This document shows positions 1 through 64,000 of a stretch of DNA of 64,000 bases, piece after piece. The DNA lies in IMG/VR virus record IMGVR_UViG_3300042516_005475, positions 124,001 to 188,000 of that record. One strand, given 5' to 3'. The notes beneath the pieces are model-generated. The model was not told the origin of the DNA. It saw only the letters and a list, made by a program, of their open reading frames with translations, and did no database searches. Both the position numbers and the translations under genes were made by a program. Every line of letters starts with the position of its first letter. The stretch's first letter is position 1.

Positions 1-463
1 GATACAATCTTTTTAAAGTTGATAGTCTAGACTTAACGTCGTAATCTAATATCTTTTCTGCTTGCTGTTCAGTTAGTTCTGCAGGTTTTTGTTTGTTAAA
101 GATTTCCTCAAATTTAAACTCAGGTATAACTTTATTAAAGATAGCCTTTGATTGGTTTGTATGCTTTAGGCTATGCCCCCAACCAATAGTAGGGTCTTTA
201 GGTGCTCTATGCAACTTTTTAACTAGATTAAAATCAGAGCTACCCTCTCTCTTTTTTAGATCATGTTTAATTTTGTACATAAACTCTTCTTCAGAAGAAG
301 GTTTAATAGATTTCTGAACTATAGCTGGTTGTTCTTTTTGAGGTATTTCTTTAGCAGCTCCAGGAGCAGCAATTAAACCAGCAGCAAGAAGACTTTTCCA
401 ATCAAGCTTTTCTTCAACTTGATACTGCTTTAACACATCATTATATGTTTTAGAAAAGCTCAT
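1..463 (-). CDS. Phage lysozyme-like (GH24/T4-type) protein, runs off the window start; absent from the ORF track
   Basis: Manual translation from ATG at 463: MSFSKTYNDVLKQYQVEE...LKKREG...DPTIGWGHSL...LTEQQAEKILDYDV. EG, TIGxGH and ITxxxAxxxLxxD are muramidase hallmarks. ATGA overlap with the upstream gene. Confidence 0.75.
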   Translation of the reverse strand, partial: MSFSKTYNDVLKQYQVEEKLDWKSLLAAGLIAAPGAAKEIPQKEQPAIVQKSIKPSSEEEFMYKIKHDLKKREGSSDFNLVKKLHRAPKDPTIGWGHSLKHTNQSKAIFNKVIPEFKFEEIFNKQKPAELTEQQAEKILDYDVKSRLSTLKRLY

Positions 464-825
464 TGTGTAGGAGGTTGTGGGTTGATTGAAGCAGAGGTAA
501 ATGTAGGTTTCTTAGGACCAGGTGGTAATCCTTGAGCTTTTCTTAAAGCATCGCTTAACGAGGAAACCATTGTTTGTAAATCCTTTATTTGCTTATATGA
601 GTTCTGAACATAAGCATTAGTTTGCTGGTCAATTTTGCTTGGTTGAGCGTTTGGAGAACTATCTGTAGCAGCTTCTGTGTCTGAGTATTGAGACTTTACG
701 CTTGTTTGTGGAGCGTTGATAAGCTGTTTACCACCCGGAGCAGTTAAATTAACCTTAGGTACAGCTGGCATCGTAATACCAGGAGCTTCTTCTAAAAGGC
801 TCTTACACAATTGATCGAAAGTCAT
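460..825 (-). CDS. Hypothetical Pro/Gln-rich protein with CTS-like N-terminus (probable virion protein)
   Basis: Start moved to ATG 825 (MTFDQLCKSLLEE); ATAAATA lies 12 nt upstream. Confidence 0.6.
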   Translation of the reverse strand: MTFDQLCKSLLEEAPGITMPAVPKVNLTAPGGKQLINAPQTSVKSQYSDTEAATDSSPNAQPSKIDQQTNAYVQNSYKQIKDLQTMVSSLSDALRKAQGLPPGPKKPTFTSASINPQPPTQ

Positions 826-826
826 G

Positions 827-2533
827 TTAATATTTATTGAAGCTATTAACAATTTTGTCAACTTCTGTTTGCACTGTATCAACAGATATGCTTTTCATAC
901 AGTTTGCTCTAAACGGATTCAAATGATCTTTTATCCATTTTAAATGTTCAAAGTCTTCCTTTACTTTACCAACAATATATGTTGTAGACGGCCAAAACGC
1001 GTGATCATTATGAGCAGGAGTAACAACAATACCTTTTTTACCCATTAAGCCACACAAATGCTGAAAGAATGTATCTAAACCTAAAAAGAATCTACTAGTT
1101 ATTATTAAAGCAACTAACTCTCCAAAGCTTCTGTTAAAAAAGTATTCATTTACGTTATTAACTTTAAAATCTTCCTTAACACCTACTTGGATTATGTAAT
1201 AGCCTTTGCTTTGCAGATTAGAAACAATTTGTTCCCACCTACTAAACTCCCATGTTTTATTACTTAGCATTAACCCGTTACTTGGACCTTCTCTATTAGA
1301 AGCTGATGGAGCCAGCAATACTATCTCTTTACCAGAAAATTCGTTTCTTATTTTAGAAACATCATCTAAATTGTAAAAGTATTTCCATCTTCTATCATCA
1401 AACAGGTCTTCTTCTCCATTCATAGAGAAGTAAGCATACTCGAGTGTTTTGCTTTTATTTTCACTACCATGTTCGTAAACATTAAAACCTAACCCGTTTA
1501 ATTCCCACAAATCATATCTCATTTTTATATCACCTGATAAATCGTATAAAAATGGATAGGCTGTTCCTACAGTTAGACTATTAGTCTTTTTTAAAGATTC
1601 AAGAAGATTAAATGCACAAACGTTATCTCCAAGAGCCTCGTGAATATTAATCCATCTAGTGGAATTGTCTAATAATCTCTTTTCTTTCTTTGTTTCGAAC
1701 CTAGCTTTATCTTCTTTATGGTATTCCGGCTCACTAATTTCGTCTCCCATTCTAACTGCGAAATCGTAAATAGCCCACTCTAATGTTATATACTTAAAGT
1801 CTATACCACCAATCTTCCTAGCCTTTTTAATATCAGAAATATAAATGTATCCCTTTGTGTATTTTTTCTCAAAAGCAAATTCCTCTATGTTAAAGTCATC
1901 ATTTGTTAACAATACTTTTTTTGTTCTGCAAATGTTTATTAACTTATTCCAGTTATAAGCATTTTCATTTGTCTCATAACCTGTTTCACTGTGTCTGGTA
2001 AAAACACACGTTGTGGTGAATTTGGGTAGTTTAGACATAAAACTACCATCCATCCAAAGATGGTTATCTCCGTATATGTGGAGAGGCAAGAAAAAATTAG
2101 AAAATAGAGAGCTATTACCAATACAAGAAACAGCTTTTAATGTTTTTTGTCTGTCAATGCTGTAGACACCAACAAACATACTATCCATTTTCTTTTCTTT
2201 TCTAAAAACAAAATAGTTATATTCCTCATCACTCTCAAAGTTTATAAGGTTGGTGTTTACTTTGTATAATAAATCTGTATGATACAATACTTCATTGTAA
2301 CTTTCTTCGTGGGTTATTTTTTGTCTAATAATAAGAACACCAAATAATAGGAGTATTCTTCCAAAAGTAGATAAATCACTTTCCTGGTGAGTTATTTTTT
2401 CAAAATCAGCAAATATGAAGTTGTATTTTGGTATTAAAGGTATTTTATAGGAGCTCAACCTAGGGTACTTTAAAAGGTTTTCGCTAGTTAAGTTTAACCC
2501 TTTGCCGGTAAAATACTTACTCCAAAAGAACAT
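827..2533 (-). CDS. Glycosyltransferase with C-terminal GT9 (heptosyltransferase-like) domain
   Basis: KTWEFSRWEQIV...IIQVG...FFLGLDTFFQHL...KKGIVV...CMKSISVDTV matches the GT9 C-terminal lobe pattern. Confidence 0.65.
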   Translation of the reverse strand: MFFWSKYFTGKGLNLTSENLLKYPRLSSYKIPLIPKYNFIFADFEKITHQESDLSTFGRILLLFGVLIIRQKITHEESYNEVLYHTDLLYKVNTNLINFESDEEYNYFVFRKEKKMDSMFVGVYSIDRQKTLKAVSCIGNSSLFSNFFLPLHIYGDNHLWMDGSFMSKLPKFTTTCVFTRHSETGYETNENAYNWNKLINICRTKKVLLTNDDFNIEEFAFEKKYTKGYIYISDIKKARKIGGIDFKYITLEWAIYDFAVRMGDEISEPEYHKEDKARFETKKEKRLLDNSTRWINIHEALGDNVCAFNLLESLKKTNSLTVGTAYPFLYDLSGDIKMRYDLWELNGLGFNVYEHGSENKSKTLEYAYFSMNGEEDLFDDRRWKYFYNLDDVSKIRNEFSGKEIVLLAPSASNREGPSNGLMLSNKTWEFSRWEQIVSNLQSKGYYIIQVGVKEDFKVNNVNEYFFNRSFGELVALIITSRFFLGLDTFFQHLCGLMGKKGIVVTPAHNDHAFWPSTTYIVGKVKEDFEHLKWIKDHLNPFRANCMKSISVDTVQTEVDKIVNSFNKY

Positions 2534-2534
2534 C

Positions 2535-3128
2535 TTAATATTTCTTTAAAATAACCTCAATACAAGCCTCTACTCCATCAGCAAAATTATACGTTTGATC
2601 TACTCCTTTGCCGTACAATGAATAATCATAGTTAGAATCAATTAACTCAATTTTGCGACAAGTAACATTATTAAGCTTTTGAATGATGTCAAGTAAATTG
2701 TAATGTCTTCCTGACCAAGACATCTGCTTATATATGCTAAAAGTCTTTTTGTGGGAATTGTTAAATATAGAAGGAAAATTACCTTGCTCGTATAAGTCTT
2801 CATCAGATACTGTGAGAACAAGATGTCCTTTAGAATTAACAAAATTTAACCAGTGATTAATTACGTTAATTGGTTCATCTTCATAAAAAGCAAGATTGGT
2901 AGCATATACAAAATCAAACTCTCTATTACCCAGCTGTTCTTTTAGTGTATCTGTTTCAATTTTTGAATCTGCAGTATTAATTAAAGTAACACTTTTACAA
3001 AGCGGGTAATGGTGCTGTTTGAGTGGGTCATTACCAGGAGAAATATGTAGACCGTCTCCTTTAAATACATTAGTAAACAATCTATTATTACCTCTTCTTA
3101 AAAATGCTGCTTTAGTATTTTCGTACAT
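2535..3128 (-). CDS. Class I SAM-dependent methyltransferase-like protein
   Basis: FDFVYATN...WLNFVNSKGHLVLTVSDEDLYEQ; paralogous to 17566..18465. Confidence 0.6.
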   Translation of the reverse strand: MYENTKAAFLRRGNNRLFTNVFKGDGLHISPGNDPLKQHHYPLCKSVTLINTADSKIETDTLKEQLGNREFDFVYATNLAFYEDEPINVINHWLNFVNSKGHLVLTVSDEDLYEQGNFPSIFNNSHKKTFSIYKQMSWSGRHYNLLDIIQKLNNVTCRKIELIDSNYDYSLYGKGVDQTYNFADGVEACIEVILKKY

Positions 3129-3178
3129 ATCTTTTATAGATATTATTGATTAACTGAAAATCAAGACTAAATACTTGC

Positions 3179-3334
3179 ATGAATAAGAAAGATATTAATT
3201 CTATTGGGGATGCGTATGGCAAGGTCCCTAAGGCTCCTTACGTAAAGGTACAGGAAGATAAAGAAAAGCTAGCTAGAATGGCTCAGAAGAAAGAAAACAT
3301 TCCAAATCAACCAAAGCATACTAAAAAGGGTTAA
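3179..3334 (+). CDS. Small hypothetical protein (51 aa)
   Basis: MNKKDINSIGDAYGKVPK...; TAAATA just upstream; below the ORF-track cutoff. Confidence 0.5.
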   Translation: MNKKDINSIGDAYGKVPKAPYVKVQEDKEKLARMAQKKENIPNQPKHTKKG

Positions 3335-3573
3335 CTCAAACCTTTAAATTTGGAAATTAAATAAGTTGTTAATGCCGAGATTACCGCTACTGCTCCCATG
3401 AGTAAGTAGCGGAAATTTTCTAAGGCGCTCAAGCGGTCACTATGTTTGTCAATTTTAGAGTGTATTTCACTAACTTGTTTCTCAATATTGTCAAGTTTAT
3501 TATTCATACACCCTAACACAGCGTTCAAATCATTTGGATTGTAATTTACAGGACCAGGAGTTGAGCTTGCCAT
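3331..3573 (-). CDS. Small coiled-coil plus C-terminal TM protein (XhlA/holin-like)
   Basis: Coiled coil followed by LLMGAVAVISALTTYLI. Confidence 0.45.
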   Translation of the reverse strand: MASSTPGPVNYNPNDLNAVLGCMNNKLDNIEKQVSEIHSKIDKHSDRLSALENFRYLLMGAVAVISALTTYLISKFKGLS

Positions 3574-3601
3574 ATAGATTATTTATTTTTTCTGCTGTAT
3601 T

Positions 3602-3916
3602 TTATCTTCTTTTTTTGGTCTTTATTTTTTTGTTTCCATCAATTTTTTCTAAAAACTTTTCACTTACAATTTCAACCAATTTTAAGCCTAAAAAACCAGC
3701 AATAAACGCTACACCATTTTGATGCTTAACATTTGTTACATTAAGAGTATCAACTAAAACTGGAGTTAAAAAATTAGCTGAAGATAATCCACCAACAAGA
3801 GATAAAACAATAGATTTTACATCAGAGTTGTTGTTTCTAGAAGCCATTAATATAGCTCCAAACAAACCACTAACTAAAAACCCAATCTCAATTCCTACTT
3901 TATGAAGAGTTTCCAT
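3602..3916 (-). CDS. Putative holin (3 TM segments, basic C-tail)
   Basis: Three hydrophobic segments, AFIAGFLGLKLVE motif, KKIKTKKRR tail. Confidence 0.55.
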   Translation of the reverse strand: METLHKVGIEIGFLVSGLFGAILMASRNNNSDVKSIVLSLVGGLSSANFLTPVLVDTLNVTNVKHQNGVAFIAGFLGLKLVEIVSEKFLEKIDGNKKIKTKKRR

Positions 3917-4534
3917 TTATTTCTTTTTCTTTTTAGTTGGTTTGGTTTTAATTGGCTTATCTTCATGCTTAATAATGTATATCAGAAAAACAATTACAAA
4001 ACATAATGAATAAAGATAAATGTTTAATAGTTTTGTTTCATCTTTAATTATCTTTTCAGAGCTATCATTAATTAAGGTTCTAAATTTATCTTTGCTGTCA
4101 TATATTCTCTTTTTATAATCTAGATATTTTTCACCAAAGAATGCCTTGCTATCCATCTTTTCAAAAGCTGGTCCTTCTACATCTTTTGCTAATTCACTGC
4201 TTATATCTAAACCAACTCTAAATTCTTTCAATTCGTCTTGAGTAAGTATTTTACTAATAAAGATTTCTTCGTTAAAATATTTCTCGCGTTCTTTTAAATG
4301 ATTATTAAATTGATCTAAGAATTTCTTATCACCTGTAGCCGTATATGCAGCACCAAGATAGGTTAAATGGTCTGTAGACTTTCTAAGATATAGAGTAATA
4401 TCTCTACCGAATCTAAACCTTGTGAATCCTTTTTCTATATCTTTTAGGCTAGATATAGAAAGCATTGTTATAATGGCTACAGGAAGAGTAACCACTAACA
4501 AATATTTTTTAATATTTGTGAATATGGCATTCAT
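3917..4534 (-). CDS. Membrane protein with two TM segments flanking a periplasmic helical domain
   Basis: N- and C-terminal hydrophobic helices, Lys-rich tail. Confidence 0.5.
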   Translation of the reverse strand: MNAIFTNIKKYLLVVTLPVAIITMLSISSLKDIEKGFTRFRFGRDITLYLRKSTDHLTYLGAAYTATGDKKFLDQFNNHLKEREKYFNEEIFISKILTQDELKEFRVGLDISSELAKDVEGPAFEKMDSKAFFGEKYLDYKKRIYDSKDKFRTLINDSSEKIIKDETKLLNIYLYSLCFVIVFLIYIIKHEDKPIKTKPTKKKKK

Positions 4535-5538
4535 TAAAATCTAAATATTTTTTTAAATGTGTTTCCAATGCTATTAGCCTGGCGATCAGCTTCTGCTTTA
4601 GCAGCCTCAGCAGCTCTTTTGGTTTGTTCAGCTGCATTACGAGCAGCCTCTTCAGCAGCTCTGGCTTGACGTGCAGTTTCTTCTGCAGCCTGTTTTGCTT
4701 GACGATCAGCAGCTTCTTGAGCAGCTCTTGCTTGACGCTGTGCTTCCTCGGCTGCTTTGGATTCTGCTAAAGCCTTTGCTTGTTTTTCAGCTTCTTCTGC
4801 TGCTTTTTTAGATGCATCCTCTACTGGTTCAACATTAACAGTAACACTTGCGTTTAATTCAACACCAGCTAGTAATTTTACTTCTCCTTCTGCCCCAACT
4901 GTTACTTTATGATCTTTATATGTAGCTCCACCACCAACATCTGCTCCAGCCTGTAAACCAACACTTACCCCAGCCCCTGTAGTAGCAGATACATCTTTGT
5001 TACCAACTGTTGTACCACCTTCAACTCCAACACCAGCCCCAACTTCAGCTCCAGCATTAGCTGCTACCCCATGCTGACCTATTTGAGCATTAGCTTCTAC
5101 CCCTGCGTGAGCCTCAGCGTAAGCTCCGCCTTGAGTGCTTACTTGAACATCTCCAAAATCAGCGTTTGAACTACCTCCTACTTCTGCTCTAGTTTGTACT
5201 TTTGCGCTACCACCAACTCTTACATCTTCTCCATCAAAACCAGCACTAGCCTCAGCATCAGCACTAGCCTCAACGGATGCGTGGACCTCAGCCTCTAAAT
5301 CAATTCCATCTACTTCTGTTTGAGCTCCAACAGATGCATTTGCTCCAGCATTAGCTCCTGCACTAGCAGATACATTAGAGTCTGTTACTTCAGATATAGC
5401 AGAGGCATCTACATTGCCCTCACTTTGCGCTTTTAACTCAACATCTTTAGTAGATGATTGAGATTTAACACCAGCTTTTTTATTAACCTCTACTTCTTTT
5501 TTTGTAGATCTCTTAGATTTATTATTTTTTGTAGCCAT
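4534..5538 (-). CDS. Ala/Gly/Val-rich repetitive protein with C-terminal coiled coil
   Basis: Alternating AxAxVxAxA/GVxVxG beta-type repeats, then RQARAAxEAA repeats. Confidence 0.6.
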   Translation of the reverse strand: MATKNNKSKRSTKKEVEVNKKAGVKSQSSTKDVELKAQSEGNVDASAISEVTDSNVSASAGANAGANASVGAQTEVDGIDLEAEVHASVEASADAEASAGFDGEDVRVGGSAKVQTRAEVGGSSNADFGDVQVSTQGGAYAEAHAGVEANAQIGQHGVAANAGAEVGAGVGVEGGTTVGNKDVSATTGAGVSVGLQAGADVGGGATYKDHKVTVGAEGEVKLLAGVELNASVTVNVEPVEDASKKAAEEAEKQAKALAESKAAEEAQRQARAAQEAADRQAKQAAEETARQARAAEEAARNAAEQTKRAAEAAKAEADRQANSIGNTFKKIFRF

Positions 5539-5539
5539 A

Positions 5540-6511
5540 TTATTTGATCCATTTTTGCTCTCTTAAGATATTGTCGATAAGATTTTTTTCATCACTATCC
5601 ATTTCTTTATCAAATCTCTTTAATATTTCTGATAATGGATATACCCTATCTGGAGATTCTTTTTGCTTTTCCTTGAGTTCTTGAATAACATCGACTATCT
5701 TAACAAGAGGGGATTTAAATTCGTTTACTGTATCCTTTGAGGCATAATTTGCCATTTCAAATGCCTTTGGTGTTAAGGCCTTTACAAGAGATAGTAAAAC
5801 TGACCCAACCATATTAAAGATTGAGAAAGCAGCCCCTGCAGCGGGATGCACAGTTGCTAATAAGCGTAAAACAACGAAAATTATAACGAAAATAACTATG
5901 GTGGTTAAAGCACTAATAAAAAACTTCTTTAAACCCCAAAATACTGCATTTAATCCAAACATGCCACTCATGGAATCTAAAACAGCCTTGTTTTGATCAG
6001 CCTCTTTAGCTACCTCTTTAGCCTTATCAGTCATCTGCCATAATTCATCATCATACTTGTCTTTTAAATCAGATTTTTCTTTTTGAAGTTTGTTAATTAC
6101 TTCATCTCTCTGAGATAGTAATTCTTCACCCTTTTTGCGTTCTTCTGCTACTTGAGAGTTTAATAAATCTACTGTTGCTTTGATACGTTTAATTTCATCT
6201 ATATGCGGAGAGCCAACAATAGAAATAACTCTTTCATTAAGAGCTTTTGCTGTATCTACTTGAACTGGTGCATTTGTTATTTTATTAAGAGAGTGTTGAA
6301 TACCGATTGATAAAGAAGATGTTTGAATTCTTTTACCTTTATCAACCTTTTCAATTTCAACCATTGTATCATCAACTTTTCTCTCTTGTTTAGCTACTGC
6401 GTCTTGAGAAGTTGTTACCTGTTTTGCTGGTACAATTTTAGATGATAAACAACCGCTTAACATAAGAATAAACGATATTGCTAAGAAAATCTTCTTAATT
6501 GTTTTGGACAT
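5540..6511 (-). CDS. Lipoprotein with coiled coil and C-terminal TM segments (spanin-like topology)
   Basis: Lipobox LSGC at residues 18-21, long coiled coil, then hydrophobic segments. Confidence 0.5.
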   Translation of the reverse strand: MSKTIKKIFLAISFILMLSGCLSSKIVPAKQVTTSQDAVAKQERKVDDTMVEIEKVDKGKRIQTSSLSIGIQHSLNKITNAPVQVDTAKALNERVISIVGSPHIDEIKRIKATVDLLNSQVAEERKKGEELLSQRDEVINKLQKEKSDLKDKYDDELWQMTDKAKEVAKEADQNKAVLDSMSGMFGLNAVFWGLKKFFISALTTIVIFVIIFVVLRLLATVHPAAGAAFSIFNMVGSVLLSLVKALTPKAFEMANYASKDTVNEFKSPLVKIVDVIQELKEKQKESPDRVYPLSEILKRFDKEMDSDEKNLIDNILREQKWIK

Positions 6512-6571
6512 ATTATTATTTATTAAATGTTCCTGTTGATTATTTAGAATTGGTACGTTATAATTTTCTTA

Positions 6572-7282
6572 GTGAAGATTACGCCAAAGTTTCATTACGA
6601 ACCATACAAACGAAAGACTGTTAACGGTTCTCGTCATTATATCTGTAAGGAATATATTTTACCGTCAGTAACTACTATTTTATCTAAAACAAAGGATATG
6701 ACGGCTCTTGACGAATGGGCTGCTCGAATTGGTAAAGATAATGCGGAAGATATTAAGAATCAGGCAGCCGCTCGTGGATCAAAAATGCACAAGCACATTG
6801 AGGATTATATCACAGAAGGTAAAGAAGTCGTAGAAGATGCTAATGAAATTCATACTTCAATGGCCTTGTTGGTGCTTGAAAAAATAAAGCCCCACTTAAA
6901 AGAAATTTGGGGCTCTGAGATTAATTTGTATTATCCTGGTCAATATGCTGGAACTACTGATATTGCTGGGGTTTGGGACGGTAAACCAGCAATCGTTGAT
7001 TTTAAACAGACAAATAAGCCCAAAAAAGAGGAATGGATTGAAGACTATAAATTGCAATTAGTAAGTTACGCAGAGGCTCATAACAAGCTATTTGGTACAG
7101 AAATACAATCTGGCGTAATAGTAATGTGCAGTCAATTCCTAGACTACCAAGAATTTTACATATCTGAAACTGTATATTCATATTATAAGAAACAATGGTG
7201 GGAACGAGTTGATGAGTATTACAATTTAAAAGCCTTCCAAGACGCTCAAGATAGTTGCATCAAAGGAACCAGTTTGGACTGA
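6572..7282 (+). CDS. PD-(D/E)XK exonuclease (RecB/Cas4-like)
   Basis: LPSVTTIL, RGSKMHKHIE, SEINL, AGTTD, IVDFKQT, QLVSYA motifs. Confidence 0.9.
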   Translation: MKITPKFHYEPYKRKTVNGSRHYICKEYILPSVTTILSKTKDMTALDEWAARIGKDNAEDIKNQAAARGSKMHKHIEDYITEGKEVVEDANEIHTSMALLVLEKIKPHLKEIWGSEINLYYPGQYAGTTDIAGVWDGKPAIVDFKQTNKPKKEEWIEDYKLQLVSYAEAHNKLFGTEIQSGVIVMCSQFLDYQEFYISETVYSYYKKQWWERVDEYYNLKAFQDAQDSCIKGTSLD

Positions 7283-7417
7283 TTCAGCATTAATTGCCAA
7301 TGCTGCTAGATACTTGCGTTTAGCCTCTTTTGTACCGGTGGTACAACCAACTTTCTTACCAGAGTTCTTTTTGTAAACGCAATTTTTGTTTCCTACCTTT
7401 TTCGTTTTGTATGGCAT
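7226..7417 (-). CDS. Small basic hypothetical protein
   Basis: ORF track; phage-like composition. Confidence 0.5.
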   Translation of the reverse strand: MPYKTKKVGNKNCVYKKNSGKKVGCTTGTKEAKRKYLAALAINAESVQTGSFDATILSVLEGF

Positions 7418-7422
7418 AAAAC

Positions 7423-7800
7423 TTAGAATCTAGCCATCATTGTACCTAATCTTGGTTTAACAACAGCAACTACTGGTGTTGGAGGGGCCATTTGACCCAT
7501 TTCTTGATGTTTTCCAGCTTCATATTCAAGATAATGAGTAATAGTAGAGATATAGTCTTCTGCAAGAGTTATTTTAGACTGAACCCATGGTTCGAGTTCA
7601 TCAAAGTTAGCTACTAAACTCTTTAATCTCTCAGTATTAGTAGATAAGCTATGTAGCTGAGAGTTAATCATATTTTCAGCCTCTGCCTGGTAATCATCAT
7701 TTTGAGGTTGAGCAACAGGCCCTGGAGGCATTTGAGCCGGTCCGGTTGAAATACCTGTCATACCAACACCACATTCTTTAACAAGCTTATCAAAGTTCAT
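7423..7800 (-). CDS. Hypothetical virion-type protein (LEPWVQSKITLAEDYI motif)
   Basis: Start moved to ATG 7800 (MNFDKLVKE); ATAAATA 12 nt upstream. Confidence 0.6.
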   Translation of the reverse strand: MNFDKLVKECGVGMTGISTGPAQMPPGPVAQPQNDDYQAEAENMINSQLHSLSTNTERLKSLVANFDELEPWVQSKITLAEDYISTITHYLEYEAGKHQEMGQMAPPTPVVAVVKPRLGTMMARF

Positions 7801-7834
7801 ACTATTATTTATTATCGATAGAATAAATAATTGC

Positions 7835-9226
7835 ATGATCAAGTTTGATAACTTTTACTGTTTAATAGAAGGTGGTAATTTGAGTATTGATAACAAGTAT
7901 TTTGCAGATGAAATTAAGCTTCAATTTCTTAATCAAAAGAGCGCTACTAAGTTTGTTAATGATTTTGAGAATCTTTTAAGAGATATTAACAAAATTTACA
8001 AATCTGTATACAATGAGCCTCTCTGGGCACAGCTTGAAACATTGTTAAAGACAAATAAAATCTACGCTGGTTCTGCTAAAATATTCTTTGAATATGTAAA
8101 ACAAGGCAAGTTTGATCTATTTCGCGAGTATAAAAAGACTGTTGGAGATATTGACGTTCAATTTGGCGAAGATTGTGCAGCTAAATTGCGTGATCTTTTC
8201 TATGGGGATAAAGAAACAAACTTAAGTAACGAAACAGCTCCAAAGAGAATTGGTGAGTTCACTTTTATTGGTGAAGGTGGTACAGGAGCTATTCAAATGA
8301 ATACTTTATTTTCCTACAACTTTGGTGTTGATATGAAAACAGGTACTGAGAAAGAAAATGCTCCTACATATATTCAAATTGATTTTGAGCCTGTTGAATT
8401 CGAAAGAGGTTTACCAACTAGATTCAGCCAATTTGCTCATAGCGCTGACTTTAACGATATTCAAAACTCTATCAAAGGAGTGTTTCATAAGTTTTTGTTG
8501 CAAAGTCTTTTAGATGTTTCAAATGAGATTGTTGCTGATATTAAGCTTTATACCTCCAAAGGAAAAACTTCCACAAGAAAAGGAACCAAGCTTACAGTTT
8601 ATTCATTCTCAGTCGATAGAGGTTTTAGAGATAGGTACGTTCCTGGCTTGACTAAACCAGAGGGAGATGTTATACTCAAGAACAACGCTGGTAAGCAGGT
8701 ATATTTCGACATTTCTAAACCAGAAGAAAGAAACGAACTTAAACGCACCGGTTTTGTTACAATAGATCAAAAATCAGATTTATTTAAAGATCTAATAGGA
8801 ACTAATGAGTTAGATAACAATACTCAAATACCTATTAACGTTGAATCGTTAAAATACAGACAAGATTTAGATATTCTGTTTAGATTAATTTTCGGTGTTG
8901 ATCCTGATGATACAGATAGAGAAGGTTTTAATTCTTATACTGGTCTTTTGAATCTAATGTCTAAGTACAAAAACAACCTTAGCAACAAAAACAAAGATTT
9001 TCCATCAATGGTTTATAAGAACTTTGTTGAAAAGATTTATGGTTCAGCAGCTCAATTGCTTTACAAGAGAGACGTAAAGAACCCTAAACCTCAAATCATG
9101 ATAAAAGATTTCGAAACCAAACAATCACCTGTTAATCTTTACCAACAAATTTTTCCTGAAGTTACAAGCGCTTTCACAAAAGATCAGTTTGATAACTTAA
9201 TTAACTCCTACTATACTTCTCACTAA
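7835..9226 (+). CDS. Pol-beta-superfamily nucleotidyltransferase-like protein
   Basis: YAGSA...VGDIDVQ (GS...DxD) motif and distal FIQIDFE. Confidence 0.6.
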   Translation: MIKFDNFYCLIEGGNLSIDNKYFADEIKLQFLNQKSATKFVNDFENLLRDINKIYKSVYNEPLWAQLETLLKTNKIYAGSAKIFFEYVKQGKFDLFREYKKTVGDIDVQFGEDCAAKLRDLFYGDKETNLSNETAPKRIGEFTFIGEGGTGAIQMNTLFSYNFGVDMKTGTEKENAPTYIQIDFEPVEFERGLPTRFSQFAHSADFNDIQNSIKGVFHKFLLQSLLDVSNEIVADIKLYTSKGKTSTRKGTKLTVYSFSVDRGFRDRYVPGLTKPEGDVILKNNAGKQVYFDISKPEERNELKRTGFVTIDQKSDLFKDLIGTNELDNNTQIPINVESLKYRQDLDILFRLIFGVDPDDTDREGFNSYTGLLNLMSKYKNNLSNKNKDFPSMVYKNFVEKIYGSAAQLLYKRDVKNPKPQIMIKDFETKQSPVNLYQQIFPEVTSAFTKDQFDNLINSYYTSH

Positions 9227-9227
9227 C

Positions 9228-10211
9228 ATGAAACCGTTTTCAAAATTTATTAAAGAAACAATAGCTTCTACTACTAGAAAGAGCATCCCTCATCTTGGTG
9301 GAGATACATCTAACATTGTTGACGAGCATGTATTTTTAGACTTGCTTAACTTTATTGAGCAAAACTACAACAGTGTTATTACCCCTCAGAAGATTAACAT
9401 CACTGAGAAGTTTGATGGTTTTGGAATTAGGTTCGGTCTTGATCAAGACAAGAAATTCTTCATCGAATCTTCTAGATCCGGGCCAGTGTTTGATGCTGGT
9501 ACCTTTCGTAATTTTGCTATTAAGAAGTTTGGTTCTTCTAACCCAATCGCTGAAGGGTATGAAGACATCTTTATTACTTTGCAACAAAACCAAAAGCTAC
9601 AGAACGTCTTAAGAAAGTATTGGGAACCTTCTGGTATTAAAGTTGTTGCTGAGGCTCTTTATTTGCCTAATAAGAAAGAAGAAGGAGATGATTATGTTAT
9701 TTTTATTGCTACAAGATACAAAAAGGCAAAGTTAGGTTCTTGGGCTACATTTATTCTCTTTAATGCAACTGATGGTAATAATAAAGAGATGGAAGAAAAT
9801 AAGAAGCAGTCTTTGTTTGAGGGGTTGAAGGCTTGTTCTACTGCTGATATTAAATTTGAAACGCCTGATATTGAAGATGTTTCCGATATTGACGTTTCAA
9901 AAGAAATACAACAGGTCAAGAAGTTCATTGGTAATATTGAAAATCAATACAAGGTTAAAATCAACGACATTTTAGGTTCCAAATCAAGAAAGAAGTCTGA
10001 TATGGAAATTAAGAATGCTGTAAAGTCTAAGATTATTGAGTTTCAGAAAGTACTTGCAAATAAAATCGCCAGCAGTATAATCAAGGGAAAGCTTGGTGAC
10101 ATTGAGGGGGTCGTTTTTAAACTTGCAAATGGTCTAATGTTTAAAGTTGTGTCAGATGCCTTTAAGGAAGCTAAGAAACAGAGCAACCTTAATTATGGAA
10201 TTAAACAGTAA
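9228..10211 (+). CDS. ATP-dependent ligase-like (covalent nucleotidyltransferase fold) protein
   Basis: Motif I ITEKFDG, motif III VVAEALY, motif IV IEGVVFK, motif V FKVV. Confidence 0.6.
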   Translation: MKPFSKFIKETIASTTRKSIPHLGGDTSNIVDEHVFLDLLNFIEQNYNSVITPQKINITEKFDGFGIRFGLDQDKKFFIESSRSGPVFDAGTFRNFAIKKFGSSNPIAEGYEDIFITLQQNQKLQNVLRKYWEPSGIKVVAEALYLPNKKEEGDDYVIFIATRYKKAKLGSWATFILFNATDGNNKEMEENKKQSLFEGLKACSTADIKFETPDIEDVSDIDVSKEIQQVKKFIGNIENQYKVKINDILGSKSRKKSDMEIKNAVKSKIIEFQKVLANKIASSIIKGKLGDIEGVVFKLANGLMFKVVSDAFKEAKKQSNLNYGIKQ

Positions 10212-10761
10212 TAAACTTTTTGTAATTTCAGATACTCATTTTTGCCACAATAACATTATCAAGTACTGCAACCGACCTTTCGAAAATGCAGACCTCATGA
10301 ACGAAGTCCTTATTGACAATTGGAACAAAACTGTCAATAAGGACGATGTTATTTTACACTTAGGAGATATTACTGCTGGAGCAGGTCAGCAAAAAGATCA
10401 AAGAACTAAAGAAATTCTGGCTAGATTAAACGGTAAGAAACTTTTTATTCGTGGCAATCACGATTCAGGCATTAAATGTGTTCAGATGCTTGATGCTGTT
10501 ACTTTTAGCTGGTGTGGCATAAGAATTCACTGCACACATATTCCTGACTACAGATTCCAACCTTTTGGAGATTTTCACTTGCATGGACACATACATCAGA
10601 ATACAATAAAACTAGAGGGTAGCTTCAACTGCTCAGTTGAGAATATTAACTATACCCCAATTAGACTATCAGAAATTATAGAAAGGCATTATGACAGTAA
10701 AATTAACTCCAGAGGAAGTGACGCAGTGCGAGACCTTTGCGAAGCAGGTTGCGGAAGCTAA
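10195..10761 (+). CDS. Calcineurin-like metallophosphoesterase
   Basis: ISDTHF, HLGD, RGNHD, HGHIH motifs; start moved to ATG 10195. Confidence 0.9.
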   Translation: MELNSNKLFVISDTHFCHNNIIKYCNRPFENADLMNEVLIDNWNKTVNKDDVILHLGDITAGAGQQKDQRTKEILARLNGKKLFIRGNHDSGIKCVQMLDAVTFSWCGIRIHCTHIPDYRFQPFGDFHLHGHIHQNTIKLEGSFNCSVENINYTPIRLSEIIERHYDSKINSRGSDAVRDLCEAGCGS

Positions 10762-11158
10762 AAAAGGAACCTATGGTCCTACTTTTCTCAAGCATTTTAC
10801 TCTTGGCATCAAAGGGGAACTAGCCTATGCCAAGATTTTTAATCTTGAAACTAACTTTGCTATTTATGAGGGTAAGAAAGGTGATGGTGGTACTGATTTC
10901 GATGGTGTTAATGTTAAGACTGTCTCTAAAGGTCTCTCTTCTACTAATGATCCATGGCTCAAAGTTTCTGTTAAGCAGCACAATCGTTATCGTGGCAAGG
11001 TAAAAAAGTATGCTCTTGTAGTTGAAACAGGAGATAATGAGTTTCAATATCAGGGGAGTATCGACTATTATAATTTTGAAAAGATTAAACGCACCATTGA
11101 ATTTGGTGATGGACAAGCTTATTATGTAAAAGTAAAAGACTTGACAACCAATGTTTGA
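10691..11158 (+). CDS. Hypothetical protein, possible PD-(D/E)XK nuclease fold
   Basis: KGELAY...GDGGTDF...NVKT pattern. Confidence 0.45.
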   Translation: MTVKLTPEEVTQCETFAKQVAEAKKGTYGPTFLKHFTLGIKGELAYAKIFNLETNFAIYEGKKGDGGTDFDGVNVKTVSKGLSSTNDPWLKVSVKQHNRYRGKVKKYALVVETGDNEFQYQGSIDYYNFEKIKRTIEFGDGQAYYVKVKDLTTNV

Positions 11159-11345
11159 TATGAACATAAACGAATTTGAAAGAACTAAACCTGTTGTAAC
11201 AATGCAGAAGATTAATAATCTTCTTGAACGCATTGAAGAAGAGCGAGTTAAGACTGAAATTTTATATAAAGATAGGACTCGAAGTCTTGATGAAATAAAA
11301 AACCTCTTACAAGATGTAAAGGAAAGCTTTAAAAAAGGAGAATAA
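11151..11345 (+). CDS. Small hypothetical protein
   Basis: ORF track; coupled to neighbouring genes. Confidence 0.5.
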   Translation: MFDMNINEFERTKPVVTMQKINNLLERIEEERVKTEILYKDRTRSLDEIKNLLQDVKESFKKGE

Positions 11346-11587
11346 TGAAAGAATACGCAACTATAATTACCCGCAAACACCCAACCTTAAATTATGGGCA
11401 AACTGTTGATATAATTGACTTTAATGAAAATACTGATGAGGTAAAAATTAAGCCTCACGGTGATAAAAAGACTTACATTATGTATTTTAAAGAAGTATGG
11501 CCAAGCTATATGACACAAGACTGTAATTATGAGCAACTGAACAAAGACCTTGACCAGTTGGGAGAATTCGACTATATTAAAAAGTAA
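11345..11587 (+). CDS. Small hypothetical protein
   Basis: ORF track; TAATG overlap. Confidence 0.5.
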   Translation: MKEYATIITRKHPTLNYGQTVDIIDFNENTDEVKIKPHGDKKTYIMYFKEVWPSYMTQDCNYEQLNKDLDQLGEFDYIKK

Positions 11588-11795
11588 TATGATGATTACC
11601 CAAACATTTGTTAATGCCGAAAAGGTTCAAGAAATACTTTTCAAGTATGGTACTACCTTTGAACGACCAGTAAATTTAAACGACTTTGCAAAAGAGATTA
11701 ATAGTTGCTGCAATACTTACAGTTTGCTTAGTACGCAACAATCTAATCTCAATGGTACTGCATTTGAAGTTTCCTATACAAATGGTAACTAATGT

Positions 11796-11993
11796 ATGCC
11801 TACACTGGACCATGCATTCGAGTTAACTGAAAAGCTTGGCGAAGAAAAAATTGAGTATCTCGTTATCTGTATTCAGAAATCAAAGGATACGGATAACGCT
11901 ACTTATTTTTTAAACGTCAATGATAACACAGTCCCAACCTTAATGAAAGTTATCAAAGATGTATTGAAAGATCTTGAGAGTCGATTGGATTAA
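11796..11993 (+). CDS. Small hypothetical protein
   Basis: ORF track. Confidence 0.5.
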   Translation: MPTLDHAFELTEKLGEEKIEYLVICIQKSKDTDNATYFLNVNDNTVPTLMKVIKDVLKDLESRLD

Positions 11994-12017
11994 AAAAACT
12001 TTTTCTTAAATAAGTTT

Positions 12018-12230
12018 ATGAAAACTATACATGGTTTAAGAGAGCAACTAGCAAAAGCTGCAAGCATTTCTGAAATAGATTCACTCTTACAGAAGTGTGA
12101 GATTTACAAGGAAGCTACAATAGATACAAAGAGGCGTTGGATTAATACTGCTCGTAAGAGAGCTAACGAGCTAGAAGCTAGCAATATTGTTACTGAAAAG
12201 CCTAAAAAGGCTAAGAAGAGCAATAAATAA
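12018..12230 (+). CDS. Small hypothetical protein
   Basis: ORF track. Confidence 0.5.
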   Translation: MKTIHGLREQLAKAASISEIDSLLQKCEIYKEATIDTKRRWINTARKRANELEASNIVTEKPKKAKKSNK

Positions 12231-12234
12231 TTGT

Positions 12235-12816
12235 ATGAACAGCAATATTAACAATAGTATCTTTGAAGCCTATGTTAAGTCAAAGACTCCAATTGTAGAA
12301 AATAAACAAGATAGTCAACAAGTAATCGAAGAAGCTAAGAGCAAGAAACCTGATGCAGATAAAGACGGTGTGCCTGATTGGGCAGATAAGCACCCTGGAA
12401 AGGACGATCACGCTGGAAAGAAGAAGGGTGGAAAGAAAGGAATGAGCGCAAAGCAGGCTAAGTTTTTCGGTAAGAAGAAAAAGAAAGCAGTAAAAGAAAA
12501 CGTTAATTTAAATGCTGATCAGAAAGTACTAAAAGAAAACTTCAGAGCAATTCTACAAAAGAACGGTTTATCAGATCTAGTTACACCAAAGATTATTAAA
12601 GCAATGCTAGAGGCCTTTGCGTTAGGTAAATCAGTAAATGAGTCAAGTGATGAAAAAGCTAAGCTAAAAGCAGAACATGATGAAATAAAGAAGAACCTAG
12701 CAAGCATGAGCGATGAAAATAGAGGACATGATTATAAAAACCGTTTAGCTAAAAGACTAAAAGAAATAAAAGATAAATTAAAAAACACAGTAGGTTATAC
12801 AAACAAAGGAGAATAA
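12235..12816 (+). CDS. Lys-rich hypothetical virion protein
   Basis: Start moved to ATG 12235 (ATAAATA at 12223); PDADKDGVPDWAD EF-hand-like loop; repeated xxE sites. Confidence 0.55.
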   Translation: MNSNINNSIFEAYVKSKTPIVENKQDSQQVIEEAKSKKPDADKDGVPDWADKHPGKDDHAGKKKGGKKGMSAKQAKFFGKKKKKAVKENVNLNADQKVLKENFRAILQKNGLSDLVTPKIIKAMLEAFALGKSVNESSDEKAKLKAEHDEIKKNLASMSDENRGHDYKNRLAKRLKEIKDKLKNTVGYTNKGE

Positions 12817-12820
12817 AATT

Positions 12821-12848
12821 AACCCGCTAAGAAATTAGCGGGTTTTTT
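12821..12848 (+). terminator. Rho-independent terminator
   Basis: aacccgctaa-gaaa-ttagcgggtt followed by a T-tract. Confidence 0.85.
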
Positions 12849-12884
12849 GTAGTTGAAAATAACGAGCTTTCTATAAATCTCTAT

Positions 12885-14258
12885 GTGAGAAAGCTAGTTA
12901 ATGTATTAATTCCAATGGCAGGAGCTGGTAGCAGATTTCACCAGGCTGGATATTCTGTACCTAAACCTCTTATTAAAGTCTTTGAAAAGACAATGATAAG
13001 AACCTCTGTTGATACATTAAAGCTCAAGGGTATCGACTGTAATTACATATTTGTCGCGCGTCGCTATAAAGAGCAAGAACACAATGATGCTCTCAAGAAA
13101 GAACTTCTTAGTATAGATCCAGAAGCTACTATTGTTTACGTTAACGAGCTAACAGAAGGGTCTGCATGCACTTGTTTATATGCTAAATATGTCATGAACA
13201 AAGACTTACCGTTGTTCATCTTTAATTGTGACCAGGTTTTTAATTTCTCACAGAGAACAATTGATACAATTTATAACATTGTAAACTCTAACTTAAACGG
13301 GGCAGTAATTACATGGAAGGATACTAACCCTAAGAACAGTTTTTGTGAGGTTAGTGAAAATTGTCTTTGTTATAATTTTACTGAAAAACAACCAGTATCA
13401 GATAATGCCTTAATTGGTTTTCATTACTGGAGGAAAACGGGGGATTTTATTTCATCTGCAGAAAAGATGGTTGAACAAAAGCTAAAGTTTAACAATGAAT
13501 ACTACATTGCTCCTACTTACAACTTTCTAGATAAAATTATTAACATACCTATTACAAAAGACGAGTGCTATCTAATAGGTACTCCAGCTGATTTAGATAA
13601 CTATTTAGAGAAACCAAAAATAACAACAGTCTTGTTTGATTTAGATGGTGTTATTGCTGATACAGAAGAACTTCATACAAGAGCATTTAAACAGGCTGTA
13701 GGGGAGTTTGGGTATTGTGAAGAGTTTGTGGATTATGTTCCCTTTAATTTAACTACAGAAGAAAAAGTAGATGCTTTAGCAAATAAATTCAACAAGAGCA
13801 AATGTATATTAGACTTAAAGAAAGAAATAGTTGAGCGCAAGAGAGCTATTTACGAGGAACTCCTTTGCAGGCATACCTTTACTACTGAGGAAGAATTAGC
13901 TAAAGTATTCAGCTATCTAGAACAACAAAAGATAAACTACTATGTTGTTACTAATTCAAGTAGGTTTAGTAGTTATAAACTTCTACGAAAGTTAGGCTTT
14001 TATAGTTTGCTTAAGCATCAGATAATCTGCGCTGATGATTGTAAAATGCATAAGCCAAATGCTGAGCCTTATGTAAGAGCTATATTAAAATTTGGATTAG
14101 ATATTAATACAACTATAGCCATTGAAGATAGCGACGAAGGTTATAAGAGCGCAACCTCTGCAGGTTTACAATGTCTTAAAATAAAAGACGCTCAACAATG
14201 TACATTAAATTTTATAAAAGATACAATAGCTAATGGTAGATTCATGAGTAATTGTTGA
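12885..14258 (+). CDS. Sugar-nucleotidyltransferase (NTP transferase) fused to HAD-family phosphatase
   Basis: IPMAGAGSRF...PKPLI...GSACT; C-terminal FDLDGVI...KPNAEPY...IEDS. Confidence 0.85.
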   Translation: MRKLVNVLIPMAGAGSRFHQAGYSVPKPLIKVFEKTMIRTSVDTLKLKGIDCNYIFVARRYKEQEHNDALKKELLSIDPEATIVYVNELTEGSACTCLYAKYVMNKDLPLFIFNCDQVFNFSQRTIDTIYNIVNSNLNGAVITWKDTNPKNSFCEVSENCLCYNFTEKQPVSDNALIGFHYWRKTGDFISSAEKMVEQKLKFNNEYYIAPTYNFLDKIINIPITKDECYLIGTPADLDNYLEKPKITTVLFDLDGVIADTEELHTRAFKQAVGEFGYCEEFVDYVPFNLTTEEKVDALANKFNKSKCILDLKKEIVERKRAIYEELLCRHTFTTEEELAKVFSYLEQQKINYYVVTNSSRFSSYKLLRKLGFYSLLKHQIICADDCKMHKPNAEPYVRAILKFGLDINTTIAIEDSDEGYKSATSAGLQCLKIKDAQQCTLNFIKDTIANGRFMSNC

Positions 14259-14269
14259 TAATTACATTC

Positions 14270-14590
14270 ATGGATGTTTCACACATTTCAAAATTTACTG
14301 GTGGTTGGTTCATTGGAGATTTTGAACCATCATTGCTTAAAGGTGCTGGATTTGAGGCTAGTTTAAAACTTCATAAGAAGGGTGAGTACTGGCCAATTCA
14401 TTTTCATAAGACTGCAACCGAATACAATGTAGTAGTTGTAGGTAGAATGACTATTCAAAATGTTGAGCTTGATGCTGGTAACGTTTTTGTTCTACACCCA
14501 TACGAAATTGCTAATCCAATCTTTCACGAAGATACAATTATTGTTTGTATCAAGCACCCAGGTAAAACTAACGACAAATTTAACGTATGA
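14270..14590 (+). CDS. Cupin-fold protein
   Basis: GGWFIGDF...HFHK..TEYNVVVVG. Confidence 0.65.
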   Translation: MDVSHISKFTGGWFIGDFEPSLLKGAGFEASLKLHKKGEYWPIHFHKTATEYNVVVVGRMTIQNVELDAGNVFVLHPYEIANPIFHEDTIIVCIKHPGKTNDKFNV

Positions 14591-15105
14591 GCTACACTCT
14601 TTATGCCCACAGAGGCAATTTGTTTGGACCTAAACCTGAACTCGAGAATACTCCAGATTATATCGACCAGGCCATTAAATTTGGATTTAATGTTGAAGTA
14701 GATGTTTGGTTAAAGGATGACGGTAATTTATATCTTGGTCACGATAAACCAGACACCCTAGTTTCTTTTGAATATTTGTTTCTTAGACATGATAACTTAT
14801 TAATTCATGCTAAGAATATAGAAGCCTTACTCTACTTATCTTCAAGAACAAGATTAAATGTATTTTACCATACCGACGAACATGTTGTAATATCATCTAA
14901 CGGCAACTTAATTTTTCATCCAGATAATTACCCAGATGCAGTTACTCCTAACGATTGTATCTTTAGCATGCCAGAGCTCAGCAAAACAAAGCTCTTCCCA
15001 TATAAGAATTTAATTACAGACTACGCTGGAACATTACACACATTTTATGGTTCTAGAGATGAAGATGATAAGCGTCTATTGCCTGAAATCCTTAGATATT
15101 TCTAA
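14587..15105 (+). CDS. Glycerophosphodiester phosphodiesterase-like protein
   Basis: YAHRGN...ENT...VEVDVW...LGHD...IHAKN. Confidence 0.75.
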   Translation: MSYTLYAHRGNLFGPKPELENTPDYIDQAIKFGFNVEVDVWLKDDGNLYLGHDKPDTLVSFEYLFLRHDNLLIHAKNIEALLYLSSRTRLNVFYHTDEHVVISSNGNLIFHPDNYPDAVTPNDCIFSMPELSKTKLFPYKNLITDYAGTLHTFYGSRDEDDKRLLPEILRYF

Positions 15106-15107
15106 TA

Positions 15108-15722
15108 ATGACTGATTACGCTAATCTAGATTACCCTAACAATTTAACCCTAAAGCAAGAGTTAATTAAATTAATTGATTTGCTTAATGCTAATAAAATA
15201 CATTATTGGGTAGACTTCGCAACATTAGCTAAAATAACAAACAACTCAAAATATCTTTACTATTTAAATAGCTTTGAAATAGGGGTATTTGAAGACGTCT
15301 ATAAAGATGTAACAGACATAATTGCTAAAAATAGTTTCTATGTTTGGCAAAGCTCCGACTTACTTACAAATATTGCTAACCCTGAATTACCAGTATTAAA
15401 AACTTCAACAAAGTTTATATCTGGACCAGAAATTGTTATACAAAGCCCTTTAAAGTGGTTAACAATTTGGAATTATAAGCTCATTGAAAACAATCTTACA
15501 TCTTTAAAAACACAAAAGGATTTTGTTTACAATAAAGAAATATTTCTTGAAGTAAAAGAAGTAGAATACTGTGGTATAAAACTCAACATACCTAAGAATG
15601 TTGAGTTGCTAAACAGAATTAGGTTTACTGACCCTAAAAAGCTAATTTGGTGCCATTCTCCAAAGAAGAGAGAAAATGCTGAAAGTAATTTTGGTTATTG
15701 TAATCTCGGAAACTACAAATGA
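15108..15722 (+). CDS. LicD-like nucleotidyl/phosphotransferase (degenerate)
   Basis: LIDLLNANKIHYWVDFATL N-terminus and LNIPKN C-terminus; the DxD position is not canonical. Confidence 0.45.
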   Translation: MTDYANLDYPNNLTLKQELIKLIDLLNANKIHYWVDFATLAKITNNSKYLYYLNSFEIGVFEDVYKDVTDIIAKNSFYVWQSSDLLTNIANPELPVLKTSTKFISGPEIVIQSPLKWLTIWNYKLIENNLTSLKTQKDFVYNKEIFLEVKEVEYCGIKLNIPKNVELLNRIRFTDPKKLIWCHSPKKRENAESNFGYCNLGNYK

Positions 15723-16495
15723 AAATAGCTGTATTATTAACCGGAATGCCTAGATACCTTGATACTAATAAGGTACTGATGAAAGACTTCTTTAAAGGTC
15801 ATGAGGTTGATTACTTTTGTCATGCATGGTTTGATAAGACAAAAAAGACTGAAGAAAAGAGCTGGCATAAAACAAACATTAATATTGACCCACACACAGA
15901 AGAAAAGATTGTTGAAATTTTTAAACCTAAAAATTATCTTTTAGAACCTCAAAGACAATTTGAATTGCCTCGAAATTACAATTATAACACCGGCTTCCAG
16001 CAACCGTTTTTTATAGTTTATTCTCATTTTTATTCTGTAAAGACAGCCAATTTGCTTCGATTGGCGTATGAGAAAGAAACAGGAGTTAAATACGATGTTG
16101 TTTTTAAGTTAAGGTATGATTTGTTCATAGGAAACAAACTTCGCTGGGAAAAGTATGATTTAAACAAACTATACCTACACGACAATTGCAACACCTGGGC
16201 GGAATTATACGATAATGTTTCTTTTAATGACATGATTGCATTTTCAAAACCTGAAAATATGAATGTTTACTGCGATGTGTTCGATAATATTGATAACATG
16301 TATATGAACAATCAAATGAGATTTTCATGTGAGAATTTTGTAGCATATCAATTGTTATCTCATGATATAGATGTTGTGCCTATATATTTTACAAGAGCTT
16401 TGTTGCTTAGAGAAAATAATACATTTGATTTATCTGTAGGTATTAGATATCAAATGAATGATCTAGAAAAACTAATCTGTCATAACAATGATTAA
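15719..16495 (+). CDS. Putative glycosyltransferase-like protein
   Basis: KIAVLLTGMPR...YFCHAW...YDVVFKLRYDL...NDMIAFS. Confidence 0.6.
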   Translation: MKIAVLLTGMPRYLDTNKVLMKDFFKGHEVDYFCHAWFDKTKKTEEKSWHKTNINIDPHTEEKIVEIFKPKNYLLEPQRQFELPRNYNYNTGFQQPFFIVYSHFYSVKTANLLRLAYEKETGVKYDVVFKLRYDLFIGNKLRWEKYDLNKLYLHDNCNTWAELYDNVSFNDMIAFSKPENMNVYCDVFDNIDNMYMNNQMRFSCENFVAYQLLSHDIDVVPIYFTRALLLRENNTFDLSVGIRYQMNDLEKLICHNND

Positions 16496-17180
16496 AAACG
16501 TGACGTTAGTAGCAGTTTCTAGTATAAAACTAGAACCAACTCTATTTGCTTTAATTCATTCAAATAGGTACCTTTATTTTGATAGGGTTTTATTTTTAAC
16601 TCATGCGAAGAGAGAACAATTCTATCATGTTCCAAGTTATGTAGATATGATAGAAATACCTGAGTTAAAAAGCAAAGATGAATACTCAAAGTTCATGCTG
16701 TATGAGTTTAAAAATTATATTAACACAGAACATTGCTTAACTGTACAATATGATGGTTTTGTTTTACACCCGGATAAATGGAATAAAGAATGGCTTCAGT
16801 ATGATTATATTGGAGCTCCATGGCCACCATTCTATAGAAACAGAGAGAATACAAATAATTTAGTTCGTGTTGGTAATGGTGGTTTCTCCTTGAGATCTAA
16901 CAAGTTTATTAATACCTATACAAAACTCAATTTACCCCTAATAAATGATGGTCTTGTAGGTATAGCCGAAGACCATCAACAATGTTGCATGTATCATGAC
17001 ACATTTGTAAATAATGGCATTAACTTTGCACCAGTGGATGTTGCAAAGTTTTTTGCACATGAAAATCACGCCTTGACACCTGAAACAACAAGAGACATAA
17101 GACCTTTTGGATTTCATCAATGTCGAGGATATATAGCTATAGACGAATATGAAAGATTCCCTTACCCAACGTTTAACTGA
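16488..17180 (+). CDS. Putative glycosyltransferase (DUF5672-like)
   Basis: VQYDGFV...YDYIGAPW...VGNGGFSLRS...AEDH...AKFFAHE...FGFH. Confidence 0.75.
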   Translation: MIKNVTLVAVSSIKLEPTLFALIHSNRYLYFDRVLFLTHAKREQFYHVPSYVDMIEIPELKSKDEYSKFMLYEFKNYINTEHCLTVQYDGFVLHPDKWNKEWLQYDYIGAPWPPFYRNRENTNNLVRVGNGGFSLRSNKFINTYTKLNLPLINDGLVGIAEDHQQCCMYHDTFVNNGINFAPVDVAKFFAHENHALTPETTRDIRPFGFHQCRGYIAIDEYERFPYPTFN

Positions 17181-17206
17181 AGAAATTAACGCAGCGACTC
17201 ATTTAC

Positions 17207-17566
17207 TTGAGAGAAGTTGGAATTCTTCTTATAGAGAAGCCTATTTACAAGGTAAGATTTACGCCTATAAGAAAATGCTTGAACTTGAAGAAAAAAAGAG
17301 CTATACTAAAAAGCATGCCGATGCTGGACAATAATGAGATGTTTGATGACTATAGTGACCCAGAAAAAGACAATGTAGAAGCTACTCTATCTGTTTATGG
17401 TACTAATGTCAAGGTTGAGAAAAACACAGTTGTAATTTTTAACCACAAAAATAAATCAGGACAAGATTTTAAAAAAGAAGCTGATTTTATTGTTGAATAC
17501 CTTATAAGTGAAGGTTACGTAAATAAGAAAAAGTTCAAAGTTAAAATTATAACAACCTCTCTATAA
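17207..17566 (+). CDS. Hypothetical protein (true start probably internal)
   Basis: ORF track; IVEYLISEGY motif. Confidence 0.45.
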   Translation: MREVGILLIEKPIYKVRFTPIRKCLNLKKKRAILKSMPMLDNNEMFDDYSDPEKDNVEATLSVYGTNVKVEKNTVVIFNHKNKSGQDFKKEADFIVEYLISEGYVNKKKFKVKIITTSL

Positions 17567-18465
17567 TGGCTCAAGAAACATCAAAAGCTAATTCTTTACG
17601 CAGAAGCAAAGAAACAAATTACATAAATAAATTCTTTGTAGGTAAAGGCATTGATGTTGGAGCAGGAGCAAACCCTCTTAATTACCAAAAGATTAGTTAT
17701 AGAGATAGTGCTTTCTTTAGCAATTATAGATTTTTTAAAAATAACTCCTATTTTCCAAAGATTGACAGTGTAAAGATATATTCTAGCGACTGGGATAGCA
17801 ACAATGAGGCTGAGGCAATACTTAAAAGAGAGGGCATTAGAAAATACGATTTCTGTTACTCTTCTAATTTGCTAGAACATGTTAAAAATTTTCAGAGATC
17901 CCTTTTAGATTTTTCTTTAGTAACAAAAGCTAATGGGTATGTAATTTCTTGTGTACCGGATTTCTTATTATATGAAAAGGAAATTTGGCCCTCAATAAAA
18001 AACAAAGACCATATTTCTTGTTTTTCAATTAACAGAGATATTAATTTTGATACCCACTATAATTTATCAAAAGTTTTAAGCTATCATACAAATCTACAAG
18101 TAGTTAAACTAGAGTTAGCGGATACTTTGTATGATTATAGTGTAGATGATAAAGATATTGATCAAACAAACACTGAACCTCATGGAGCAGAGTGCTTTAT
18201 TGAGTTTGTTTGTAAAGTACTACCTGAGTCATGCTATAACAATTACGCAATTATTTCTCCGTTAGATTTCTTATCATTAGATTATAGAGATATTACACAA
18301 GACGTGTTAGTAGTTCAAGACACTCTCTCTGAAACAGAAAAACTAAGAATAGCCAATTTGCCGTATTCAGAAACTTATATCCCTTTGGCTGATAGTATTC
18401 AAAATACCTTCCCTGTGTTTATTAACAAAAACTACATAGCTAAGTTTAAGAACTCCCTTAAATAA
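17566..18465 (+). CDS. Class I SAM-dependent methyltransferase
   Basis: GIDVGAG, YDFCYSSNLLEHV; paralog of 2535..3128. Confidence 0.8.
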   Translation: MAQETSKANSLRRSKETNYINKFFVGKGIDVGAGANPLNYQKISYRDSAFFSNYRFFKNNSYFPKIDSVKIYSSDWDSNNEAEAILKREGIRKYDFCYSSNLLEHVKNFQRSLLDFSLVTKANGYVISCVPDFLLYEKEIWPSIKNKDHISCFSINRDINFDTHYNLSKVLSYHTNLQVVKLELADTLYDYSVDDKDIDQTNTEPHGAECFIEFVCKVLPESCYNNYAIISPLDFLSLDYRDITQDVLVVQDTLSETEKLRIANLPYSETYIPLADSIQNTFPVFINKNYIAKFKNSLK

Positions 18466-18470
18466 TATGT

Positions 18471-18815
18471 GTGGGCTTTCTGTATATTATTACAAATCCT
18501 AGCTTTCCTGGTTGGGTCAAAATTGGTACAACTACTAATTTTAGAACTAGGCTTCAGACTTATCAGACATCTTCCCCGTTTAGGGATTATAAAGTAGAGT
18601 TTCTCCTTGAACACCCAGATTATTTAAGAGCTGAAAAGCGCATTCATGAGACAATGAGAATGTTTTGCCTTGATCGTAAAAAAGAATGGTTTAGAGTTGA
18701 CTTCTCGGTAGCAAGAGCTAGAATAGAGGAAGATCTGAATGAGTTTTTGCATCCTGAAGATGATCCAGTAAAACAGATTATAAAAAGGAGTTGCATAAAT
18801 AAAATTTTCAATTAA
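18471..18815 (+). CDS. GIY-YIG-like T5orf172-family protein
   Basis: FLYII...WVKIGTT...RLQTYQTSSP...AEKRIH...EWF. Confidence 0.8.
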   Translation: MGFLYIITNPSFPGWVKIGTTTNFRTRLQTYQTSSPFRDYKVEFLLEHPDYLRAEKRIHETMRMFCLDRKKEWFRVDFSVARARIEEDLNEFLHPEDDPVKQIIKRSCINKIFN

Positions 18816-18842
18816 TATAAATAATAGTAAGTTCTTTGATAT

Positions 18843-19222
18843 GGGCCTGTACTGGTTTCGATTTAACAAACTAATATAGTGTTGCACGTAGATGTTGATC
18901 GGTTGGCATCTTAAAAAGCTGATCAAAAGTTAAACGCTGAATATAGCTATGACTACGAGGCTAAGGCTGACTCTTTTGAGTACGACTTCGCTTCTGAATC
19001 CGCTGTAGCCTAAGGGCTGCACCAGACCTACTCTAAACTTGTAAGGTAGAGTCTGCTATACAAGTATCTAGTTACTATGGTAGTAAGTAGCTGGATTATT
19101 GCTACCGAAAATCTGAGTTAGGTTGTTGCTTAGTAACCTCAGATTATACAAAGCAAATAAGCGTGTAGAAGCATTATAGTATTGGGTTAAAGACGCAGGT
19201 TCAACTCCTGCCAGGTCCACCA
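18843..19222 (+). ncRNA. ssrA: tmRNA
   Basis: 5' GGGCCTG pairs with 3' CAGGTCC-A-CCA including G3:U70; GGTTTCGA D-like loop; T arm GCAGG-TTCAACT-CCTGC; tag ORF 18936..19013 AEYSYDYEAKADSFEYDFASESAVA*. Confidence 0.93.
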
Positions 19223-19227
19223 ATTTC

Positions 19228-19315
19228 GGAAGGGTGGCAGAGTGGTTTAATGCAGCGGTCTTGAAAACCGCAGTGGGTAAAACCACCGGGGGTTCGAATC
19301 CCTCTCCTTCCTCCA
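19228..19315 (+). tRNA. tRNA-Ser(TGA)
   Basis: Cloverleaf with long variable arm, loop CTTGAAA, encoded CCA. Confidence 0.92.
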
Positions 19316-19316
19316 T

Positions 19317-19408
19317 GGAAAAGACGTGAATGTCGGTTTTTCACAGCAGTTTGCTAAACTGCCGAGGTGTAACAGCCTCCGTGAGTTCAACTCTCACCTT
19401 TTCCGCCA
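19317..19408 (+). tRNA. tRNA-Ser(GCT)
   Basis: GGAAAAG/CTTTTCC acceptor, loop TTGCTAA, long variable arm, CCA. Confidence 0.9.
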
Positions 19409-19415
19409 TTTCAAT

Positions 19416-19489
19416 TGGGGTATTGCATAATGGTAGTGCAGAGGTCTTTGAAGCCTCTTGCGGGAGTTCGATTCTCTCTACCCCAACCA
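19416..19489 (+). tRNA. tRNA-Gln(TTG)
   Basis: TGGGGTA/TACCCCA acceptor, loop CTTTGAA, CCA. Confidence 0.92.
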
Positions 19490-19495
19490 ATTTAT

Positions 19496-19570
19496 GGGCT
19501 GTTAGTGATAGTGGTAGCACGGGAGCTTTGCAAGCTTTAGGGAAGAGTTCGATTCTCTTACGGTCCACCA
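19496..19570 (+). tRNA. tRNA-Ala(TGC)
   Basis: G3:U70, loop TTTGCAA, CCA. Confidence 0.9.
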
Positions 19571-19583
19571 TAAATATTGTGAT

Positions 19584-19657
19584 GCGGGTATAGCTTAATG
19601 GTAAAGTGCCAGTCTTCCAAACTGGCTATGCGGGTTCGATTCCCGCTACCCGCTCCA
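19584..19657 (+). tRNA. tRNA-Gly(TCC)
   Basis: GCGGGTA/TACCCGC acceptor, loop CTTCCAA, U73, CCA. Confidence 0.93.
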
Positions 19658-19860
19658 TTTATGAATGTTTGTCATGAACTAAAAACCGTTCTTTGGCTCC
19701 CCCCAAGAACAGCAACCAGATCAATAGCCCCACAATTTAATAAATTTAATTAGGTGCTCTGATAATAAAAACTATTCAGATTACCTAAAGCACTATACAA
19801 AAAAAGAACTTGATATTGTTAGTACCAAGTTCTCTGCTCTGTTTACAAAATTAGGATATT

Positions 19861-20796
19861 CTAGTATTGTCTAAAGTTGCTTAAATCAACCTCATTAAGC
19901 TTATAACCAGGAGTTAGTGAGGCAATTGTGCTATTTACTTCATTTAAATAATTAGGTATATTAGTAGCTAACCCCGCCATATTTCCTAATGTCATATACC
20001 AACCTCCAATAACTACAATTTCATTATTAATAATTGTAGAAACAATATTGCCGCTATCTCCAACTATCAAAGGTTCAAAATATTGAGCTCTGTTAGAGTC
20101 TTTGGAAATATTTATTAATGTATTTGTTGATCCGTAAGTAGTATTAAGAAGACCATTTTCACCTATTAATGCTTTTCTTTCTTGATCAGAATATAAAATA
20201 GGAAAATTAATCTCCTTATTAAAATATTTAAGGTAATTGGTTGGCAATACTTTGTATACCTTTAATGAAGCATCAGCTTCTCTATCAAGCTCACCAATCA
20301 ATATATCGGAATTGACGACTTGTTTTGTTTTAATAATTTTATATTCGTAAGAATTATTATTTTTATCTACAAAATAAATAGTTGCTGGCAAAGATGGGTA
20401 TGGAACATGATTAGCTAATAAAACATGTTTTTTAGTTATTAATGTACCACCACCCACCCCACCTAAACCCCAAATACCGCATGAAGTGCCAGTCAAATCT
20501 AAATCTTTAGCCCAACAATTAATATTTCTTGTCCATTTTATAGGGGTCATAGTGAAGCTAGATATGAGATTTTTCTCTTTTCTATCCTTAATTAAATTAT
20601 TAAAGTTAGATGAAATATGAGCAAGCAAGTCAATTTTTTCAATAGCAGGGGTAGGCTTTGAAGGGGTAGTAGTAACTGTCGGAGTAACAGTACTTGATAA
20701 AGAAGGAACAAAAGCTGTATTTTGTTTCTTTGCTTCTATAATAATAGCATCAACTATTTGATTGAGTTGGCTTCTAAGTTTTTCTAGTTCAGTCAT
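19861..20796 (-). CDS. Trypsin/chymotrypsin-fold serine protease
   Basis: GGTLITKKHVLLANH (His), SDILIGEL (Asp), GDSG (Ser). Confidence 0.75.
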   Translation of the reverse strand: MTELEKLRSQLNQIVDAIIIEAKKQNTAFVPSLSSTVTPTVTTTPSKPTPAIEKIDLLAHISSNFNNLIKDRKEKNLISSFTMTPIKWTRNINCWAKDLDLTGTSCGIWGLGGVGGGTLITKKHVLLANHVPYPSLPATIYFVDKNNNSYEYKIIKTKQVVNSDILIGELDREADASLKVYKVLPTNYLKYFNKEINFPILYSDQERKALIGENGLLNTTYGSTNTLINISKDSNRAQYFEPLIVGDSGNIVSTIINNEIVVIGGWYMTLGNMAGLATNIPNYLNEVNSTIASLTPGYKLNEVDLSNFRQY

Positions 20797-20797
20797 A

Positions 20798-20992
20798 TTA
20801 AAAATGCTTTCTTGTTTCGGGGTTGTTAATAAGCTCCTTAAGTTCTTTCAAGGCATCTTCTGGTGAGAACACCTTTAAACCTCTACTGTCTTTATTTTCT
20901 CTCTTCTCTCCATATTTGCTATTTAGTTCTGAAAATACAGATCTAGTTAGCTCGTCATAATATGGATCTCTTATTTTTTCTACGCCAAACAT
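20798..20992 (-). CDS. Small hypothetical protein
   Basis: ORF track. Confidence 0.45.
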   Translation of the reverse strand: MFGVEKIRDPYYDELTRSVFSELNSKYGEKRENKDSRGLKVFSPEDALKELKELINNPETRKHF

Positions 20993-21033
20993 ATGTCTTG
21001 AGAATCTACTTTGAAGCCTATATAATAATATTT

Positions 21034-21240
21034 ATGGCACGCGTAAGCAAAGATGATTTTTACACTAAGAAATCTCACGACAATGAAGAGTCTTTTAAAT
21101 TACATGTAGAATGGCTTACTGGTGGCCGAAACGGTGGAACTTGTCACAGACCTGATATTGTTACTAGAGGTCCCTGTACTCCTTGCGAGTATGTAAAGTT
21201 TTGCTTGTGTCATAGTAAGAACTTAACTAAGAAGAAATGA
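21034..21240 (+). CDS. Small Cys-rich hypothetical protein
   Basis: Start moved to ATG 21034; CxxCxxxxxC near the C-terminus. Confidence 0.5.
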   Translation: MARVSKDDFYTKKSHDNEESFKLHVEWLTGGRNGGTCHRPDIVTRGPCTPCEYVKFCLCHSKNLTKKK

Positions 21241-22196
21241 AAATAGCTTTCCATAGCAATCAACTAGGTCTTAGAGGTACAGAAGTAAGTCTATATAATT
21301 ATGCCCTCTATAATGAAGAGGTATTAGGAAATGAAAGTGTTATCATTACCTTTGAGCATACTAATTTAGAAGCTAAGATGAAGTTCTCTGATAGGTTTGA
21401 AACCTTAGTTGAGCCTTGGAATAAATACGAAGAAGTTTTAAAGTCAAAGCATGTAGATTATCTCTACATGCAAAAAGCTGGTTGGAATGACGGTTACTCT
21501 CTCAGTAACATCCCAACCTTAATCCATTGTGTGTTTAGAGGTTTTCAACCTCATGGTTATAGACATGCTTTTATTTCTGACTATTTAGCAGAAGTAGAAG
21601 GTTATAACCCTAATCTATTTTCAATTCCATACCTTGTAAATGACTTACCTAAGTCTAGCTTCTCACTTAGAGAGCAATTGCATATACCTAGTAAAGACAT
21701 TGTATTAGGTTATCATGGAGGAGAAAATCAATTTAGTATCTCCTATGCTAAGAAAGCTATTGAGAGAGTCTTATGTGTTAGAGATGATATCCAATTTATT
21801 TTTCTCAACATTAAGCCTTGGATTAATCACCCTAAAGCACACTTCTTACCAGGTACTTATAACATGGATTATAAGGCTGCTTTTATAGAAGCCTGTGATG
21901 GTATGATTCATGCTAGAGCAGATGGAGAGACCTTTGGAATGTCAATTGCTGAGTTTGCAGTAAAGGATAAACCAGTAATAACTCAGGGGTTTGCTCCAGA
22001 TTGGTCTCACTTAATGATGCTTAATGATACAGGTATATATTATCATTCAGAAAAGCAGCTATACTGTATTCTAAAAGATTTTGAAAAAGTTGTAGAAGAA
22101 AAAAGAAAAGAGGTAAAGTCTTTTAGCAAGAATTACCTCAAGTATGCAGACCCATCTTATGTGATGGAGAAGTTTAAGTTTGTTTATTTGCAGTAA
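21237..22196 (+). CDS. GT4-family glycosyltransferase
   Basis: RGTEVSLYNYA...ARADGETFGMSIAEF (EX7E). Confidence 0.8.
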   Translation: MKIAFHSNQLGLRGTEVSLYNYALYNEEVLGNESVIITFEHTNLEAKMKFSDRFETLVEPWNKYEEVLKSKHVDYLYMQKAGWNDGYSLSNIPTLIHCVFRGFQPHGYRHAFISDYLAEVEGYNPNLFSIPYLVNDLPKSSFSLREQLHIPSKDIVLGYHGGENQFSISYAKKAIERVLCVRDDIQFIFLNIKPWINHPKAHFLPGTYNMDYKAAFIEACDGMIHARADGETFGMSIAEFAVKDKPVITQGFAPDWSHLMMLNDTGIYYHSEKQLYCILKDFEKVVEEKRKEVKSFSKNYLKYADPSYVMEKFKFVYLQ

Positions 22197-23125
22197 TAGT
22201 CTACTGTCTTCTTTAAATACTCTTCAAAGTTACTCTCTGTAACCTTAGGGTACCAGCCTGTTTCTAGCACGATCTTAGAGCTATCCAAGCTATATCTCTT
22301 GTCGTGTCCCTTTCTATCTTCAACAAAGGTAATAAGGTCTGATTCTCCTTCCATAATATCTAGCAACATATTTACAATGTCTAGATTGCGTTGCTCATTG
22401 CCTGACCCAATATTATAGACATTTCCTGCTTTTCCATTTAATGCAACATTAAACACAGCATGGCAATGATCTTCTACCCAGATCCACTCTCTTATGTTTT
22501 GTCCGTCACCGTAAACGGGTATCTGCTGTTTGTTTTTAATCTTTAAGATTGTATTAGGAATGAACTTCTCTTTGTTCTGGTTAGGTCCGAAGTTATTAGT
22601 ACAGCGAGTAATTCTAACGTCATAATTGTGGGTCTTATAATAAGACAAAGCTATTAGATCAGCAGCAGCCTTAGAAGAAGAATAGATAGAGCTAGGCTTT
22701 ACTTGAGAGTCTTCATCACTGCTAGCCTCTTTCCAACTAAGAGAGCCATAGACCTCATCAGTAGAAACAACAACTGTAGGAATATTATTTTCAAAACCCC
22801 AGTTGACAATGTTAAATGTACCTAGAACGTTAGACTCAATAAATGGTAAGGGAGTCTTAATTGAGTTGTCTACATGAGACTCAGCGGCAAAATGAAATAT
22901 GTAATCGAAGTTCTTTGATACAAAAGATGGCTTTCCGCAGATGTCTTCAATATAGAGCTGATATCTATCTGAGTTTCTATGTCTAGGCTTAATAAAGTTT
23001 TTATTGCTAGCGTAGGTACACTTGTCAATATTAACAACACTTTCTACTAAGTCGTTATCAAGAACATAGTTAATAAAGTTGCTACCTATAAAACCACAAC
23101 CCCCGGTTACCAATATACGTTGCAT
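22184..23125 (-). CDS. rfbB: dTDP-glucose 4,6-dehydratase
   Basis: TGGCGFIGSNF, HFAAESHVDNSI, STDEVYG, YSSSKA, RCTNNFGP, DRKGHDKRYSLD. Confidence 0.95.
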   Translation of the reverse strand: MQRILVTGGCGFIGSNFINYVLDNDLVESVVNIDKCTYASNKNFIKPRHRNSDRYQLYIEDICGKPSFVSKNFDYIFHFAAESHVDNSIKTPLPFIESNVLGTFNIVNWGFENNIPTVVVSTDEVYGSLSWKEASSDEDSQVKPSSIYSSSKAAADLIALSYYKTHNYDVRITRCTNNFGPNQNKEKFIPNTILKIKNKQQIPVYGDGQNIREWIWVEDHCHAVFNVALNGKAGNVYNIGSGNEQRNLDIVNMLLDIMEGESDLITFVEDRKGHDKRYSLDSSKIVLETGWYPKVTESNFEEYLKKTVDYYCK

Positions 23126-23165
23126 CGAACGTACTTAGTAACCAGGGGCATATTTTCAATTTAAC

Positions 23166-23360
23166 TTACCGATAATAATTCTTATACTTTAGATCTTTGC
23201 TATAGGCTTCTCGGCGATCTCCACGGTAGATGTCGATATTACCACTAGGGCCAATACTGACAGACTTAATGTCTTTGCCTTGAACAGTGCGTGTCTGAGT
23301 TCCTTTTTCATTAAAGAAAGCAACATGATCTTTACGAATCTGATAAGAAGTAATAGGCAT
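23166..23360 (-). CDS. Small hypothetical protein
   Basis: ORF track. Confidence 0.5.
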   Translation of the reverse strand: MPITSYQIRKDHVAFFNEKGTQTRTVQGKDIKSVSIGPSGNIDIYRGDRREAYSKDLKYKNYYR

Positions 23361-23366
23361 AGAAAT

Positions 23367-23392
23367 AGCCTAGTATCGCTACTAGGCTTTTT
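23367..23392. terminator. Hairpin terminator between minus-strand genes
   Basis: agcctagta-tcgc-tactaggct followed by T-tract. Confidence 0.6.
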
Positions 23393-23394
23393 GG

Positions 23395-23619
23395 TTATCG
23401 AACAGTGAGACCGTTGCTACGAGCAGCCTCGCGGAGCTCAGCAGCAGCATCACGAGCATCAACACGCTGAGTATAAGACTCAAACTGATTGACGCGCTTC
23501 ACGTACTTAGCAGCCTCAAGGTGGTAAGAACCATCGGTGTGACGAGTGAACTTCATGATCACGGTCTTGGGACGGCTATTGGGACTAAACAATTTAGTGT
23601 CATTCATATCGCCGATCAT
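23395..23619 (-). CDS. Small early hypothetical protein
   Basis: ORF track; C-ending codon bias; TTGAAC/TATAAT upstream on the minus strand. Confidence 0.6.
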   Translation of the reverse strand: MIGDMNDTKLFSPNSRPKTVIMKFTRHTDGSYHLEAAKYVKRVNQFESYTQRVDARDAAAELREAARSNGLTVR

Positions 23620-23685
23620 TATAGACGCTCTGCGCCTAGGTTCAAGGAAAAAGATTCGAAAAGTTTCTGCCTTTTTTTCCTGACT

Positions 23686-23720
23686 TTCCTGTTGCAGATT
23701 CCGGGTGCGGCAGCTATTAT
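23686..23720 (+). promoter_or_regulatory. Sigma70-like promoter with TTCCTG box
   Basis: TTCCTG-TTGCAG-17 nt-TATTAT; ATG at 23730. Confidence 0.75.
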
Positions 23721-23729
23721 AAACGGGTA

Positions 23730-24149
23730 ATGAATGCTAACAATGAAACTGTTGTGAATGTCTCTGACATTTCTGCCACCATCGAAACCATTAAGGCTGT
23801 GAAGTCTATGAATGTCTCTACCGCTACGGTTGGCCGTCCCAAGGGATCTGGCTCCACTCCGAAGCTTGTGTGTATGTTTACGGGAGCTGAGCGCTCTACT
23901 AACCTGACCTATCTCAAGGAGAAGGCAGCTAAGTACAACGTCGATCAATCTCGTATTGTTGAGTCTTACATCTCTAAGCCTGTTCTCAAGGCTCTCCGCG
24001 CAGAGATTAAGGCTGCTAGCGCTGAGGCTGTTACTGAGGATATTGTTGCCAAGGTGCATGCTCAGTTCAATCCTGCTAATGAATGGCAGGCTCCTGAAGT
24101 CAGCGATGTTGTTGATTCTCTTAACTTTAACGGTAAGCATAAGAAGTAA
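23730..24149 (+). CDS. Early protein with AT-hook-like GRPKGS motif; paralog of 29924..30478
   Basis: Shared LxCxxT...YLxxKAxKYNVD...IVxxYIS...LKxLR block. Confidence 0.65.
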   Translation: MNANNETVVNVSDISATIETIKAVKSMNVSTATVGRPKGSGSTPKLVCMFTGAERSTNLTYLKEKAAKYNVDQSRIVESYISKPVLKALRAEIKAASAEAVTEDIVAKVHAQFNPANEWQAPEVSDVVDSLNFNGKHKK

Positions 24150-24187
24150 GAATAATATCGTATTGATATAAATACATATTATTAAAT

Positions 24188-24355
24188 ATGAGCCTAAATC
24201 TAGAAGAATTGTTGGAGCGCTTGCAAAATTATAGCGACTATGAGGGTCCTCTTGATAATAAAAAGATCAAGATCCTTATTGATGGAGAGGTAGTTATCGC
24301 GAAGTCTATTATCGTTGATGACAATAATGAGTTTTTTATTAACTGCGATGAGTAA
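24188..24355 (+). CDS. Small acidic hypothetical protein (55 aa)
   Basis: Manual translation MSLNLEELLERLQ...FINCDE*. Confidence 0.5.
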   Translation: MSLNLEELLERLQNYSDYEGPLDNKKIKILIDGEVVIAKSIIVDDNNEFFINCDE

Positions 24356-24593
24356 TACTGAAAAGGCCTACGAGCAAGTTTACAGTAGGCAGAAACTGGT
24401 TGAGAGTCTTCTCAAGCTTGATGAGTCTAAGCTCGTTAAGAAACTGCAATCCATGAGTGTTGATATTTATATCAACCGATTTGGCCATATTATCTGGGAG
24501 GGTTCGGAAATTGACTATTACGAGCTTCTTGCTGAAGTTGATAGGCTCGTTGAAGACTTGCCTCAAGAAGAGGTAGAAGAATATAGTAAGTAA
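24348..24593 (+). CDS. Hypothetical protein
   Basis: Start moved to ATG 24348; followed by a terminator. Confidence 0.55.
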   Translation: MSNTEKAYEQVYSRQKLVESLLKLDESKLVKKLQSMSVDIYINRFGHIIWEGSEIDYYELLAEVDRLVEDLPQEEVEEYSK

Positions 24594-24600
24594 ACATCAC

Positions 24601-24625
24601 AGGGCGCCTAGAGCGCCCTTTTTTT
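24601..24625 (+). terminator. Rho-independent terminator
   Basis: agggcgc-ctaga-gcgccct followed by T-tract. Confidence 0.85.
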
Positions 24626-25223
24626 ATCTTTTGAGAAAACCAAACAACCCACCACTTTTTCTCAATTCATCTCCTTTTAATGTTGCTAAAAACCATCTAG
24701 GAGATAAAGGGTTCTTTTTCAACGTTTCAACTTCTGCAGTTGTATAATTATCTAAAAAGTAAAGAGTGCTAACTATTGCAAAGCCTCTTCTAGCCTTACA
24801 GATTCTGTTAATATGGAAAATGTCATCTAGAAATACATTTAACTCATCATAATCAAAATAATTCTTTACAACTTCATCGTTGCCATGCTTTTGAATAATA
24901 AACTCTTTATTTTCTGTATCAAAGTAAAATCCGTTGGGTTGGTTATCTTGAGTGAGTTTATTATGCTCTAACCAATTGAGGCTTTGTTCTCTAACTGAAT
25001 AAGTGAATCCTTTATTATAAATTAAGTTCATTACAAAGTTACCGGTAGGGTCTGTAATAGGAAACACTAAATCTTTTTTAATACCGCTAGATTCTGTTGC
25101 GGTAACAATATCTTGAATATTGGATTGCCAATCTTTTCTCTCTTCAGAGCGAGCCAAGAATCTAACATCTTTGCTAGACTTAACAGTTAATTCTTGTAAA
25201 ATGTAATAATTTGTAAAGTCCAT
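24624..25223 (-). CDS. Hypothetical protein, CTS-like N-terminus
   Basis: MDFTNYYILQE. Confidence 0.55.
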   Translation of the reverse strand: MDFTNYYILQELTVKSSKDVRFLARSEERKDWQSNIQDIVTATESSGIKKDLVFPITDPTGNFVMNLIYNKGFTYSVREQSLNWLEHNKLTQDNQPNGFYFDTENKEFIIQKHGNDEVVKNYFDYDELNVFLDDIFHINRICKARRGFAIVSTLYFLDNYTTAEVETLKKNPLSPRWFLATLKGDELRKSGGLFGFLKR

Positions 25224-25224
25224 A

Positions 25225-25815
25225 TTAGATAAAATTAGAGAAGTAGTCTTTAAAATATTTAGGTAAATTTCTGATATCTTCTTTGTTCTTTTCCAAGTTT
25301 GAGGCTATTTTATCAAATGTAGATTCATCTCCCATTCTATAAACATCTCCTAAAAATGCATACTCTTTGCCGTAAGTTTGTACAAAGTAGTTATTTACCT
25401 CTATTAAACTAGCCATTACTGCCTGTAAATCTTTTTCAGGGAATATCTTAGGTACTGCTTTACCATTTAAATAGAACACATTATATCTACCAGCCAAGTA
25501 GGCTGGGTGATTTTTATAGATTTCTCTTTGATTTCTAAATCTCTTTAATGTCTTTTCAGGTATTTCATATTTGAAGCTCTTTGGAAGAGCTTCTGCTGTT
25601 CTAGTAATAATGTAAAACAGATTTAAAAAACCGCTATCGTTTTTAGAAGGATTACCTAAGAAATATTGTATACTTGCATAATTGGAACTATTGCTTCTGG
25701 CTATATTAGCTTTGATGCTTTTATCATAATTAGCAGCGGTAAGAGGTTTTCCAAAATTACCTGCTACGAGCTTTAAAGCTCCTTCATATATTAGACATAG
25801 ATCCTGGAATCTCAT
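25225..25815 (-). CDS. Hypothetical protein, CTS-like N-terminus
   Basis: Start moved to ATG 25815 (MRFQDLCLIYE). Confidence 0.6.
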   Translation of the reverse strand: MRFQDLCLIYEGALKLVAGNFGKPLTAANYDKSIKANIARSNSSNYASIQYFLGNPSKNDSGFLNLFYIITRTAEALPKSFKYEIPEKTLKRFRNQREIYKNHPAYLAGRYNVFYLNGKAVPKIFPEKDLQAVMASLIEVNNYFVQTYGKEYAFLGDVYRMGDESTFDKIASNLEKNKEDIRNLPKYFKDYFSNFI

Positions 25816-25828
25816 AAATATATTTATG
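25813..25828. promoter_or_regulatory. Palindromic bidirectional late promoter
   Basis: Perfect 16-bp palindrome CATAAATATATTTATG containing both divergent ATGs and ATAAATA on each strand. Confidence 0.75.
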
Positions 25829-26485
25829 TCTATTAGACTTTTAAAAGAGGCTCCTGATGATTTAAAGATCAACAACTTACATTACTCTTTTAGAACACCA
25901 CCATTCCTATCATTTCACGTAGTAACAGCAGCAGAACAACGAGTAGCCTTTTATACAATTAACAAGGTACATAACTACCTTATTCAGACATTCAAAGAAT
26001 TTCTAGTAAAAGCTTTAAATGCGTATAACTTTGTAGAAGTAAAAGATGGAAGATATTCGGGCAAGTATAAGTTTAATCTTGTTCAATTCAATCAACTAAC
26101 TGAACAAGCTAAGCAAAAGCTACAAGAGGCTGGTATAGAAATAGTAGAGTTGAACAACCATAAGTTCTCTATCTACGACATCTTTTACTTTTTAGATGCA
26201 TATAACAATCGTAAAGATGTTTATATGGGTGGAAGAATATGGGATAGAGCAACGATTATTAATGAACCGTCTCAGTGGGTTAACTATCTAGCATGCTCTA
26301 TCTACAAGGTAGAGTACGGTTTCTTTAAAGAAGAGCAAACAAAAAAGACTCTCTACAAGATTTGTCAGAGAGCCTATGAGAAACAAGAGATGTTTACAGA
26401 GAACTTAGCCAGTACAAAGATGTTTGTTGAATATGATGAAGTACCAACATTTACATTGGATTTAGCTCCTATAGTTAACCGTTAA
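25826..26485 (+). CDS. Hypothetical protein, CTS-like N-terminus
   Basis: MSIRLLKEA. Confidence 0.6.
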   Translation: MSIRLLKEAPDDLKINNLHYSFRTPPFLSFHVVTAAEQRVAFYTINKVHNYLIQTFKEFLVKALNAYNFVEVKDGRYSGKYKFNLVQFNQLTEQAKQKLQEAGIEIVELNNHKFSIYDIFYFLDAYNNRKDVYMGGRIWDRATIINEPSQWVNYLACSIYKVEYGFFKEEQTKKTLYKICQRAYEKQEMFTENLASTKMFVEYDEVPTFTLDLAPIVNR

Positions 26486-26708
26486 TTACGTTTTTAGAGC
26501 AGTTCTTGCTGAGTACCAATATCTCATCAAGAGTTTCCTTGACTCTGATGCCAGTATTATTAGTCCAGCGAGTATTAATAACACTGTGCTTGCCGCTAGG
26601 ACTAGGCTCAATACTAACGATAGTATCAAGATTAAAAAGAACAGGTGTATAGTTTCTAGAGTTATCATGCGAGAGGTCTAACTGATTGAGCTTTACAAAA
26701 TGAGCCAT
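26475..26708 (-). CDS. Small hypothetical protein (flagellar FlbD-like beta pattern)
   Basis: FVKL...VLFNLDTIVSIE...VKETLDEI. Confidence 0.5.
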   Translation of the reverse strand: MAHFVKLNQLDLSHDNSRNYTPVLFNLDTIVSIEPSPSGKHSVINTRWTNNTGIRVKETLDEILVLSKNCSKNVING

Positions 26709-26743
26709 ATGGTTATTATATTGTTTATCTCATAAATATCCAT

Positions 26744-28036
26744 ATGAGAGGATGGAATTATATCCGCGAGAATTTAGAGACAAGACTGCCTATTATCCAG
26801 CAGCAAAACCCTAACGTCTCAGAACAAGAAATAAGAAGTATTAATAAACTAGGAGACCCTACAGGAGATAAGGCAACATTTACCCCATGGCTAGTAAGAA
26901 TGTTTACTAAAGGGGATTTAAAGACTGGGCAATATGGTAACATCAAGGAGATACTTTCCACCTTTCAACAATATGTTAACAGAAATATTATTAATGGAAA
27001 ATTCAGAGATATTAACTCTTATAAGAGTGTTGGAGATTTAAAAAGTACCATTTATGAGACCGCTGATAACTTTATTAATAACGTTTTACCAAAAAATATA
27101 TTGCAGTACAGAGTAAATATCAACCCTCAAACAATTATCAGCCTATTATCCGCAGATCCTACAGGTGCAAAAGCTAAATACTTACCATTTATTTTAGATA
27201 ATTACATTTCAGGAAAAATAGTTAGAGTAATGTATGAGGAAGATCTTCCAAAAATAAGAGAAGCCTTGAAGCACTATGATCACATGGTTAAAACTGGGCA
27301 ATTAAGCGCTGATGAGATTTTAGATTGGGATATCCATGACTTGTTTTTCAATGTTGAGAAAAAGAGGGGCAAGCAGCCTCTTGATGCATCTATATTAAAG
27401 TCTTTATCACAGGTCCAAATTGATAGCGCAGAGATTGATGGGAGAAATTATTCTTTCTATAAATTATCAAGAAAGAACATTGATCTTTTAGTTGAGGTAT
27501 CTCAAGATACTAACTGGTGTGTAAAGCAGGAGAGAACAGCTGATTATTATTTCTCTGGTTTATATAACGATTTAAATTTCTTTATTGTTATTACTAGCAA
27601 TAATATACCAGCCTATTTGGTTCATTATGCTACTCTTCAATTTAAAGACTCATTAGATGAAAGAGTAAAGAATAAAGACCTAGCAAGAAAGATATTAGGT
27701 AAATTATATTCAAATAATATTATGGAGCCTTGGGATAATATTTTTGATGCTAATAAAGAGAAGTTAATAAGTGTACCATTCTTTAGAATGACATATGAGG
27801 GTACATTAAAACATTATATAGAATCTTTTAAAAAGAATGAATTTAGCAAGCGAGAAGCCTCACCTTTGATAGTTAAGAATACTAAATACAACTACCCCAT
27901 GTTTGCTGAACTGTATAGTGACTTTACTGCTGTGTTAGATAATGAAGAGAGAGCAAAGTTTAAAGATCAGTGCAAAGTGTTTATAAACTCTTTACCTGAT
28001 GCTGAGCTAAGAAGTCAAATAGATATACTTTATTAA
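26744..28036 (+). CDS. Hypothetical phage protein with duplicated DPTG module and WCV motif
   Basis: GDPTGDKATFTPWL and ADPTGAKAKYLPFI repeats; DTNWCV. Confidence 0.6.
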   Translation: MRGWNYIRENLETRLPIIQQQNPNVSEQEIRSINKLGDPTGDKATFTPWLVRMFTKGDLKTGQYGNIKEILSTFQQYVNRNIINGKFRDINSYKSVGDLKSTIYETADNFINNVLPKNILQYRVNINPQTIISLLSADPTGAKAKYLPFILDNYISGKIVRVMYEEDLPKIREALKHYDHMVKTGQLSADEILDWDIHDLFFNVEKKRGKQPLDASILKSLSQVQIDSAEIDGRNYSFYKLSRKNIDLLVEVSQDTNWCVKQERTADYYFSGLYNDLNFFIVITSNNIPAYLVHYATLQFKDSLDERVKNKDLARKILGKLYSNNIMEPWDNIFDANKEKLISVPFFRMTYEGTLKHYIESFKKNEFSKREASPLIVKNTKYNYPMFAELYSDFTAVLDNEERAKFKDQCKVFINSLPDAELRSQIDILY

Positions 28037-28212
28037 TCTCTAACCCAGGCTGTTTTAGAACACTCTGGGCAAATGCAAATTGAGATTGAATCACTTTGAT
28101 GCCAGGCTTTTACGTCCCAGCCATCAAAATATGCTTCTTTAATTGAGCGAAAAACAATTGACTTTTCACATTCAGAGCATTTAACTTGTACCTTATTAGA
28201 TGTTTCTGTCAT
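28033..28212 (-). CDS. Small zinc-ribbon protein (59 aa)
   Basis: Manual translation containing CSEC...CPEC. Confidence 0.55.
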   Translation of the reverse strand: MTETSNKVQVKCSECEKSIVFRSIKEAYFDGWDVKAWHQSDSISICICPECSKTAWVRD

Positions 28213-28520
28213 TTTAGACCATTTTCATTTTTACCAACATAGCGCAAATACATGAGGATCTCTCTTGGAACAGCACCAAAGAGGTACTCTTTCATAAATT
28301 GTATCTTCTGATAGGCATCATAAAATCTAGAGTTAGCAATCATCTCAAACAAGTCCAACAAGAACTTAGTATCATCAATAATACCAGCTCTACGAGCAAA
28401 GCTAGCTCTGTTAGAGTAAACCGTCAAATTGTATTGTTGGATGTTACTAAAAAACTTATCCATAGCTATGTTAAGCTGCTCTTTACTTAGATTCATACTA
28501 ATATGTATTAGGTGTATCAA
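28209..28520 (-). CDS. Hypothetical protein
   Basis: ORF track. Confidence 0.45.
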   Translation of the reverse strand: MIHLIHISMNLSKEQLNIAMDKFFSNIQQYNLTVYSNRASFARRAGIIDDTKFLLDLFEMIANSRFYDAYQKIQFMKEYLFGAVPREILMYLRYVGKNENGLK

Positions 28521-28547
28521 AATATCAAGCCTAGAATAAATAACTAT

Positions 28548-28844
28548 ATGAGCTTTGATAGTTTAGTAACAATTTTAGAGCAAGAACATGGCCCAATAAG
28601 AATTCTTTGCTATGATAAAATGCACAAGAGAATTGTTATAGATAAGAAGTGTCACTTCAGCCCATTTAAAGTAGAACAAATGGTTAACTATATCAAAGAC
28701 GATCCAGATTTCCAAATGAAGATTGGTGAAGTTATTGACTATCCATTTGGACATCAACATGTACAAACAAAAGGGTCAACTAAGATGATGACCATAGATG
28801 ACCCTAACAGCTTGTTTAAGATTAAAGCTATTCTTAAGCAGTAA
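28548..28844 (+). CDS. Hypothetical protein, CTS-like N-terminus
   Basis: Start moved to ATG 28548 (MSFDSLVTILE); ATAAATA at 28536. Confidence 0.55.
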   Translation: MSFDSLVTILEQEHGPIRILCYDKMHKRIVIDKKCHFSPFKVEQMVNYIKDDPDFQMKIGEVIDYPFGHQHVQTKGSTKMMTIDDPNSLFKIKAILKQ

Positions 28845-29724
28845 GCATTAGCTCAATTGCATCATCTTTGCCTTTGAGCTCAATGTCCCAAATTACAGGC
28901 TTGCCAAAATCCTTAGGCTTAGAGGCAGCAAAATCAGCATGATTTCTAGTCATGCCAATGCCTTCACTATAATGAAACACTGGAGTTACATTCCATGTTT
29001 TGTAAGCCAACTCAAAAGCTTCGTTATCGCTTTCCCCGTTGTTACAAAAATTATGATGCAAGGTATCGTAAGTGACAGGGATACCAGCAACATTATAGAA
29101 ATAACTACAAAGATTTTTGATATTCCAAGTACCATTTTTGTTATCGTTAACTTCTACTACCAAACGCTTCTTTACATTGCTAGGTAAGTTGTTATAGTTA
29201 TTAATGAACCTAGTAGAAATCTCTACAGGGTCCCCTTCTTGTCTGCAATGAATATTAAGACAGTTATAATAGTCTTGCTTTAGATTAAATCGATCAAAAA
29301 TATCTGCATGGCTAATTAGATCCCTAAAGCTATTTTTAATGACTTCAGGATTCTCGCTAGTGAGACTAATGAACTCAGATGGGTGAGCCGTAATACGAAT
29401 ACCAGAGCTCTTTATTAGCTCACTTGTACTTTTGATTACACTATTCATAGTATCAAAGTCAGGCAAGTCTTCTAGCCGTAGATCAACATCTGGATGATTA
29501 ATAACAGGGGTAATATCAGAAGACAATCTATATCCTTCTAGATTCATACTAACACAATGCTCAATTGTCTTATGAGTAACAACAAAGTTGTTTAGAATGC
29601 GTTGAGACAATGTCTTAATAGCTTCTTTCTTATCTAGAGATTTGAACCTAGTATAAGTCATCTTCTGAAACTTAACACCTTTGCGGCTAAGTTTATTAGA
29701 GATGCAGCATAGAGAGTAATTCAT
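28834..29724 (-). CDS. uvsE: UV damage endonuclease (UvsE/UVDE)
   Basis: YRLSSDITP, RITAHPSEF, NIHC, LVVEVND, TYDTLHH, FHYSE, HAD, DIELKGKD. Confidence 0.92.
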   Translation of the reverse strand: MNYSLCCISNKLSRKGVKFQKMTYTRFKSLDKKEAIKTLSQRILNNFVVTHKTIEHCVSMNLEGYRLSSDITPVINHPDVDLRLEDLPDFDTMNSVIKSTSELIKSSGIRITAHPSEFISLTSENPEVIKNSFRDLISHADIFDRFNLKQDYYNCLNIHCRQEGDPVEISTRFINNYNNLPSNVKKRLVVEVNDNKNGTWNIKNLCSYFYNVAGIPVTYDTLHHNFCNNGESDNEAFELAYKTWNVTPVFHYSEGIGMTRNHADFAASKPKDFGKPVIWDIELKGKDDAIELMLTA

Positions 29725-29915
29725 TTTTTAGATTCTTCTTTTAACTGACGCAGTCGTTCTTTCGCTAGCCTGTTCATCTCGATTTTATCACTTTCTAAGC
29801 AAGAAGGCCAGCGACCAATTTCATAACTTGTTCGGCCACAACCCGTACAGACGTCTTTAAAGTTTAGTTTGCATTGACGTCTGCACGGGCTCTCCCAACT
29901 ATCACTATAGCTCAT
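29721..29915 (-). CDS. DUF1289-like small Cys protein
   Basis: SPCRRQC...CTGCGRTSYEIGRW. Confidence 0.8.
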   Translation of the reverse strand: MSYSDSWESPCRRQCKLNFKDVCTGCGRTSYEIGRWPSCLESDKIEMNRLAKERLRQLKEESKK

Positions 29916-29923
29916 AAACCTAC

Positions 29924-30478
29924 TTATTCACTCTTACCGTTGTACTGCAACAGCTTCACTTTATCAGGATGACTAACACTGTTCTTTCGCAAGAGCTTCA
30001 AACCACTTCGACTAATATAGTACTGAACAATTGTATCAAGATCGACATTGTATTTCTGAGCCTTAGTAGTCAAGTAGTTCAACGGAGCCTTGCGAGTTTG
30101 CTTAGTGATAGGACAAGTAAGAACCTTGTAAGTCTCTTCGTACTTAGCACTACGCTTTTTACCTTTCTTACTAGTCTTCTTAATCTCTTTATTCTTCTCA
30201 AGAATAGCAGCCTTAACCTTGAGATTATCTTTAGCGTCTTGCAAGGTAGTATAAGTCCAACCATGCACACCCCATTGTGAGTCGCTAGGATATACTTCAG
30301 CAGGAGCAATCTTATTACCACCAATAACATAACCGTTATGGCTAGTAATATGAATCAGTTCATAATTAGGACACTTACTACCAGGAGCAATTTTCTCGTA
30401 GACGGCCATGTCACCGTTACGGAGAATTTGTTTGAATTCGAAACCCTTCGACACGAACAACTTTTCGATTTTCTTCAT
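29924..30478 (-). CDS. Basic early protein; C-terminal block paralogous to 23730..24149
   Basis: LTCPITKQTRKAPLNYLTTKAQKYNVDLDTIVQYYISRSGLKLLR. Confidence 0.65.
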   Translation of the reverse strand: MKKIEKLFVSKGFEFKQILRNGDMAVYEKIAPGSKCPNYELIHITSHNGYVIGGNKIAPAEVYPSDSQWGVHGWTYTTLQDAKDNLKVKAAILEKNKEIKKTSKKGKKRSAKYEETYKVLTCPITKQTRKAPLNYLTTKAQKYNVDLDTIVQYYISRSGLKLLRKNSVSHPDKVKLLQYNGKSE

Positions 30479-30488
30479 TACAAAGATT

Positions 30489-30570
30489 AGTATAGACTCT
30501 GCTCAGAGGAAAGTCAACGGTTCTTTTTCCGAAACTTCTGCTTGAGGTTCCTGCCCATAGGAGCCATACT
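30489..30570. promoter_or_regulatory. Divergent pair of TTCCT-box sigma70-like promoters
   Basis: Minus: TTGACT-TTCCT..17..TATACT (30517-30489). Plus: TTGAGG-TTCCTG..17..CATACT (30542-30570). Confidence 0.8.
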
Positions 30571-30588
30571 CTTACCTGTAAATAAGAT

Positions 30589-30846
30589 ATGAATTGTATT
30601 TTCTGTAAGAATCCCTTTCATGAAGAGCGAGCTGCTCTCGGCTTTAACTACTGCGTTACCTGCGCAGGCAAGCGACCTGTTGCTGCCTACAAGGGTATCA
30701 TGGTTTTCGGTCATAAGACCGCTGGAACCATGCAGGTTGTTTCTCCGGAGAACTTTGCCGATTACCGCAAGTATAACCCGTATGGTCGCCATACTGGCCG
30801 AGGCTCGGGAATTCACCGAGTTACGAAGACGACAAGTTCGATGTAA
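30589..30846 (+). CDS. Small zinc-finger early protein
   Basis: CIFC...ERAALG...CVTC...GHKTAG. Confidence 0.65.
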   Translation: MNCIFCKNPFHEERAALGFNYCVTCAGKRPVAAYKGIMVFGHKTAGTMQVVSPENFADYRKYNPYGRHTGRGSGIHRVTKTTSSM

Positions 30847-30901
30847 AAATAAGTTGCTTTCTGCGATAAATAGTTTATATTTAGTATGTTCTTTGAATGA
30901 T

Positions 30902-30976
30902 GCTCCAATAGCTCAGCGGCAGAGCAAGCTGTTTATAACGGTTAGGCCGTAGGTTCGAATCCTACTTGGAGTACCA
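30902..30976 (+). tRNA. tRNA-Ile(TAT)
   Basis: Stem AGCTG/CGGTT, loop TT-TAT-AA, canonical T arm, A73, CCA. Confidence 0.85.
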
Positions 30977-30981
30977 TTAAT

Positions 30982-31067
30982 GCCACGGTGGTGAAATGGC
31001 AGACACAAGAGACTTAAAATCTCTAGCCGTAAAAAGCGTGCCGGTTCGAGTCCGGCCCGTGGTACCA
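30982..31067 (+). tRNA. tRNA-Leu(TAA)
   Basis: Loop CTTAAAA, long variable arm, CCA. Confidence 0.92.
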
Positions 31068-31133
31068 AATTTGAAAATAAAAGTTGCTTTCTAATAAAAA
31101 GCAGTTATTATTTAAACGTTCTTTAAATCTTAT

Positions 31134-31210
31134 GTCCTCGTAGCTCAGTTGGATAGAGCTTTCGCCTTCTAAGCGAAAAGTCACAGGTTCGACTCCTGTC
31201 GAGGACACCA
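31134..31210 (+). tRNA. tRNA-Arg(TCT)
   Basis: GTCCTCG/CGAGGAC acceptor, loop CTTCTAA, CCA. Confidence 0.92.
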
Positions 31211-31225
31211 TTTTTGTTCTTTAAC

Positions 31226-31301
31226 GGTCCATTCGTCTAATGGTTTAGGACAGCAGGTTTTCAACCTGTTAATAGGAGTTCGATTCTCCTATGGACTACC
31301 A
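31226..31301 (+). tRNA. tRNA-Glu(TTC)
   Basis: GGTCCAT/ATGGACT acceptor, loop TTTTCAA, CCA. Confidence 0.9.
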
Positions 31302-31309
31302 AATTTAAC

Positions 31310-31382
31310 TGCGGGATGGAGCAGTGGCAGCTCGTCTGGCTCATAACCACGAAGGTCGAGGGTTCGAGTCCCTCTCCCGCTA
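31310..31382 (+). tRNA. tRNA-fMet(CAT), initiator-like, lacking encoded CCA
   Basis: U1:U72 mismatch, GGAGCAG..GCTCGT initiator-like D arm, loop CTCATAA; irregular anticodon stem; followed by GAG instead of CCA. Confidence 0.82.
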
Positions 31383-32116
31383 GAGTGAGCGCAAACTACT
31401 TGCACGTAGTTCACTTGCACACCTTATTGGTGACCAAATGTTTGCAACCTAGAGTTTATTATATCAATAATAATATTGAGGTAAGTGTAACTTGATTGTT
31501 CTTTGAAATATTTTTGCTGTGTTGTATCTATAATACACAAATCAATTTTATTCGCTATACACTGATAAAATTTATTGTTATCATTTTTTTGTATTTGATT
31601 CAATATTTTGTCACCGTAAATTGATTCATAATGAAAAATACCATTCAATTCAAATGCTAATCCTAATTTAGGTAAATATATATCTAATTCAGAATATATA
31701 GCTTCTTTACTATTAAACAAAATAGTTAACTCAGGGTATTTTTCTTTTAACTTATTTTCAATCCATATCTCAAGCTTAGATCTTCTCGTGCCATGTTTTT
31801 TGTGAGTATTGTTATACCTAGCAGAGCAGTTTTTACTACAAAAAGTATTTTTTCTGGATTTGTATGGTAAAGAAATACCACACTGTTTACATTTTCGTGG
31901 TTGAGATTCATAAAATGTGTGTATTTCTGCTGTTTTTGTACTATGATACTTACCTCTACCGTTTGTGTGGTTAACAGTATTATTGTAAGAATACCAACAA
32001 CTACGTTTATGACTATTTAAAGCTAACAAATTTTTAAGTTCTTTTTTGCACTTCGAGCAGGAGACCATATAATATTATTTATGAAAAATGGATTTCAAAT
32101 CCCTCTCCCGCTACCA
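31369..32116 (-). mobile_element. Free-standing endonuclease cassette bounded by a 14-bp direct repeat of the tRNA-fMet 3' end
   Basis: TCCCTCTCCCGCTA at 31369..31382 and at 32100..32113; the second copy is preceded by TTCAAA and followed by CCA. Confidence 0.75.
31424..32068 (-). CDS. Zinc-finger plus Vsr-like PD-(D/E)XK homing endonuclease
   Basis: CSKC..HxxxC, CKQC..FCSKNC; SKLE...ELDIYLPKLGLAFELNGIFHY. Confidence 0.8.
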   Translation of the reverse strand: MVSCSKCKKELKNLLALNSHKRSCWYSYNNTVNHTNGRGKYHSTKTAEIHTFYESQPRKCKQCGISLPYKSRKNTFCSKNCSARYNNTHKKHGTRRSKLEIWIENKLKEKYPELTILFNSKEAIYSELDIYLPKLGLAFELNGIFHYESIYGDKILNQIQKNDNNKFYQCIANKIDLCIIDTTQQKYFKEQSSYTYLNIIIDIINSRLQTFGHQ

Positions 32117-32209
32117 ATGTGAGTTTGTCAGTGAGTACTCATTAAAAACTGAATGGTGGAGGTGGCTAGAAATAGCCTCTAGAGTTAAGATTCTCTTTAA
32201 AAAATCTAT

Positions 32210-32286
32210 GGCTCTTTGGTGAAATTGGATTATCATAAGACCCTACGAAGGTCCTGTTCTAGGTTCAAATCCTAGAGGAGCCACCA
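32210..32286 (+). tRNA. tRNA-Arg(ACG)
   Basis: Loop CTACGAA, T arm CTAGG-TTCAAAT-CCTAG, CCA. Confidence 0.9.
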
Positions 32287-32343
32287 ATTTAAAACCGTAA
32301 GTAACATAAATACTTACAGTTCATTGACAATTTTAAGAATTTC

Positions 32344-32429
32344 GGGGTATTATACCGCTAAAGAGACGGTCCAGACTGTAAATCTGGCGCTTAACAGCTC
32401 GGTAGGAGCATTACCTACATACCCCACCA
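32344..32429 (+). tRNA. tRNA-Tyr(GTA) with non-canonical T loop
   Basis: GGGGTAT/ATACCCC acceptor, CCAGA-CTGTAAA-TCTGG, long variable arm, T loop AGCATTA, CCA. Confidence 0.82.
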
Positions 32430-32431
32430 CT

Positions 32432-32507
32432 CCACTGATAGCTCAGATGGTAGAGCGTCTCCCTGAAGAGGTGAAGGTCGCAAGCTCGAAACTTGCTCAG
32501 TGGACCA
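32432..32507 (+). tRNA. tRNA-Phe(GAA)
   Basis: CCACTGA/TCAGTGG acceptor, loop CTGAAGA, T loop CTCGAAA, CCA. Confidence 0.82.
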
Positions 32508-32515
32508 TTTTTTGC

Positions 32516-32592
32516 GGGGTTGTAGCTTAATTGGTTAAAGCATCAGTCTGTCACATTGAAGAGTGCGGGTTCGAGTCCCGTCAATCCCGCCA
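32516..32592 (+). tRNA. tRNA-Asp(GTC)
   Basis: Loop CTGTCAC, G73, CCA. Confidence 0.9.
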
Positions 32593-32728
32593 TAACTTTA
32601 AAGTAGGTATCAACGTGCTGTGTTGGTATTAAAAAGCTAACCTACTTTTTTGAGGTTCACACAGTATTACATAGCCGCGATCGAGGCCATAATGATGTAT
32701 TAACTGATTGGCTCAGACGACCTCATAT

Positions 32729-32806
32729 ATCCGGGAATGTTCCAAGGCTAGGCGACAGAGTCTCCAAAACTCAGTGAGGTAAGTTCGATTCTTACCCCGG
32801 ATGCCA
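32729..32806 (+). tRNA. tRNA-Trp(CCA)
   Basis: ATCCGGG/CCCGGAT acceptor, loop CTCCAAA, G73, CCA. Confidence 0.85.
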
Positions 32807-32811
32807 TTTTC

Positions 32812-32886
32812 GGTACAGTAGCACAGTGGTAGTGCAGAGTCTTGATAAGGCTAAGGTCGCAGGTTCAATCCCTGCCTGTACCACCA
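32812..32886 (+). tRNA. tRNA-Ile(GAT)
   Basis: GGTACAG/CTGTACC acceptor, loop TTGATAA, CCA. Confidence 0.9.
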
Positions 32887-32920
32887 AATTTTTAACATAC
32901 AGATGAAGGCGACAAGCTAG

Positions 32921-32992
32921 TATATGTAGAGCGGTTCTCCACCCTAACATTTACCCGGGCGGGTGATCTCGGTTCGACTCCAAGAACATATA
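32921..32992 (+). ncRNA. tRNA-like cloverleaf with 16-nt anticodon loop, no CCA
   Basis: TATATGT/ACATATA acceptor, GAG/CTC mini D arm, CACCC/GGGTG stem, T arm CTCGG-TTCGACT-CCAAG. Confidence 0.5.
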
Positions 32993-33109
32993 TTATGCAA
33001 CGAAGTAGTAACTGTATGGGACACTGATAGACGACTGTATTTAAAGTGTAACCGGAACAATTAGAATACAGTTGGAACGTTTCGTGAAGTCCAGTAAACA
33101 CTTTTCAAC

Positions 33110-33185
33110 TCCAGAGTAGCTCAATGGTAGTAGCGACGCGCTGTTAACGCGTAGGTTGTAGGTTCGAGTCCTACCTCTGGAGCCA
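33110..33185 (+). tRNA. tRNA-Asn(GTT)
   Basis: TCCAGAG/CTCTGGA acceptor, loop CTGTTAA, G73, CCA. Confidence 0.92.
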
Positions 33186-33315
33186 ATTTTTTGTTTAGTG
33201 TCAGCAGGCTCATGATGCTGAAGAAAGACGCAAATAGCGCAACTTGCGGTCGTGGAGAATGAGTAGGTCTTAACACCTTGTATGGTACCTTTAAACCAAC
33301 ATTAAACATATTTTC

Positions 33316-33399
33316 GGGCTTGTGATGAAATGGCAGACATAGCGGTCTTAGAAGCCGTTGCTGAAAAGCGTGGAGGTTCAAGTCCTCTCGAGCCCACCA
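33316..33399 (+). tRNA. tRNA-Leu(TAG)
   Basis: Loop CTTAGAA, long variable arm, CCA. Confidence 0.92.
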
Positions 33400-33407
33400 A
33401 ATTCAAC

Positions 33408-33484
33408 GGTGCATGTAGCTCAATTGGTAGAGCCTTGGCTTGTGGAGCCAATTGTTACGGGTTCGAGCCCCGTCATGCACACCA
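33408..33484 (+). tRNA. tRNA-His(GTG)
   Basis: Encoded G-1, GTGCATG/CATGCAC acceptor, loop TTGTGGA, A73, CCA. Confidence 0.9.
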
Positions 33485-33488
33485 TTTC

Positions 33489-33565
33489 GCGCCAAGACGG
33501 AGCTGGGTAACTGAGCAGTCTGCAAAACTGTTAAATGGTGGGTTCGATTCCCACTTGGCGCTCCA
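33489..33565 (+). tRNA. tRNA-Cys(GCA)
   Basis: GCGCCAA/TTGGCGC acceptor, loop CTGCAAA, U73, CCA. Confidence 0.9.
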
Positions 33566-33605
33566 TTTTTCTTGATCTTCTCTTAAATCAATCTAATATT
33601 ATTAC

Positions 33606-34352
33606 ATGAAGCTTAGCTCAGCTAACAAGAAAATTGTTGTGTTCTCTGATGTACACAATGAAATTAACAAAACAAAAAAGATCATAGAAAAGGAGAGTGC
33701 AGATTATAACATTTGCCTAGGGGATTGGTTTGATAGTTTTTATTTAGATAACACCTATCATTACAAGCTTGCTGCAGAGTATCTTGTAAATGAGTTTTTA
33801 CCTAAACAGAACAATATTTCTCTTTTCGGTAATCACGACCTTCATTATTTCTTTAAAAATCAATACACCATGTGTAGCGGTTTTGAGCGTCGCAAACATG
33901 AAGCAATTAGTGAGATTATAAATTATTCTTTTGTAGATAAGTTCAAATGGTACATTTGGATTGATAACTACCTATGTACTCACGCTGGTCTGCACCCTAA
34001 TTTCATTGATCCTACATGTAAGAATAATGAAGATATTGATATCTTTCTACAAAAAGAGTCTGAGCGAGCTGATTCAGCTCTTATTGATCAACAGGAGCAT
34101 TGGTTTTACGGTGCTGGTTTTTCTCGTGGTGGTAAATATCGCCAAGGGGGCATTGTTTGGTTAGACTTCAACGATGAGTTTGAATGTGTTGAAAACCTTA
34201 ATCAGATTGTTGGTCACACTAATCAGCGCAATAATAATTGTTCAATTTTAATTAAAGACAATTCCGATAATATCTGTATTGATTGCCATCAGAACCAATA
34301 CCTAGTTATTCAAAACGAAAAAATTAATATTAAAAATTACATTGATTTGTGA
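33606..34352 (+). CDS. Calcineurin-like metallophosphoesterase
   Basis: FSDVHN, CLGDWFD, FGNHD, THAG, QIVGHT. Confidence 0.9.
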   Translation: MKLSSANKKIVVFSDVHNEINKTKKIIEKESADYNICLGDWFDSFYLDNTYHYKLAAEYLVNEFLPKQNNISLFGNHDLHYFFKNQYTMCSGFERRKHEAISEIINYSFVDKFKWYIWIDNYLCTHAGLHPNFIDPTCKNNEDIDIFLQKESERADSALIDQQEHWFYGAGFSRGGKYRQGGIVWLDFNDEFECVENLNQIVGHTNQRNNNCSILIKDNSDNICIDCHQNQYLVIQNEKINIKNYIDL

Positions 34353-34376
34353 CCGTAGTTTAGATAATATCTTTAT

Positions 34377-34637
34377 ATGCAAAAAGACCTATATGTTAAG
34401 GAGCCGTTTCCAGTTCGGCATGATGATCTAAAGTTTGATGGTAACAATATTGTTATTCCTTTTTACTGGGCATGTTCTATTGAGGATTATCTTAGCAAAG
34501 TTAATACTAATCAAATGGAAGAAGCAGATGTAGAAGAGCTTAAGGAGCTAAAGGCTTTTATCTCTGATGTGCTCGACTATCGTAACGATCCAAATAACTA
34601 TAAACCTTCTTCCTACCACTTCGAAGGGACTAACTAA
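34377..34637 (+). CDS. Acidic hypothetical protein
   Basis: ORF track. Confidence 0.55.
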   Translation: MQKDLYVKEPFPVRHDDLKFDGNNIVIPFYWACSIEDYLSKVNTNQMEEADVEELKELKAFISDVLDYRNDPNNYKPSSYHFEGTN

Positions 34638-34638
34638 T

Positions 34639-35235
34639 ATGGGAATGTTTGATTACGTTGATGTTCAGTATCCAGTGCCAATGCCAAAAGACCCAAAGGG
34701 GTACACTGGAACTCATAGCTTTGGTTATCAAACCAAGGATCTAGAAAATTGTCTTACTTCTTACCAGATTCGTAAAGATGGTTCTGTGTGGTGGAAGCAA
34801 GTTAAGTCAAAGTATGTGGCTGGAAATGAAAATTCAGATAGTATCTTTGGTCGTTTAGGTCGCATGGAACCTATTAGCTCCAAGTGGGTTCGTGTTGAAA
34901 ATATACCCAAGTCTATTAATGTTTACGATTATAATGAGAGCGAAAAGGGAGACTTTGACTATTTTATTGAATATGAAATCTCTTTTGCAAAGGGTAGAGT
35001 GAAAAAAGTTAAGCTTGTTAAGTTTGAGGCTAATGATAATTCAGGTCGCAAGGCGCGTACTGCTGAGTGGCAAAAGAAATGGGAACAGCGTGACAAGTTT
35101 TGTAGCAAGTGGTATTTCAAATATATTTTATCTCATTGGAATAAGTTCATTTGTAAGTCTGAAAGGATGATTCATAAAATGTTAACCTTTGCGACCAGTA
35201 ATTTATATAATACTAGTAGACGTTTGAAGTTCTAA
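34639..35235 (+). CDS. Conserved phage hypothetical protein (MGMFDY...QTKDL family)
   Basis: Start moved to ATG 34639; MGMFDYV, YQTKDLEN. Confidence 0.6.
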   Translation: MGMFDYVDVQYPVPMPKDPKGYTGTHSFGYQTKDLENCLTSYQIRKDGSVWWKQVKSKYVAGNENSDSIFGRLGRMEPISSKWVRVENIPKSINVYDYNESEKGDFDYFIEYEISFAKGRVKKVKLVKFEANDNSGRKARTAEWQKKWEQRDKFCSKWYFKYILSHWNKFICKSERMIHKMLTFATSNLYNTSRRLKF

Positions 35236-35284
35236 TAATACCTAAGGTTATACATTACTACACGTTCCTCTGAAATTTCCCGGT

Positions 35285-35319
35285 TCCTCCTTGCAGTTCC
35301 TGGAGAAACCGCCTATATT
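35285..35319 (+). promoter_or_regulatory. TTCCT-box sigma70-like promoter
   Basis: TTCCTCC-TTGCAG-TTCCTG..17..TATATT; ATG at 35329. Confidence 0.78.
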
Positions 35320-35328
35320 AAATGGGTA

Positions 35329-35508
35329 ATGAATAAGAACTTCAAGTCTCAGTACACCGAAACTCTCACCGAGAAGCAGTCTGCCAACCTCGCTGCCTGG
35401 CAGCGTTGGGGTGAGAAGATGAAGATGATGCGTTCCATTCACGTGGAACTCGGCCGTGTTAACGAGGCTGTTGTTGAAATTACTGAAACCGAAAATGAAC
35501 AAAACTAA
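35329..35508 (+). CDS. Small early protein (59 aa), absent from the ORF track
   Basis: MNKNFKSQYTETLTEKQSANLAAWQRWGEK...; early-type codon usage. Confidence 0.6.
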   Translation: MNKNFKSQYTETLTEKQSANLAAWQRWGEKMKMMRSIHVELGRVNEAVVEITETENEQN

Positions 35509-36268
35509 AGGAATTATTTTGGCTGGGGGTAATGGCTCAAGGCTTTACCCCCTTACATATGCTACATCTAAACAGCTCTTGCCTGTTTATGATAAGCCTA
35601 TGATCCACTATCCTGTTTCTCTTATGTTACAGGGAGGAATTAGAGATATCTTGATTATTGTTTCAAATGAATATTATATCCCTTTGTTCAAGAGGGCCCT
35701 AATCAAGGCTAATGCTAATATTTCTTATATTGTCCAAGAAGCTCCGTTGGGATTGGCTCACGCCTTTATTCTAGGAGAGGAGTTTATTGGTGATAGCAAT
35801 GTATGTCTAATGCTAGGAGATAATATCTTTCATGGAGAAGGTGTTAAGCAAATTGTTTACACAGCAAACAAAAATATGATTTATGGTGTCGAGGTTAAAA
35901 ACCCGAGTGACTATGGAGTCATGAAGTTTACAAAAACTATGGGGTGTGATTATCTCGAATATAATCACCTTGAAGAAATTGTAGAGAAGCCAAAAGATTA
36001 TGTTTCTAGTTACGCTGTACCTGGTCTTTATTTCTTTGATAATACTGTAGTAGAGAGAGCTAAGGCAGTTAAGCCGTCTGCTCGAGGCGAGCTTGAGATT
36101 GTTGATGTCATTAATTCTTATCTTAAAGAAGATAAGATGGCTTTTGATTTTCTAGATAATATCATATGGTTCGATTGTGGTACTCACGACCATTTGCTAG
36201 CAGCTGGTAACTATGTACAAGCTGTTCAGCAACGTACAACTCAAATCATAGGAGATGTAAACATTTAA
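35495..36268 (+). CDS. rfbA: Glucose-1-phosphate thymidylyltransferase
   Basis: GIILAGGNGSRLYPLT..SKQLLPVYDKPMIHYP, LGDNIF, EKPK, PSARGELEI, WFDCGT. Confidence 0.95.
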   Translation: MNKTKGIILAGGNGSRLYPLTYATSKQLLPVYDKPMIHYPVSLMLQGGIRDILIIVSNEYYIPLFKRALIKANANISYIVQEAPLGLAHAFILGEEFIGDSNVCLMLGDNIFHGEGVKQIVYTANKNMIYGVEVKNPSDYGVMKFTKTMGCDYLEYNHLEEIVEKPKDYVSSYAVPGLYFFDNTVVERAKAVKPSARGELEIVDVINSYLKEDKMAFDFLDNIIWFDCGTHDHLLAAGNYVQAVQQRTTQIIGDVNI

Positions 36269-36387
36269 TATGAACGGAAAAGGAGACAAACCTCGTAATT
36301 GCTTCAGTAAAGACTACAAGAGCAACTACGATGAAATTAACTGGAATACTAGCTCAGAGAGTAACTTTAAAGATAGCAAGGAAACCA

Positions 36388-37113
36388 ATGTACAAGATAA
36401 ACGTAATCTACAGAACGTGCAGCCAACCGAACAGGGACGTAAAGAGACCTGAATGGATGGACAATAACGGCTTCAGGCCGCATTGGTTTAACAAAGAAAA
36501 GTGCTATAACTCTATCCACAATGGGTTGGACACTTATGATAGTATTCATGTACTATTTGATGGAAATAAAAAAGATGTCCCTAAGTACATTATTCCAGAA
36601 ACTGTAGAGAATCTAGAATTCTTTCATGGAGGTAGTGATGCTCATAGCTACAACTATGTTCTTGATTATATTAAGAACAATTTTAGTGAACGAGATCTTA
36701 TCTACATTGTAGAAGACGATTATTTGCATTTGCCAACCTGGTCTAAAGCCCTCAGAGAAGGAGCTGAACTCGATTATACTGAGTATTGGACTCTTTACGA
36801 TCACCCAGACAAGTACTTTAGGGAATGTAAGCCGTGTAAGTTGTATGTAACTTATAACTACCATTGGCGTACTGCTGAATCTACAACTAACACTGTAGCT
36901 TTTAAATATCAGACCTTAATGAAGCATTGGGACATTCACAAGAAGTTCTGTGACCTTGATGCTGGTATGACCTGGGATCATGCAAAGTTCTTGGAACTAA
37001 AGGACAAGTATAATGCAGATGTCTCCTACCCTATTCAAGGATACTCAACTCATTGTGATAGTAGAGCTCTAGCTCCTAATATAGATTGGGAACATTTTAA
37101 TAAAAAGGTATGA
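36388..37113 (+). CDS. GT-A fold glycosyltransferase-like protein
   Basis: IYIVEDDYLH DxD-type motif; start moved to ATG 36388. Confidence 0.7.
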   Translation: MYKINVIYRTCSQPNRDVKRPEWMDNNGFRPHWFNKEKCYNSIHNGLDTYDSIHVLFDGNKKDVPKYIIPETVENLEFFHGGSDAHSYNYVLDYIKNNFSERDLIYIVEDDYLHLPTWSKALREGAELDYTEYWTLYDHPDKYFRECKPCKLYVTYNYHWRTAESTTNTVAFKYQTLMKHWDIHKKFCDLDAGMTWDHAKFLELKDKYNADVSYPIQGYSTHCDSRALAPNIDWEHFNKKV

Positions 37114-37490
37114 GCAAATTATTTGTACATCCTAATCTTTATGTTTCTCTTTCCCCTATTCACGGTTATGGAGTATTCACTGATAGTTTTATACCTGCTA
37201 ATACTATCATTGAAGAGTGTCATTTCATTGATGTTTGTAATGTTAATGAAGACAGTAAAACTTGTATCCGGTATCGTTTTTGCTATCCGATGCAAAACCC
37301 TGTGAAGATGGTGTTGCCATTAGGCATGGGTTGCATCTATAATCATAGCAACGAGGCCAATGCTTCTTGGAGTATTAACTTTGAGAAGAATGTATTTGTC
37401 TTTAAAACAATCAAAAATATATTTGCAAATCAAGAGATTTGTACTTATTATGGTGATGGGGAGTATTGGAAAAATACTAACGGGATATAA
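37110..37490 (+). CDS. SET-domain protein (lysine methyltransferase fold)
   Basis: SPIHGYGVFT, GCIYNHS, KNIFANQEICTYYG. Confidence 0.88.
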   Translation: MSKLFVHPNLYVSLSPIHGYGVFTDSFIPANTIIEECHFIDVCNVNEDSKTCIRYRFCYPMQNPVKMVLPLGMGCIYNHSNEANASWSINFEKNVFVFKTIKNIFANQEICTYYGDGEYWKNTNGI

Positions 37491-37501
37491 ATAATAACAA
37501 T

Positions 37502-37576
37502 GCCGGGTTAGCTCAGCGGTAGAGCAGCTGATTTGTAATCAGCAGGTCGTCGGTTCAAGCCCGACACCCGGCTCCA
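37502..37576 (+). tRNA. tRNA-Thr(TGT)
   Basis: GCCGGGT/ACCCGGC acceptor, loop TTTGTAA, CCA. Confidence 0.93.
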
Positions 37577-37713
37577 CTTTTAATTGAACAGTTTATGGGT
37601 AAGTCATACAAGCAAGGTAAGAATCGCGAAAAGTATAGCAACGAAATTAAGAAGAAGACTAAAAATAAGAACTACTCAATTCAGCCGTTTCTTGAAGTAG
37701 TAGATAAGGAAAA

Positions 37714-38052
37714 ATGAATCTATTAATTGGACTGATTTTATCAGTCTTTGTTTACATAGTTGGCTGGCATCAATTATACGGTCAATTTATTCATGAATTC
37801 TATCGTAAACACCAACATTGGCTAATATTATTAAGTATTCCAAGTACTTATTTAGCTATATACGCTAACAAACTTACTACTGAGTATTTTGATGGTAAGG
37901 TATGGCCAAATAGAATTATCTCCTTGTGTATTGGGTTGGTTGGTTTCTACATCTTATCATCTGTATATTTTGATGAAAAACCAACAATAAAAACAATTGT
38001 AGTTATGTCCTTGGCTATAGCAGCTGTGGTATTACAGATATTCTGGAAATAA
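37714..38052 (+). CDS. Small 4-TM membrane protein (SMR/EamA-like)
   Basis: Four hydrophobic segments. Confidence 0.55.
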   Translation: MNLLIGLILSVFVYIVGWHQLYGQFIHEFYRKHQHWLILLSIPSTYLAIYANKLTTEYFDGKVWPNRIISLCIGLVGFYILSSVYFDEKPTIKTIVVMSLAIAAVVLQIFWK

Positions 38053-38130
38053 TCTGTTTTAATGTATTATCATTCAATTTAAAATTAAATTGATTTAAAC
38101 CTGTTTGTAAGATTGAATCCTAATATTTTA

Positions 38131-38820
38131 TTAAAGGTTTATTTCTCGTGACATATAATGCCAATTGCCTTTATACTTATAAAAATCTAAACCGGAGTAA
38201 TATTCTTGTATTCTATTTACATTTGAACCGTAGGGATTTGGTATTATTGAAGTTATTCTTATTTCTGTTTGAAGGCTTTCTGTATTTTTAATACAATTAT
38301 CTTCATTCTGATAAGCTAACTCTTTTTGACGTTTCATTGATTGTTCAGATAAGTCTAAATTTTTTTCTGGGAGTAGATCTATAGCTCGCTGCTTTATTAA
38401 GAAAAAATCACTCCTATAAAGACCAATATCCATTGAAGCGCCATCACTTGTTAATCTATAATTTGTAGCATTCTTTTCAAATTCTTCTTTTGAACTATAT
38501 TTCTTTATTATTGAGTCTAGAGAAGCTCTAATTTTATTAAAAAATTGAGGGCCAAAATAAGATGTATCATGTGTATAAAAATAAAAGAATTTATCTTCTA
38601 CTATTTCTGGATGGTCGTTTATACACAATAATGAAGTAAACACTGTGTTGTCGTAATTTACAAAATGGTAGTTTACATTCCCTTTAACTTCCTTTTTGTA
38701 TTCCCATGGAGAACCACCTATTATAACTTCTATATTATGTTCGTTTTCTGGAATACTTGGAAGTATAACAGGTAAGGATTTTTCGTAGAATCTAAAATTA
38801 CTATTAATTACTATCCTCAT
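38131..38820 (-). CDS. GT-like hypothetical protein, tandem paralog A
   Basis: YTHDT motif; shares IGGSPWEYKKE and NPYGSNVxRIxEYYSxLDFYKYK with 38820..39518. Confidence 0.6.
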   Translation of the reverse strand: MRIVINSNFRFYEKSLPVILPSIPENEHNIEVIIGGSPWEYKKEVKGNVNYHFVNYDNTVFTSLLCINDHPEIVEDKFFYFYTHDTSYFGPQFFNKIRASLDSIIKKYSSKEEFEKNATNYRLTSDGASMDIGLYRSDFFLIKQRAIDLLPEKNLDLSEQSMKRQKELAYQNEDNCIKNTESLQTEIRITSIIPNPYGSNVNRIQEYYSGLDFYKYKGNWHYMSREINL

Positions 38821-39518
38821 TATAAATTAACCTCTATATTATGTCTTGATAAATCAAAATTGCTTTTGTACTTATAAAAGTCTAGATCAGAATAATACTC
38901 TTCTATTCTTTTTACATTAGAACCATAAGGGTTTGTTACAAGATTAACTGTTCTACCTACCTTAGTTAGAGAAAGATTACTTTCTTTTAAAAACATATCC
39001 TCGTTTTTTAAACTATAAATTTTTGAATCCATTTTACCTTTTTCAGATAAATCAGTATTTTTTATAGAGGCTAGTAATGCCTTTGTTTTTTCCTCTCTAA
39101 AAAAATCTGCTCTATATAAACCCATATTCATAGAAAACCCCTCACACGTTAATTTGATATGTTTAGTATTAGCTATAAAATCTTCTTTTGAACTATATTT
39201 TTTAGCATTAAAATTAATTGCTTCTAATAATTTAACAAAAAAAGTAGGTCCTAATTTAGTGGTATCATGGATATAAAGAAAAAAGTTATTATTTTGAATA
39301 ACTTCATTATGTTCACTTGCAAAAATTAAACTAGTTAAACAAAAATTATTGTAATTAACATAGTGGTAATTTATTCCAGCTTTTTCTTCTTTTTTATACT
39401 CCCAAGGAGACCCACCAATTATTATTTCAATGTTATGAGTTTTTTCAGTAATACTAGGTAGTAGTACTGCTAGAGATTTTTCGTAAAAGTTGTAAGCGCT
39501 ATTAATTAAAATTTTCAT
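38820..39518 (-). CDS. GT-like hypothetical protein, tandem paralog B
   Basis: YIHDT motif; same shared blocks as 38131..38820. Confidence 0.6.
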   Translation of the reverse strand: MKILINSAYNFYEKSLAVLLPSITEKTHNIEIIIGGSPWEYKKEEKAGINYHYVNYNNFCLTSLIFASEHNEVIQNNNFFLYIHDTTKLGPTFFVKLLEAINFNAKKYSSKEDFIANTKHIKLTCEGFSMNMGLYRADFFREEKTKALLASIKNTDLSEKGKMDSKIYSLKNEDMFLKESNLSLTKVGRTVNLVTNPYGSNVKRIEEYYSDLDFYKYKSNFDLSRHNIEVNL

Positions 39519-39536
39519 TTTGTTAACCGATTTTTG

Positions 39537-39905
39537 TTATAGTTCTTTACTTTTTAAGTAAGACTCACCATAGGCCTCTAGCTCTCCAGTAATTTTTTGA
39601 AAGTCATTCTGAGACATTTTATGCCAGTTCTTAAGCATTTTAACCAACTCATCTGCTCTTTCTTTACATCCCTCTAATGGTTCATCATTATCGCGAGCCT
39701 TGGCGTGTTTAATAGCCTGAGTGTATGGAACTCTTTTAGCCTTGAAATGAGTTGCTGTTAAAAGAGAAAACCCACCCTTCTCTTTGGCGCTTTTAGCAAT
39801 TTTCTCTGCACCAGCTTTTCTTGTTTCTAAAAACTCAGGTAAGGTAGCAGGAGCCTCGCTTGTGGACTTCTCTAGTAATAGATTTATCTTATTGTCAAAA
39901 TTCAT
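39537..39905 (-). CDS. Hypothetical protein, CTS-like N-terminus
   Basis: Start moved to ATG 39905 (MNFDNKINLLLE); ATAAATA 12 nt upstream. Confidence 0.6.
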   Translation of the reverse strand: MNFDNKINLLLEKSTSEAPATLPEFLETRKAGAEKIAKSAKEKGGFSLLTATHFKAKRVPYTQAIKHAKARDNDEPLEGCKERADELVKMLKNWHKMSQNDFQKITGELEAYGESYLKSKEL

Positions 39906-39913
39906 ATAGTTAT

Positions 39914-40132
39914 TTATCCGCAATGGCCACACTTGCTATCTTCTATAGCGGTTACTTTCTTGTTATCTACTAATCCATATAATTCAGTATATAGATTGTT
40001 AACTAGCTTATCTATCTTTTTAATAGTTTTAGGTATATATGTATTATCCTCTTTAGCCATTAAGTTGTTTAACTGTTCTGTAAAGAAGAAGACCTTATCT
40101 TGAATATTATTATTTAACTCCTGCTTGTTCAT
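39914..40132 (-). CDS. Small hypothetical protein
   Basis: ORF track. Confidence 0.45.
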   Translation of the reverse strand: MNKQELNNNIQDKVFFFTEQLNNLMAKEDNTYIPKTIKKIDKLVNNLYTELYGLVDNKKVTAIEDSKCGHCG

Positions 40133-40580
40133 ATGTAACCTTTACCTCCTTTCTATCAATTAAAATCTTACGATTCTTTTTGTGTTCATCAGCAACATTA
40201 AGCTTATTTTCTCCAAGGTACTTTACTGCATAATTATTAGAGATAAGCTCTTCATTAAGTACTTTGCGAGTCTTAGGATTAACAATTTCACCTAAAAGTC
40301 TGCCAAACTTCTCTCTACCATTTCCGTCTACATCGTCTGAAAGATGAGTTCTAATTATGACTGTGTCTTCACAATCTTTAACGAATTTTTTGACGTAATC
40401 TTTACTAGCTAAACCGAAGATTTTCTCAATTTTATCAGAGGTTCTGCTCTCAGGAGTATCTATCCCGAGCAATCTAACCTTCTGATTAGTTAATTTAATG
40501 TCGAAACCTAAATCGATATCAATGACAATTGTGTCACCGTCGACTACCTCTACTACCTTCGCATGATATTCAAATGGCAT
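40110..40580 (-). CDS. Thermonuclease (staphylococcal nuclease-like)
   Basis: VVDGDTI, VRLLGIDTPE, EKFGRLLG. Confidence 0.92.
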   Translation of the reverse strand: MPFEYHAKVVEVVDGDTIVIDIDLGFDIKLTNQKVRLLGIDTPESRTSDKIEKIFGLASKDYVKKFVKDCEDTVIIRTHLSDDVDGNGREKFGRLLGEIVNPKTRKVLNEELISNNYAVKYLGENKLNVADEHKKNRKILIDRKEVKVTYEQAGVK

Positions 40581-40634
40581 ACTTTTTTATTTATTCCTGT
40601 TGCATTTAGTTTATTTAGAGAATATCATATTCAT

Positions 40635-40835
40635 ATGAACGTTCACGTTAGCGAAGAAATTCGCAAGAAATACCCTAATATGGAGTTCAGAGGCAAACCT
40701 AGAGAGAGGAATGGTCGCCTCGTTATTGAGGCTCGTATGGATGCTCAAGATCAAACTTTCTGGTATAGCTTCGATGAAGACTTTTTCTGGCAATCTACTT
40801 GTGAGATGCCAGAGTACAAACTACCTAAACTATAA
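40635..40835 (+). CDS. Small hypothetical protein
   Basis: Start moved to ATG 40635; TTCCTG-TTGCAT-17-TATCAT promoter at 40594..40628. Confidence 0.55.
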   Translation: MNVHVSEEIRKKYPNMEFRGKPRERNGRLVIEARMDAQDQTFWYSFDEDFFWQSTCEMPEYKLPKL

Positions 40836-40841
40836 TTTCTT

Positions 40842-40917
40842 GGGTCATTAACTCAAAGGTTAGAGTAAGGGCCTCATAAGCCCCTAGTTGTAGGTTCGAA
40901 TCCTACATGGCCCACCA
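40842..40917 (+). tRNA. tRNA with CAT anticodon (elongator Met or Ile2)
   Basis: GGGTCAT/ATGGCCC acceptor, loop CTCATAA, A73, CCA; Met versus Ile2 not resolvable by eye. Confidence 0.88.
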
Positions 40918-40923
40918 TTTCTC

Positions 40924-41121
40924 ATGATACAAAACAAATTGTTTCTCACCCTTGCTAGGACTATCGACCATCGTGTTGGTTACACAGATGAGTGCAAGCC
41001 TGATGTGCCTGTACTCCCTGTAAACTATGCTCTTGCAAGTTTCATTTTTCGATTTATAATCGTCTTTGTGAATTTTGTTACTTGTGGGTTCATTATTACA
41101 AACATTATTCATCACTGGTAA
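40924..41121 (+). CDS. Small membrane protein
   Basis: ORF track; hydrophobic C-terminal half. Confidence 0.5.
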   Translation: MIQNKLFLTLARTIDHRVGYTDECKPDVPVLPVNYALASFIFRFIIVFVNFVTCGFIITNIIHHW

Positions 41122-41375
41122 TGAAAATTAATCTCGAACAAGCAGGTTCGATTAAAGATCTCTATTTCCACGCTAAGATTAACGGGAATTTCATTGGAAA
41201 TATCTATAGAGAGGTAGACGGTTTTTATTACTTTGAACCTCTCCCTGATAAAGGAGGTTGCTATAGCGAGGAGCTTCTTGGAGCCTTGTTATTTGAGTTA
41301 CAGCAACTAAATGCTCCTTGGAAAGAAAATATTCGACAGTACTTTGAGAATGAATCAAACAAGCAACAAGATTGA
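41121..41375 (+). CDS. Hypothetical protein
   Basis: IYREVDGFYYF...LNAPW pattern. Confidence 0.55.
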   Translation: MKINLEQAGSIKDLYFHAKINGNFIGNIYREVDGFYYFEPLPDKGGCYSEELLGALLFELQQLNAPWKENIRQYFENESNKQQD

Positions 41376-41874
41376 CGATAGATATTTCAGAGTTAACGAA
41401 TGTGTGTTTCCTTATTTTAAGAACCCATTCAATAATGCTAGTAAAAATGAGAGAACTGTAGAAGTACCTCTAGGAGAGTTCTTTATTAACAACTTTGGTT
41501 ATGGTATTACTGAAATTAATGTTGTAATGGCTACTTACGGATTTAACTGTGGGGAGTGCTTAACAACTCAAGATGCACTAGTACAGGATATGAGTAATAA
41601 GAACATTCTTTCCATTGGCAATACTAACTCTGATCTAGTTAAAAAGATTGTATCGCAGGCTAACAATTATTTGATTACATGGGCTATAGGTTTTAGTAGC
41701 GAATTAGATAATTTTGCTAAAGAAAGCTCTATTCAAAAATTTACAATGAAGAGAATTTCTGAAAATAATAAATGGATCAAAGAAAGTGAGATTAACTTTC
41801 AGCACAAATATAATGAACCATACGAATATGGTAATGGTATTTGCTGTGTAACTAACTTAGAGGTATTGCTATGA
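41350..41874 (+). CDS. Hypothetical glycan-modification protein
   Basis: NERTVEVPLG motif; context among methyltransferases. Confidence 0.5.
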   Translation: MNQTSNKIDDRYFRVNECVFPYFKNPFNNASKNERTVEVPLGEFFINNFGYGITEINVVMATYGFNCGECLTTQDALVQDMSNKNILSIGNTNSDLVKKIVSQANNYLITWAIGFSSELDNFAKESSIQKFTMKRISENNKWIKESEINFQHKYNEPYEYGNGICCVTNLEVLL

Positions 41875-42479
41875 ATCTTGAGTTAGTTAAAAAGTATTTC
41901 TCTCCTAGCTCAATACTTGATATTGGAGCCCATGTAGGGGAATTCTATACATTGGCTAAGAGTGTTTTTCCAGATGCTGAAATTATATCTGTTGAAGCAG
42001 AACCCTCATGTTCAACAGAACTATTGAATGTTAACCCAAACTCTATTATTGCTCTCTTAGCAAAAGACAATGCAATTTACAATTGGTATAAAACTACTGA
42101 GAATAGTATTTGTACGGGTAACTCTATATATAGAGAAATTTCTGACCATTTCTCTAATGAAAAGCTCATCATCGAGGAAAGAATTGGTGTTAAACTAAGC
42201 GATTTATTTAAGCACAATCAATTTGATCTAATTAAACTAGATACTCAAGGCTCTGAGTTAGATATTATACAGGGTGGTATGGATATATGTAAAGCAGCCA
42301 AAGGCATTATTATTGAAACCTCTATCAACAAATACAATGATGGAGCTCCTTTATACGTGCAAGTAGTAGTGTTTATGAATAGTATAGGTTTTGAGCAGCG
42401 AGAAGAAATCGACATTTTCCACTATGGAAATGTTTATCAAAAAGACATTCTTTTCATTAAGAAAGGCTTGAATTCGTAA
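41871..42479 (+). CDS. FkbM-family methyltransferase
   Basis: ILDIGAHVG...VEA...IKLDTQGSELDIIQG. Confidence 0.9.
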   Translation: MNLELVKKYFSPSSILDIGAHVGEFYTLAKSVFPDAEIISVEAEPSCSTELLNVNPNSIIALLAKDNAIYNWYKTTENSICTGNSIYREISDHFSNEKLIIEERIGVKLSDLFKHNQFDLIKLDTQGSELDIIQGGMDICKAAKGIIIETSINKYNDGAPLYVQVVVFMNSIGFEQREEIDIFHYGNVYQKDILFIKKGLNS

Positions 42480-42502
42480 AAAAATCAGTTAAAATAAGTG
42501 TA

Positions 42503-43177
42503 ATGAAAAACAAAGTCGAGTTGCTTGGATTTTACGGAAATGACCAGGTGCATGCCTGTTCTGCCTGGACATCAACTAGTCGAAACTTATCAGATGAAAA
42601 AATTGAAAGAATTCCTAAATTGCTCAAGATGCTTGCTGACGCAGGTCACCATACTCCTTTTGAAAAGTCTACTCTACACTTTTTGGTGGATACTGATATT
42701 GCTAGTCACATTCATCTCCTTAAGCATCGTATCGGTGTATCTATTAATGGAGAGTCTGCTCGGTACAAGGAAATAAAGGAAGACAAGTATCTTATTCCAG
42801 AAGATTGGAAAGATATTGAATCTAATTTTGTAGATGGAGATAGTAATAAGTTAGGTGTTCAAAATGATAAATGGGCAAAAATTCTTGAACATTATACTGA
42901 ACTTGGCAATACTCTTTATCATCAATGCGTTAAAGACCTTGAGCCAACTTTAGGGCGCAAGCGAGCTAAGGAATCTGCTCGATTCTTCAAAACTTACAAC
43001 TCTCAGATTCAGGCTGATATTTCCTTTAATTGGCGAAGCTTTTATCACTTCCTTCAGCTTCGCAACAAGCCTGATGCACAGCTAGAGATTCGAGAAATTG
43101 CTGCAGAGATGTTGAATCAAGTTAAGAACATTGACGGCAATCCGTTCGAACATACCATTGCTGCATTTGAACTGTAA
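42503..43177 (+). CDS. thyX: FAD-dependent thymidylate synthase
   Basis: GHHTPFE, HLLKHRIGVSINGESARY, NWRSFYHFLQLR...AQLEIR. Confidence 0.93.
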   Translation: MKNKVELLGFYGNDQVHACSAWTSTSRNLSDEKIERIPKLLKMLADAGHHTPFEKSTLHFLVDTDIASHIHLLKHRIGVSINGESARYKEIKEDKYLIPEDWKDIESNFVDGDSNKLGVQNDKWAKILEHYTELGNTLYHQCVKDLEPTLGRKRAKESARFFKTYNSQIQADISFNWRSFYHFLQLRNKPDAQLEIREIAAEMLNQVKNIDGNPFEHTIAAFEL

Positions 43178-43178
43178 T

Positions 43179-43712
43179 ATGAATAAACCAGAAGAAATTA
43201 TTGTTGAATTGCCTGAATTTTACCGAACTACTAAGCTCGGTGATAAACTGCTTGATATTATTCCATACGGGTGGCGTATGTATTACAAGTATCAAGACTT
43301 GCAGCATTGGATTATTAAGACTTATCAAAAGCTTCGCTATGGAGTTTCTGAAAGTGAGTGTTGGAATCTTAGCACAACAATCACCAGCTTTGTATTGCCT
43401 CGTCTCAAGCATTTTAAGAAGATGCAGAGATATGCTTATCCTCCTGATATAACTCCAGAGCAATGGGAAGAGATCATTGATGAGTTGATCTGGACATTTG
43501 AGTTCATGAATAACGAAGGAGAGGTTCTCAATCCTTTCCCAGATGTATGGAAGAATGAAGAAGAAGAGCTATGGGAATACTGCCAGAGGAAGAAAACTCC
43601 TGAAGAGAAAGAGGCTATTAATAAATGGTATGCTAAGCAACTTGAACTTAATGAGCGTAAGAGAAGGGGTCTCGAGTTATTTGCTAAGTACTATGATGCT
43701 CTTTGGGACTAA
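43179..43712 (+). CDS. Conserved phage hypothetical protein
   Basis: ECWNL...PRLKHFK...WEEIIDELIWTF...GLELFAKYYDALWD. Confidence 0.6.
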   Translation: MNKPEEIIVELPEFYRTTKLGDKLLDIIPYGWRMYYKYQDLQHWIIKTYQKLRYGVSESECWNLSTTITSFVLPRLKHFKKMQRYAYPPDITPEQWEEIIDELIWTFEFMNNEGEVLNPFPDVWKNEEEELWEYCQRKKTPEEKEAINKWYAKQLELNERKRRGLELFAKYYDALWD

Positions 43713-43930
43713 ATAACTTTATGAATCAAAACATTATTAGAGAGAACAATGATTTCTCAGTAGATTATAAGGATACCTGTGTAGCCTGTAATGGTCCTTC
43801 AGAGGAGAACAAGAGTACCAATGTTACTTTACGCAAATTTTATGTAGAAGGTTCTGGGCAATTGTGTAGGAAGTGTTATTTTAATGTTTTTCCAGAGAAA
43901 CCCTATTCAAATTATTCGAATCTTGGATAA
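43703..43930 (+). CDS. Small zinc-finger protein
   Basis: CVAC...YVEGSGQLCRKC. Confidence 0.6.
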   Translation: MGLNNFMNQNIIRENNDFSVDYKDTCVACNGPSEENKSTNVTLRKFYVEGSGQLCRKCYFNVFPEKPYSNYSNLG

Positions 43931-43938
43931 ATACCTAT

Positions 43939-46035
43939 GTGAAGTTTCAAGATTATCTCATTGAGTCCTGGAAAGATTATAAAGTAAGTAACAGCCCCAA
44001 AGTACTTTTGTACGACTTTTACTTGCTTAGTTATCTTTCCTCTCTTATTTTAGATCCAGGTACCAGAAAAGATGTTGGTTTAACAGGTGTTGGTTATTCT
44101 GGTAAATTCTTTGGAAGAGAAGGTAAAGAGCTCGATGAAGATATTCAAAACGCACAGAGAAAGCTATTACCATTCTTAGGTAACAAGCTATCTCAGGCTT
44201 TATTTTTAGCCGTTTGCGCAGAGCTACGCCATGTATTAGATAGAAATCAACAATGGAGTGAGTTTAAGCATACAAAGAACAAAACATTTAGAAACTATAT
44301 AAGAAACTTAGAGTTCATGAATAATAAAGAACTCAAAGATTTCCAATCTAAAAGAAACATAGAAAATCCAAGATTACAGGTTCAAAGCCAAGGTTATAAA
44401 ACATCTTACCAGGCTGCAAAGAAGTCTATCAAAGAAACAGGTGGCAATGTAATTGACTTTGCCAGAATGGCTGCAGACGCCTTTGAAGATTTAAACTGGT
44501 CAGCATCATACGGAGGAGATAAGTGGGCTGAAATTGCTAAAGGTTATGTAGATTTGCGCCTGGCTCTCAACAATTATAATCCTGAGGCTCCCAGCCCTTC
44601 TTCTGAGTCAGCAGAAAGGTTAATTGCTGCTATTGATCATGCATTTGATTTAGAGCACAATACTGGTACAGTATTAAACAAAGTAAAGTACTTTGATGTT
44701 AAGGGATATGATTGGATTAAGACTGCCTTGGATGATAAGAGAGATGCTAACATGTATGACATAGCCAAGAAGGCTAGTAGCGACATGAGAAAGCTAGGTC
44801 AAGAAGTGTTAAAGGTGGCTGGTATGCAGGATAAGCAGATGAAAAAAGTACCTGCAGAGGCTGGTATTCCAACAAAGAAAATAAAGCTGGCTGGGTTTAC
44901 CTCGAAGAAATATGAAGGTGAACATATTAAAGATCTCAGCAGTCTTCCTATAGGTAGTCTCATAACAGATGATTATAGCGAGTATGTAGCTAAAGTTTTA
45001 AATATAAAAAATGCAGAGAAAAAGGTTACGGTTAAATTTATAGCTATAAAAAATAAAAATGATGAAAAATGGTTAGGAAAAACTCATAGATATAGTTTTA
45101 ACTATATTAAAGAAAAATTACACATAGTTAAAAAACAAGATGAGGCTAATCTCTTAAAAGATTACTTTGTAGATCCTAGTTATAAACCGGAAGTTACTAG
45201 CACTTCATCTGCCATAAAAATTGGTGACACAGTAAAAGTTAAGAATAATAACATGGAGGGTACTGTAGAATTAATTAATAATGAGGGAGATAATGAAGCA
45301 CCCTTAGTTCAAATTAAAGTAATTAAAGCTATTCACCCTGAGCTTGTAGGTATTAAAACCTGGTACCCAGCAGACCATCTTGAGAAGATATCTCCATCAA
45401 AGGTAGTTAAGCTACAAGGTTTTGGTAGTAAAAAGCCAGCAAAAAATGAGGCATTATTATTTTCAACAGAAATTGAAAGCCCATATATGTTAACTATAGG
45501 TTCAATTCTAATTAATATCCATAGTTCTGATCTATATATTGTTCAAATGGTTAATGGGCCTGGAAATTATATAAAGATAAAATTAGTTGCATCGAACGAC
45601 GCTTTGGAGTTTCCTAATTATACTGAACCTGAATTATACAATGGTGCTACAATTGCGAGAGATTTTAGATTAATAAAAAACAAAGATAAGGAAAGAGCCT
45701 TTGCTTCATATGAGTTTATAAAATTATCTTCTGCGAGTAGAGAAGCATCTAAGGCTGCCAAGGCAGATGAGCCAGCCCCTAGAGAAAGAGATGAAAATTT
45801 AAAAGTTGGTTTTTACTTTGTAATTAATAATGAAACAAACATTGTTCAAATAACAGCTCTTCCAAGAGGTTATGTTGAATATAAAATAGTAGCAGCTACT
45901 AAAAAATATAAAGAGTTGGAAGGTGTTTCTAGCGGTATGCCTAAAGATATGTTCATAGATTCAATTGACTTTGCTATTAATCCTAAATCAACTGAATTTA
46001 ATTACTATATTAGACAATTCAAAAATAAACGTTGA
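43939..46035 (+). CDS. Large putative head-packaged protein; N-domain paralogous to 50814..54314
   Basis: MKFQDYLIE; LYDFYLLS, SYGGDKWAEIAKGY, AIDHAFDLEHNTG. Confidence 0.65.
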   Translation: MKFQDYLIESWKDYKVSNSPKVLLYDFYLLSYLSSLILDPGTRKDVGLTGVGYSGKFFGREGKELDEDIQNAQRKLLPFLGNKLSQALFLAVCAELRHVLDRNQQWSEFKHTKNKTFRNYIRNLEFMNNKELKDFQSKRNIENPRLQVQSQGYKTSYQAAKKSIKETGGNVIDFARMAADAFEDLNWSASYGGDKWAEIAKGYVDLRLALNNYNPEAPSPSSESAERLIAAIDHAFDLEHNTGTVLNKVKYFDVKGYDWIKTALDDKRDANMYDIAKKASSDMRKLGQEVLKVAGMQDKQMKKVPAEAGIPTKKIKLAGFTSKKYEGEHIKDLSSLPIGSLITDDYSEYVAKVLNIKNAEKKVTVKFIAIKNKNDEKWLGKTHRYSFNYIKEKLHIVKKQDEANLLKDYFVDPSYKPEVTSTSSAIKIGDTVKVKNNNMEGTVELINNEGDNEAPLVQIKVIKAIHPELVGIKTWYPADHLEKISPSKVVKLQGFGSKKPAKNEALLFSTEIESPYMLTIGSILINIHSSDLYIVQMVNGPGNYIKIKLVASNDALEFPNYTEPELYNGATIARDFRLIKNKDKERAFASYEFIKLSSASREASKAAKADEPAPRERDENLKVGFYFVINNETNIVQITALPRGYVEYKIVAATKKYKELEGVSSGMPKDMFIDSIDFAINPKSTEFNYYIRQFKNKR

Positions 46036-46065
46036 TTCTGCATAGAACCCCGTTATAATACAGAA

Positions 46066-46458
46066 ATGAGCTATTATCTCTTTTTGGACGATGAACGCTT
46101 CCCTCAAGATGTCACTTGGGTGAAGCTCCCACCCCACAACTGGACCATTGTTCGCAACTATGCTGACTTTGTGCGAACCATTGAGAACAAAGGTTTGCCT
46201 GTGGAAATTGCCTTTGATCATGACTTGGGACACGAGCATTATCAGGCCTATCATGCCGCTGCTAAGCCTGGACATGGAGTCATTGATTACAGCAGCTTCA
46301 AGGAGAAGACTGGTCTCGACTGCGCCAAGTGGCTCATTGAACATTGTAACGAGAAGAATTTGCCGTTCCCCAAGTATTATGTTCACTCCATGAACCCCAT
46401 TGGCAAGCAGAATATCATCAACGCTGTCAATTCCTTCAAAAGATATTTGCAAAAGTAG
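46066..46458 (+). CDS. Cyclic-phosphate-processing receiver (cREC) domain protein
   Basis: LFLDDERFP, VRNY, IAFDHDLG, TGLDCAKWL, VHSMNPIG; TTGATT-16-TATAAT promoter at 46032..46059. Confidence 0.8.
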   Translation: MSYYLFLDDERFPQDVTWVKLPPHNWTIVRNYADFVRTIENKGLPVEIAFDHDLGHEHYQAYHAAAKPGHGVIDYSSFKEKTGLDCAKWLIEHCNEKNLPFPKYYVHSMNPIGKQNIINAVNSFKRYLQK

Positions 46459-46601
46459 TGGCGTTCCTTCAAAAAAGCAGCCATAATGATTGTAGAAAAT
46501 TTAGAACGGTAGTAACGTTCAACAGGTGCTGACAATACGTAGAAAAAGATAGTGTTGGCTAAGTGCGAGTTGTAGTGCCTCCAGCCTGTGTTCTTTTCAA
46601 T

Positions 46602-46920
46602 GCGATCGTAGCTCAACGGTAGAGCATCGGCCTTTAATAGGAGCGCTTATAGAGTGATCTATAAGATGAACCGAGCCATATGCGGGGACCTCCTTAGAGC
46701 CTTGAGTACCGTAAGGTAAAAATCTCAAGGATTGGACAATCCGCAGGAAACCAGTAGATTAGTACGCTGTTGGTCATAAATTGGGATCCTCAGAGACTTT
46801 ACGCTTGGCATCTCTAAAAGAGATGATGATAAAGTCCAGACTACAACGGAAACGGCTAGTGAAAACTAGAGTAGTAAGTTAAGCCGGGTGTTGTGGATTC
46901 GAATTCCACCGGTCGCACCA
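46602..46920 (+). tRNA. tRNA-Lys(TTT) interrupted by a group I intron (exons 46602..46634 and 46879..46920)
   Basis: Acceptor GCGATCG/CGGTCGC, A73, CCA; anticodon stem TCGGC/GCCGG; spliced loop CTT|TTAA; 75-nt mature tRNA. Confidence 0.88.
46635..46878 (+). ncRNA. Group I self-splicing intron, 244 nt, no internal ORF
   Basis: P1 CUU/GAG with U.G; P2 hairpin; P3 CCGAGC/GCTTGG; P TGCGGGGA; Q AATCCGCAGG; R TCAGAGACT; P7 GACTTT/AAAGTC; P8 CATCTCT/AGAGATG; P9; terminal G at 46878. Confidence 0.92.
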
Positions 46921-47020
46921 TATTTGCCAACAGGGCTCAGCTTGATGCTTTGGACAGATAACAAAGTCTGATAGAGAGGCTAGTGCAGAAAATCCTGTAT
47001 AAACTGCACATTAATTTTTC

Positions 47021-47098
47021 GGCAAGAGTCCTGATCAGACATGGTAAAGTGCCTGCAGAGGGCACGAGGCAGGTTCAAGTCCTCCATCTTGCCGTTCA
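47021..47098 (+). ncRNA. Degenerate tRNA-like element
   Basis: GGCAAGA/TCTTGCC acceptor, GTGCC-TGCAGAG-GGCAC arm, GGTTCAAGTCC T loop, no CCA. Confidence 0.5.
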
Positions 47099-47216
47099 AT
47101 TTAGTTCTTTTACATTTGAGTTGGAGCTGTATCCGCAAGGACAGCATGGTGTTAGTGAAAGCATTGGAAATGCAGTCTTTCACCGGACTACGACGGTTCC
47201 ATCCAACTCTTTAAAT

Positions 47217-47361
47217 TTATCTGTAGCTCAGCGGTAAGAGCAGAGTTCCTAACTATGGGTAAAGCCCTTAAAAATCTTATGTTAGGTCGTAAAATTGCCT
47301 TGTACTGATATTTTACAAGTTGTAAAAGTAGCCGTTGGTTCGATTCCAACCAGATGAACAA
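47217..47361 (+). ncRNA. tRNA-like RNA with a ~90-nt structured insert replacing the anticodon arm
   Basis: TTATCTG/CAGATGA acceptor, GCTC-AGCGGTAA-GAGC D arm, GTTGG-TTCGATT-CCAAC T arm, ends ACAA. Confidence 0.6.
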
Positions 47362-47454
47362 TTACGCCCGGAGAATACCCGATAAATAGGACACTTAATT
47401 TGGTTCCCCATCAGAGGATTAAAACGCCAATTAAAAGACCGGCGACAATTTTAT

Positions 47455-47586
47455 GCCAGGAGAGCGCGAGTAATACGCCTTCAGCTAGATGTAGTAATTA
47501 GCGTCTAGCAACGAGAAGAACAAAGGAAACCGAAGTAATTACCGGCTAACCTTTTATAGGTGGATAAAGAACCACCCCTGACACCA
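47455..47586 (+). ncRNA. CCA-terminated structured RNA of unknown class
   Basis: GCCAGG/CCTGAC-A-CCA closing stem, GGTGG/CCACC terminal arm, three internal elements carrying AGTAAT. Confidence 0.45.
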
Positions 47587-47590
47587 ATTT

Positions 47591-47725
47591 AACAAGACAG
47601 ATAGACGTGTAAGTAAGCTTTGGAAGCCACCCATAAGTGGGTGACTGGGTTCGATTCCCAGGAGCTTATTAGGGAACAAACTGCCATCTCGACGAGAGAG
47701 CGTAGGTGAAATCCTGAAACTTGTT
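47591..47725 (+). ncRNA. Structured RNA containing a D-armless tRNA-like domain (47614..47668)
   Basis: AACAAG/CTTGTT closing stem; TAAGCTT/GAGCTTA; CACCCA-TAAG-TGGGTG; CTGGG-TTCGATT-CCCAG. Confidence 0.5.
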
Positions 47726-47736
47726 TCAAATTTTAT

Positions 47737-47765
47737 TTGCAGTTCCTGTTACTTTCAGTTAAACT
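47737..47765 (+). promoter_or_regulatory. TTCCTG-box sigma70-like promoter
   Basis: TTGCAG-TTCCTG..17..TAAACT. Confidence 0.75.
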
Positions 47766-47786
47766 AAACGTAGTAAAAATAAAAAA

Positions 47787-48089
47787 ATGAACAAAGAAAT
47801 CGTTAACATCGTTCGGGACCGCAAGGGTAATCCTCGTGGTTATGTTGTCGCTACTAAGCTCGAGAATGGTAAGGTTGGCCTTGGCTGGTCTTATGTTAAT
47901 GTTAAGGCTGGAGATCGCTTCGACAAGTATCTCGGCCAAAAGATCGCCATGAATCGAGCCTTTACTGGTACTGATAAGTTTGTGCCTCGTGACGTGATGA
48001 AGGTGATTGATCGGGTGTCTTCTCGCGCTGTGAAGTACTTCAAGGCTCCTATTGATGCCTACCCTCAGCAAGTTGTTACTGTTGCGTAA
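47787..48089 (+). CDS. Early hypothetical protein
   Basis: ORF track; strong C/T-ending codon bias. Confidence 0.65.
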   Translation: MNKEIVNIVRDRKGNPRGYVVATKLENGKVGLGWSYVNVKAGDRFDKYLGQKIAMNRAFTGTDKFVPRDVMKVIDRVSSRAVKYFKAPIDAYPQQVVTVA

Positions 48090-48104
48090 ACAATTGCTAA
48101 TGTT

Positions 48105-48311
48105 ATGATTAAAATCCTTGTTGATCTCGATACTGAAGGTGACAGCTTCAGAGGTAATATGTCTGGAGAAGTCACCAAGATCTCTAGGGATATTGGTGAA
48201 ATGATCTTGGAAGTAATTAGCAAAGATGCTACTTGTGTATCGCGAGATATCATCGATGCTGGAGATAATAAAATTGGTGTAGTAACTATTACTAATCCTT
48301 GGAGGGAATAA
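48105..48311 (+). CDS. Small hypothetical protein
   Basis: ORF track. Confidence 0.55.
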   Translation: MIKILVDLDTEGDSFRGNMSGEVTKISRDIGEMILEVISKDATCVSRDIIDAGDNKIGVVTITNPWRE

Positions 48312-48333
48312 CTAAAAGGGCATAAATATCTTT

Positions 48334-49731
48334 ATGCCTGTTAACAGTAATGTAACAACTCCTAATTACCAAACTTTAGAGTATCAAAAGTTTGTCCAAA
48401 TATATAATGATACTAGATTCCCTCCAATAACAAGTGTAAGATCTGACTATTATAGCGGTACACAGATTGAGATATATGATAAGTATGCTGTATTAACTTT
48501 TGATATTGGGCAAAATGCAGCTCTAGGACCAGCTAATACGTTGCCGTTTGGAGATAATGCTGCTAGTGATGCCTTTGGTAGACTGAGAGTTTCTCTCCCA
48601 TCTACCTTATTTAACTCTAAACAAAATAATGATAGTAATTCTTTACTCTATAGCACAGCAACTGTAAATACAGGTAGTTGGTATTTTGATAACAATAATG
48701 CCTGTACAGTCTTATCTGTTTCAGCAACAGGAGATGTTGCTATAAAGCAGTCAAAAAAGTATATGAATTATCAGCCTGGCAAATCCCAGCTGATATTCGA
48801 AACCTTTGTAATGCCTAACACAGCAGGCATAGTTAACAGAGTTGGTTTATTTGATAGCTCAACAACTTCTCCATATAGCAATAATATTGAGGGTTATTAT
48901 TTTCAATGTAATAATGGAGTAAATTCTTTCCATATTGCTAATGTTGGTGACGAGCCAAGCCAAAGCGCTTTACAATCTGAATGGAACATAGACAAGCTTA
49001 ACGGTACAGGTTTATCTGGTATAACATTAGATGTTACAAAAACCCAGATTTTAGTAATAGATTACGAGTGGTTAGGGGTAGGGAGAGTTAGAATGGGGTT
49101 CTGTATTAATGGTATTATATTTTATTGTCATCAATTCGTTCATGCAAATGAAGTCTCTCTTCCTTATCTCCAAGATCCAAACAAACCTATTAGATATGAA
49201 ATTAGAAGCACAGGTGGAATAGGTTCATTAAAACAAATATGCGCTAGTGTTATGAGTGAAGGTGGAAGTGTTGATAACGCTATCCCGTTATCTATTGATA
49301 CTGGGTTTGACAGTATTGGTAATATTTCAAGCAATACATTATGGCCAGCTATAACTGTTAGACTAAAAGATTCTTTTAAGAGTGTAGATATACAATTAAA
49401 AGACTTTGCTGCAATGGCTTTCTCAACTACTAATACTCTTGTAAGAGTAGTATCAAATGGTGTTATTTCTAATTCAGCAGCCTTTGTTGATATGAGCTCT
49501 GGGGCCTTGGAATATAGTATAGGCACTACTTCTACTACTCTTACTGGAGGTGTTATATTATTCAGCTCTTTTTTTAATAAGGCCAGCAATACTATTAGTC
49601 AATTAGGAGAGTCTTTATATAGTTTAGGTAGCAACATAAACGGCACCAAAGATACATTATCATTAGTATTAGTTCCATGTGGAGGAAATGAAAAGTATTT
49701 TGCTGCAATGAACTTCAAACAGTACCTATAA
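48334..49731 (+). CDS. Probable virion structural beta-rich protein
   Basis: SDAFGRLRVS, YQPGKSQL, DYEWLGVGRVRMG; Ser/Thr/Asn-rich; ATAAATA 12 nt upstream. Confidence 0.6.
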   Translation: MPVNSNVTTPNYQTLEYQKFVQIYNDTRFPPITSVRSDYYSGTQIEIYDKYAVLTFDIGQNAALGPANTLPFGDNAASDAFGRLRVSLPSTLFNSKQNNDSNSLLYSTATVNTGSWYFDNNNACTVLSVSATGDVAIKQSKKYMNYQPGKSQLIFETFVMPNTAGIVNRVGLFDSSTTSPYSNNIEGYYFQCNNGVNSFHIANVGDEPSQSALQSEWNIDKLNGTGLSGITLDVTKTQILVIDYEWLGVGRVRMGFCINGIIFYCHQFVHANEVSLPYLQDPNKPIRYEIRSTGGIGSLKQICASVMSEGGSVDNAIPLSIDTGFDSIGNISSNTLWPAITVRLKDSFKSVDIQLKDFAAMAFSTTNTLVRVVSNGVISNSAAFVDMSSGALEYSIGTTSTTLTGGVILFSSFFNKASNTISQLGESLYSLGSNINGTKDTLSLVLVPCGGNEKYFAAMNFKQYL

Positions 49732-49736
49732 TTTAG

Positions 49737-49765
49737 TTGCCTTTCCTGTTCAGGTAAATTATACT
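49737..49765 (+). promoter_or_regulatory. TTCCTG-box sigma70-like promoter
   Basis: TTGCCT-TTCCTG..17..TATACT; ATG at 49777. Confidence 0.78.
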
Positions 49766-49776
49766 GTAGGAAGAAT

Positions 49777-50793
49777 ATGGAACGTAAACTTGCTAGTGTT
49801 CGTAAGATTCAAGAAATTAAGCTCATCGAAGGTGCTGACAAGATTTGCGCCTACCGAGTTGATGGTTGGTGGGTTGTAGATAGTATTAATAAGTATAATG
49901 TTGGTGATCTTGTGGTCTACTACGAGATTGATAGCTTTCTACCAATCACTCCTCAATTTGAGTTTCTCCGCAAGTCTTCATTCAAGAAGATGGGTGAACG
50001 TGAAGGCTTTAGGCTCAAGACTATTAAGCTCAAGGGCCAGCTCAGCCAAGGTCTCTTGACTAAAATTCCAATTGGTCTCATTGTACCTCCTAAGGAAAAT
50101 GATGACATGACTGAGTTGCTCGGCATTATCAAGTATGAGCCTCCTATTCCTGCTGAGCTAGCTGGTGAGATCAAGGGTTCGTTCCCTAGCTTCATCCCTA
50201 AGACTGATGAGGTTCGTATTCAGAACTTTGAAAGGGAAGTTGGGGTTTCTATCGCTAATGAGCGAGTTTACGCTACTGAGAAGGTTGATGGTACTAGCTT
50301 TACTTGTTATGTTAACAATGGTGAGTTTGGTGTTTGTGGTCGCAATTGGGAGTTGAAGGAGACTCAAGGTAACTCTCTTTGGCGAATGGCTAACAAGCTC
50401 AATCTTCGTGAGAAGCTCTTGAGTCTCAATCTTAACATTGCCTTGCAGGGTGAGTTGTTTGGTAGTGGAATTAATGGTAATTGGTACAAGCTCAATGATC
50501 ACCGACTCATGTTCTTTACTGGATATGATATTGATAATCAAAAGCGATTGCAGTTTAATGAGTTAATGAACTTGTTGGATAGTTTGCAGTTGGAAAGTGT
50601 TCCTGTTATTGATTATATTGCTACTATTCCAGATGGTACTATGGCTGAGATCGTTGAGTGGTCTTTGTTGTATGCTGAGTCTGAGAGTAATATTAATGCT
50701 GCTGTAGAGAACGAAGGTGTTGTTATTCGTGGTCTTGAGAAGGAGTTTAGCTTCAAGGCTATTAGTAACAAGTGGCTCCTTAGTGAAAAGTAA
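49777..50793 (+). CDS. RNA ligase (Rnl2-like, DRB0094-type with N-terminal tRNA-binding/OB domain)
   Basis: RKLASVRKI..IEGAD, YYEIDS, LKGQLSQG, PKTDEVRIQN, TEKVDGTS, QGELFG, EGVVIR, FKAISNKWLL. Confidence 0.9.
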   Translation: MERKLASVRKIQEIKLIEGADKICAYRVDGWWVVDSINKYNVGDLVVYYEIDSFLPITPQFEFLRKSSFKKMGEREGFRLKTIKLKGQLSQGLLTKIPIGLIVPPKENDDMTELLGIIKYEPPIPAELAGEIKGSFPSFIPKTDEVRIQNFEREVGVSIANERVYATEKVDGTSFTCYVNNGEFGVCGRNWELKETQGNSLWRMANKLNLREKLLSLNLNIALQGELFGSGINGNWYKLNDHRLMFFTGYDIDNQKRLQFNELMNLLDSLQLESVPVIDYIATIPDGTMAEIVEWSLLYAESESNINAAVENEGVVIRGLEKEFSFKAISNKWLLSEK

Positions 50794-50813
50794 GGAGAGT
50801 TAATAAATATTCA

Positions 50814-53800
50814 GTGATGACACTGAGCAATTTCTTAACCGAGGCAGCAGTAAATTACAAGATTGGTAGTGGTAACCCAGAGAAGATGCTCTATGACTTT
50901 TATGTCTTGAGCTTCATCTCTACCATTAACTTAACACCTGAGAAGGCCAAGACTGGAACCTTTGGAGATCTTGGATTCCAGGGTGGGTTTCTCGGTAAAT
51001 CTGATAGAGTCAAGGAGGACATTGAGTACGCTCAAGATGTCCTCCTTCCTGTGTTAAAAGAGAAGCTAGTAAAAGGTTTGTTTGTATCTATCTGTGCTGA
51101 AATCAGACACATAAAAGATAGACCACAAAGCTATAAAGACACACCATTAGCAACATCCAAGGTATTCAGAGACTACTATCGCAATTATACTTTAATAGAT
51201 AAAAGTTTACCAAAAGAGTTTGAGATAAAGAGATTAAGAGAGCCTAAAAGCGCTATTCCAAAGTCTGAAGCTTACAAGAGATCCTATCAGGCGGCAACAA
51301 AGGCTATTAAAGACACAAATTCTACTCCATATGAGTTTGTTCAGATGTGTGAATATGCCTTTAAGAACATGTCATGGGCTGCTAGTTACGGTGGTAAGAA
51401 CTGGGCTGCTATTTGCGCTGGGTACAGATTGTTAGTAGATTCTAAGTCAAAGGATCAGGTATCTGTAGCTATTGACCATGCATATGACCTTGAGCATAAC
51501 ACAGGTGCGGCTCTTAACAAGGTAAAGGATTTCTACATTACTGATAAAAATGGTAGAGAAGACTTTGATTGGATGGGCAAAGCATTGGATCTCAAGCGCG
51601 ACGCTAAGTCCATGAACAAGCTCATTGACAAGTGTAGCGGTGATATGAAGAGATTAGCCTTGCAGGCTATGGCCTTATCTCCAATTGACTACATGAAGAA
51701 GAAGACTCCAGCTCCAGAGACTGTGATGCAGCAAACAGCATCTAAAGTAGGTGGAGAGTACTTAAATGCCTTTAATGAAGGAGCACCTAAGAAGTATAGA
51801 ACAAAAGAAACTAAAAAGGAAGAGAAGGCTGATTTAAGTGAAGTAAAGGTAGTTCCAGGCCCTAAGCATGGATTAACAGCAGTAACCAAATATCAAGAAG
51901 ATAATGTTTATTATGATGAGTATTTAAAAACCTATGTGTATGTTGTTAAGAAAGTGCCAGAAACAAAATCTGGAATAATTGTAAAATTAGCTGCTATAAC
52001 AAAAGAAACCCCTAAAGAGATTTTAAAGAAGCAAATTGATCTACACAACAAAGGAAATAATACTTATGTTAGTATCGACATGAACTTATTAAATTTAAGT
52101 CCAACAGATTTAGCTAACTTTTTTAATGAGGAAATACCAGTAACATCAAACGTAACAAAATTTAAATTAGCTCCTGCGCCTAAAGACTCTTCACATGCTC
52201 CTTACATTTTTCAAAAAAACAAATATTATTATGATAGTTTTTTAAATGTTTATGTAGAGTTTATTAAACCAGACCCTGATTCTAAACTTGGAATAATTGT
52301 TTCTTTAGTAGCAGTTACTCCAAATTCTGCTATTTCTCTACTTCAAAATAAAATTAAGGCCTATAATAAAGAACATGCTTATTTGAATACCTATGTCGCT
52401 GCGGAAAACGACCTTATGGGAGTTAGCCCAAAGGATGAAGAATCCTTAAAAGCTGCTGTATCTGGTAAGACTCCAATTAAATCACCAGAAGATCAATACG
52501 AAAGAGAGGAAAAGCAGTCAAAAGAGTATATTAGCAAGCTAGTACCTAATGCTCCTATGCCTATCACTGGTAGTAAGGTTAATAAGTTTAGTGATGATAA
52601 AATTTATTATGACAGCAAGACAAAGGCTTATGTAAAATATAAACATAAGAGTGGCTGGACAGATCCTAAAATAATGGAATTGTATGCAACAACATATTTT
52701 TCGGATACAGCTTTATTAAAAAGAAAAATTGAACTGTTTAAAAAGGAATTTGGTCAAAATAAACAATATGTAGCTGCAATAAAAGATATTATTGAGATTG
52801 ATGAATCTGATACAAACAAAGTAAAACAAGTAGTAGATGGAGAGAAGTCTGAGGTTAAGAAGCCTAATTTAGATGTATATTTCGCAAAGTATAAATTTGG
52901 TGATAAGGTCTTTTTAGATGTTAAAAAATCTGTATCTGGTCAAGTAATAGAGAACTTTTTTGAAGATAATGATGAGTATTACAAAATTAAAGTAATTGAT
53001 AATGCATCATATACTGGCGCTAGTTCTCCTTATGGAATAGGTAAAATCTTTACAAAAACTGCAAAGTATATAGATGACTTAAACCCAAAATACAAAGTAA
53101 CTGACAGAGTAATTTTAATACAATCCGGTAGTGAAGGTATTATTGTTCAGACCCCATTCAAGCAAGACGCTACATCTAATTATCTTATTAAGATTACAAA
53201 AGCAGGAGAGTCAAATGCCTTTAAAAAAGGAGAAGAAATTGTAGTTAATACCAGCCGTATCGCCCCTTTGAAGAGGGAGAATGCTAGCGCAAGAACTAAT
53301 GCTATTAAGAAGCAGAGTGCTCCAGGTAATATACCGTCAGAGGCCTGGGATAAAATGAGCGAAAAAGTAAAGAACATCTTTGCTCCATATAAGAAAAACA
53401 AAAACACTTCTTATGTTTATTATACTGAGAAAGGAGGCAGACAATTAGGTTTGTATGGTGTAATTGAAAAATTTTACTACAGTCAGGTTGGCGGTACAGA
53501 ATTACTTACAGTAGAATTTAGATATTTTGTTTCTGCTGCATCTCAAGCTTCTTTTACAACAATATCTGAGAATAATTTTAATAAACTACAAGATTACAAA
53601 TCTGCTTTAGAAAGTGTAAATGATTCACCTCTTTACAATGCTCCTTCTCAAAACTTAGATTCTGCATTAATGCTAAAAGACTATCAAACTGATATTAATG
53701 GAGAGGTATTTTATCATATACCAGCTCAGCAATATGTAAAGGTTAAGTCAAAAGGGGCTGGAATTCATACAGGTATATACTTTTCAGTTGTTCCAGTAGC

Positions 53801-54314
53801 AAAGACTAAATTCACCCCAGCTTATTATACATTTAACTGGGCAGAAATAACAGCAACAACTAAAGATTTGCAAGAATTATCTATCAAGGCAATAGAATAT
53901 TTGAAAAAACACTCTGGTGATATTGTTAAAGAGTTAATGCCAAAAGAAAACCCAGATGAAGTTAAAACACCTGGAAAAGTAAAGCCTGTTGAGATGAATG
54001 CATATGAAAAGGAAATACCTGTTCATTATATAAAGAATGAAGACTTCTTAGAATTAATTGATGCTCAGGCACTATCTTCTCAGTCTGAAATCAGAAGAGA
54101 TCAATTTTATTATGATGTTACAACAAAGTTAGTAGTAAGTCCAATAACTTCTAAAAAGCAATTTGGTGATGCTAGTAAGACTTTAGATGTAGCACCATAT
54201 GAAAAGATTTTAATTAACTATTCAGGAGAGAAAACACCTAGAGGAGAGAAAATTATAGTACCTAAAACAATGTCTGTGTATGTGACTGATTTGCATAAAA
54301 TCCTAGATTATTAG
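50814..54314 (+). CDS. Very large putative head-packaged protein; conserved N-domain plus repeated C-terminal modules
   Basis: MTLSNFLTE; LYDFYVLS, SYGGKNWAAICAGY, AIDHAYDLEHNTG; repeated YYD...YV modules. Confidence 0.65.
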   Translation: MMTLSNFLTEAAVNYKIGSGNPEKMLYDFYVLSFISTINLTPEKAKTGTFGDLGFQGGFLGKSDRVKEDIEYAQDVLLPVLKEKLVKGLFVSICAEIRHIKDRPQSYKDTPLATSKVFRDYYRNYTLIDKSLPKEFEIKRLREPKSAIPKSEAYKRSYQAATKAIKDTNSTPYEFVQMCEYAFKNMSWAASYGGKNWAAICAGYRLLVDSKSKDQVSVAIDHAYDLEHNTGAALNKVKDFYITDKNGREDFDWMGKALDLKRDAKSMNKLIDKCSGDMKRLALQAMALSPIDYMKKKTPAPETVMQQTASKVGGEYLNAFNEGAPKKYRTKETKKEEKADLSEVKVVPGPKHGLTAVTKYQEDNVYYDEYLKTYVYVVKKVPETKSGIIVKLAAITKETPKEILKKQIDLHNKGNNTYVSIDMNLLNLSPTDLANFFNEEIPVTSNVTKFKLAPAPKDSSHAPYIFQKNKYYYDSFLNVYVEFIKPDPDSKLGIIVSLVAVTPNSAISLLQNKIKAYNKEHAYLNTYVAAENDLMGVSPKDEESLKAAVSGKTPIKSPEDQYEREEKQSKEYISKLVPNAPMPITGSKVNKFSDDKIYYDSKTKAYVKYKHKSGWTDPKIMELYATTYFSDTALLKRKIELFKKEFGQNKQYVAAIKDIIEIDESDTNKVKQVVDGEKSEVKKPNLDVYFAKYKFGDKVFLDVKKSVSGQVIENFFEDNDEYYKIKVIDNASYTGASSPYGIGKIFTKTAKYIDDLNPKYKVTDRVILIQSGSEGIIVQTPFKQDATSNYLIKITKAGESNAFKKGEEIVVNTSRIAPLKRENASARTNAIKKQSAPGNIPSEAWDKMSEKVKNIFAPYKKNKNTSYVYYTEKGGRQLGLYGVIEKFYYSQVGGTELLTVEFRYFVSAASQASFTTISENNFNKLQDYKSALESVNDSPLYNAPSQNLDSALMLKDYQTDINGEVFYHIPAQQYVKVKSKGAGIHTGIYFSVVPVAKTKFTPAYYTFNWAEITATTKDLQELSIKAIEYLKKHSGDIVKELMPKENPDEVKTPGKVKPVEMNAYEKEIPVHYIKNEDFLELIDAQALSSQSEIRRDQFYYDVTTKLVVSPITSKKQFGDASKTLDVAPYEKILINYSGEKTPRGEKIIVPKTMSVYVTDLHKILDY

Positions 54315-54348
54315 TTGATTCTTAAAAATCATTGGTTATAATAATTAC

Positions 54349-54696
54349 ATGACTGTTGAACAATTAGCGAGAGATTATAAGCAGCTAATGGCTGTGACTA
54401 ATTCTCTCGCTTCTGCCTTGCAGAGCATTGATATCTTTCAGAAGTATAACGAAGAATCTACATTAGCTACTCGTAGAATCTGGAGCAATTATAACTGTTG
54501 GCTATACAAAGGTGAGGCTATTGCCAATGTTAATGCAGAACAGATAGAACTTTCAGTTGCAAAGTTTGAAGATTTAATGCATACTGTTAACAGCAACCAA
54601 GAGCTTAAAATGCTCTTGCAAGGCATTGAAATTGAAAAGATAAACGAACCTGATATTCAAGATGAAGCACCAAATAGATACGATGACATCTATTAA
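54349..54696 (+). CDS. Hypothetical protein
   Basis: ORF track; TTGATT..TATAAT upstream. Confidence 0.55.
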   Translation: MTVEQLARDYKQLMAVTNSLASALQSIDIFQKYNEESTLATRRIWSNYNCWLYKGEAIANVNAEQIELSVAKFEDLMHTVNSNQELKMLLQGIEIEKINEPDIQDEAPNRYDDIY

Positions 54697-54929
54697 TAAC
54701 CTCGTTAAAGGATATGAGAATACCATTGGTATGCTTAGGATTCAAAACGAGCAATTGCGAATAGATTTAGACGAACTACGTAAAGAAAATCTATTGTTGA
54801 GAGTAGAATTGTCTGAAATAACTAAAAAGAGAAAGAAGAAGGTTTTGAGCTTCCATTGAAGAATGCCTTGTTTCTTGACACATCTTGGTACGGAATAGAT
54901 TTGTGTGCCAAAAGAATTCTGAATTTCTC

Positions 54930-54958
54930 TGGACTTTCCTCTGCAGGTCCTTCATAAT
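54930..54958 (+). promoter_or_regulatory. TTCCT-box sigma70-like promoter
   Basis: TGGACT-TTCCT..17..CATAAT; ATG at 54966. Confidence 0.7.
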
Positions 54959-54965
54959 CTCTTTA

Positions 54966-55064
54966 ATGAATGAGATGCTTGATGCTCAGGATAGCCTCTA
55001 CGATGTTGCTTTCGTCTCTGCAGAAGAGTATTATGAGGAAATGCAGCCGTTAGATTTAAACTAA
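54966..55064 (+). CDS. 32-aa acidic peptide, absent from the ORF track
   Basis: MNEMLDAQDSLYDVAFVSAEEYYEEMQPLDLN*, directly after a promoter. Confidence 0.5.
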   Translation: MNEMLDAQDSLYDVAFVSAEEYYEEMQPLDLN

Positions 55065-55116
55065 TTTTAAACTACGTTATTTGTATTTTATTTGTATTTA
55101 GATTAAATATAACTGT

Positions 55117-55419
55117 ATGTTTTGCCGCATTTTAAGCCTTTTTAGATCGAAGCAGATATTGTTTCTGAATGTTGATTCTTTTAAAGAAATTAGTAAGCAG
55201 AACATACAAATCTTAGAAAACCAAAAAACAATTATGGCAGCTATCGATAACCTCAATGAAGCACTACAACGCCTAGCAAAGGCAACTGACACCGCAGTGA
55301 CTGTTCTCAATACTCCTCACCCAACCGAGGAAGCTATTCAGGCTGCTGCTGACCTAGTTCAAGCTCAGGCTCAACGTCTCGAGTCTGCAAGCGATAATGA
55401 TCCTAGCACAATCGCCTAA
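55117..55419 (+). CDS. Ala-rich coiled-coil hypothetical protein
   Basis: ORF track; followed by a terminator. Confidence 0.55.
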   Translation: MFCRILSLFRSKQILFLNVDSFKEISKQNIQILENQKTIMAAIDNLNEALQRLAKATDTAVTVLNTPHPTEEAIQAAADLVQAQAQRLESASDNDPSTIA

Positions 55420-55425
55420 ATCGTA

Positions 55426-55454
55426 GCCGCTGGAGAAATCTGGCGGCATTTTTT
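55426..55454 (+). terminator. Rho-independent terminator
   Basis: gccgctgga-gaaa-tctggcggc followed by T-tract. Confidence 0.8.
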
Positions 55455-55886
55455 ATGTTCAAAAATAAAGGGTTTACAATATTAGAGATACTCTTAACAG
55501 TAGCCCTTTTAGCAACATTAATTGGTGTAGTGTCCTTTAACTTCAATAGTTTATCAGATTCTGCTCAATACAAAGAAGCCAAAGAGAATCTAAAGACTCA
55601 CTTAATAAGTCAGAAGTATAAGGCTGCTTATGAGCAGAAGGAGATTGAAGTTGATCTGAGTGTGGCAACAAATGATCTTAACATAGTAGATGCCACTAAG
55701 ATAGTATTCTTCTCTGATGGTTCAGTTGAAGAGAGCTATATAATAGTAAGCTCTTTAGATGGTAAATATACTAACAAGATAGTAATTAATGTTATAGGTT
55801 ATGTATCAGAGCAAGATACTTTCGATATTCTACCTATTGAGTCTAAAGACAGGTTACCGATAGAAAATTATGAAGAGTCTTTTTAA
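55455..55886 (+). CDS. Prepilin-type (type IV pilin/pseudopilin-like) protein
   Basis: KNKG^FTILEILLTVALL class III signal with Glu5. Confidence 0.85.
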   Translation: MFKNKGFTILEILLTVALLATLIGVVSFNFNSLSDSAQYKEAKENLKTHLISQKYKAAYEQKEIEVDLSVATNDLNIVDATKIVFFSDGSVEESYIIVSSLDGKYTNKIVINVIGYVSEQDTFDILPIESKDRLPIENYEESF

Positions 55887-56030
55887 ATGGATAAAGTGGC
55901 ATTGCTATGATATATTTGTTTGTGAGCACGTCAAAGGAGAAGGTATTCTCGTTGACGTTGGACGTAACAAATGTTGGTGGTGTACTAAATGCGGTTTATT
56001 AATCGAAACTTGTAACGGACCTTTTTTCTT

Positions 56031-56387
56031 ATGGAAATTGACGAATTTATTGAAACGGAAACTGGCAAAAAAGCCATAAAGGCAATTGAAGAGCAAAAGA
56101 AAGAACTCTATGATAATTGGGGGTACACTAAAGAAGAGCTCGATCACATTGAGTTGTGTATGCTTAGGATTACTAATGAGATGTATCTAACATCAGAAGA
56201 GTGGGAAGAAGATGCTAGGCATTACCTTAAGATTATTGATAAGTATCGCAAGCTATTACTTCAGATTGCTAATGCTGCAGGTGTAAAGAGTCCAGTTGTT
56301 GATAGTACAACTGTAATGGAAGAAGCTATGTTTTATACTTTGCCTCAAGAAGTTAGGCAGATAAAAGAAAGAGCAGACTGGAATTAG
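56031..56387 (+). CDS. Hypothetical protein
   Basis: ORF track. Confidence 0.55.
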   Translation: MEIDEFIETETGKKAIKAIEEQKKELYDNWGYTKEELDHIELCMLRITNEMYLTSEEWEEDARHYLKIIDKYRKLLLQIANAAGVKSPVVDSTTVMEEAMFYTLPQEVRQIKERADWN

Positions 56388-56393
56388 ACGAGG

Positions 56394-56429
56394 TTCCTGC
56401 TGGCGGTTCCTACGGTTTGCAGCCATAAT
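56394..56429 (+). promoter_or_regulatory. TTCCT-box sigma70-like promoter
   Basis: TTCCTGC-TGGCGG-TTCCT..17..CATAAT; ATG at 56439. Confidence 0.7.
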
Positions 56430-56438
56430 CTTTACACA

Positions 56439-56651
56439 ATGAAGACGATGCAAATGGAAAAAGCCCTCGACTCAATCTCCGAGCAGCTGTTTGATCGTAG
56501 CCGCTCGCTTTCAATGTTCAATCTCGAATGCCCTACTTGCGGTGGAACCATCAGCAAGTTTCGAGACGAACTCTCTGAGCGCGAATACCGTATCTCGGGT
56601 ATGTGCCAAAAGTGTCAGGATGAAGTCTTTTCCGAGATTCCTGAAGAATAA
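56439..56651 (+). CDS. Small zinc-ribbon early protein
   Basis: CPTC...FRDELSEREYRISGMCQKCQD. Confidence 0.7.
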   Translation: MKTMQMEKALDSISEQLFDRSRSLSMFNLECPTCGGTISKFRDELSEREYRISGMCQKCQDEVFSEIPEE

Positions 56652-56653
56652 GC

Positions 56654-56682
56654 TTGAGGTTCCTGAGCTTTCGGCCTATACT
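56654..56682 (+). promoter_or_regulatory. TTCCTG-box sigma70-like promoter
   Basis: TTGAGG-TTCCTG..17..TATACT. Confidence 0.78.
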
Positions 56683-56700
56683 GATTATAGAAAATAAGAT

Positions 56701-56940
56701 ATGAACTTGTTTACTTACAACGAAACTGAAAACTGGTACGAGTACTTTGACAAAGTCAATCTGCAGCTCACAGTTTACTCTGTGGAAGTTGAAAGCAACT
56801 GTGTAACTGTTCTTAATGGTCGTTCACCTATTCTTCAGAAGAGTATGGAGATGGCTAAGTCTAATATTAACTGGACTAAAGAAGAATCTTTCGGTATTGA
56901 GTTCATTAAAATGTTGAATCACGCTATTTCTAATAACTAA
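56701..56940 (+). CDS. Small hypothetical protein
   Basis: ORF track. Confidence 0.55.
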   Translation: MNLFTYNETENWYEYFDKVNLQLTVYSVEVESNCVTVLNGRSPILQKSMEMAKSNINWTKEESFGIEFIKMLNHAISNN

Positions 56941-56941
56941 A

Positions 56942-57166
56942 ATGACATCTATTATTACTGATGATTTTCTCCAAGAGAAGATCTGGCAGAACGAATCATT
57001 CGAAAACGCAAAGGCTGAGTTTATCAACCTTATTAAGTCAGTCAATATCAATCAAAAGGATAAGATGAAGATGGTGCGAGAGGCTATGAATGTCTCTACA
57101 AAAATAAAGCTTGATCAGTATGCTTTGAATGCCAAGTTTAAGTTTGAAGGTTTGGGGGTTATCTAA
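56942..57166 (+). CDS. Small hypothetical protein
   Basis: ORF track. Confidence 0.55.
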   Translation: MTSIITDDFLQEKIWQNESFENAKAEFINLIKSVNINQKDKMKMVREAMNVSTKIKLDQYALNAKFKFEGLGVI

Positions 57167-57167
57167 T

Positions 57168-57365
57168 ATGAAGAATCTTTTATATATGTTAGCGGTCGCG
57201 ATTGTAGTATTCCTAATAGAGGCTTTACTCATTAAGTACTTGTGGAACTTGTTGTTTCCAGAAATGTTTAATGCTCCATTCTTGGATTTCTGGCAGGCCT
57301 TGAGTATTCTGTTGTTATGTAACATCTTGTTTAAGACTCACTCAATAAAGAAATCAGAAGATTGA
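57168..57365 (+). CDS. Small 2-TM membrane protein
   Basis: LWNLLFPEMF...FWQALSILLL pattern. Confidence 0.6.
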   Translation: MKNLLYMLAVAIVVFLIEALLIKYLWNLLFPEMFNAPFLDFWQALSILLLCNILFKTHSIKKSED

Positions 57366-57369
57366 GAAT

Positions 57370-57395
57370 GGCTACAGAGAAATCTGTAGCCTTTT
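57370..57395 (+). terminator. Rho-independent terminator
   Basis: ggctacaga-gaaa-tctgtagcc followed by T-tract. Confidence 0.8.
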
Positions 57396-57419
57396 ATTTT
57401 TTACATATAAATATCTAGT

Positions 57420-58007
57420 ATGATTGATGATGTTTTAACAAGAAGCTCTTATAAAAACATTTGCCTACAGCAAAGAGAAGAGGTTAAAAACGTGTTCCCT
57501 GTATTGTTAAATAACATACTACCAAATAGAATTATTGAAGTAGGTACTGGACATGGTGGTTTAACATTGTTCTTAAGGGATAATTTACCATCAACCTCAG
57601 ATGTTTATTCTTTTGATATTGTTGAAAGTGTTTATCATAAAGATTTAAGAGATAATAAAATTAATATTTTTAATGGAAATATTTTTGAAGAAAAAACAGA
57701 TTGGAATGAATTTATTTTAAAACAAGAATGGGAGCATTTATTTAACGTTAGCCCCAAAATTGTTATATGTGATGGAGGTTTCAAGCGAGGAGAGTTTAAT
57801 GGTTTAGCAAAATATTTAAATATTGGGGATATTATAATGCTGCATGATTATAGTACTGATAGAGAGTCTTTTGAAAAGTTAAACGTTTGGAATTGGTTAG
57901 AGTGTCAATATTCAGAAATTAAAAAAAGCTGTGAAACTTATAACCTAATACCTTACATGCACGAAGAATTTCTAAATGTAGCGTGGGGATGTTTTCAAAA
58001 AAAATAA
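57420..58007 (+). CDS. SAM-dependent methyltransferase (CmcI/Methyltransf_24-like)
   Basis: IIEVGTGHGG...YSFDI...ICDGG...GDIIMLHD. Confidence 0.75.
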   Translation: MIDDVLTRSSYKNICLQQREEVKNVFPVLLNNILPNRIIEVGTGHGGLTLFLRDNLPSTSDVYSFDIVESVYHKDLRDNKINIFNGNIFEEKTDWNEFILKQEWEHLFNVSPKIVICDGGFKRGEFNGLAKYLNIGDIIMLHDYSTDRESFEKLNVWNWLECQYSEIKKSCETYNLIPYMHEEFLNVAWGCFQKK

Positions 58008-58008
58008 T

Positions 58009-58626
58009 ATGTCTTTACAATTAATAAAAAAACACATTACCCCTCTTTCAATTCTTGATATTGGAGCTAATCACGGCCAATTTTATTGTGAAGCAAGAAA
58101 GATTTTTCCAGATAGTTATTTTTATTTAATAGAGGGTAACCCATACTGCGAACCTGCTCTTAAAGGTTTTGAGATAGATTACACTATAGCTCTCTTAAGT
58201 GATAAAGAAAAAGAAGTAGATTTTTTTATAAGAAATGGAGAAACAAGTTGTACAGGAAATTCTATTTATAAAGAAGATTCTGATTTTTATAAAGAGGGAA
58301 GCTACTTTAAAAAACAACTTTTCACTAAAACTTTAGACTCTGTATTACAAGAGAAAAGATTCGACTTAATAAAATTAGATGTACAAGGATCAGAATTAGA
58401 TATAATAAGAGGTGGTTTAGATATAGTTAAAGCAGCAAAAGCCTTGCTTTTAGAGGTAGCAGTAACCGATTTTAACATAGGTGCACCTAAAAAAGAAGAA
58501 GTTTTTCAATACCTCGCTTCTATTGGTTTTGAGCCAGTAGAAAAAATAGCTGATTTAAACCATCCTATTTTGCATACTTTAGTACAGCAGGATTTTTTAT
58601 TCTTAAATAAATCATATGATAAATAA
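58009..58626 (+). CDS. FkbM-family methyltransferase
   Basis: ILDIGANHG...IEGN...IKLDVQGSELDIIRG; paralog of 41871..42479. Confidence 0.9.
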   Translation: MSLQLIKKHITPLSILDIGANHGQFYCEARKIFPDSYFYLIEGNPYCEPALKGFEIDYTIALLSDKEKEVDFFIRNGETSCTGNSIYKEDSDFYKEGSYFKKQLFTKTLDSVLQEKRFDLIKLDVQGSELDIIRGGLDIVKAAKALLLEVAVTDFNIGAPKKEEVFQYLASIGFEPVEKIADLNHPILHTLVQQDFLFLNKSYDK

Positions 58627-59302
58627 TATTTCTATTGTAAGTGTTCTTTTCGACTATCCTGAGCACTATTACCCTACTTTTTATAATAACGCTAAAAAGT
58701 ACTTTCCGCTGGAAAATATTCATGTTGCGAGATACTCAAAGCTAATGGAGTTTATTTGTTATTACGATAAGCTTTATTTTTATAAAATTGAAAAACTTCT
58801 AGAATATGTAAAAGATAACATAAAAACAGAATATATGTTATTTTTAGATGCTACAGATACAAATTTTTTAAAAGACCCATCAAATTTAGAAACAGATTTT
58901 AAAAACTATAACTGTTCAATTTTATTTTGTGCAGAAAGGGGCTTGTGGCCACCTACAGATTATAATCACTTATATAGTAATAAGAGAGTAATTTCAGAAA
59001 AGAAATATTTAAACTCTGGAGCTTATTTTGGGTATACAAAAAAAATTATTGAGTGTTTGGAAGAGATAATTCAAGACCCTAGAGCTCATAAAGATGATCA
59101 AGCAAAATGGGCTATACAATATTTACACAAAGAAGATATAGTAATAGATCAAGAATGTAATATTTTCTTTAGTTCTTATTTAAACAAGAACGATGTAATT
59201 TTTCATGACACCCACCCTAGTTTAAATAATTTAAATGCTTATATTGTTCATGATAACGGCGGTTATACTGAAGATACTTTAAAATTGGTACCTTTCTTTT
59301 AA
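58616..59302 (+). CDS. GT-A glycosyltransferase (PLOD GT-domain-like)
   Basis: LFLDATD, FCAERGLWP, YLNSGAYFG, DDQ, IDQECNIF, IVHDNG. Confidence 0.75.
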   Translation: MINNISIVSVLFDYPEHYYPTFYNNAKKYFPLENIHVARYSKLMEFICYYDKLYFYKIEKLLEYVKDNIKTEYMLFLDATDTNFLKDPSNLETDFKNYNCSILFCAERGLWPPTDYNHLYSNKRVISEKKYLNSGAYFGYTKKIIECLEEIIQDPRAHKDDQAKWAIQYLHKEDIVIDQECNIFFSSYLNKNDVIFHDTHPSLNNLNAYIVHDNGGYTEDTLKLVPFF

Positions 59303-59305
59303 ATT

Positions 59306-60289
59306 ATGAAAACAATTAGAATTACTCGGCAAGGCTTCCCAAATCATGGTCAACACAGCTGGCCATCCTACTTTAAATTTATTTTATCAAAAAAGTATAA
59401 TGTTATTTTAGATCCTATAAACCCTGATATAATTATTCAAACGGATCTATGTAATGATAGTACAAAAGTAGATTCCTATACTAATCATTTACCTACTTAT
59501 TTTAATGCTTCTGACAAAAATAAGAAATTTATTTACATCTCAGGAGAAGCTGCTGATTTTCATAGTGGTTTAATTAATAACGATAACTGTTGGTCTTTAG
59601 GCTATCAAAAATTTTCTCACCCTCGTTATTTAAGACAACCTTCCTGTGTACTTGATGTTTGGACCCTTTTTGATGAGGCTAGGGTTGTAGACTCTCCTTT
59701 GAATTGGCTGACTCAAAAGAGAAATTTTGAGCAAATTTCCAAGAGAAATAATAAATTTTGCTGTATAACTCAATCAAGTAATGTTGAATATAGAGGCAAA
59801 GTATTCGATAAACTTACTGAATATAAAACTGTAGACTCCTCAGGACCTTGGAGACAAAACCTATCAGGTAACGAAACTCTTAATAAGTACCAATGGATTA
59901 ACCCTATTTATACAGGCAGAATGGATGGTTTAACATACAGAGAAAAAATAGAGTTCTTTAAAAAATACAAATTTAATATTGCAATACATTTAACTAACAC
60001 TGATTATATTGTTCAAGAAAAAATATACCATTCATTTTTTAGTGGTTGTATACCAATATTTTTTGGTAATAAATACATTCTTGAAGAGGGTTTTAACCCA
60101 GATAGTTTTATAAATTTACATGATTACTCTGATTTAAATTCTTTTCTAGAGCTTGTAAAAAATATAGACAACGATCAGAATCTATATAAAAAGTATATTG
60201 AATCTCCAATTTTTATAAATAATAAGTTACCAGAGTATTTTGACTTTGATTACACATTATCATTTTTAGAAAAAATTATAGAAGCCTAA
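59306..60289 (+). CDS. GT10 alpha-1,3-fucosyltransferase-like protein
   Basis: YISGE, KFCC, KIEFFKKYKFNIA, YIVQEKIYHSF...CIPIFFG, FNPDSFIN. Confidence 0.82.
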   Translation: MKTIRITRQGFPNHGQHSWPSYFKFILSKKYNVILDPINPDIIIQTDLCNDSTKVDSYTNHLPTYFNASDKNKKFIYISGEAADFHSGLINNDNCWSLGYQKFSHPRYLRQPSCVLDVWTLFDEARVVDSPLNWLTQKRNFEQISKRNNKFCCITQSSNVEYRGKVFDKLTEYKTVDSSGPWRQNLSGNETLNKYQWINPIYTGRMDGLTYREKIEFFKKYKFNIAIHLTNTDYIVQEKIYHSFFSGCIPIFFGNKYILEEGFNPDSFINLHDYSDLNSFLELVKNIDNDQNLYKKYIESPIFINNKLPEYFDFDYTLSFLEKIIEA

Positions 60290-61056
60290 TGAAATATTGC
60301 TTTACCACCTTAGCTGTAGGAGAACCTTACGAATCTAAAACTAAAGAGTTCTTTTCAAATTTAATAACTCGTACTAGTAATTGTGATTTTTTTGTTACTA
60401 CTACTAATACAGAACTATCTCATGAAAGCGATAGAGTTAAAATAAATGTTATAAATCCACCATCTTTAAGAACTACTCATGATAGGCTTGGTTTTAACTT
60501 TCATTTAAATTTAAAATGTTTATCTCTTAAACATGTATTAAATCACCAAAAAGAAATGTTAAAACAGGATACTTCCTTTGAAAATTATGATTTTGTTATA
60601 TTTTGCGACGGAGATTGGTCGATGCATGAGGAATTTTCTGAAGAAAAAATCCTTTCAATGCTAGAACGTTTAAAAAATGAAGATATTGATTTTCTCTTTG
60701 AAAGACCAGCTGGGATAGGGGGAGCAAAAAGTGACCCACAGCAATGTTTTTTTAGAAATAAATTAGAGGATTATGATGTTTTCTCTCATAACAAGTGGGA
60801 TGAGGCTCATGTACCTAATGAACAGTTTCTAGTTTTTAAAAATAACAACAAGTTTAAGTTTTTTGTACAAAGATGGGAAATGTTCCTTTGGTACTGTATT
60901 GCTAATGATATTACTAGTTACCCTGATGGGTTTGAGATTGGTGTTTCAGCGCACGAGGCTGATATGAAATATGCTTATTACGGTTATTTTAATTACCATT
61001 TAACAAACTGTTTTTCTTTTTTAAACAAATACGGAGATAAAAGTATTAGATTTTAA
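60289..61056 (+). CDS. Glycosyltransferase-like hypothetical protein
   Basis: IFCDGD DxD-type motif, NEQFLVF, DGFEIG. Confidence 0.55.
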   Translation: MKYCFTTLAVGEPYESKTKEFFSNLITRTSNCDFFVTTTNTELSHESDRVKINVINPPSLRTTHDRLGFNFHLNLKCLSLKHVLNHQKEMLKQDTSFENYDFVIFCDGDWSMHEEFSEEKILSMLERLKNEDIDFLFERPAGIGGAKSDPQQCFFRNKLEDYDVFSHNKWDEAHVPNEQFLVFKNNNKFKFFVQRWEMFLWYCIANDITSYPDGFEIGVSAHEADMKYAYYGYFNYHLTNCFSFLNKYGDKSIRF

Positions 61057-61994
61057 AGCCAATTATTTAAATTTAATATACTGTATGTCTTATCTAAAGA
61101 AGGTTTTAGAGAAAGATTCTTTTCATAATATTCTCTAGCATTTTTAGAAATAAAAGCTAATAATCTCTCATTAGATATAACTTCAAAATATTTCTCCATA
61201 AATTTATCAGCATGTTCTTTTGTACCTGTTCTATAAAGAGTCATATCATGAGGTCTAGGTATAGATATATAATGATAGTTTGGGATTAACGGCTCACTTA
61301 AAATAGATTCATATTCATACCTAATTATAGGTACCCCGCACCCAAAACATTCTACATCTCTATAACAAAACTCACCCCTACCGTCTATAGAAATAGCGAG
61401 TTTGTGAGTAATCAATTGATTAAAATAATCATTAGGGTTAGTAGGAGCAAAATCAGTTACATAATTTTTATCTAAGTGGGATAAAAATGATCTATCTTGA
61501 ATAGATGTTCCTTTAAAAAATAAAGTATTGCTCTTTTCTTTAATATATTGTCTCTTATAATAAAACATATCTAAATTATCAAAAAGAGACTGAAAATATA
61601 TCCAAGGTTTATATTTGTAAAAGAATTCCCCTGCATGGGATTTTACCTTGCTAGGATTAAATTGAGAAAACAATATAGACTTACAAAATGGGTTTTCTTT
61701 CTCATTTAAAGAGGCGTGAGAGAAATCATCAGATACTGAAATAACATGAAACTCTCCTGTGTCTGCGTTTTCAATTACATACTCACACTCTAACAAGAGA
61801 AAGTTGTTTGAAATACTGTTTTTTAATTGCACTTGCCATCTTTCTCTATCAGCTCCCTCAAAATATCTATTTTCTTCAACCTCAAAATTTTTTTTTAAAA
61901 AATGAGTAAAACTATCCCAGAAAAAATTATAATTTCTAAAATATCTTGTTTTTTCATTGCAAGGATTATGTACTATAATTTTAGGTTTACCCAT
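61053..61994 (-). CDS. GT-B glycosyltransferase-like protein
   Basis: LFFKG...LAISIDGRGEFCYRDVECFGCGVP...LIPNYHY. Confidence 0.6.
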   Translation of the reverse strand: MGKPKIIVHNPCNEKTRYFRNYNFFWDSFTHFLKKNFEVEENRYFEGADRERWQVQLKNSISNNFLLLECEYVIENADTGEFHVISVSDDFSHASLNEKENPFCKSILFSQFNPSKVKSHAGEFFYKYKPWIYFQSLFDNLDMFYYKRQYIKEKSNTLFFKGTSIQDRSFLSHLDKNYVTDFAPTNPNDYFNQLITHKLAISIDGRGEFCYRDVECFGCGVPIIRYEYESILSEPLIPNYHYISIPRPHDMTLYRTGTKEHADKFMEKYFEVISNERLLAFISKNAREYYEKNLSLKPSLDKTYSILNLNNWL

Positions 61995-62072
61995 AATAAT
62001 ACTGATACTTATATTAAGCCTATATTTTTCAAGCTAAGTTGATTATTTAAAATAAAGGACTATAATATTCCT

Positions 62073-62282
62073 ATGACCAAGGTAGAACATCAGGAGCTAA
62101 TTAACAAACTTGCCATGATTGGCTATCATGCTGATGGAGAGGATAAAGATGCAGTATTCTTAGCCATTGCTGCTTCTTATTCATTACCTTATGAAAAGTT
62201 AGATATATTAAAACAGCATGCAGAAGAGGTGGTCAACAATCAAACACTCTTGAATGTAGATCTAATTCTTGAAACCATCTAA
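62073..62282 (+). CDS. Small hypothetical protein
   Basis: ORF track; TTGATT-16-TATAAT upstream. Confidence 0.55.
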   Translation: MTKVEHQELINKLAMIGYHADGEDKDAVFLAIAASYSLPYEKLDILKQHAEEVVNNQTLLNVDLILETI

Positions 62283-62499
62283 ATTAAAAGTATATCCAGG
62301 GTGTAAGATTAAGTTTGATCTAAAACACTCTCCTTACTTAAAGGGTTTGGGTACAATATTAGAAATTTATACTGGGGTAGGCATACCTTGTATCTATTCT
62401 GTTGAGATAGAAGAAGTAGAGGGGCACTACATTTATCAAGCCGGGGATAGTATTTTTGTGTTTCAGCACGAAATTGAAAAACTAGTTTATTTTGTTTAA
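62269..62499 (+). CDS. Small SH3/KOW-like hypothetical protein
   Basis: ORF track. Confidence 0.5.
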   Translation: MKPSKLKVYPGCKIKFDLKHSPYLKGLGTILEIYTGVGIPCIYSVEIEEVEGHYIYQAGDSIFVFQHEIEKLVYFV

Positions 62500-62538
62500 C
62501 CTTCTTGATTCTTTATTTTCTCTCTATAAAATTATTTT

Positions 62539-62730
62539 ATGAACAAATTCGAATACTATTGTTGTTGGCTAGATGTTTTTAATGCTCAATCTCTGCAAGA
62601 GTTCCTCGATGAAAAGGGCTCTCAGGGATGGCAAATCGATAGAACTTTACCAAGTAAAGACCCTAACGATTATAAGACTCTGTTTATATTTAAAAAAGAA
62701 CTGCGGGAAATAATTGATGTAATTACATGA
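62539..62730 (+). CDS. DUF4177-like small protein
   Basis: FEY...LDEKGSQGWQI...FIFKK. Confidence 0.6.
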   Translation: MNKFEYYCCWLDVFNAQSLQEFLDEKGSQGWQIDRTLPSKDPNDYKTLFIFKKELREIIDVIT

Positions 62731-62912
62731 TTAAAGAAGATATTGAACAATTAAAGTCTTATAGAGCTATGCTATCTAAGATTAGTGAGGTAGTAGAAGA
62801 GTTCTGTGATACAGAAGAAAGTACTACTCTCGATTGTATTTTAGAGATGAAGGCTCAGCTTTTCGAGGCAAAGGCTCAGCTTCTCCGCAAAAGAAAAACG
62901 ATTCAATTCTGA
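62727..62912 (+). CDS. Small hypothetical protein
   Basis: ORF track. Confidence 0.5.
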   Translation: MIKEDIEQLKSYRAMLSKISEVVEEFCDTEESTTLDCILEMKAQLFEAKAQLLRKRKTIQF

Positions 62913-62920
62913 AGAAAGGC

Positions 62921-62972
62921 TTGCCGTTCCTGGCAGGAACCTGTATACTTTTTGTAGAAAAATTAATAAATA
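62921..62972 (+). promoter_or_regulatory. Tandem TTCCTG-box promoter and late ATAAATA element
   Basis: TTGCCG-TTCCTG..17..TATACT (62921-62949); ATAAATA 62966-62972; ATG 62978. Confidence 0.75.
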
Positions 62973-62977
62973 ATTGT

Positions 62978-63247
62978 ATGCCTTACAATAACGATTTCAA
63001 CCGTATTTCTAAGAGCTATACTTCTCTTAAGGAGAACGAGGCTGCAATGAAGATGCTGTTTGAGAATTTTGATATTACTGAAGAAGAATTTAAGAATGCT
63101 CCTCTTATCTCTACAATTGAAGAAATGAACACGCTGCTAGAAAAGCGAGGCGATATTTCTTGTAGTGTTTCTATTAACGAGAGCAATGGTAAAGATACAT
63201 CAGTTGTTACTTTGAAGTACTTGGCACAAGGAGAAGATATTGTATGA
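62978..63247 (+). CDS. Acidic hypothetical protein
   Basis: Start moved to ATG 62978. Confidence 0.55.
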   Translation: MPYNNDFNRISKSYTSLKENEAAMKMLFENFDITEEEFKNAPLISTIEEMNTLLEKRGDISCSVSINESNGKDTSVVTLKYLAQGEDIV

Positions 63248-63687
63248 GTATTATTTTAGAGGCAGTTAAAGAGAGTATCTCCTTTAATTATAACAAAGGG
63301 GATAGAATCACGGTAACTAGTGCTTTCTTAAAAGACAAACGAAAACTAGATCCAAAGATTAGAGCTGATTTGCAGAGACTACTTCGTACCTGGCAGCGCA
63401 GAGGGGGAGTAGATTTTCCTATTTTCGAATTTAAGAACCGTAGAAAGTTTCCAATGGACTTTGGAGATAGCAGAGGAATAGTTAAATCTTGTATGCCTCA
63501 ATATGGCATTGAATTGCGTAAGAGAGTACCTCCAGTACATCTTAACGTGTTTATTACTGAAACTAATCCTATCTTTGGTAACCCAAAGACTCCTAACCCC
63601 AAGGGTAAGCTATTCATTTTTGACCGAATTTTCGATAATTACGACAAATATAGGAATTATATCTCAGAAAAATACGAAGGCTGCTAA
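63244..63687 (+). CDS. Hypothetical protein
   Basis: ORF track. Confidence 0.5.
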   Translation: MSIILEAVKESISFNYNKGDRITVTSAFLKDKRKLDPKIRADLQRLLRTWQRRGGVDFPIFEFKNRRKFPMDFGDSRGIVKSCMPQYGIELRKRVPPVHLNVFITETNPIFGNPKTPNPKGKLFIFDRIFDNYDKYRNYISEKYEGC

Positions 63688-63690
63688 CTT

Positions 63691-63725
63691 TTCCTGTTGC
63701 AGTTCCTGTCCGAGGCATCTATACT
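63691..63725 (+). promoter_or_regulatory. TTCCTG-box sigma70-like promoter
   Basis: TTCCTG-TTGCAG-TTCCTG..17..TATACT. Confidence 0.8.
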
Positions 63726-63744
63726 GAATACAGAAAATAAAATT

Positions 63745-64000
63745 ATGAACAACGACGAAGTTATTATCCACGGTGAGTGCATGGTGTTTAAGAGCTCCAT
63801 CCCTCAGAAGGCTAAGAAGATGAAGACTGCTGCTCAGCCTTATGTTATTGTGGCACCTAGCGAGACTACTGGTAACCACCACGTGGTCGACCTCAAGCCT
63901 GGTGTCGCATTCTACGAGTACGAAGACGTTCTCTTCATGGAGAACGAAGTCGAGACTACTATTCGCTGCGTGGTTGCTGATCGCCACGACGAGATTACTC
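63745..64000 (+). CDS. Early hypothetical phage protein (HGE...ETTGNHH motif), runs off the window end
   Basis: Manual translation MNNDEVIIHGECMVF...SETTGNHHVV...RHDEIT. Confidence 0.65.
   Translation, partial: MNNDEVIIHGECMVFKSSIPQKAKKMKTAAQPYVIVAPSETTGNHHVVDLKPGVAFYEYEDVLFMENEVETTIRCVVADRHDEIT

What the first reader, a model, noticed from the sequence alone, without database searches (positions are those of the whole stretch)
6530..63725. Sigma70-like early promoters share a TTCCT(G) box hugging the -35 hexamer
Seen: a TTG/TGG-type -35, a 17-nt spacer beginning TTCCT, and a TATACT/CATAAT-type -10 at 30517(-), 30542, 35291, 47737, 49737, 54930, 56401, 56654, 62921 and 63697 (TTCCG variant at 23692). 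The box also sits at or just 5' of the -35 at 6530, 23686, 35284, 40594, 56394 and 63691, giving a roughly 12-bp repeat. Downstream genes are mostly short, with C-ending codon bias, and most start 7-11 nt after the -10. Known: T4 MotA boxes and extended early promoters use similar positional elements. Inference: a binding site for a phage activator or a host-specific RNAP contact that defines the early regulon.
Basis: partly seen in the sequence, partly recalled or inferred. Interest (0 to 1): 0.62.

Follow-up and report, generated by a model that had tools for sequence, protein, structure and literature searches.

The report
Phage promoter class with GGTTCC box
A 230-kb T4-like lake-water phage that has no MotA/AsiA carries about 19 copies of a distinct, conserved promoter cassette: a sigma70-type -35/-10 pair with an invariant GGTTCC(TG) box next to the -35, which most likely binds a still-unidentified regulator and also serves as a crossover point for gene shuffling.

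Summary
The strict composite TKG-N3-TTCCY-N12-YATAMT occurs 8 times in the window against 0.00 expected. It occurs 11 times in the 230-kb genome against 0.03 expected. I curated 19 sites, all between genome 147.7 and 203.5 kb, each just 5' of a co-oriented gene; the downstream proteins are unrelated.

The box is the invariant core of a 13-bp block, cTKGmnGGTTCCTG, at about -36 to -24. In five related metagenomic phages TTCC never changes, while the rest of the spacer differs at 0.24 per site. In 5 of 19 sites the box is the left half of a 17-bp dyad, GGTTCC-N5-GGAACC. In 8 of 19 a direct copy lies 12 bp upstream.

The phage is a distant T4-like myovirus. It has a gp55 late sigma factor but no MotA, AsiA or gp33. 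It has three promoter classes: canonical sigma70-like leaderless promoters without the box, the box class, and TAAATAA late-type promoters.

Box-driven genes have the highest GC3 and the lowest A3, which argues for early expression. My best reading is a regulator-binding site inside host-RNAP promoters; I lean towards an operator for early shut-off, with a MotA-like activator as the close rival. The cassettes also behave like PeSLs, since one indel junction lies inside the box. No regulator was identified and no transcript data exist.

The parts
23692..23720 (+). Box promoter, variant box ATTCCGG and -10 TATTAT. A direct upstream copy TTCCTG lies at 23686-23691. Drives the 139-aa ORF 23730-24149; the ATG is 9 nt after the -10.
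   Evidence: kept in relatives L031 and L032
30489..30517 (-). Box promoter (TTGACT, TTCCTC, TATACT), one of a back-to-back divergent pair. Drives the 184-aa ORF 29924-30478.
   Evidence: conserved in L031 and L032, replaced by a canonical promoter in L033
30542..30570 (+). Box promoter (TTGAGG, TTCCTG, CATACT). Drives the 85-aa CxxC...CxxC ORF 30589-30846 and probably the tRNA cluster 30902-33565.
   Evidence: conserved in L031, L032 and L033
35284..35319 (+). Upstream copy TTCCTC (35284-35289) plus box promoter 35291-35319 (TTGCAG, TTCCTG, TATATT). Drives the 59-aa ORF 35329-35508.
   Evidence: the orthologue in L031 has a full GTTCC-N5-GGAAC dyad
47737..47765 (+). Box promoter (TTGCAG, TTCCTG, TAAACT). 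Drives the 100-aa ORF 47787-48089.
49737..49765 (+). Box promoter (TTGCCT, TTCCTG, TATACT). Drives the RNA ligase gene 49777-50793.
54930..54958 (+). Box promoter (TGGACT, TTCCTC, CATAAT). The ATG is 7 nt after the -10. The unit ends at terminator 55426-55447.
   Evidence: the orthologue in L020 has the GGAACC second half-site
56394..56429 (+). Upstream copy GGTTCCTGC (56392-56400) plus box promoter 56401-56429 (TGGCGG, TTCCTA, CATAAT). Drives the 70-aa zinc-ribbon ORF 56439-56651.
56654..56682 (+). Box promoter (TTGAGG, TTCCTG, TATACT) with the conserved short leader gattatagaaaataagat before the ATG. Drives ORF 56701-56940. The unit ends at terminator 57370-57391.
62921..62949 (+). Box promoter carrying the full dyad GTTCC-TGGCA-GGAAC (62926-62940) in its spacer. 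Drives ORF 62978-63247.
   Evidence: identical dyad in L023
63691..63725 (+). Upstream copy TTCCTG (63691-63696) plus box promoter 63697-63725 (TTGCAG, TTCCTG, TATACT). Drives ORF 63745-64080, which runs past the window end.
6530..6564 (+). TTCCTG copy directly 5' of an otherwise canonical promoter with an AT-rich spacer (TTGATT-N17-TATAAT). Only the upstream position of the box is occupied.
40594..40628 (+). TTCCTG copy directly 5' of TTGCAT-N17-TATCAT, with an ATG 6 nt after the -10. Only the upstream position of the box is occupied.
55426..55447 (+). Intrinsic-terminator-like hairpin plus T-run that closes the unit started at 54930.
57370..57391 (+). Intrinsic-terminator-like hairpin plus T-run that closes the unit started at 56401 and 56654.

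Best explanation
These sites form a separate promoter class of a distant T4-like freshwater myovirus.

Host RNA polymerase with its primary (sigma70-type) sigma reads the TKG of the -35 and the YATAMT -10, which lie exactly 17 nt apart. This step is inferred from the sequence.

The invariant GGTTCC(TG) block at -31 to -24 is a binding half-site for a dedicated, sequence-specific, probably dimeric DNA-binding protein encoded by the phage. That protein has not been identified.

Optional extra half-sites would set the affinity of each promoter:
- an inverted GGAACC at -20 to -15, which gives a 17-bp dyad centred at -23;
- a direct copy at -43 to -38.

Box-driven genes look like the earliest class by codon usage, and the dyad sits between the -35 and the -10. 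I therefore commit to negative control: the promoters fire with unmodified host polymerase at the start of infection, and a Cro-like phage repressor later turns them down together. The direction of control is the weakest step in this account.

Because the roughly 60-bp cassette is repeated about 19 times, it also serves as a homology patch for recombination. That recombination inserts, deletes and swaps the small genes behind it, as PeSL cassettes do.
For: **Real and non-random**
- 8 matches in the window against 0.00 expected; 11 in the genome against 0.03.

**Promoter placement**
- All 19 sites lie just 5' of a co-oriented ORF. The 19 downstream proteins are essentially unrelated.
- Units end at intrinsic terminators.

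**Selection on the box itself**
- Across 11 orthologous promoter sets in five phages, mismatch per site is 0.008 in the -10, 0.00 in TTCC, 0.24 in the rest of the spacer and 0.25-0.41 upstream.
- The box persists in relatives down to 61% protein identity.

**Protein-site geometry**
- GGAACC at the fixed register occurs in 5 of 19 sites against 0.48 expected. The upstream direct copy occurs in 8 of 19 against 0.45.
- A metagenome scan found 20 further distinct dyad promoters. Their N5 centres vary (CCTGA, TGGCA, TGCCA, GGGCA and others) and their downstream genes differ.
- The second half-site comes and goes between orthologues.

**Not required by the polymerase**
- At least 20 canonical promoters in the same genome lack the box.

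**Early timing**
- GC3/A3 is 0.47/0.13 for box genes, 0.35/0.22 for canonical-promoter genes and 0.26/0.33 for late genes.
- Ten of 21 phage tRNAs have U34 anticodons.
- The tRNA cluster lies behind box promoter 30542.

**Cassette shuffling**
- L024:7613 is a chimera of the promoters at G000 190634 and 193532, with the crossover inside the box. It accounts for a difference of about 2.9 kb between the two phages.
Against: - No transcription start site, timing or binding data exist. No RNA run holds this phage.
- No candidate regulator was found. There are no Pfam or PHROG DNA-binding hits among the genes checked, and two folded candidates gave no structural match.
- Only about a quarter of the promoters have the full dyad.
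- The strict, identical register of the box in all copies is what one expects of an element read together with RNA polymerase, that is, an activator or sigma contact. The somewhat weak -35 hexamers (TGGCGG, TTGAGG) point the same way.
- The codon-usage argument could reflect horizontal origin or high expression rather than timing.
- Concerted evolution of the cassettes by recombination could inflate their apparent conservation within one genome. It cannot explain the contrast between the box and the rest of the spacer across orthologues.
Confidence: 0.4

Rival explanations
1. Middle or delayed-early promoters under positive control. A phage-encoded activator, a functional analogue of T4 MotA or lambda CII, binds the GGTTCC box beside or around a weak -35 and recruits host polymerase. 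It would replace the missing MotA/AsiA system.
For: - The box is centred near -28, as the MotA box is near -30, and has a strictly fixed register to the -10 in all 19 copies.
- The -35 hexamers are weak, especially TGGCGG and TGGAGG, and those promoters tend to carry the upstream direct copy flanking the -35, as CII sites do.
- Downstream genes include DNA ligase, RNA ligase and a DnaB-like helicase, which are typical middle functions.
- The phage has gp55 but no MotA or AsiA. How such T4-like phages run a middle mode is stated to be unknown (PMC5780444).
Against: - Codon usage places box genes before the canonical-promoter genes, not after them.
- The TTG of the -35 is retained, unlike in T4 middle promoters.
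- A dyad centred at -23, between the -35 and the -10, is an unusual place for an activator when the spacer is 17 bp.
- No activator candidate was found.
Confidence: 0.3
2. The box is read by RNA polymerase itself. It would be an extended -35 or spacer element preferred by the host's primary sigma, by an alternative host sigma factor, or by polymerase modified by a virion-delivered protein. No separate DNA-binding regulator would be involved.
For: - The register is fixed and the block from C(-36) to G(-24) is contiguous with the -35.
- There is a C-rich tract just 5' of the -10, at index 19-22.
- No regulator was found.
Against: - At least 20 strong canonical promoters in the same genome lack the box.
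- An orthologous gene uses either type.
- The inverted second half-site and the direct upstream copy are hard to explain by a single sigma contact.
- No sigma70-family r2/r4 gene other than gp55 is present in the phage.
- The host is unknown, so its promoter logo could not be compared.
Confidence: 0.13
3. The box is mainly a recombination signal or cassette signature. It would be kept because it mediates PeSL-type cassette exchange, either as a homology patch or as the site of a dedicated recombination protein, with little role in transcription control.
For: - The crossover of the L024 chimera lies inside the box.
- The same roughly 60-bp cassette stands in front of many unrelated genes across 18 metagenome contigs.
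- PeSL cassettes behave this way in other T4-like phages (PMC2839356, PMC4122927).
Against: - Homology-driven exchange needs no invariant 4-6 bp core. The spacer next to the box drifts freely while TTCC does not, which points to base-specific recognition.
- One junction is an anecdote.
- The two roles are not exclusive.
Confidence: 0.12
4. The dyad acts as an RNA or DNA hairpin in read-through transcripts, as a processing, stability or termination signal.
For: Four of 19 spacers fold significantly better than shuffles, with z below -2 and up to -10.4 kcal/mol.
Against: - Fifteen of 19 do not fold better than shuffles.
- The left arm is invariant even where no right arm exists.
- No T-run follows the stem.
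- Real terminators lie elsewhere.
Confidence: 0.05

Closest known systems
PeSL / PmSL cassettes of T4-like phages (Arbiol et al. 2010, PMC2839356; Comeau et al. 2014, PMC4122927)
   Same: - A conserved composite promoter cassette repeated many times in the plastic, ORFan-rich part of a T4-like genome.
- Each copy heads a small gene.
- Indel junctions between relatives fall inside the cassette.
- The consensus is clade-specific.
   Different: - PeSLs carry a stem-loop or terminator just upstream of the promoter and a Shine-Dalgarno site. Here the dyad lies inside the -35/-10 spacer in only a minority of copies, terminators are separate, and there is no Shine-Dalgarno site.
- PeSL promoters are plain sigma70 or MotA-box promoters. 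Here an extra invariant GGTTCC box is present.
T4 middle promoters (MotA box at -30 plus sigma70 -10; MotA/AsiA sigma appropriation)
   Same: - A sigma70-type -10 combined with a phage-specific box at about -30 at a fixed distance.
- Defines a regulon in a T4-like phage that has a gp55-dependent late class.
   Different: - The box sequence is unrelated (GGTTCCTG against TGCTTtA).
- The TTG of the -35 is retained.
- There are no motA or asiA genes. The one weak AsiA lead was rejected by structure.
- Dyad and direct-repeat copies occur.
Lambda-type operators (17-bp partial dyads for Cro/CI overlapping PR and PL)
   Same: - A 17-bp dyad with a non-conserved centre lying within an early promoter.
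- Half-sites of graded quality.
   Different: - About 19 dispersed promoters rather than two operator clusters.
- Most have only one good half-site.
- No repressor gene was identified.
- The phage looks strictly lytic and T4-like.
Lambda CII-dependent promoters (TTGC-N6-TTGC direct repeats flanking the -35)
   Same: Direct repeats on both sides of a weak -35 hexamer in 8 of 19 copies.
   Different: - The repeat period is 12 bp, not 10.
- The repeat sequence is different.
- The upstream copy is optional.
- A CII homologue was not searched for specifically.

Membership tests
Sigma70-type (-35/-10) bacterial promoter | TTGACA-like and TATAAT-like hexamers 16-18 nt apart, upstream of a gene | tested here: met
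   TKG...YATAMT with a 17-nt spacer in 19 of 19 sites. Mean match is 3.6/6 for the -35 and 4.8/6 for the -10. All lie 5' of co-oriented ORFs.
Sigma70-type (-35/-10) bacterial promoter | Transcription starts 6-8 nt after the -10 | not testable with these tools
   No RNA run holds the sequence.
T4 middle (MotA-dependent) promoter | MotA box (a/t)(a/t)(a/t)TGCTTtA centred at -30 | tested here: not met
   The consensus at that position is GGTTCCTG.
T4 middle (MotA-dependent) promoter | motA and asiA genes in the phage | tested here: not met
   phrog_1345 gave no match. phrog_1166 gave E = 0.17. Pfam AsiA scored 19.4 bits, below its cut-off of 25, on a 94-aa ORF. The confident model of that ORF (pLDDT 93) contains a beta-sheet and matches no PDB chain.
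T4 middle (MotA-dependent) promoter | Sigma70 -10 at a fixed distance and loss of the -35 consensus | tested here: inconclusive
   The -10 is present at a fixed distance. The -35 keeps T, K and G, but positions 4-6 deviate to mnG.
PeSL / PmSL cassette | Conserved composite promoter repeated in hyperplastic regions in front of variable small ORFs | tested here: met
   19 copies within 56 kb of small unrelated genes. The same cassette precedes different genes in 18 metagenome contigs.
PeSL / PmSL cassette | Indel or replacement junctions between relatives lie in the cassette | tested here: met
   The chimeric promoter at L024:7613. This is a single case.
PeSL / PmSL cassette | Stem-loop or terminator immediately upstream of the promoter, and a Shine-Dalgarno site at the 3' end | tested here: not met
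   The dyad lies inside the spacer, and only 4 of 19 fold significantly. Terminators are elsewhere. GGAG occurs in 6 of 234 gene upstream regions.
Repressor operator overlapping a promoter (lambda Cro/CI type) | Dyad-symmetric site of about 17 bp between or over the -35 and -10 | tested here: inconclusive
   A full dyad occurs in 5 of 19 sites here and in 20 further metagenomic copies. The remainder have one half-site.
Repressor operator overlapping a promoter (lambda Cro/CI type) | A cognate DNA-binding repressor encoded by the phage | tested here: inconclusive
   No HTH or other DNA-binding family appeared among the small proteins scanned. Most ORFs have no hit at all, and only the top 25 families per batch were visible.
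T4-type late promoter (context, not the finding) | TATAAATA-like -10 without a -35, plus a gp55 late sigma factor | tested here: met
   TAAATAA lies 4-5 nt before 22 start codons. A gp55 homologue scores E = 1e-27 and is 31-40% identical to cyanophage and pelagiphage gp55. A gp33 homologue was not found.

The most novel reading that the evidence does not exclude
The box class is the cis element of a previously undescribed early/middle switch in T4-like phages that have no MotA/AsiA. A new phage-encoded factor would read GGTTCC half-sites at -31 to -26. It would act either as a sigma-appropriation-like activator or as a global early-gene repressor. It would operate in a phage that expresses many of its genes as leaderless mRNAs from all three promoter classes.
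Probability: 0.3. Interest if true: 0.7.

Novelty: new variant of a known kind. Interest (0 to 1): 0.5.

Why it matters
T4-like phages of environmental hosts such as cyanophages and pelagiphages have gp55 late transcription but no MotA/AsiA. How they separate early from middle transcription is an acknowledged gap (PMC5780444, citing Doron 2016 and Thompson 2016).

This phage clade offers three sharply distinguishable promoter classes in a single genome. One of them is defined by an invariant box with dyad and direct-repeat variants and is conserved across many lake metagenomes. That provides a precise DNA bait for finding the missing regulator. It also provides a ready classifier for predicting the temporal programme of uncultured relatives.

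The same cassettes show that PeSL-type modular shuffling extends to distant, uncultured T4-like lineages.

Tried and rejected
- **Bacteroidota-type promoters.** I considered these because the genes have no Shine-Dalgarno sites. TAnnTTTG is not enriched near gene starts, and the phage uses canonical TTGACA/TATAAT-like promoters. Rejected.
- **TTCCTG hexamer enrichment.** Not enriched on its own. The cluster at 116-120 kb is a collagen-like gene.
- **Gene duplication as the source of the repeat.** The downstream proteins are unrelated, apart from one shared 45-aa domain.
- **Phage-encoded sigma70-family factor or RNA polymerase.** Pfam r2, r4 and Rpb1 are negative.
- **AsiA-like 94-aa ORF** (genome 18995-19279, minus strand). 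Sub-threshold hits only; the model is not all-helical and matches no PDB chain. Rejected.
- **The 184-aa protein at 29924-30478** and the domain it shares with the 139-aa protein. No family hit, no Atlas lead and no fold match. There is no support for DNA binding, but this is not evidence against it.
- **Hairpin as a general feature.** Rejected.
- **Sigma32-like reading** (CTTGA at the -35, a C-rich tract before the -10) and **sigma54-like reading.** Inspected by eye only. Neither explains the invariant TTCC, and I did not pursue them.
- **Relatives in isolate phages and IMG/VR.** No megablast hit. One protein scan of viral contigs found nothing and another found only a 48% relative.
- **Batch PHROG and Pfam scans of about 300 ORFs by the alignment route.** Only the top 25 families per batch are shown, so the regulator inventory is incomplete.
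- **Reads.** No RNA runs exist.
- **Caveat on my own ORF calls.** My crude ORF caller probably picks the wrong strand at genome 191.2-194.7 kb, because relatives have + strand genes there. Strand maps should not be trusted in that stretch.

Full report
**Setting**

The window is bases 124,001-188,000 of a 230,047-bp IMG/VR virus record rated complete. It is about 34% G+C. The window holds 21 tRNA genes and a tmRNA. The sequence is found in about 20 lake-water metagenome studies, and no RNA run holds it. No isolate phage is close at the DNA level.

Family scans show a distant T4-like myovirus. It has a gp23-type capsid protein, portal, tail sheath, gp25 and gp15. It also has a clamp loader, UvsX, gp46/47-like SbcCD, DNA polymerase, PhoH and QueC/QueD/GTP cyclohydrolase.

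A gp55 late sigma homologue sits next to the gp47/46 homologues (phrog_234, E = 1e-27; ORF). It is 31-40% identical to cyanophage and pelagiphage gp55. MotA, gp33 and Pfam sigma70 regions 2 and 4 are absent, and AsiA gives only noise-level hits.

**The observation**

- The strict composite TKG-N3-TTCCY-N12-YATAMT occurs 8 times in the window against 0.00 in 100 shuffles.
- It occurs 11 times in the genome against 0.03 in Markov simulations.
- PWM iteration and curation give 19 sites between genome 147.7 and 203.5 kb. Eleven are in the window and eighteen are on the + strand.
- All have a 17-nt spacer, and all lie just 5' of a co-oriented ORF.
- The 19 downstream proteins are unrelated, apart from one 45-aa domain shared by two of them. 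The repeat is therefore not a by-product of gene duplication.
- The bare hexamer TTCCTG is not enriched. A pile-up at 116-120 kb is a collagen-like gene.

**Anatomy**

- Information content is highest in one contiguous block, c-T-K-G-m-n-G-G-T-T-C-C-T-G, and in the -10, which is T/C-A-T-A-A/C-T. A C-rich tract lies just 5' of the -10.
- With the -10 placed at -12 to -7, GGTTCC lies at -31 to -26.
- In 5 of 19 sites an inverted GGAACC lies at -20 to -15, giving a 17-bp dyad, GGTTCC-N5-GGAACC. Shuffled spacers give 0.48.
- In 8 of 19 sites a direct TTCCTG copy lies 12 bp upstream, flanking the -35. The expectation is 0.45.
- The spacers are G+C-rich: 0.56, against 0.28 in the phage's other promoters.
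- By the first-ATG rule, the start codon follows the -10 by 7-11 nt in 8 sites, 18-23 nt in 7 sites and further in 4. At 193247 an ATG at 18 opens an ORF shorter than the 30-aa cut-off.
- Several of the 18-23 nt sites share the leader gattgcagaaaataagat.

**Conservation**

The DNA ligase gene behind one box promoter has graded relatives in metagenomes.

- Contigs whose ligase is 95, 85, 80 and 77% identical keep box promoters at orthologous positions.
- Contigs at 67-62% identity show only canonical promoters around the gene.
- A second anchor, the 184-aa protein, shows the box in relatives at 83, 70 and 61% identity. In the 61% relative the 184-aa gene itself has switched to a canonical TTGACT-N17-TATAAT promoter.

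Mean pairwise mismatch per site over 11 orthologous promoter sets:

| Segment | Mismatch per site |
|---|---|
| -10 hexamer | 0.008 |
| TKGNNG | 0.07 |
| TTCC | 0.00 |
| Rest of spacer | 0.24 |
| Upstream flank | 0.25-0.41 |

The second half-site appears and disappears between orthologues.

A metagenome-wide scan for the dyad form returned 18 contigs with 20 distinct promoters. Their N5 centres vary and their downstream genes differ. This pattern indicates base-specific constraint on GGTTCC rather than mere homogenisation of a repeat.

**Context: three promoter classes**

1. *Canonical sigma70-like promoters.*
   - They have the form TTGAnn, an AT-rich spacer of 16-17 nt, then TATAAT.
   - They occur all over the genome. 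In 20 of them the start codon begins 7-8 nt after the -10.
   - An unbiased count shows TATAAT-like hexamers peaking 6 nt before start codons: 19 against a background of about 3.
   - These promoters therefore predict leaderless mRNAs.
2. *The box class.*
3. *TAAATAA late-type promoters.*
   - The motif lies 4-5 nt before 22 start codons.
   - Its 8-mers fall in intergenic DNA in 33 of 66 occurrences against a 7.5% expectation.
   - It matches the T4-type late promoter core and the presence of gp55.

Shine-Dalgarno motifs are essentially absent: GGAG occurs in 6 of 234 upstream regions. The Bacteroidota -7 motif is not enriched.

**Timing clue**

Third-position composition of the first gene after each promoter class:

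| Class | GC3 | A3 |
|---|---|---|
| Box promoters | 0.47 | 0.13 |
| Canonical leaderless | 0.35 | 0.22 |
| Late (TAAATAA) | 0.26 | 0.33 |
| All genes | 0.33 | 0.28 |

- Box genes differ from all genes at p = 2e-7.
- Ten of the 21 phage tRNAs have U34 anticodons that serve A-ending codons.
- Box promoter 30542 heads the main tRNA cluster.
- Box genes thus look least dependent on phage tRNAs, which argues that they are expressed first. Horizontal origin or high expression could give the same signal.
- Downstream functions include RNA ligase, ATP-dependent DNA ligase, a DnaB-like helicase and many ORFans.
- Two box-promoter units in the window end at good intrinsic terminators.

**Mechanism**

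The polymerase does not need the box, because many strong promoters in the same genome lack it and orthologous genes swap promoter type. A separate protein that reads GGTTCC half-sites is therefore the simplest account.

*Points favouring an operator for shutting off early transcription*
- The 17-bp dyad has a free centre and lies between the -35 and the -10.
- The codon evidence points to early expression.

*Points favouring a MotA- or CII-like activator*
- The box keeps a strictly fixed register.
- The -35 hexamers are weak.
- A direct copy flanks the -35 in some promoters.

I put 0.40 on the repressor-operator version and 0.30 on the activator version. Other readings:

- **RNAP-intrinsic recognition.** 0.13.
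- **A purely recombinational role.** 0.12.
- **A hairpin role.** 0.05; unlikely, since only 4 of 19 spacers fold better than shuffles.

**Candidate regulators**

- A model of the 184-aa protein (pLDDT 79) matched no solved structure.
- A sub-threshold AsiA hit on a 94-aa ORF was rejected. Its confident model (pLDDT 93) contains a beta-sheet and matches no PDB chain.
- No regulator is identified.

**Relation to known systems**

The closest described objects are the PeSL and PmSL cassettes of T4-like phages. These are conserved promoter cassettes repeated in hyperplastic regions, and they mediate insertion, deletion and exchange of ORFans (PMC2839356, PMC4122927).

The same behaviour appears here. 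The promoter at L024:7613 matches the flank of G000 190634 upstream (65-100% identity) and the flank of G000 193532 downstream (75-100%). The crossover lies inside the box, and it accounts for a difference of about 2.9 kb between the two phages.

The differences from PeSLs are:
- there is no stem-loop or terminator just upstream of the promoter;
- there is no Shine-Dalgarno site;
- there is an additional invariant box.

T4 middle promoters resemble the class in position only. The box sequence, the retained TTG and the absence of motA and asiA all fail the membership test.

**Verdict**

- I rate it as a new variant of a known kind, with moderate interest. The interest comes mainly from the precise handle it gives on how MotA-less T4-like phages organise early transcription.

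Noticed in passing
genome-wide; in the window e.g. 46032-46059, 54315-54342, 62039-62066, 62505-62532: Canonical sigma70-like promoters (TTGAnn, AT-rich 16-17 nt spacer, TATAAT) whose -10 ends exactly 6 nt before the start codon. There are 20 clear cases. Unbiased counts give a peak of 19 against a background of about 3. This predicts widespread leaderless mRNAs in a T4-like phage.
   Followed up: partly
genome 1-130 kb on both strands; in the window e.g. 3585(-), 6522(-), 32081(-), 18818(+): The motif aTAAATAAt lies 4-5 nt before 22 start codons, and half of its occurrences are intergenic. It resembles the T4 late promoter core and would also give leaderless transcripts. A gp55 homologue is present at genome 28581-29162, but no gp33 was found.
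   Followed up: partly
whole genome: Shine-Dalgarno motifs are essentially absent (GGAG in 6 of 234 upstream regions), and the upstream regions are A-rich and G-poor. The promoters are nevertheless canonical sigma70-type, not Bacteroidota-type. The host is unknown.
   Followed up: partly
genes behind box promoters compared with other genes: There is a codon-usage gradient by promoter class. GC3 is 0.47, 0.35 and 0.26 and A3 is 0.13, 0.22 and 0.33 for box, canonical and late genes. Often only the first gene after a box promoter is G+C3-rich, so promoter plus gene looks like one compositional unit.
   Followed up: partly
window 18843-19222; 19228-19657; 30902-33565; 37502-37576; 40842-40917: A phage-encoded tmRNA (Rfam 113 bits) with an unusual tag peptide, plus 21 tRNA genes. 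Ten of the tRNAs have U34 anticodons.
   Followed up: no
window 46624-46859 and 47217-47358: A group I intron hit (70.9 bits) lies in the gap after the 698-aa and 130-aa ORFs. A 142-nt stretch also scores as a tRNA with an insertion of about 70 nt.
   Followed up: no
L024:7400-7800 against genome 190434-190834 and 193332-193732: A chimeric box promoter. Its upstream half comes from the promoter after the DNA ligase gene and its downstream half from the promoter of the 101-aa gene. The crossover lies inside the box and corresponds to an indel of about 2.9 kb between relatives.
   Followed up: yes
L033:580-720 against window 30478-30520: In a 61%-identity relative the orthologue of the 184-aa gene has exchanged its box promoter for a canonical TTGACT-N17-TATAAT promoter. 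The divergent partner promoter keeps the box.
   Followed up: partly
window 30489-30570: Two box promoters stand back to back on opposite strands, with only 24 nt between their -35 hexamers. This arrangement is conserved in relatives L031 and L032.
   Followed up: partly
genome 116443-120564: A 1373-aa collagen-like (G-x-y repeat) gene. It accounts for the local excess of TTCCTG and CCTGG words.
   Followed up: no
genome 18995-19279 (-): A 94-aa protein conserved only in this phage clade. It has an invariant CGxCKRKN motif and a very confident predicted alpha/beta fold (pLDDT 93), with no match in the PDB.
   Followed up: partly
window 30589-30846: An 85-aa protein with a CxxC-x17-CxxC pattern. 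By eye it recalls TraR/DksA-type zinc ribbons, but Pfam and PHROGs gave no hit.
   Followed up: no
genome 1-124 kb (outside the window): QueC, QueD-like and GTP cyclohydrolase I genes suggest 7-deazaguanine modification of the phage DNA. A cREC_REC domain protein is also present.
   Followed up: no
genome 191250-194737: My greedy ORF caller placed minus-strand genes here. Box promoters and the gene calls of relative L023 indicate + strand genes, and high GC3 keeps the antisense frames open.
   Followed up: partly

What the first reader, a model, noticed from the sequence alone, without database searches (positions are those of the whole stretch)
7800..62978. Late-promoter element ATAAATA fixed 12 nt before start codons, suggesting a leaderless late regulon
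Seen: motif start to start codon is exactly 12 nt for plus-strand starts 7835, 12235, 25826, 26744, 28548, 43939, 48334 and 62978, and for minus-strand starts 825, 6511, 7800, 25815 and 39905. It is 11-14 nt for 50814, 57420, 40580 and 32068. No Shine-Dalgarno fits in the gap. Known: T4 late promoters are a lone TATAAATA read by a gp55-type sigma, with initiation a few nt downstream. Inference: +1 falls on or next to the A of AUG, so late mRNAs are leaderless, which could bypass host SD-dependent initiation; the phage also encodes its own initiator tRNA.
Basis: partly seen in the sequence, partly recalled or inferred. Interest (0 to 1): 0.66.

Follow-up and report, generated by a model that had tools for sequence, protein, structure and literature searches.

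The report
Late promoter fused to start codons
In this uncultured 230-kb T4-like phage, the T4-type late promoter box ATAAATA sits where transcription should begin on the first base of the start codon of about 40 genes, so these messages probably have no leader; this is a new variant of a known promoter, and it remains unproven without RNA 5'-end data.

Summary
The whole 230,047-bp genome has 119 ATAAATA sites. In 37 of them an ATG or GTG that opens an ORF of at least 40 codons lies exactly 12 nt from the motif start, against about 0.7 per control offset. Another 19 lie at 13-16 nt. One-mismatch heptamers show almost no such peak.

In an 86%-identity relative, all 13 orthologous sites keep the heptamer at the same offset (0/91 changes), while flanks and spacers change at 21-25%.

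The genome encodes a gp55-type late sigma and a gp45-type clamp. No gp33 was found. Motif genes include the major capsid, portal, gp15 and gp25 homologues. In T4 numbering, ATAAATA spans -12 to -6, so offset 12 is +1. Position -1 is a pyrimidine in 35/37 sites and +1 is A or G.

Leaderless layout is therefore general here, not late-specific.

Shine-Dalgarno signals are absent from the whole genome, so "bypassing the host SD" is not supported.

T4 and cyanophage S-PM2 place the same box 19-35 nt upstream. No RNA run was listed, so the start sites remain inferred.

The parts
7823..7837 (+). ATAAATA (7823-7829), 5-nt spacer, then the ATG at 7835 of a 463-aa protein (phrog_19290). One half of a divergent promoter pair.
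   Evidence: The heptamer and offset are kept in relative G002 although the flank differs completely.
7798..7812 (-). ATAAATA (7812-7806), 5 nt, then the ATG at 7800 of a 125-aa protein. The other half of the divergent pair; the intergenic gap is 34 nt.
12223..12237 (+). ATAAATA, 5 nt, ATG at 12235 (193 aa). The motif follows the upstream gene by 4 nt.
25813..25828 (.). A 16-nt perfect palindrome made of two back-to-back ATAAATA boxes, each 12 nt before a divergent ATG (minus-strand start 25815, plus-strand start 25826). Only 10 nt separate the two start codons.
   Evidence: read directly from the sequence
26732..26746 (+). ATAAATA, 5 nt, ATG at 26744 (430 aa)
28536..28550 (+). ATAAATA, 5 nt, ATG at 28548 (98 aa)
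43927..43941 (+). ATAAATA, 5 nt, GTG at 43939 (698 aa, phrog_20946)
48322..48336 (+). ATAAATA, 5 nt, ATG at 48334, virion structural protein (phrog_1645, E 2.5e-79)
62966..62980 (+). ATAAATA, 5 nt, ATG at 62978 (89 aa)
823..837 (-). ATAAATA (837-831), 5 nt, ATG at 825 (121 aa)
   Evidence: Kept in G002 although the protein N-terminus is only 50% identical.
6509..6523 (-). ATAAATA (6523-6517), 5 nt, ATG at 6511 (323 aa). The upstream neighbour is divergent.
39903..39917 (-). ATAAATA (39917-39911), 5 nt, ATG at 39905 (122 aa). The TAA inside the box is the stop codon of the upstream gene (gap 8 nt).
3571..3586 (-). ATAAATA (3586-3580), 6 nt, ATG at 3573 (80 aa).
50803..50819 (+). ATAAATA, then GTG at 50814 (11 nt) directly followed by an in-frame ATG at 50817 (14 nt); 1166-aa protein
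57407..57422 (+). TATAAATA (57406-57413), 6 nt, ATG at 57420 (195 aa)
40578..40594 (-). ATAAATA (40594-40588), 7 nt, ATG at 40580; endonuclease (phrog_452)
32066..32082 (-). ATAAATA (32082-32076), 7 nt, ATG at 32068; HNH/homing endonuclease
37486..37502 (+). TATAAATA whose predicted +1 (37499) lies 3 nt before the mature 5' end of tRNA-Thr (37502)
18816..18843 (+). TATAAATA 26 nt before the tmRNA gene that heads a cluster of tmRNA plus five tRNAs; a second ATAAATA lies at 18795
30866..30902 (+). ATAAATA 36 nt before tRNA-Ile, the first gene of a five-tRNA cluster
19570..19584 (+). ATAAATA 14 nt before tRNA-Gly, overlapping the 3' end of tRNA-Ala
6559..6574 (+). Second class: sigma70-type -10 box TATAAT with a TTGATT -35 box 17 bp upstream, then 7 nt, then the GTG at 6572 of an exonuclease homologue (matches the S-PM2 exonuclease)
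21021..21036 (+). Second class: TTGAGA, 17 bp, TATAAT, 7 nt, ATG at 21034 (68 aa)
26706..26720 (-). Second class: TATAAT, 6 nt, ATG at 26708 (77 aa)
46054..46068 (+). Second class: TTGATT, 16 bp, TATAAT, 6 nt, ATG at 46066 (130 aa)
54337..54351 (+). Second class: TTGATT, 16 bp, TATAAT, 6 nt, ATG at 54349 (115 aa)
62061..62075 (+). Second class: TTGATT, 16 bp, TATAAT, 6 nt, ATG at 62073 (69 aa)

Best explanation
ATAAATA is the -10-like late promoter element of this uncultured T4-superfamily phage (230 kb, 36% GC). It is read by host RNA polymerase carrying the phage's gp55-type sigma, probably tethered to the phage's gp45-type clamp. In this lineage the box has been pulled right up to the coding sequence. 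The box occupies -12 to -6, an A/T-rich 5-nt spacer occupies -5 to -1 and ends in a pyrimidine, and the A (or G) of the start codon is +1. Late genes that head a transcription unit or carry their own internal promoter are therefore made as leaderless mRNAs, or with leaders of 1-4 nt at the 13-16-nt sites. Downstream genes are translated by coupling: 112 of 288 genes start within 10 nt of the upstream stop. Early and middle genes use the same layout with host sigma70 promoters (TTGAnn, 16-18 bp, TATAAT, 6-7 nt, ATG). The whole phage therefore runs without Shine-Dalgarno sequences, presumably because its unknown host does.

Shown: motif position, specificity, conservation, gene classes, and the presence of gp55 and gp45. 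Inferred: the position of +1, late timing, dependence on gp55, and translation from a 5'-terminal AUG.
For: 1. The spacing peak is sharp: 37 of 119 sites at offset 12 against about 0.7 background, and one-mismatch heptamers are nearly inert.
2. In relative G002 (86% identity for the query protein), 13 of 13 orthologous sites keep the box at the same offset. The heptamer shows 0/91 changes, the flank 48/227 and the spacer 18/72 (Fisher p = 4.5e-9). The portal gene of relatives with 77-97% identity also keeps ATAAATA-N5-ATG while the flanks differ.
3. The machinery is present: a gp55 homologue, a gp45 homologue and gp44.
4. The geometry fits. T4 gp55 flips A-12, A-9 and A-8 (PMC7892883), and the T4 late box lies at the -10 position with no -35 and an AT-rich segment downstream (PMC2988020). 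Here there is no conservation upstream of -13, the spacer is A/T-rich, position -1 is T or C in 35/37 sites, and +1 is A in 32 and G in 5.
5. The gene classes fit. MCP, portal and tube-like proteins, gp15, gp25-like and a virion protein carry the box. UvsY, UvsX, QueC and an exonuclease carry TATAAT instead.
6. The box behaves as a promoter, not a translation signal. It sits 14-36 nt before tRNA and tmRNA genes. 20 of 53 motif genes have a divergent upstream neighbour, against 34 of 234 other genes. Only 1 of 33 motif genes overlaps the upstream gene, against 63 of 200.
7. Leaderless layout has independent support. 34 TATA[ACT]T boxes lie 6-7 nt before starts. 15 of them have TTGA at a 16-18-bp spacer, against 31 of 851 such boxes elsewhere (p = 4.6e-12). 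A TA-like signal about 10 bp upstream of the start is the published in-silico criterion for leaderless genes (PMC3160421).
8. T4 and S-PM2 differ. Their ATAAATA boxes lie 19-35 nt before starts, with SD sequences in between.
Against: - There are no RNA data. No RNA run was listed, so +1, timing and gp55 dependence are untested.
- gp33 was not found (best E 0.04). The Pfam gp45 domains did not match.
- Only 4 of the 7 T4 gp55 pocket residues named in PMC7892883 are conserved in the pairwise alignment.
- 5 of the 37 starts are GTG, which is a poor 5'-terminal start codon in E. coli (own knowledge).
- 51 of the 119 boxes are not near a gene start.
- Gene calls come from my own simple caller, and for motif genes the start codon was chosen with knowledge of the motif. 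The motif-blind count is 24.
- The host is unknown.
Confidence: 0.7

Rival explanations
1. ATAAATA is an SD-independent translation-initiation enhancer, an A/U-rich ribosome or S1 landing site at a fixed distance from the start codon, in a host that lacks SD usage. On this reading it is not a promoter.
For: No SD is present anywhere in the genome, and the region from -13 to -2 is A/T-rich for all genes. The element has a fixed distance to the start codon. 33 of 53 motif genes follow a same-strand gene, often by only 4-11 nt.
Against: - An A/U-rich enhancer should tolerate A/T substitutions. AAAAATA has 194 copies with 3 at offset 12, ATAAAAA has 165 with 1, and ATAAATT has 100 with 0.
- Only about 18% of genes carry the element, and they sort by function: structural genes carry it and replication genes do not.
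- It precedes untranslated tRNA and tmRNA genes.
- It is enriched at divergent gene pairs, where a promoter is needed.
- The same position is occupied in other genes by a full sigma70 promoter with a -35 box.
- A gp55 homologue whose T4 counterpart reads this very sequence is encoded in the genome.
Confidence: 0.1
2. The box is a gp55-type late promoter, but initiation is not on the start codon. Either RNA polymerase starts a few nucleotides away, or the real start codons lie further downstream, so the mRNAs have short conventional leaders.
For: 19 further sites lie at 13-16 nt, and the sheath and terminase genes have the box at 17 and 22 nt. This shows the system tolerates short leaders. The position of +1 is borrowed from T4.
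Against: - The sharp maximum at exactly 12 nt (37 sites against 7, 4, 2 and 6 at the next offsets) implies selection on the precise coincidence.
- The Y at -1 and R at +1 signature lies exactly on the start codon.
- Portal start codons align at residue 1 across relatives down to 52% identity.
- 31 of 33 ATGs at offset 12 open an ORF of at least 50 codons.
Confidence: 0.15
3. The pattern is a by-product of compact gene packing and composition. The TAA inside ATAAATA serves as the stop codon of the upstream gene, and AT-rich intergenic sequence does the rest.
For: In seven same-strand cases the gap is 8 nt, so the TAA inside the box is the upstream stop. In three more the gap is 11 nt. The overall count of the heptamer is close to Markov expectation (119 observed, 92-124 expected).
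Against: - 20 motif genes have no same-strand upstream gene at all.
- Shuffled upstream windows give 0.28 sites against 24 observed.
- The heptamer is invariant between relatives while neighbouring bases change at 21-25%.
Confidence: 0.03

Closest known systems
Bacteriophage T4 late transcription (TATAAATA box, gp55 sigma, gp33 co-activator, gp45 sliding clamp)
   Same: Same core heptamer. No -35 element. AT-rich segment downstream of the box. Homologues of gp55, gp45 and gp44 are encoded. The box precedes capsid, portal, tail and baseplate genes and homing-endonuclease genes.
   Different: T4 places the box 19-35 nt before the start codon with an SD in between; 69% of its long ORFs have an SD-like word, against 7.5% here. 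Here the box abuts the start codon. Position -13 is mostly A (21/37) rather than T. gp33 was not detected.
T4-like cyanophages (Kyanoviridae), late promoter NATAAATA (S-PM2, Syn9)
   Same: The degenerate first base, NATAAATA, matches this phage (PMC2984593). These are the nearest cultured relatives by protein similarity.
   Different: Portal identity is only about 33%. S-PM2 boxes lie 21-35 nt upstream of starts. Counts of ATAAATA-N5-ATG are 2 in S-PM2, 1 in Syn9 and 4 in S-SRM01, against 33 here. This phage has no psbA.
Leaderless genes of bacteria (Actinobacteria, Deinococcus-Thermus), recognised in silico by a TA-like -10 signal about 10 bp upstream of the start codon
   Same: The same diagnostic signature: a -10 element placed so that +1 falls on the start codon, with no SD (PMC3160421). 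Here it is seen for sigma70-type promoters and for the late box.
   Different: Here the signature lies in a phage and is attached to a phage-specific sigma as well as to the host sigma. Host lineage is unknown; no WhiB gene was found.
Single leaderless phage mRNAs such as lambda cI from PRM, and poxvirus late promoters with the TAAATG initiator (own knowledge, not tested here)
   Same: A promoter or initiator element overlaps or abuts the start codon, so the message begins at or next to the AUG.
   Different: Lambda has one such gene, not a regulon. Poxviruses use a viral multisubunit polymerase and add 5' poly(A) heads. There is no evolutionary relation to gp55 systems.
Marine sister lineage G001 (IMG/VR UViG 3300007512_001664, 200.8 kb, terminal repeats)
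   Same: Portal 55% identical. ATAAATA peaks at 12 nt (11 sites) and 13 nt (7 sites) before starts. TATAAT peaks at 12-13 nt. SD-like words precede only 10% of long ORFs.
   Different: The spacing is looser (12-16 nt), there are fewer exact 12-nt sites, and GC is 33.7%.

Membership tests
T4-type late transcription system | gp55-family late sigma factor encoded by the phage | tested here: met
   Genome 28656-29162 (+): phrog_234 'late sigma transcription factor', E 5.5e-27. BLASTP against T4 gp55: 36% identity over 115 aa, E 4e-13. phmmer against S-PM2 gp55: E 7.8e-18. Gene order UvsW-gp55-gp47-gp46 as in S-PM2.
T4-type late transcription system | (T/N)ATAAATA box without a -35 element, followed by an AT-rich segment | tested here: met
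   Profile of the 37 sites: invariant heptamer, no information upstream of -13, spacer mostly A/T. Only 5 of 37 have a TTGA at -35 distance.
T4-type late transcription system | The box sits at -12 to -6 relative to a mapped transcription start | not testable with these tools
   No RNA run was listed for this genome. The position of +1 is inferred from T4 numbering (PMC7892883).
T4-type late transcription system | gp45 sliding clamp and gp44/62 clamp loader | tested here: met
   gp45: genome 44401-45138, phrog_223 E 2.7e-8 and phmmer against S-PM2 gp45 E 1.9e-7. The Pfam gp45 domains PF09116 and PF02916 gave no match. gp44: genome 70866-71786, E 5.9e-53.
T4-type late transcription system | gp33 co-activator | tested here: inconclusive
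   Best phmmer match to S-PM2 gp33 has E 0.04 (window 11796-11993), and that ORF has no PHROG match. gp33 is short and fast-evolving, so absence is not shown.
T4-type late transcription system | Drives virion-structure genes late in infection | tested here: inconclusive
   The gene class fits: MCP, portal, gp15, gp25-like and a virion protein carry the box, while replication genes carry TATAAT. Timing itself cannot be tested.
Leaderless mRNA | The transcript 5' end coincides with the start codon | not testable with these tools
   No RNA data.
Leaderless mRNA | A -10-type element about 10 bp upstream of the start codon, with no SD (criterion of PMC3160421) | tested here: met
   37 late boxes at offset 12. 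34 TATA[ACT]T boxes 6-7 nt before starts, 15 of them with a proper -35. No SD enrichment.
Leaderless mRNA | Initiating purine at +1 preceded by a pyrimidine; AUG preferred as 5'-terminal codon | tested here: met
   Position -1 is T in 25 and C in 10 of 37 sites. Position +1 is A in 32 and G in 5.
Kyanoviridae (T4-like cyanophages) | Close similarity of core genes and cyanobacterial auxiliary genes such as psbA | tested here: not met
   Portal identity 33% at best. No Photo_RC (psbA) match. This is a separate, uncultured branch of the T4 superfamily.

The most novel reading that the evidence does not exclude
A whole uncultured branch of the T4 superfamily has abandoned 5' leaders and Shine-Dalgarno sequences altogether. 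The branch includes this freshwater-type 230-kb genome, its close relatives, and a marine sister clade. Host-sigma70 early promoters, gp55 late promoters and even some tRNA promoters are fused to the 5' ends of their products. First genes would then be translated from a 5'-terminal AUG and the rest by coupling. This would imply an abundant aquatic host whose ribosomes initiate mainly on leaderless mRNA, and possibly late transcription without gp33.
Probability: 0.45. Interest if true: 0.7.

Novelty: new variant of a known kind. Interest (0 to 1): 0.58.

Why it matters
T4 late transcription is a textbook system, and its promoter has always been described with a leader and an SD downstream. A lineage in which the same box is locked onto the start codon gives three things:

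- A natural set of about 40 promoters whose start site can be predicted to the nucleotide.
- A case where a phage sigma factor and leaderless translation are coupled across a whole regulon.
- A marker, promoter-to-start-codon fusion with no SD, that says something about the translation style of an unknown and probably abundant aquatic host.

It also matters for annotation. Gene finders that expect an SD will misplace starts in such genomes, and the ATAAATA-N5-ATG rule pins them. The library search found no paper that links T4-like phages with leaderless late genes; the only co-occurrences were citations of a gene finder.

Tried and rejected
- RNA evidence: the look-up of sequencing runs with 10 kb of the structural module listed no RNA run.
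- Near-identical records: megablast of 8 kb of the window against the phage collection found nothing.
- Host search: the portal gave no match in genome contigs. There is no WhiB and no psbA. The host stays unknown.
- gp45 by T4 protein and by Pfam gave nothing. It was found only through S-PM2 gp45 and PHROGs.
- gp33 was not found.
- Relatives of two window proteins (48334-49731 and 26744-28036) were not found in viral contigs. A third query gave the useful relative G002.
- PHROG scans left most motif genes of the window without a function.
- TAG recoding, prompted by a possible CUA tRNA: TAG ends 22 of 288 genes and no same-frame neighbours are separated by a TAG, so table 11 was kept throughout.
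- A Bacteroidetes-type host was considered because SD is absent. It was set aside because the early promoters are the ordinary TTGA/TATAAT type.
The same count was redone by reference.
- Literature on Thermus phage leaderless late genes could not be retrieved and is not used as evidence.

Full report
**What the window is.** The 64-kb window is positions 124001-188000 of a 230,047-bp IMG/VR virus record (CheckV completeness 100%, 36% GC). It carries 22 tRNA genes and a tmRNA. The major capsid gene runs in frame across the contig ends, so the record is a circular permutation of a whole genome. PHROG scans and comparison with T4 and cyanophage S-PM2 show a T4-superfamily myovirus. Homologues found are portal gp20, prohead protease gp21, MCP gp23, gp15, sheath gp18, tube gp19, gp25-like, TerL, gp32, UvsX, UvsY, UvsW, gp43, gp44, gp46 and gp47. 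The nearest cultured phages are T4-like cyanophages, at only about 33% portal identity, and there is no psbA. It therefore belongs to an uncultured branch.

**The observation.** I added one site, the minus-strand start 3573 at 13 nt. The 50814 GTG at 11 nt is followed directly by an in-frame ATG at 14 nt.

Genome-wide there are 119 ATAAATA sites. ATG lies at offset 12 in 33 of them, and 31 of these open an ORF of at least 50 codons. Control offsets give 0-3. With GTG included, the counts are 37 at offset 12, then 7, 4, 2 and 6 at offsets 13-16.

None of the 21 one-mismatch heptamers gives more than 4 sites at offset 12, although several are more frequent than ATAAATA. With start codons chosen from coding potential alone, 24 of 288 genes have the box exactly at -12. 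Shuffled upstream windows give 0.28. The most enriched 5-mers in the 20 nt before starts are TAAAT, AAATA, AATAA and ATAAA, and no SD word appears among them. 62 of the 119 boxes lie in the 10% of the genome that is intergenic.

**Conservation.** A 64.7-kb relative, G002, matches the window's 7835 protein at 86% identity and covers genome 86-146 kb. All 13 orthologous motif sites keep the heptamer at the same offset. The heptamer shows 0 changes in 91 positions, the upstream flank 48 in 227, and the spacer 18 in 72 (p = 4.5e-9). Six of these sites are in the window: 825, 3573, 6511, 7800, 7835 and 12235. Before the portal gene, relatives with 77-97% protein identity keep ATAAATA-N5-ATG while the flanks differ.

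A marine sister genome, G001 (portal 55% identical, 200.8 kb), also shows peaks at 12 and 13 nt. T4, S-PM2, Syn9 and S-SRM01 do not. They have 1-4 ATAAATA-N5-ATG matches each, against 33 here, and their boxes lie 19-35 nt before starts.

**Why it is a promoter.** The genome encodes a gp55-family sigma (phrog_234, E 5.5e-27; 36% identical to T4 gp55). It sits in the same gene neighbourhood as in S-PM2. The genome also encodes a gp45-type clamp and gp44. gp33 was not found.

The site profile has the properties described for T4 late promoters (PMC2988020). There is nothing conserved at -35, the heptamer is invariant, and the segment downstream is A/T-rich. As in cyanophages, which use NATAAATA (PMC2984593), the base before the heptamer is not fixed.

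The box precedes MCP, portal, gp15, gp25-like, a tube-like protein, a virion protein and three homing endonucleases. It is absent from the 22-kb replication and recombination block. It also stands 14-36 nt before untranslated genes: the tmRNA cluster, the tRNA-Ile cluster, tRNA-Thr and tRNA-Gly.

Motif genes are enriched among genes that must have their own promoter. 20 of 53 have a divergent upstream neighbour, against 34 of 234 other genes. They almost never overlap the upstream gene: 1 of 33, against 63 of 200. Two divergent pairs leave no room for anything else. Starts 7800 and 7835 are 34 nt apart. Starts 25815 and 25826 are 10 nt apart and lie inside a perfect 16-nt palindrome made of two boxes.

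**Why leaderless.** In the cryo-EM structure of the T4 gp55 open complex, the flipped adenines are at -12, -9 and -8 (PMC7892883). This places ATAAATA at -12 to -6, so the base 12 nt from the first A is +1. At that position the 37 sites have A (32) or G (5), preceded by T (25) or C (10). This is the usual pyrimidine(-1)/purine(+1) start preference of bacterial RNA polymerase (own knowledge).

34 TATA[ACT]T boxes lie 6-7 nt before start codons. 15 of them have a TTGA -35 box at a 16-18-bp spacer, against 31 of 851 such hexamers elsewhere (p = 4.6e-12). These are ordinary sigma70 promoters, for which the start 7±1 nt after the -10 box is well established (own knowledge). They serve UvsY, UvsX, QueC, an exonuclease and many small genes.

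Of the 54 genes with a divergent upstream neighbour, at least 33 have a late box or a -10-type box abutting the start codon. A TA-like signal about 10 bp before the start is the published criterion for leaderless genes (PMC3160421).

**What is not supported.** SD-like words precede 7.5% of long ORFs here, 10% in G001, 69% in T4 and 32% in S-PM2. The lack of an SD is therefore a property of the whole phage, including genes read by host sigma70. It is not a device of the late regulon for evading the host. 112 of 288 genes begin within 10 nt of the upstream stop, which suggests coupling for internal genes.

The host is unknown. The 'own initiator tRNA' remark is plausible for the tRNA-CAT at 31310-31382, which has a 1:72 mismatch, but it is not established.

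**Limits.** No RNA run was listed, so +1, timing and gp55 dependence are inferred. Gene calls are from my own codon-usage caller. For motif genes the start codon was chosen knowing the motif, and a motif-blind figure is given for comparison. Only four of the seven T4 gp55 pocket residues are conserved. 51 boxes lie away from gene starts.

**Comparison and novelty.** The element belongs to the T4 late-promoter kind. The met features are gp55, the box, the absence of a -35 element, gp45 and structural target genes. gp33 is inconclusive and the start site is untestable. What differs is the architecture: the box is fused to the start codon across a regulon of about 40-55 genes, in a genome with no SD and with early promoters fused in the same way.

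Leaderless genes and single leaderless phage mRNAs are known. I found no paper in the library that joins T4-like phages and leaderless late genes. I rate it a new variant of a known kind, with interest 0.58.

Noticed in passing
genome-wide; in the window e.g. 6559-6574, 21021-21036, 46054-46068, 54337-54351, 62061-62075: Canonical sigma70 promoters (TTGAnn, 16-18 bp, TATAAT or TATACT) end 6-7 nt before the start codons of early and replication genes. There are 34 such sites, 15 of them with a clear -35 box. The leaderless layout is therefore not limited to late genes.
   Followed up: yes
window 25813-25828: A perfect 16-nt palindrome made of two overlapping late boxes that serve divergent genes. 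Their start codons are 10 nt apart, and each box overlaps the first two bases of the other gene's start codon.
   Followed up: partly
window 46602-46920: tRNA-Lys(UUU) appears to be interrupted in the anticodon loop by a group I intron of about 244 nt (ARAGORN in intron mode; Rfam RF00028 at 46624-46859, 70.9 bits).
   Followed up: partly
window 47217-47359: A tRNA-like gene with a 56-nt insertion, read by ARAGORN as anticodon CUA (amber-suppressor type); the Rfam tRNA hit scores 36.4 bits. TAG still ends 22 of 288 genes and no read-through pairs were seen, so no recoding is claimed.
   Followed up: partly
window 18843-19222: Phage-encoded one-piece tmRNA (RF00023, 113 bits) with an unusual 25-residue tag ending in SAVA instead of the usual ALAA. 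It is preceded by two late boxes.
   Followed up: no
genome 229466-230047 joined to 1-1089 (minus strand): The major capsid gene (gp23 homologue, 563 codons) runs in frame across the contig ends, so the 'linear' record is a complete circular permutation. Its start at genome 1089 also has ATAAATA-N5-ATG.
   Followed up: yes
window 32068, window 40580 and genome 108870: Three HNH or homing-endonuclease genes carry the late box at 12-14 nt. This recalls the late expression of T4 intron endonucleases (own knowledge).
   Followed up: no
genome 52979-55741: The large terminase is 920 aa, far longer than T4 gp17. Its PHROG matches fall on two separate stretches and include a primase-like hit, which suggests an insertion such as an intein or a fused domain.
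   Followed up: no
genome 94381-104982: A 3533-aa ORF in the tail/baseplate module carries the late box at 13 nt. The box is conserved in relative G002.
   Followed up: no
window 37486-37502 and 19570-19584: Late boxes are placed so that the predicted +1 is only 2-3 nt before the mature 5' ends of tRNA-Thr and tRNA-Gly. The pre-tRNAs would therefore have almost no 5' leader.
   Followed up: partly
window 31310-31382 and 40842-40917: There are two tRNA-CAT genes. The first has a T:T mismatch at 1:72, as bacterial initiators have a mismatch there. The second has a fully paired acceptor stem and an encoded CCA end.
   Followed up: partly

Follow-up and report, generated by a model that had tools for sequence, protein, structure and literature searches.

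A Pol-beta-like nucleotidyltransferase, an RNA-ligase-type domain and a phosphoesterase encoded side by side in a T4-like jumbo phage: a candidate nucleic-acid end-repair cassette, possibly with packaged enzymes

What is the role of three adjacent phage genes whose products resemble a nucleotidyltransferase, a polynucleotide ligase and a phosphoesterase, and do any of these proteins leave the producing cell inside the phage head? The genes, here called ORF A, ORF B and ORF C, are located on a stretch of 64,000 nucleotides (the window; positions 124,001 to 188,000 of IMG/VR record IMGVR_UViG_3300042516_005475). The original prediction had proposed that the first two products are made late, packaged and delivered at infection, and that they modify or repair RNA ends or synthesise or degrade nucleotide signals. 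ORFs were read without an alternative genetic code, and the features of the locus are compiled in Table 1.

Table 1. Features of the A/B/C locus (window coordinates)
Feature	Position	Strand	Remarks
ORF A	7835-9226	+	463 aa; Pol-beta-fold nucleotidyltransferase
ORF B	9228-10211	+	327 aa; begins 2 nt past the stop of A
ORF C	10195-10761	+	188 aa; best start is the ATG at 10195; 17-nt overlap with B
Late-promoter-like motif ATAAATA	7823-7829	+	5 nt before the ATG of A
Leader of A, MIKFDNFYCLIE, putative capsid-targeting propeptide	7835-7870	+	ends L-I-E directly before the invariant GGN
Leader of B, MKPFSKFIKE, putative 10-residue T4-CTS-like propeptide	9228-9257	+	F4, F7, I8, E10
Divergent small late gene, ~126 aa, MNFDKLVKE...	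7423-7802	-	candidate internal (head) protein, from sequence
ATAAATA of the divergent small late gene 7423-7802	7808-7814		from sequence
Bidirectional intrinsic-terminator-like hairpin	12821-12844	.	10-bp stem, then T run

ORF A encodes a Pol-beta/PolX-like nucleotidyltransferase. Residues G79-S80, G104-D105-x-D107 and Q181-x-D183-x-E185 are invariant in an alignment of 21 sequences reaching down to 24% identity, and the same GS, GDxD and QxDxE motifs are invariant in 44 further relatives. The AF2 model (pLDDT 87; below 50 for residues 1-13) adopts the Pol-beta nucleotidyltransferase fold, with a PolX-like palm and thumb and a C-terminal helical domain. The GS motif, the D105/D107 pair, the D183/E185 carboxylates and a fold like that of many Pol-beta nucleotidyltransferases place the protein in the Pol-beta superfamily. 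The best solved-structure matches were ASFV Pol X (VIA; Z 6.5 over 162 aa, rmsd 3.5), TdT and Pol beta, along with Pol lambda and Pol mu, over palm and thumb. Atlas phage clusters matched at TM 0.70-0.75. The family comprises 769 clusters at 50% identity and is phage-specific; A itself matches phrog_19290 (E 4.9e-22). No match was obtained when A and 20 homologs were compared with Pfam by hmmscan, or when A and B were compared with NCBIfam, and sequence and profile searches of the PDB with A and B returned nothing significant. Two more specific assignments of A were rejected. Its likeness to family X DNA polymerases is confined to the palm and thumb fold, with no DNA_pol_B_thumb or HHH_8 match. 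An assignment as RlaP failed as PF10127, searched across the whole genome at E<=1, gave no match, yet an RlaP-like gene linkage to an RNA ligase is present.

ORF B encodes a stand-alone ATP-dependent RNA-ligase-type (covalent lysine nucleotidyltransferase) domain. Motifs I (K61-x-D63-G64), III (FFIE80SS), IIIa (K138/E142), IV (E293-G294) and V (K306) are invariant. In motif V a single conserved lysine is seen, the sequence stops about 20 residues past it, and a helical insert of about 100 residues lies between motifs IIIa and IV. The AF2 model (pLDDT 88) matches RNA-ligase adenylyltransferase domains at Z 10-11 and contains no OB domain. By VIA, Z was 10.9 for the nucleotidyltransferase domain of Naegleria Rnl5 (NgrRnl), 10.1 for REL1, 9.7 for T4 Rnl1 (20% identity), 9.6 for Rnl2 and about 8 for DNA ligases; this greater nearness to RNA ligases was counted in favour of RNA repair, as was the missing OB domain, on which DNA ligases and capping enzymes depend. 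A Pfam search with B of this phage gave no significant match; PF09414 is carried by two of 16 aligned homologs (E 4e-4) and by seven of 93 wider, profile-linked ones. Classification of B as Rnl5 was rejected, given that the alignment covers residues 133-339 of NgrRnl only and that the N-terminal OB domain (PHA02142) is missing. The same holds for DNA ligases and mRNA capping enzymes, whose C-terminal OB domain with motif VI is not found in the model. An argument against RNA repair by B is that a canonical Rnl5-type RNA ligase is encoded elsewhere in this phage (49777-50793), so that B would have to differ from it in function.

ORF C encodes a small calcineurin-like metallophosphoesterase. Its translation contains SDTH, GD, GNHD and HGHIH (tested motifs: DxH, GDx, GNH[DE], H and GHxH). 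It scores above the cut-off for Pfam Metallophos (E 1e-7; 33 bits against 21.5), matches phrog_547, 'phosphoesterase' (E 8.5e-44), and PDB entry 1xm7 (aq_1665; E 1.8e-9), and weakly resembles YfcE and the ligase-associated PdeM. We consider C a candidate 3'-end healing enzyme. The order A-B-C is kept in L014, a relative with 53% identity. The enzymatic part of the original prediction was thereby borne out: a Pol-beta GS...DxD motif had been read in the ORF at 7835, ligase motifs I, III, IV and V without an obvious OB/DNA-binding domain in the ORF at 9228, and a calcineurin-like phosphoesterase in the ORF at 10195, and the structure models proposed as a check of A and B contain the nucleotidyltransferase and the ligase fold.

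A and B form a conserved functional unit that is fused in many phages. A single A-B polypeptide is present in 23 of 151 family representatives (B-domain E values 1e-27 to 1e-54), and A is adjacent or fused to B in 33 of the 34 IMG/VR viral contigs carrying B. Adjacency was also seen in the distant T4-like phages L010, where the pair is situated between tail sheath and tube, and L009. Against this coupling, Campylobacter phage CP220 and Vibrio phage Va1 have A but no B. In L011, a Pnkp-type kinase (TIGR04075, E 1.2e-9) is encoded directly upstream of the B homolog. The frequent fusion of A to a polynucleotide ligase and the link to a Pnkp-type kinase argue for polynucleotide-end chemistry. Two candidates for further members were discarded: the protein of 349 aa encoded next to B in L011 does not resemble A, and the ligase part of an RNA_ligase and NMNAT-like fusion in L006 is not clearly B-like.

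A frequent third partner or fusion of A-B is a HIGH-type nucleotidyltransferase resembling NMNAT/FAD synthetase; a simple repair scheme leaves this partner unexplained. One of the large A-B fusions has a sub-threshold HD match, another a sub-threshold match to a Zeta-toxin-type P-loop kinase. Giant multi-enzyme relatives of up to 2078 aa combine nucleotidyltransferases, ligase and amidoligase, with protease-type sites between the domains. They also show a ParB-N-like match just below the Pfam cut-off and faint HD and zincin-peptidase-like (Peptidase_M78) matches, and they adjoin DnaJ/ClpB, not structural genes. With such weak extra-domain matches and DnaJ/ClpB contexts, the designation of the giant fusions as 'polyvalent proteins' was dropped and kept as an analogy only.

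Late expression of the A/B/C operon is supported at the sequence level, since the late motif of this genome, ATAAATA, precedes A and is kept there in relatives L014 and L020. Genome-wide, the motif is located at exactly -12 in 24 cases, several of them large structural genes, and between -12 and -16 ahead of 42 genes, structural genes included. Given T4-type spacing, the transcript would begin on the A of the ATG, i.e. it would be a leaderless mRNA. The hairpin listed in Table 1 likely marks the end of the plus-strand late transcription unit beginning at A. In L014, too, A is preceded by a gene similar in size and orientation to the divergent small gene. Two riverine metatranscriptomes, compared over a stretch of 3801 bases, yielded short contigs only (8866-9141 and 10556-10903), which prove neither transcription nor 5' ends, and a comparison of the region with 50,697 phage records at the DNA level returned one weak 120-bp match only.

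This uncultivated, T4-like phage has a gene for a gp21-type prohead protease (Peptidase_S77, 115 bits). S77 is found in every near-complete record carrying B, leaderless cases included, and is missing only from fragments. Presence of the protease did not set leader-bearing forms apart from leaderless ones; in several phages the A-B gene is 1-10 kb away from the protease gene. In the capsid-targeting sequence (CTS) of T4, the determinants of targeting have been mapped experimentally to residues 4 and 7, those of processing to residues 8 and 10 (PMC9026906). The N-terminus MKTYQEFIAE of T4 IPII/IPIII was verified in NC_000866, and the leader of B agrees with the T4 CTS at all four mapped positions and in its length of 10 residues. 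A strict T4-IPIII pattern (M-x2-[FYW]-x2-[FYWH]-[LIMFV]-x-E) retrieved one of the 309 genes of this genome, namely B, against 0.06 expected by shuffling. Thirty of 93 B-family members carry this pattern, and leaderless ones start at the predicted cleavage point. Of 159 A-family members, 63 begin with (M)GGN; 82 have a leader, and in 74 of these [LIVFMY]-x-E directly precedes GGN. Both families hence contain leaderless members next to members with leaders that end hydrophobic-x-Glu exactly at the mature start, and [IL]-x-E-A is found in the A-to-B linkers of fusion proteins. The sequences point to cleavage of the leaders of A and B after Glu. CTS-like N-termini were commoner in genes with the late motif (15 of 42) than in the remainder (19 of 267), as scored by a regular expression designed after seeing the data. 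No CTS-like leader was found on C.

One member of the A family is known from virions: the product of gene 1-56 of Campylobacter phage IBB_35, another T4-like phage, (E 3.6e-66) was detected by mass spectrometry in purified particles with 17% coverage, a finding that concerns the presence of the protein, not its N-terminus. A BFVD structural match to Agrobacterium phage Atu_ph07, for which a virion proteome exists, was left aside, being unsupported by the A or B profiles. In view of the gp21-type protease, the CTS match, the leader/leaderless split and the IBB_35 virion protein, A and B are likely packaged in the heads of this phage. As C is devoid of a leader, the trio as a whole is not obviously injected, and it may act late in the producing cell also. 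Of the claims made earlier, the late promoter ahead of the first two ORFs (with the same spacing before 24 genes) and the CTS-like N-termini of A (L-I-E before GGN) and B (strict T4 pattern) held up, and the late production of the enzymes was supported. The claim of packaged and injected enzymes stood in part: capsid targeting fits the protease, the leaders and the IBB_35 protein, but C does not conform.

The reading that we favour, tentatively and at a little under even chances, is that A, B and C of this T4-like jumbo phage make up a cassette for the repair of nucleic-acid ends, in which A and B are packaged and RNA is healed, filled and sealed. As to the substrate, we infer that RNA heal-fill-seal fits best and that DNA-end repair is the main rival. 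Transcription of the operon would take place late and apparently yield leaderless mRNA. By their leaders, A and B would be steered into the prohead core, and the protease would cut after E12 (A) and E10 (B), mature A beginning with Gly-Gly-Asn. Both enzymes would ride in the head, be ejected with the DNA and repair broken polynucleotides in the new cell; as precursors, together with C, they could do so in the late producing cell. The likeliest target would be tRNA/RNA of host or phage origin that defence ribonucleases have cleaved. C would strip 2',3'-cyclic or 3'-phosphate ends, A would restore one or a few nucleotides on the 3'-OH, and B would join the 3'-OH to a 5'-phosphate via lysyl-AMP. 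These steps follow the heal-fill-seal scheme of RlaP with RNA ligase and Pnkp. A bolder version appears possible but rather doubtful to us: heads of T4-like phages would be pre-loaded with a repair machine (A, a new Pol-beta-fold family, joined to B, a new RNA-ligase clade, often with the HIGH-type adenylyltransferase) that is matured by the protease to a Gly-Gly-Asn N-terminus and ejected, and that mends RNA or DNA breaks made by nucleases of host defence before phage genes are expressed. If true, no earlier case of a repair system carried in the head would be known; in other phages it would take the form of protease-cleavable polyproteins.

The same heal-fill-seal enzymes might instead be purely cytoplasmic, acting unpackaged and late in the producing cell, with a convergent likeness of their N-termini to the CTS. 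This we regard as unlikely, along with possible causes of such convergence, for instance that the opening codons of leaderless late mRNAs are constrained or that the N-terminus forms a structural cap that is conserved. The late mRNAs do look leaderless, and their 5' coding sequence may face selection at the nucleotide level; the conserved hydrophobic-x-Glu could be partly structural. Co-transcription of C, which has no leader, agrees with a cytoplasmic role, and so do the many A-family leaders that are too short for a CTS (such as MLLE preceding GGN) and the occurrence of leaderless A and B in phages with the S77 protease. It is difficult to reconcile with the fit of the B leader to the mapped T4 positions and length, with leaderless homologs that begin exactly at the predicted cleavage point, with leaders in relatives that have Shine-Dalgarno sites (e.g. 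L010), and with the A-family protein in purified IBB_35 virions.

We judge it quite improbable that the genes encode a DNA-end repair or anti-restriction kit guarding or re-joining the injected genome, with A as a minimal PolX/TdT-like polymerase filling or extending 3' ends, C cleaning them and B sealing nicks. Parallels would be ASFV, with Pol X and a ligase, and bacterial LigD, which unites polymerase, phosphoesterase and ligase. DNA ends would suit the family X polymerases and TdT, the best solved-structure matches of A, equally well, C is weakly similar to the ligase-associated DNA-damage phosphoesterase PdeM, UvdE is found near A homologs, and a task on incoming DNA would explain the injection of enzymes. 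However, B stands nearer to RNA ligases and is devoid of an OB/DNA-binding domain, seven members of its family carry Pfam RNA_ligase, A is without the HhH, 8-kDa and fingers domains that family X polymerases have, its fold scores are middling (Z 6.5), and the neighbouring kinase in L011 matches RNA-repair Pnkp. Very improbable, finally, is a role of the proteins as injected effectors in disabling host defence or in host takeover, either by A making or editing a small nucleotide signal (cGAS/CD-NTase/OAS-like) or by A and B nucleotidylating host proteins. In structure, A bears a weak likeness to cGLR, OAS and CD-NTases (Z 4-6.6). Amidoligase, ParB-N and second nucleotidyltransferase domains occur as fusions in relatives, and Pol-beta nucleotidyltransferases in injected 'polyvalent proteins' have been proposed as protein modifiers (PMC5512222). 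Yet the match to cGLR (Z 6.6) has an rmsd of 8.6 A and those to CdnB/CdnG (Z 4.5-5.1) an rmsd of 8, PolX-type matches superpose better, and A is fused or adjacent to a polynucleotide-ligase-type domain with links to a Pnkp-type kinase and a phosphoesterase. With A fused to the ligase in many relatives and the kinase linked to it, the nucleotide-signal role suggested originally found no support, and we retain RNA end repair by A, B and C as the preferred reading.

Phage RNA repair (T4 Pnkp/Rnl1, RlaP) is an early-gene counter to host anticodon nucleases, and the head proteins known to be ejected comprise small inhibitors, ADP-ribosyltransferases and RNA polymerases. Should the A-B pair really be carried in the capsid, the cargo injected to counter defence would gain a new class, repair enzymes. 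A and B represent two sizeable unannotated enzyme families, A being without a Pfam model, and their coupling and frequent NMNAT-like fusion point to chemistry not yet described. With the leader/leaderless split, capsid cargo could be predicted from sequence alone in T4-like phages that have not been cultivated. The two predicted enzymes, B as a small stand-alone RNA ligase and A as a terminal transferase, could serve as reagents.

Several known systems share parts of this cassette. RlaP with RNA ligase and Pnkp (T4 NrdC.11/Rnl/PseT; bacterial RtcB-RlaP operons) has the linkage of Pol-beta nucleotidyltransferase and RNA ligase and a phosphoesterase in common with it; the polynucleotide kinase is shared in some A-B relatives, and both are phage-borne in tRNA-rich jumbo phages. 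A differs in its larger size, PolX-like thumb, C-terminal helical domain and lack of a PF10127 match, and A and B differ in often being one polypeptide and in having capsid-targeting-type leaders and a late promoter. The products of the T4 repair genes are not known to be packaged. RlaP puts 1-2 NMP onto the 3'-OH of damaged RNA, not of DNA (PMC12776372), and the syntax 'RNA ligase + Pol-beta NTase + kinase/phosphatase' is known in jumbo phages (PMC7824862). B has the adenylyltransferase fold in common with Rnl1, Rnl2, Rnl5 and REL1 (Z 9.6-10.9), and also the catalytic KxDG lysine, motifs I, III, IIIa, IV and V and the lack of a ligase-type C-terminal OB domain; it differs from Rnl5 in having no N-terminal OB domain, and from Rnl1 and Rnl2 in having no counterpart of their C-terminal domains. 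Over palm and thumb, the nearest solved folds of A are family X DNA polymerases (ASFV Pol X, TdT, Pol beta). There is no relation at the sequence level, HhH and 8-kDa domains are absent from A, and the scores (Z 6.5, Foldseek E ~0.01) imply a common fold only. The polyvalent proteins (Iyer et al. 2017, PMC5512222) are similar to the giant multi-enzyme A-B relatives and provide the concept of effectors injected with DNA; here the domains are separate genes, the extra-domain assignments in relatives are weak, and no RNA-ligase-containing polyvalent proteins were reported in that study. T4 internal proteins and Alt, finally, are CTS-bearing head proteins that gp21 processes and that are ejected. 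The 10-residue N-terminal leader, seen here in B, resembles theirs in its aromatic residues 4 and 7, its I/L as residue 8 and its E as residue 10. The late promoter and the gp21-type protease are shared as well, and the A and B genes, like those of T4 ipI-III, are located in a variable, tRNA-rich region. The cargo differs: in T4 it consists of small basic proteins or an ADP-ribosyltransferase, whereas here it would be a putative pair of nucleic-acid enzymes.

Three ORFs, A, B and C, lie head to tail and tightly spaced on the plus strand (see table). Searches of Pfam, NCBIfam and PDB sequences gave no match for A or B. Among metagenomic homologs of A (identity down to 24%), residues G79-S80, G104-D105-x-D107, Q181-x-D183-x-E185 and K214/H218/K219 are invariant. 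An alignment-based AF2 model of A (pLDDT 87, pTM 0.85) is confident apart from residues 1-13, and among solved structures it comes closest to enzymes of the Pol-beta superfamily. Superposition is best with family X polymerases over palm plus thumb, namely TdT, Pol beta and ASFV Pol X, the last with Z 6.5 and an rmsd of 3.5 across 162 residues; these scores show a shared fold, not membership. Uncharacterised proteins of phages resemble the model more closely (ESM Atlas, TM 0.70-0.75; BFVD, E 4e-25). In B, K61-x-D63-G64, E80, K138/E142, E293-G294 and K306 are invariant. Its AF2 model (pLDDT 88) has the fold of an RNA-ligase adenylyltransferase domain, with Z-scores of 10.9 for Naegleria Rnl5, 10.1 for REL1, 9.7 for T4 Rnl1 (20% identity) and 9.6 for Rnl2, compared to about 8 for DNA ligases. 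An OB domain is absent from B, and some B homologs reach Pfam RNA_ligase. C belongs to the calcineurin-like metallophosphoesterases (Pfam, E 1e-7, above cut-off; phrog_547, E 8.5e-44), with aq_1665 as its closest solved relative (E 1.8e-9). The original prediction had assigned A to the Pol-beta nucleotidyltransferases (NTases) and C to the calcineurin-like phosphoesterases, and both assignments held. Its reading of ligase motifs without an OB domain in B proved right on every count, and the modelling it had proposed as a check recovered an NTase fold for A and a ligase adenylyltransferase fold for B.

Features of the cassette and its surroundings. Positions refer to the window (bases 124001-188000 of the record) unless marked genome.
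Feature	Position	Strand	Remarks
ORF A	7835-9226	+	463 aa
ORF B	9228-10211	+	327 aa
ORF C	10195-10761	+	188 aa; read from an ATG overlapping B by 17 nt
ATAAATA before A	7823-7829		
ATAAATA	7808-7814	-	
ATAAATA	12223-12229		
ATAAATA	48322-48328		
Strong terminator	12821-12844		downstream of A-B-C
PD-(D/E)XK exonuclease	6572-7282	+	phrog_298
Sugar-nucleotidyltransferase/HAD phosphatase fusion	12885-14258	+	457 aa
tmRNA gene and adjoining tRNA clusters	18843-19222 and 19228-40917		tmRNA tag AEYSYDYEAKADSFEYDFASESAVA
UvdE UV-endonuclease	28834-29724	-	
Second calcineurin-like phosphoesterase	33606-34352	+	248 aa
Late-motif gene	48334-49731	+	465 aa; no family match
Canonical Rnl5-type RNA ligase	49777-50793	+	PHA02142 OB domain and Pfam RNA_ligase
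Candidate CTS-leader gene	460-825	-	
Candidate CTS-leader gene	7423-7802	-	
Candidate CTS-leader gene	12235-12816	+	
Candidate CTS-leader gene	24624-25223	-	
Candidate CTS-leader gene	25225-25815	-	
Candidate CTS-leader gene	25826-26485	+	
Candidate CTS-leader gene	28548-28844	+	
Candidate CTS-leader gene	39537-39905	-	
Candidate CTS-leader gene	50817-54314	+	
HIGH-type nucleotidyltransferase homolog	genome 23525-24151	-	208 aa; outside the window (L018:1174-1800)
gp23-type major capsid gene, split	genome 1-762 and 229547-230008		

Searching 1.84 billion representatives with an A profile yielded 769 A-family clusters, and A is followed by B in one polypeptide in 23 of the best 151 of these (B-domain E 1e-27 to 1e-54). 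When IMG/VR was scanned with the B profile, A was fused or located ≤3 kb away in 33 of 34 loci. In a distant T4-like phage (L010) the two homologs are adjacent and flanked by tail sheath and tail tube genes; the A homolog is 31% identical and starts with MKPFSVFLAE followed by GGN. Judged by this gene organization, A and B are a single functional unit. A occurs without B in Campylobacter phage CP220 and Vibrio phage Va1, and C follows A-B in this clade only (locus L014). A further recurrent partner is a HIGH-type nucleotidyltransferase (NMNAT/FAD-synthetase-like), found N-terminal to A in fusions, C-terminal after B, or as an adjacent gene; at locus L009 the order is B, A and a cytidylyltransferase-like gene. 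The homolog of the HIGH-type enzyme in the present genome begins MKTFNEIYEA, resembling T4 IPI. One relative encodes a Pnkp-type polynucleotide kinase immediately upstream of its B homolog. Giant A-B fusions also contain a second Pol-beta NTase and an amidoligase, together with a ParB-N match just below the Pfam cut-off and faint HD and Peptidase_M78 matches. In other large phages (locus L016 and the contig of P0183), such multi-enzyme genes, coding for 1344-2078 aa, follow closely after genes for a phage DnaJ, a ClpB-like protein and peptide deformylase.

The late promoter that had been postulated upstream of A found support. The motif ATAAATA ends five bases before the ATG of A, has exactly this spacing at 24 genes genome-wide, and is kept before A in relatives. 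It occurs within -12 to -16 of 42 genes, including portal-, sheath- and fibre-sized ones. None of A, B and C is preceded by a Shine-Dalgarno sequence. In T4 late promoters the spacing from motif to transcription start is known; given the same spacing, late mRNAs would be leaderless, with the A of AUG as 5' end. If real, such mRNAs would be out of the ordinary among T4-like phages. Two riverine metatranscriptomes yielded only short contigs from the cassette (8866-9141 and 10556-10903), which neither establish transcription nor define 5' ends.

The N-termini of A and B had been described as resembling the T4 capsid targeting sequence (CTS). T4 IPII and IPIII start with MKTYQEFIAE, and IPI with MKTFKEF. 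Ten N-terminal residues are enough for packaging in T4; of these, 4 and 7 serve targeting and 8 and 10 processing, and the prohead protease gp21 cuts after Glu (PMC9026906). The start of B, MKPFSKFIKE, carries F4, F7, I8 and E10, thus bearing out the resemblance in its strict form. This strict pattern is present in 30 of 93 B-family proteins and, in this genome, in B only (1 of 309 genes; 0.06 expected from shuffling). B-family members have either a 10-residue CTS-type leader or none, and leaderless ones (MKATT, then RKGIPHL) start where cleavage would leave the others. In the A family, 63 of 159 members have (M)GGN as their N-terminus and 82 have a leader, which ends with hydrophobic-x-Glu directly before the invariant GGN in 74 cases and has Met there in the other eight. 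Met removal or cleavage after Glu would thus generate the same Gly-Gly-Asn start. In fused proteins the A-to-B linker shows [IL]-x-E-A immediately ahead of the B core. An S77 protease is encoded in every near-complete record with B. Gene 1-56 of Campylobacter phage vB_CcoM-IBB_35 belongs to the A family (hhalign E 3.6e-66; ...FILE before GGN), and its product is among 38 purified-virion proteins detected by tandem mass spectrometry (17% coverage; PMC3322345 supplement). Taken together, the CTS match, the two leader classes, the presence of S77 and the IBB_35 virion protein make it likely that A, and by analogy B, is packaged and processed.

CTS-like N-termini, defined by a pattern written after seeing the data, were found in 15 of 42 late-motif genes and 19 of 267 others (Fisher p 2.6e-6). 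The candidate CTS-leader genes of the table mostly have the late motif, and their leaders take the form M-x-F-D/N-x-L...L-x-E; one product comprises 1165 aa and is encoded after the Rnl5-type ligase gene, which in turn is preceded by the 465-aa late-motif gene. Together these candidates could encode a large repertoire of proteins that reside inside the head or are ejected.

The record comprises 230,047 bp and is rated complete (IMG/VR). The capsid gene is split between both record ends with overlapping profile coverage, hence the 'linear' record is taken as a circularly permuted assembly with short terminal overlap. The prohead protease of this phage belongs to the T4 gp21 family (Peptidase_S77, 115 bits) and is 42-44% identical to proteases of marine T4-like cyanophages. 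Based on this protease, its likeness to the cyanophage proteins and the gp23-type capsid protein, the source is a divergent T4-like jumbo phage of a freshwater host. The phage is uncultivated; at least 18 metagenome runs from lake water contain near-identical DNA. The window has a G+C content of about 34% and contains 21 tRNA genes and one tmRNA gene; the second phosphoesterase gene is located directly 3' of the main tRNA gene block. The exonuclease gene lies immediately upstream of the cassette, and the sugar-nucleotidyltransferase/HAD fusion just past the terminator, a relative place kept in L014. UvdE is encoded nearby, and likewise near an A homolog at locus L006.

In phage and bacterial RNA repair, a ligase is combined with a Pol-beta NTase, which replaces missing nucleotides, and with a phosphoesterase or kinase that heals the ends (PMC7824862); the biochemistry of the NTase RlaP is described in PMC12776372. 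Since the A-B-C enzyme set fits this syntax, healing, filling and sealing of RNA is proposed, by analogy, as its likeliest role. C would strip 2',3'-cyclic or 3'-phosphates, A would extend the 3'-OH by one or a few nucleotides, and B would seal via lysyl-AMP. A and B would also be ejected as head cargo, and so be at hand from the first moment of infection.

Against an RNA substrate speaks that the nearest solved folds of A are DNA polymerases. DNA-end repair or anti-restriction, in the manner of LigD or of ASFV Pol X plus ligase, would be the main rival in this respect, set against the preference of the B model for RNA over DNA ligases. The phage also possesses a canonical Rnl5-type ligase, and the repair scheme does not account for the HIGH-type partner; both points weaken it. 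With respect to location, C is without a leader, which argues against a packaged set, and a solely cytoplasmic late role is the main rival to carriage in the head. A nucleotide-signal or protein-modifying role finds little support.

No account of fused A and B, or of RNA-repair enzymes being packaged, was found in the literature, and a survey of polyvalent proteins explicitly reports no RNA-ligase associations (PMC5512222). PF10127 (RlaP) was not found in the genome. A differs from RlaP by a PolX-like thumb plus an extra helical domain, and B is without the accessory domains characteristic of Rnl1, Rnl2 and Rnl5. The A-B-C cassette would work like RlaP-Rnl-Pnkp systems, yet it stands outside those families.
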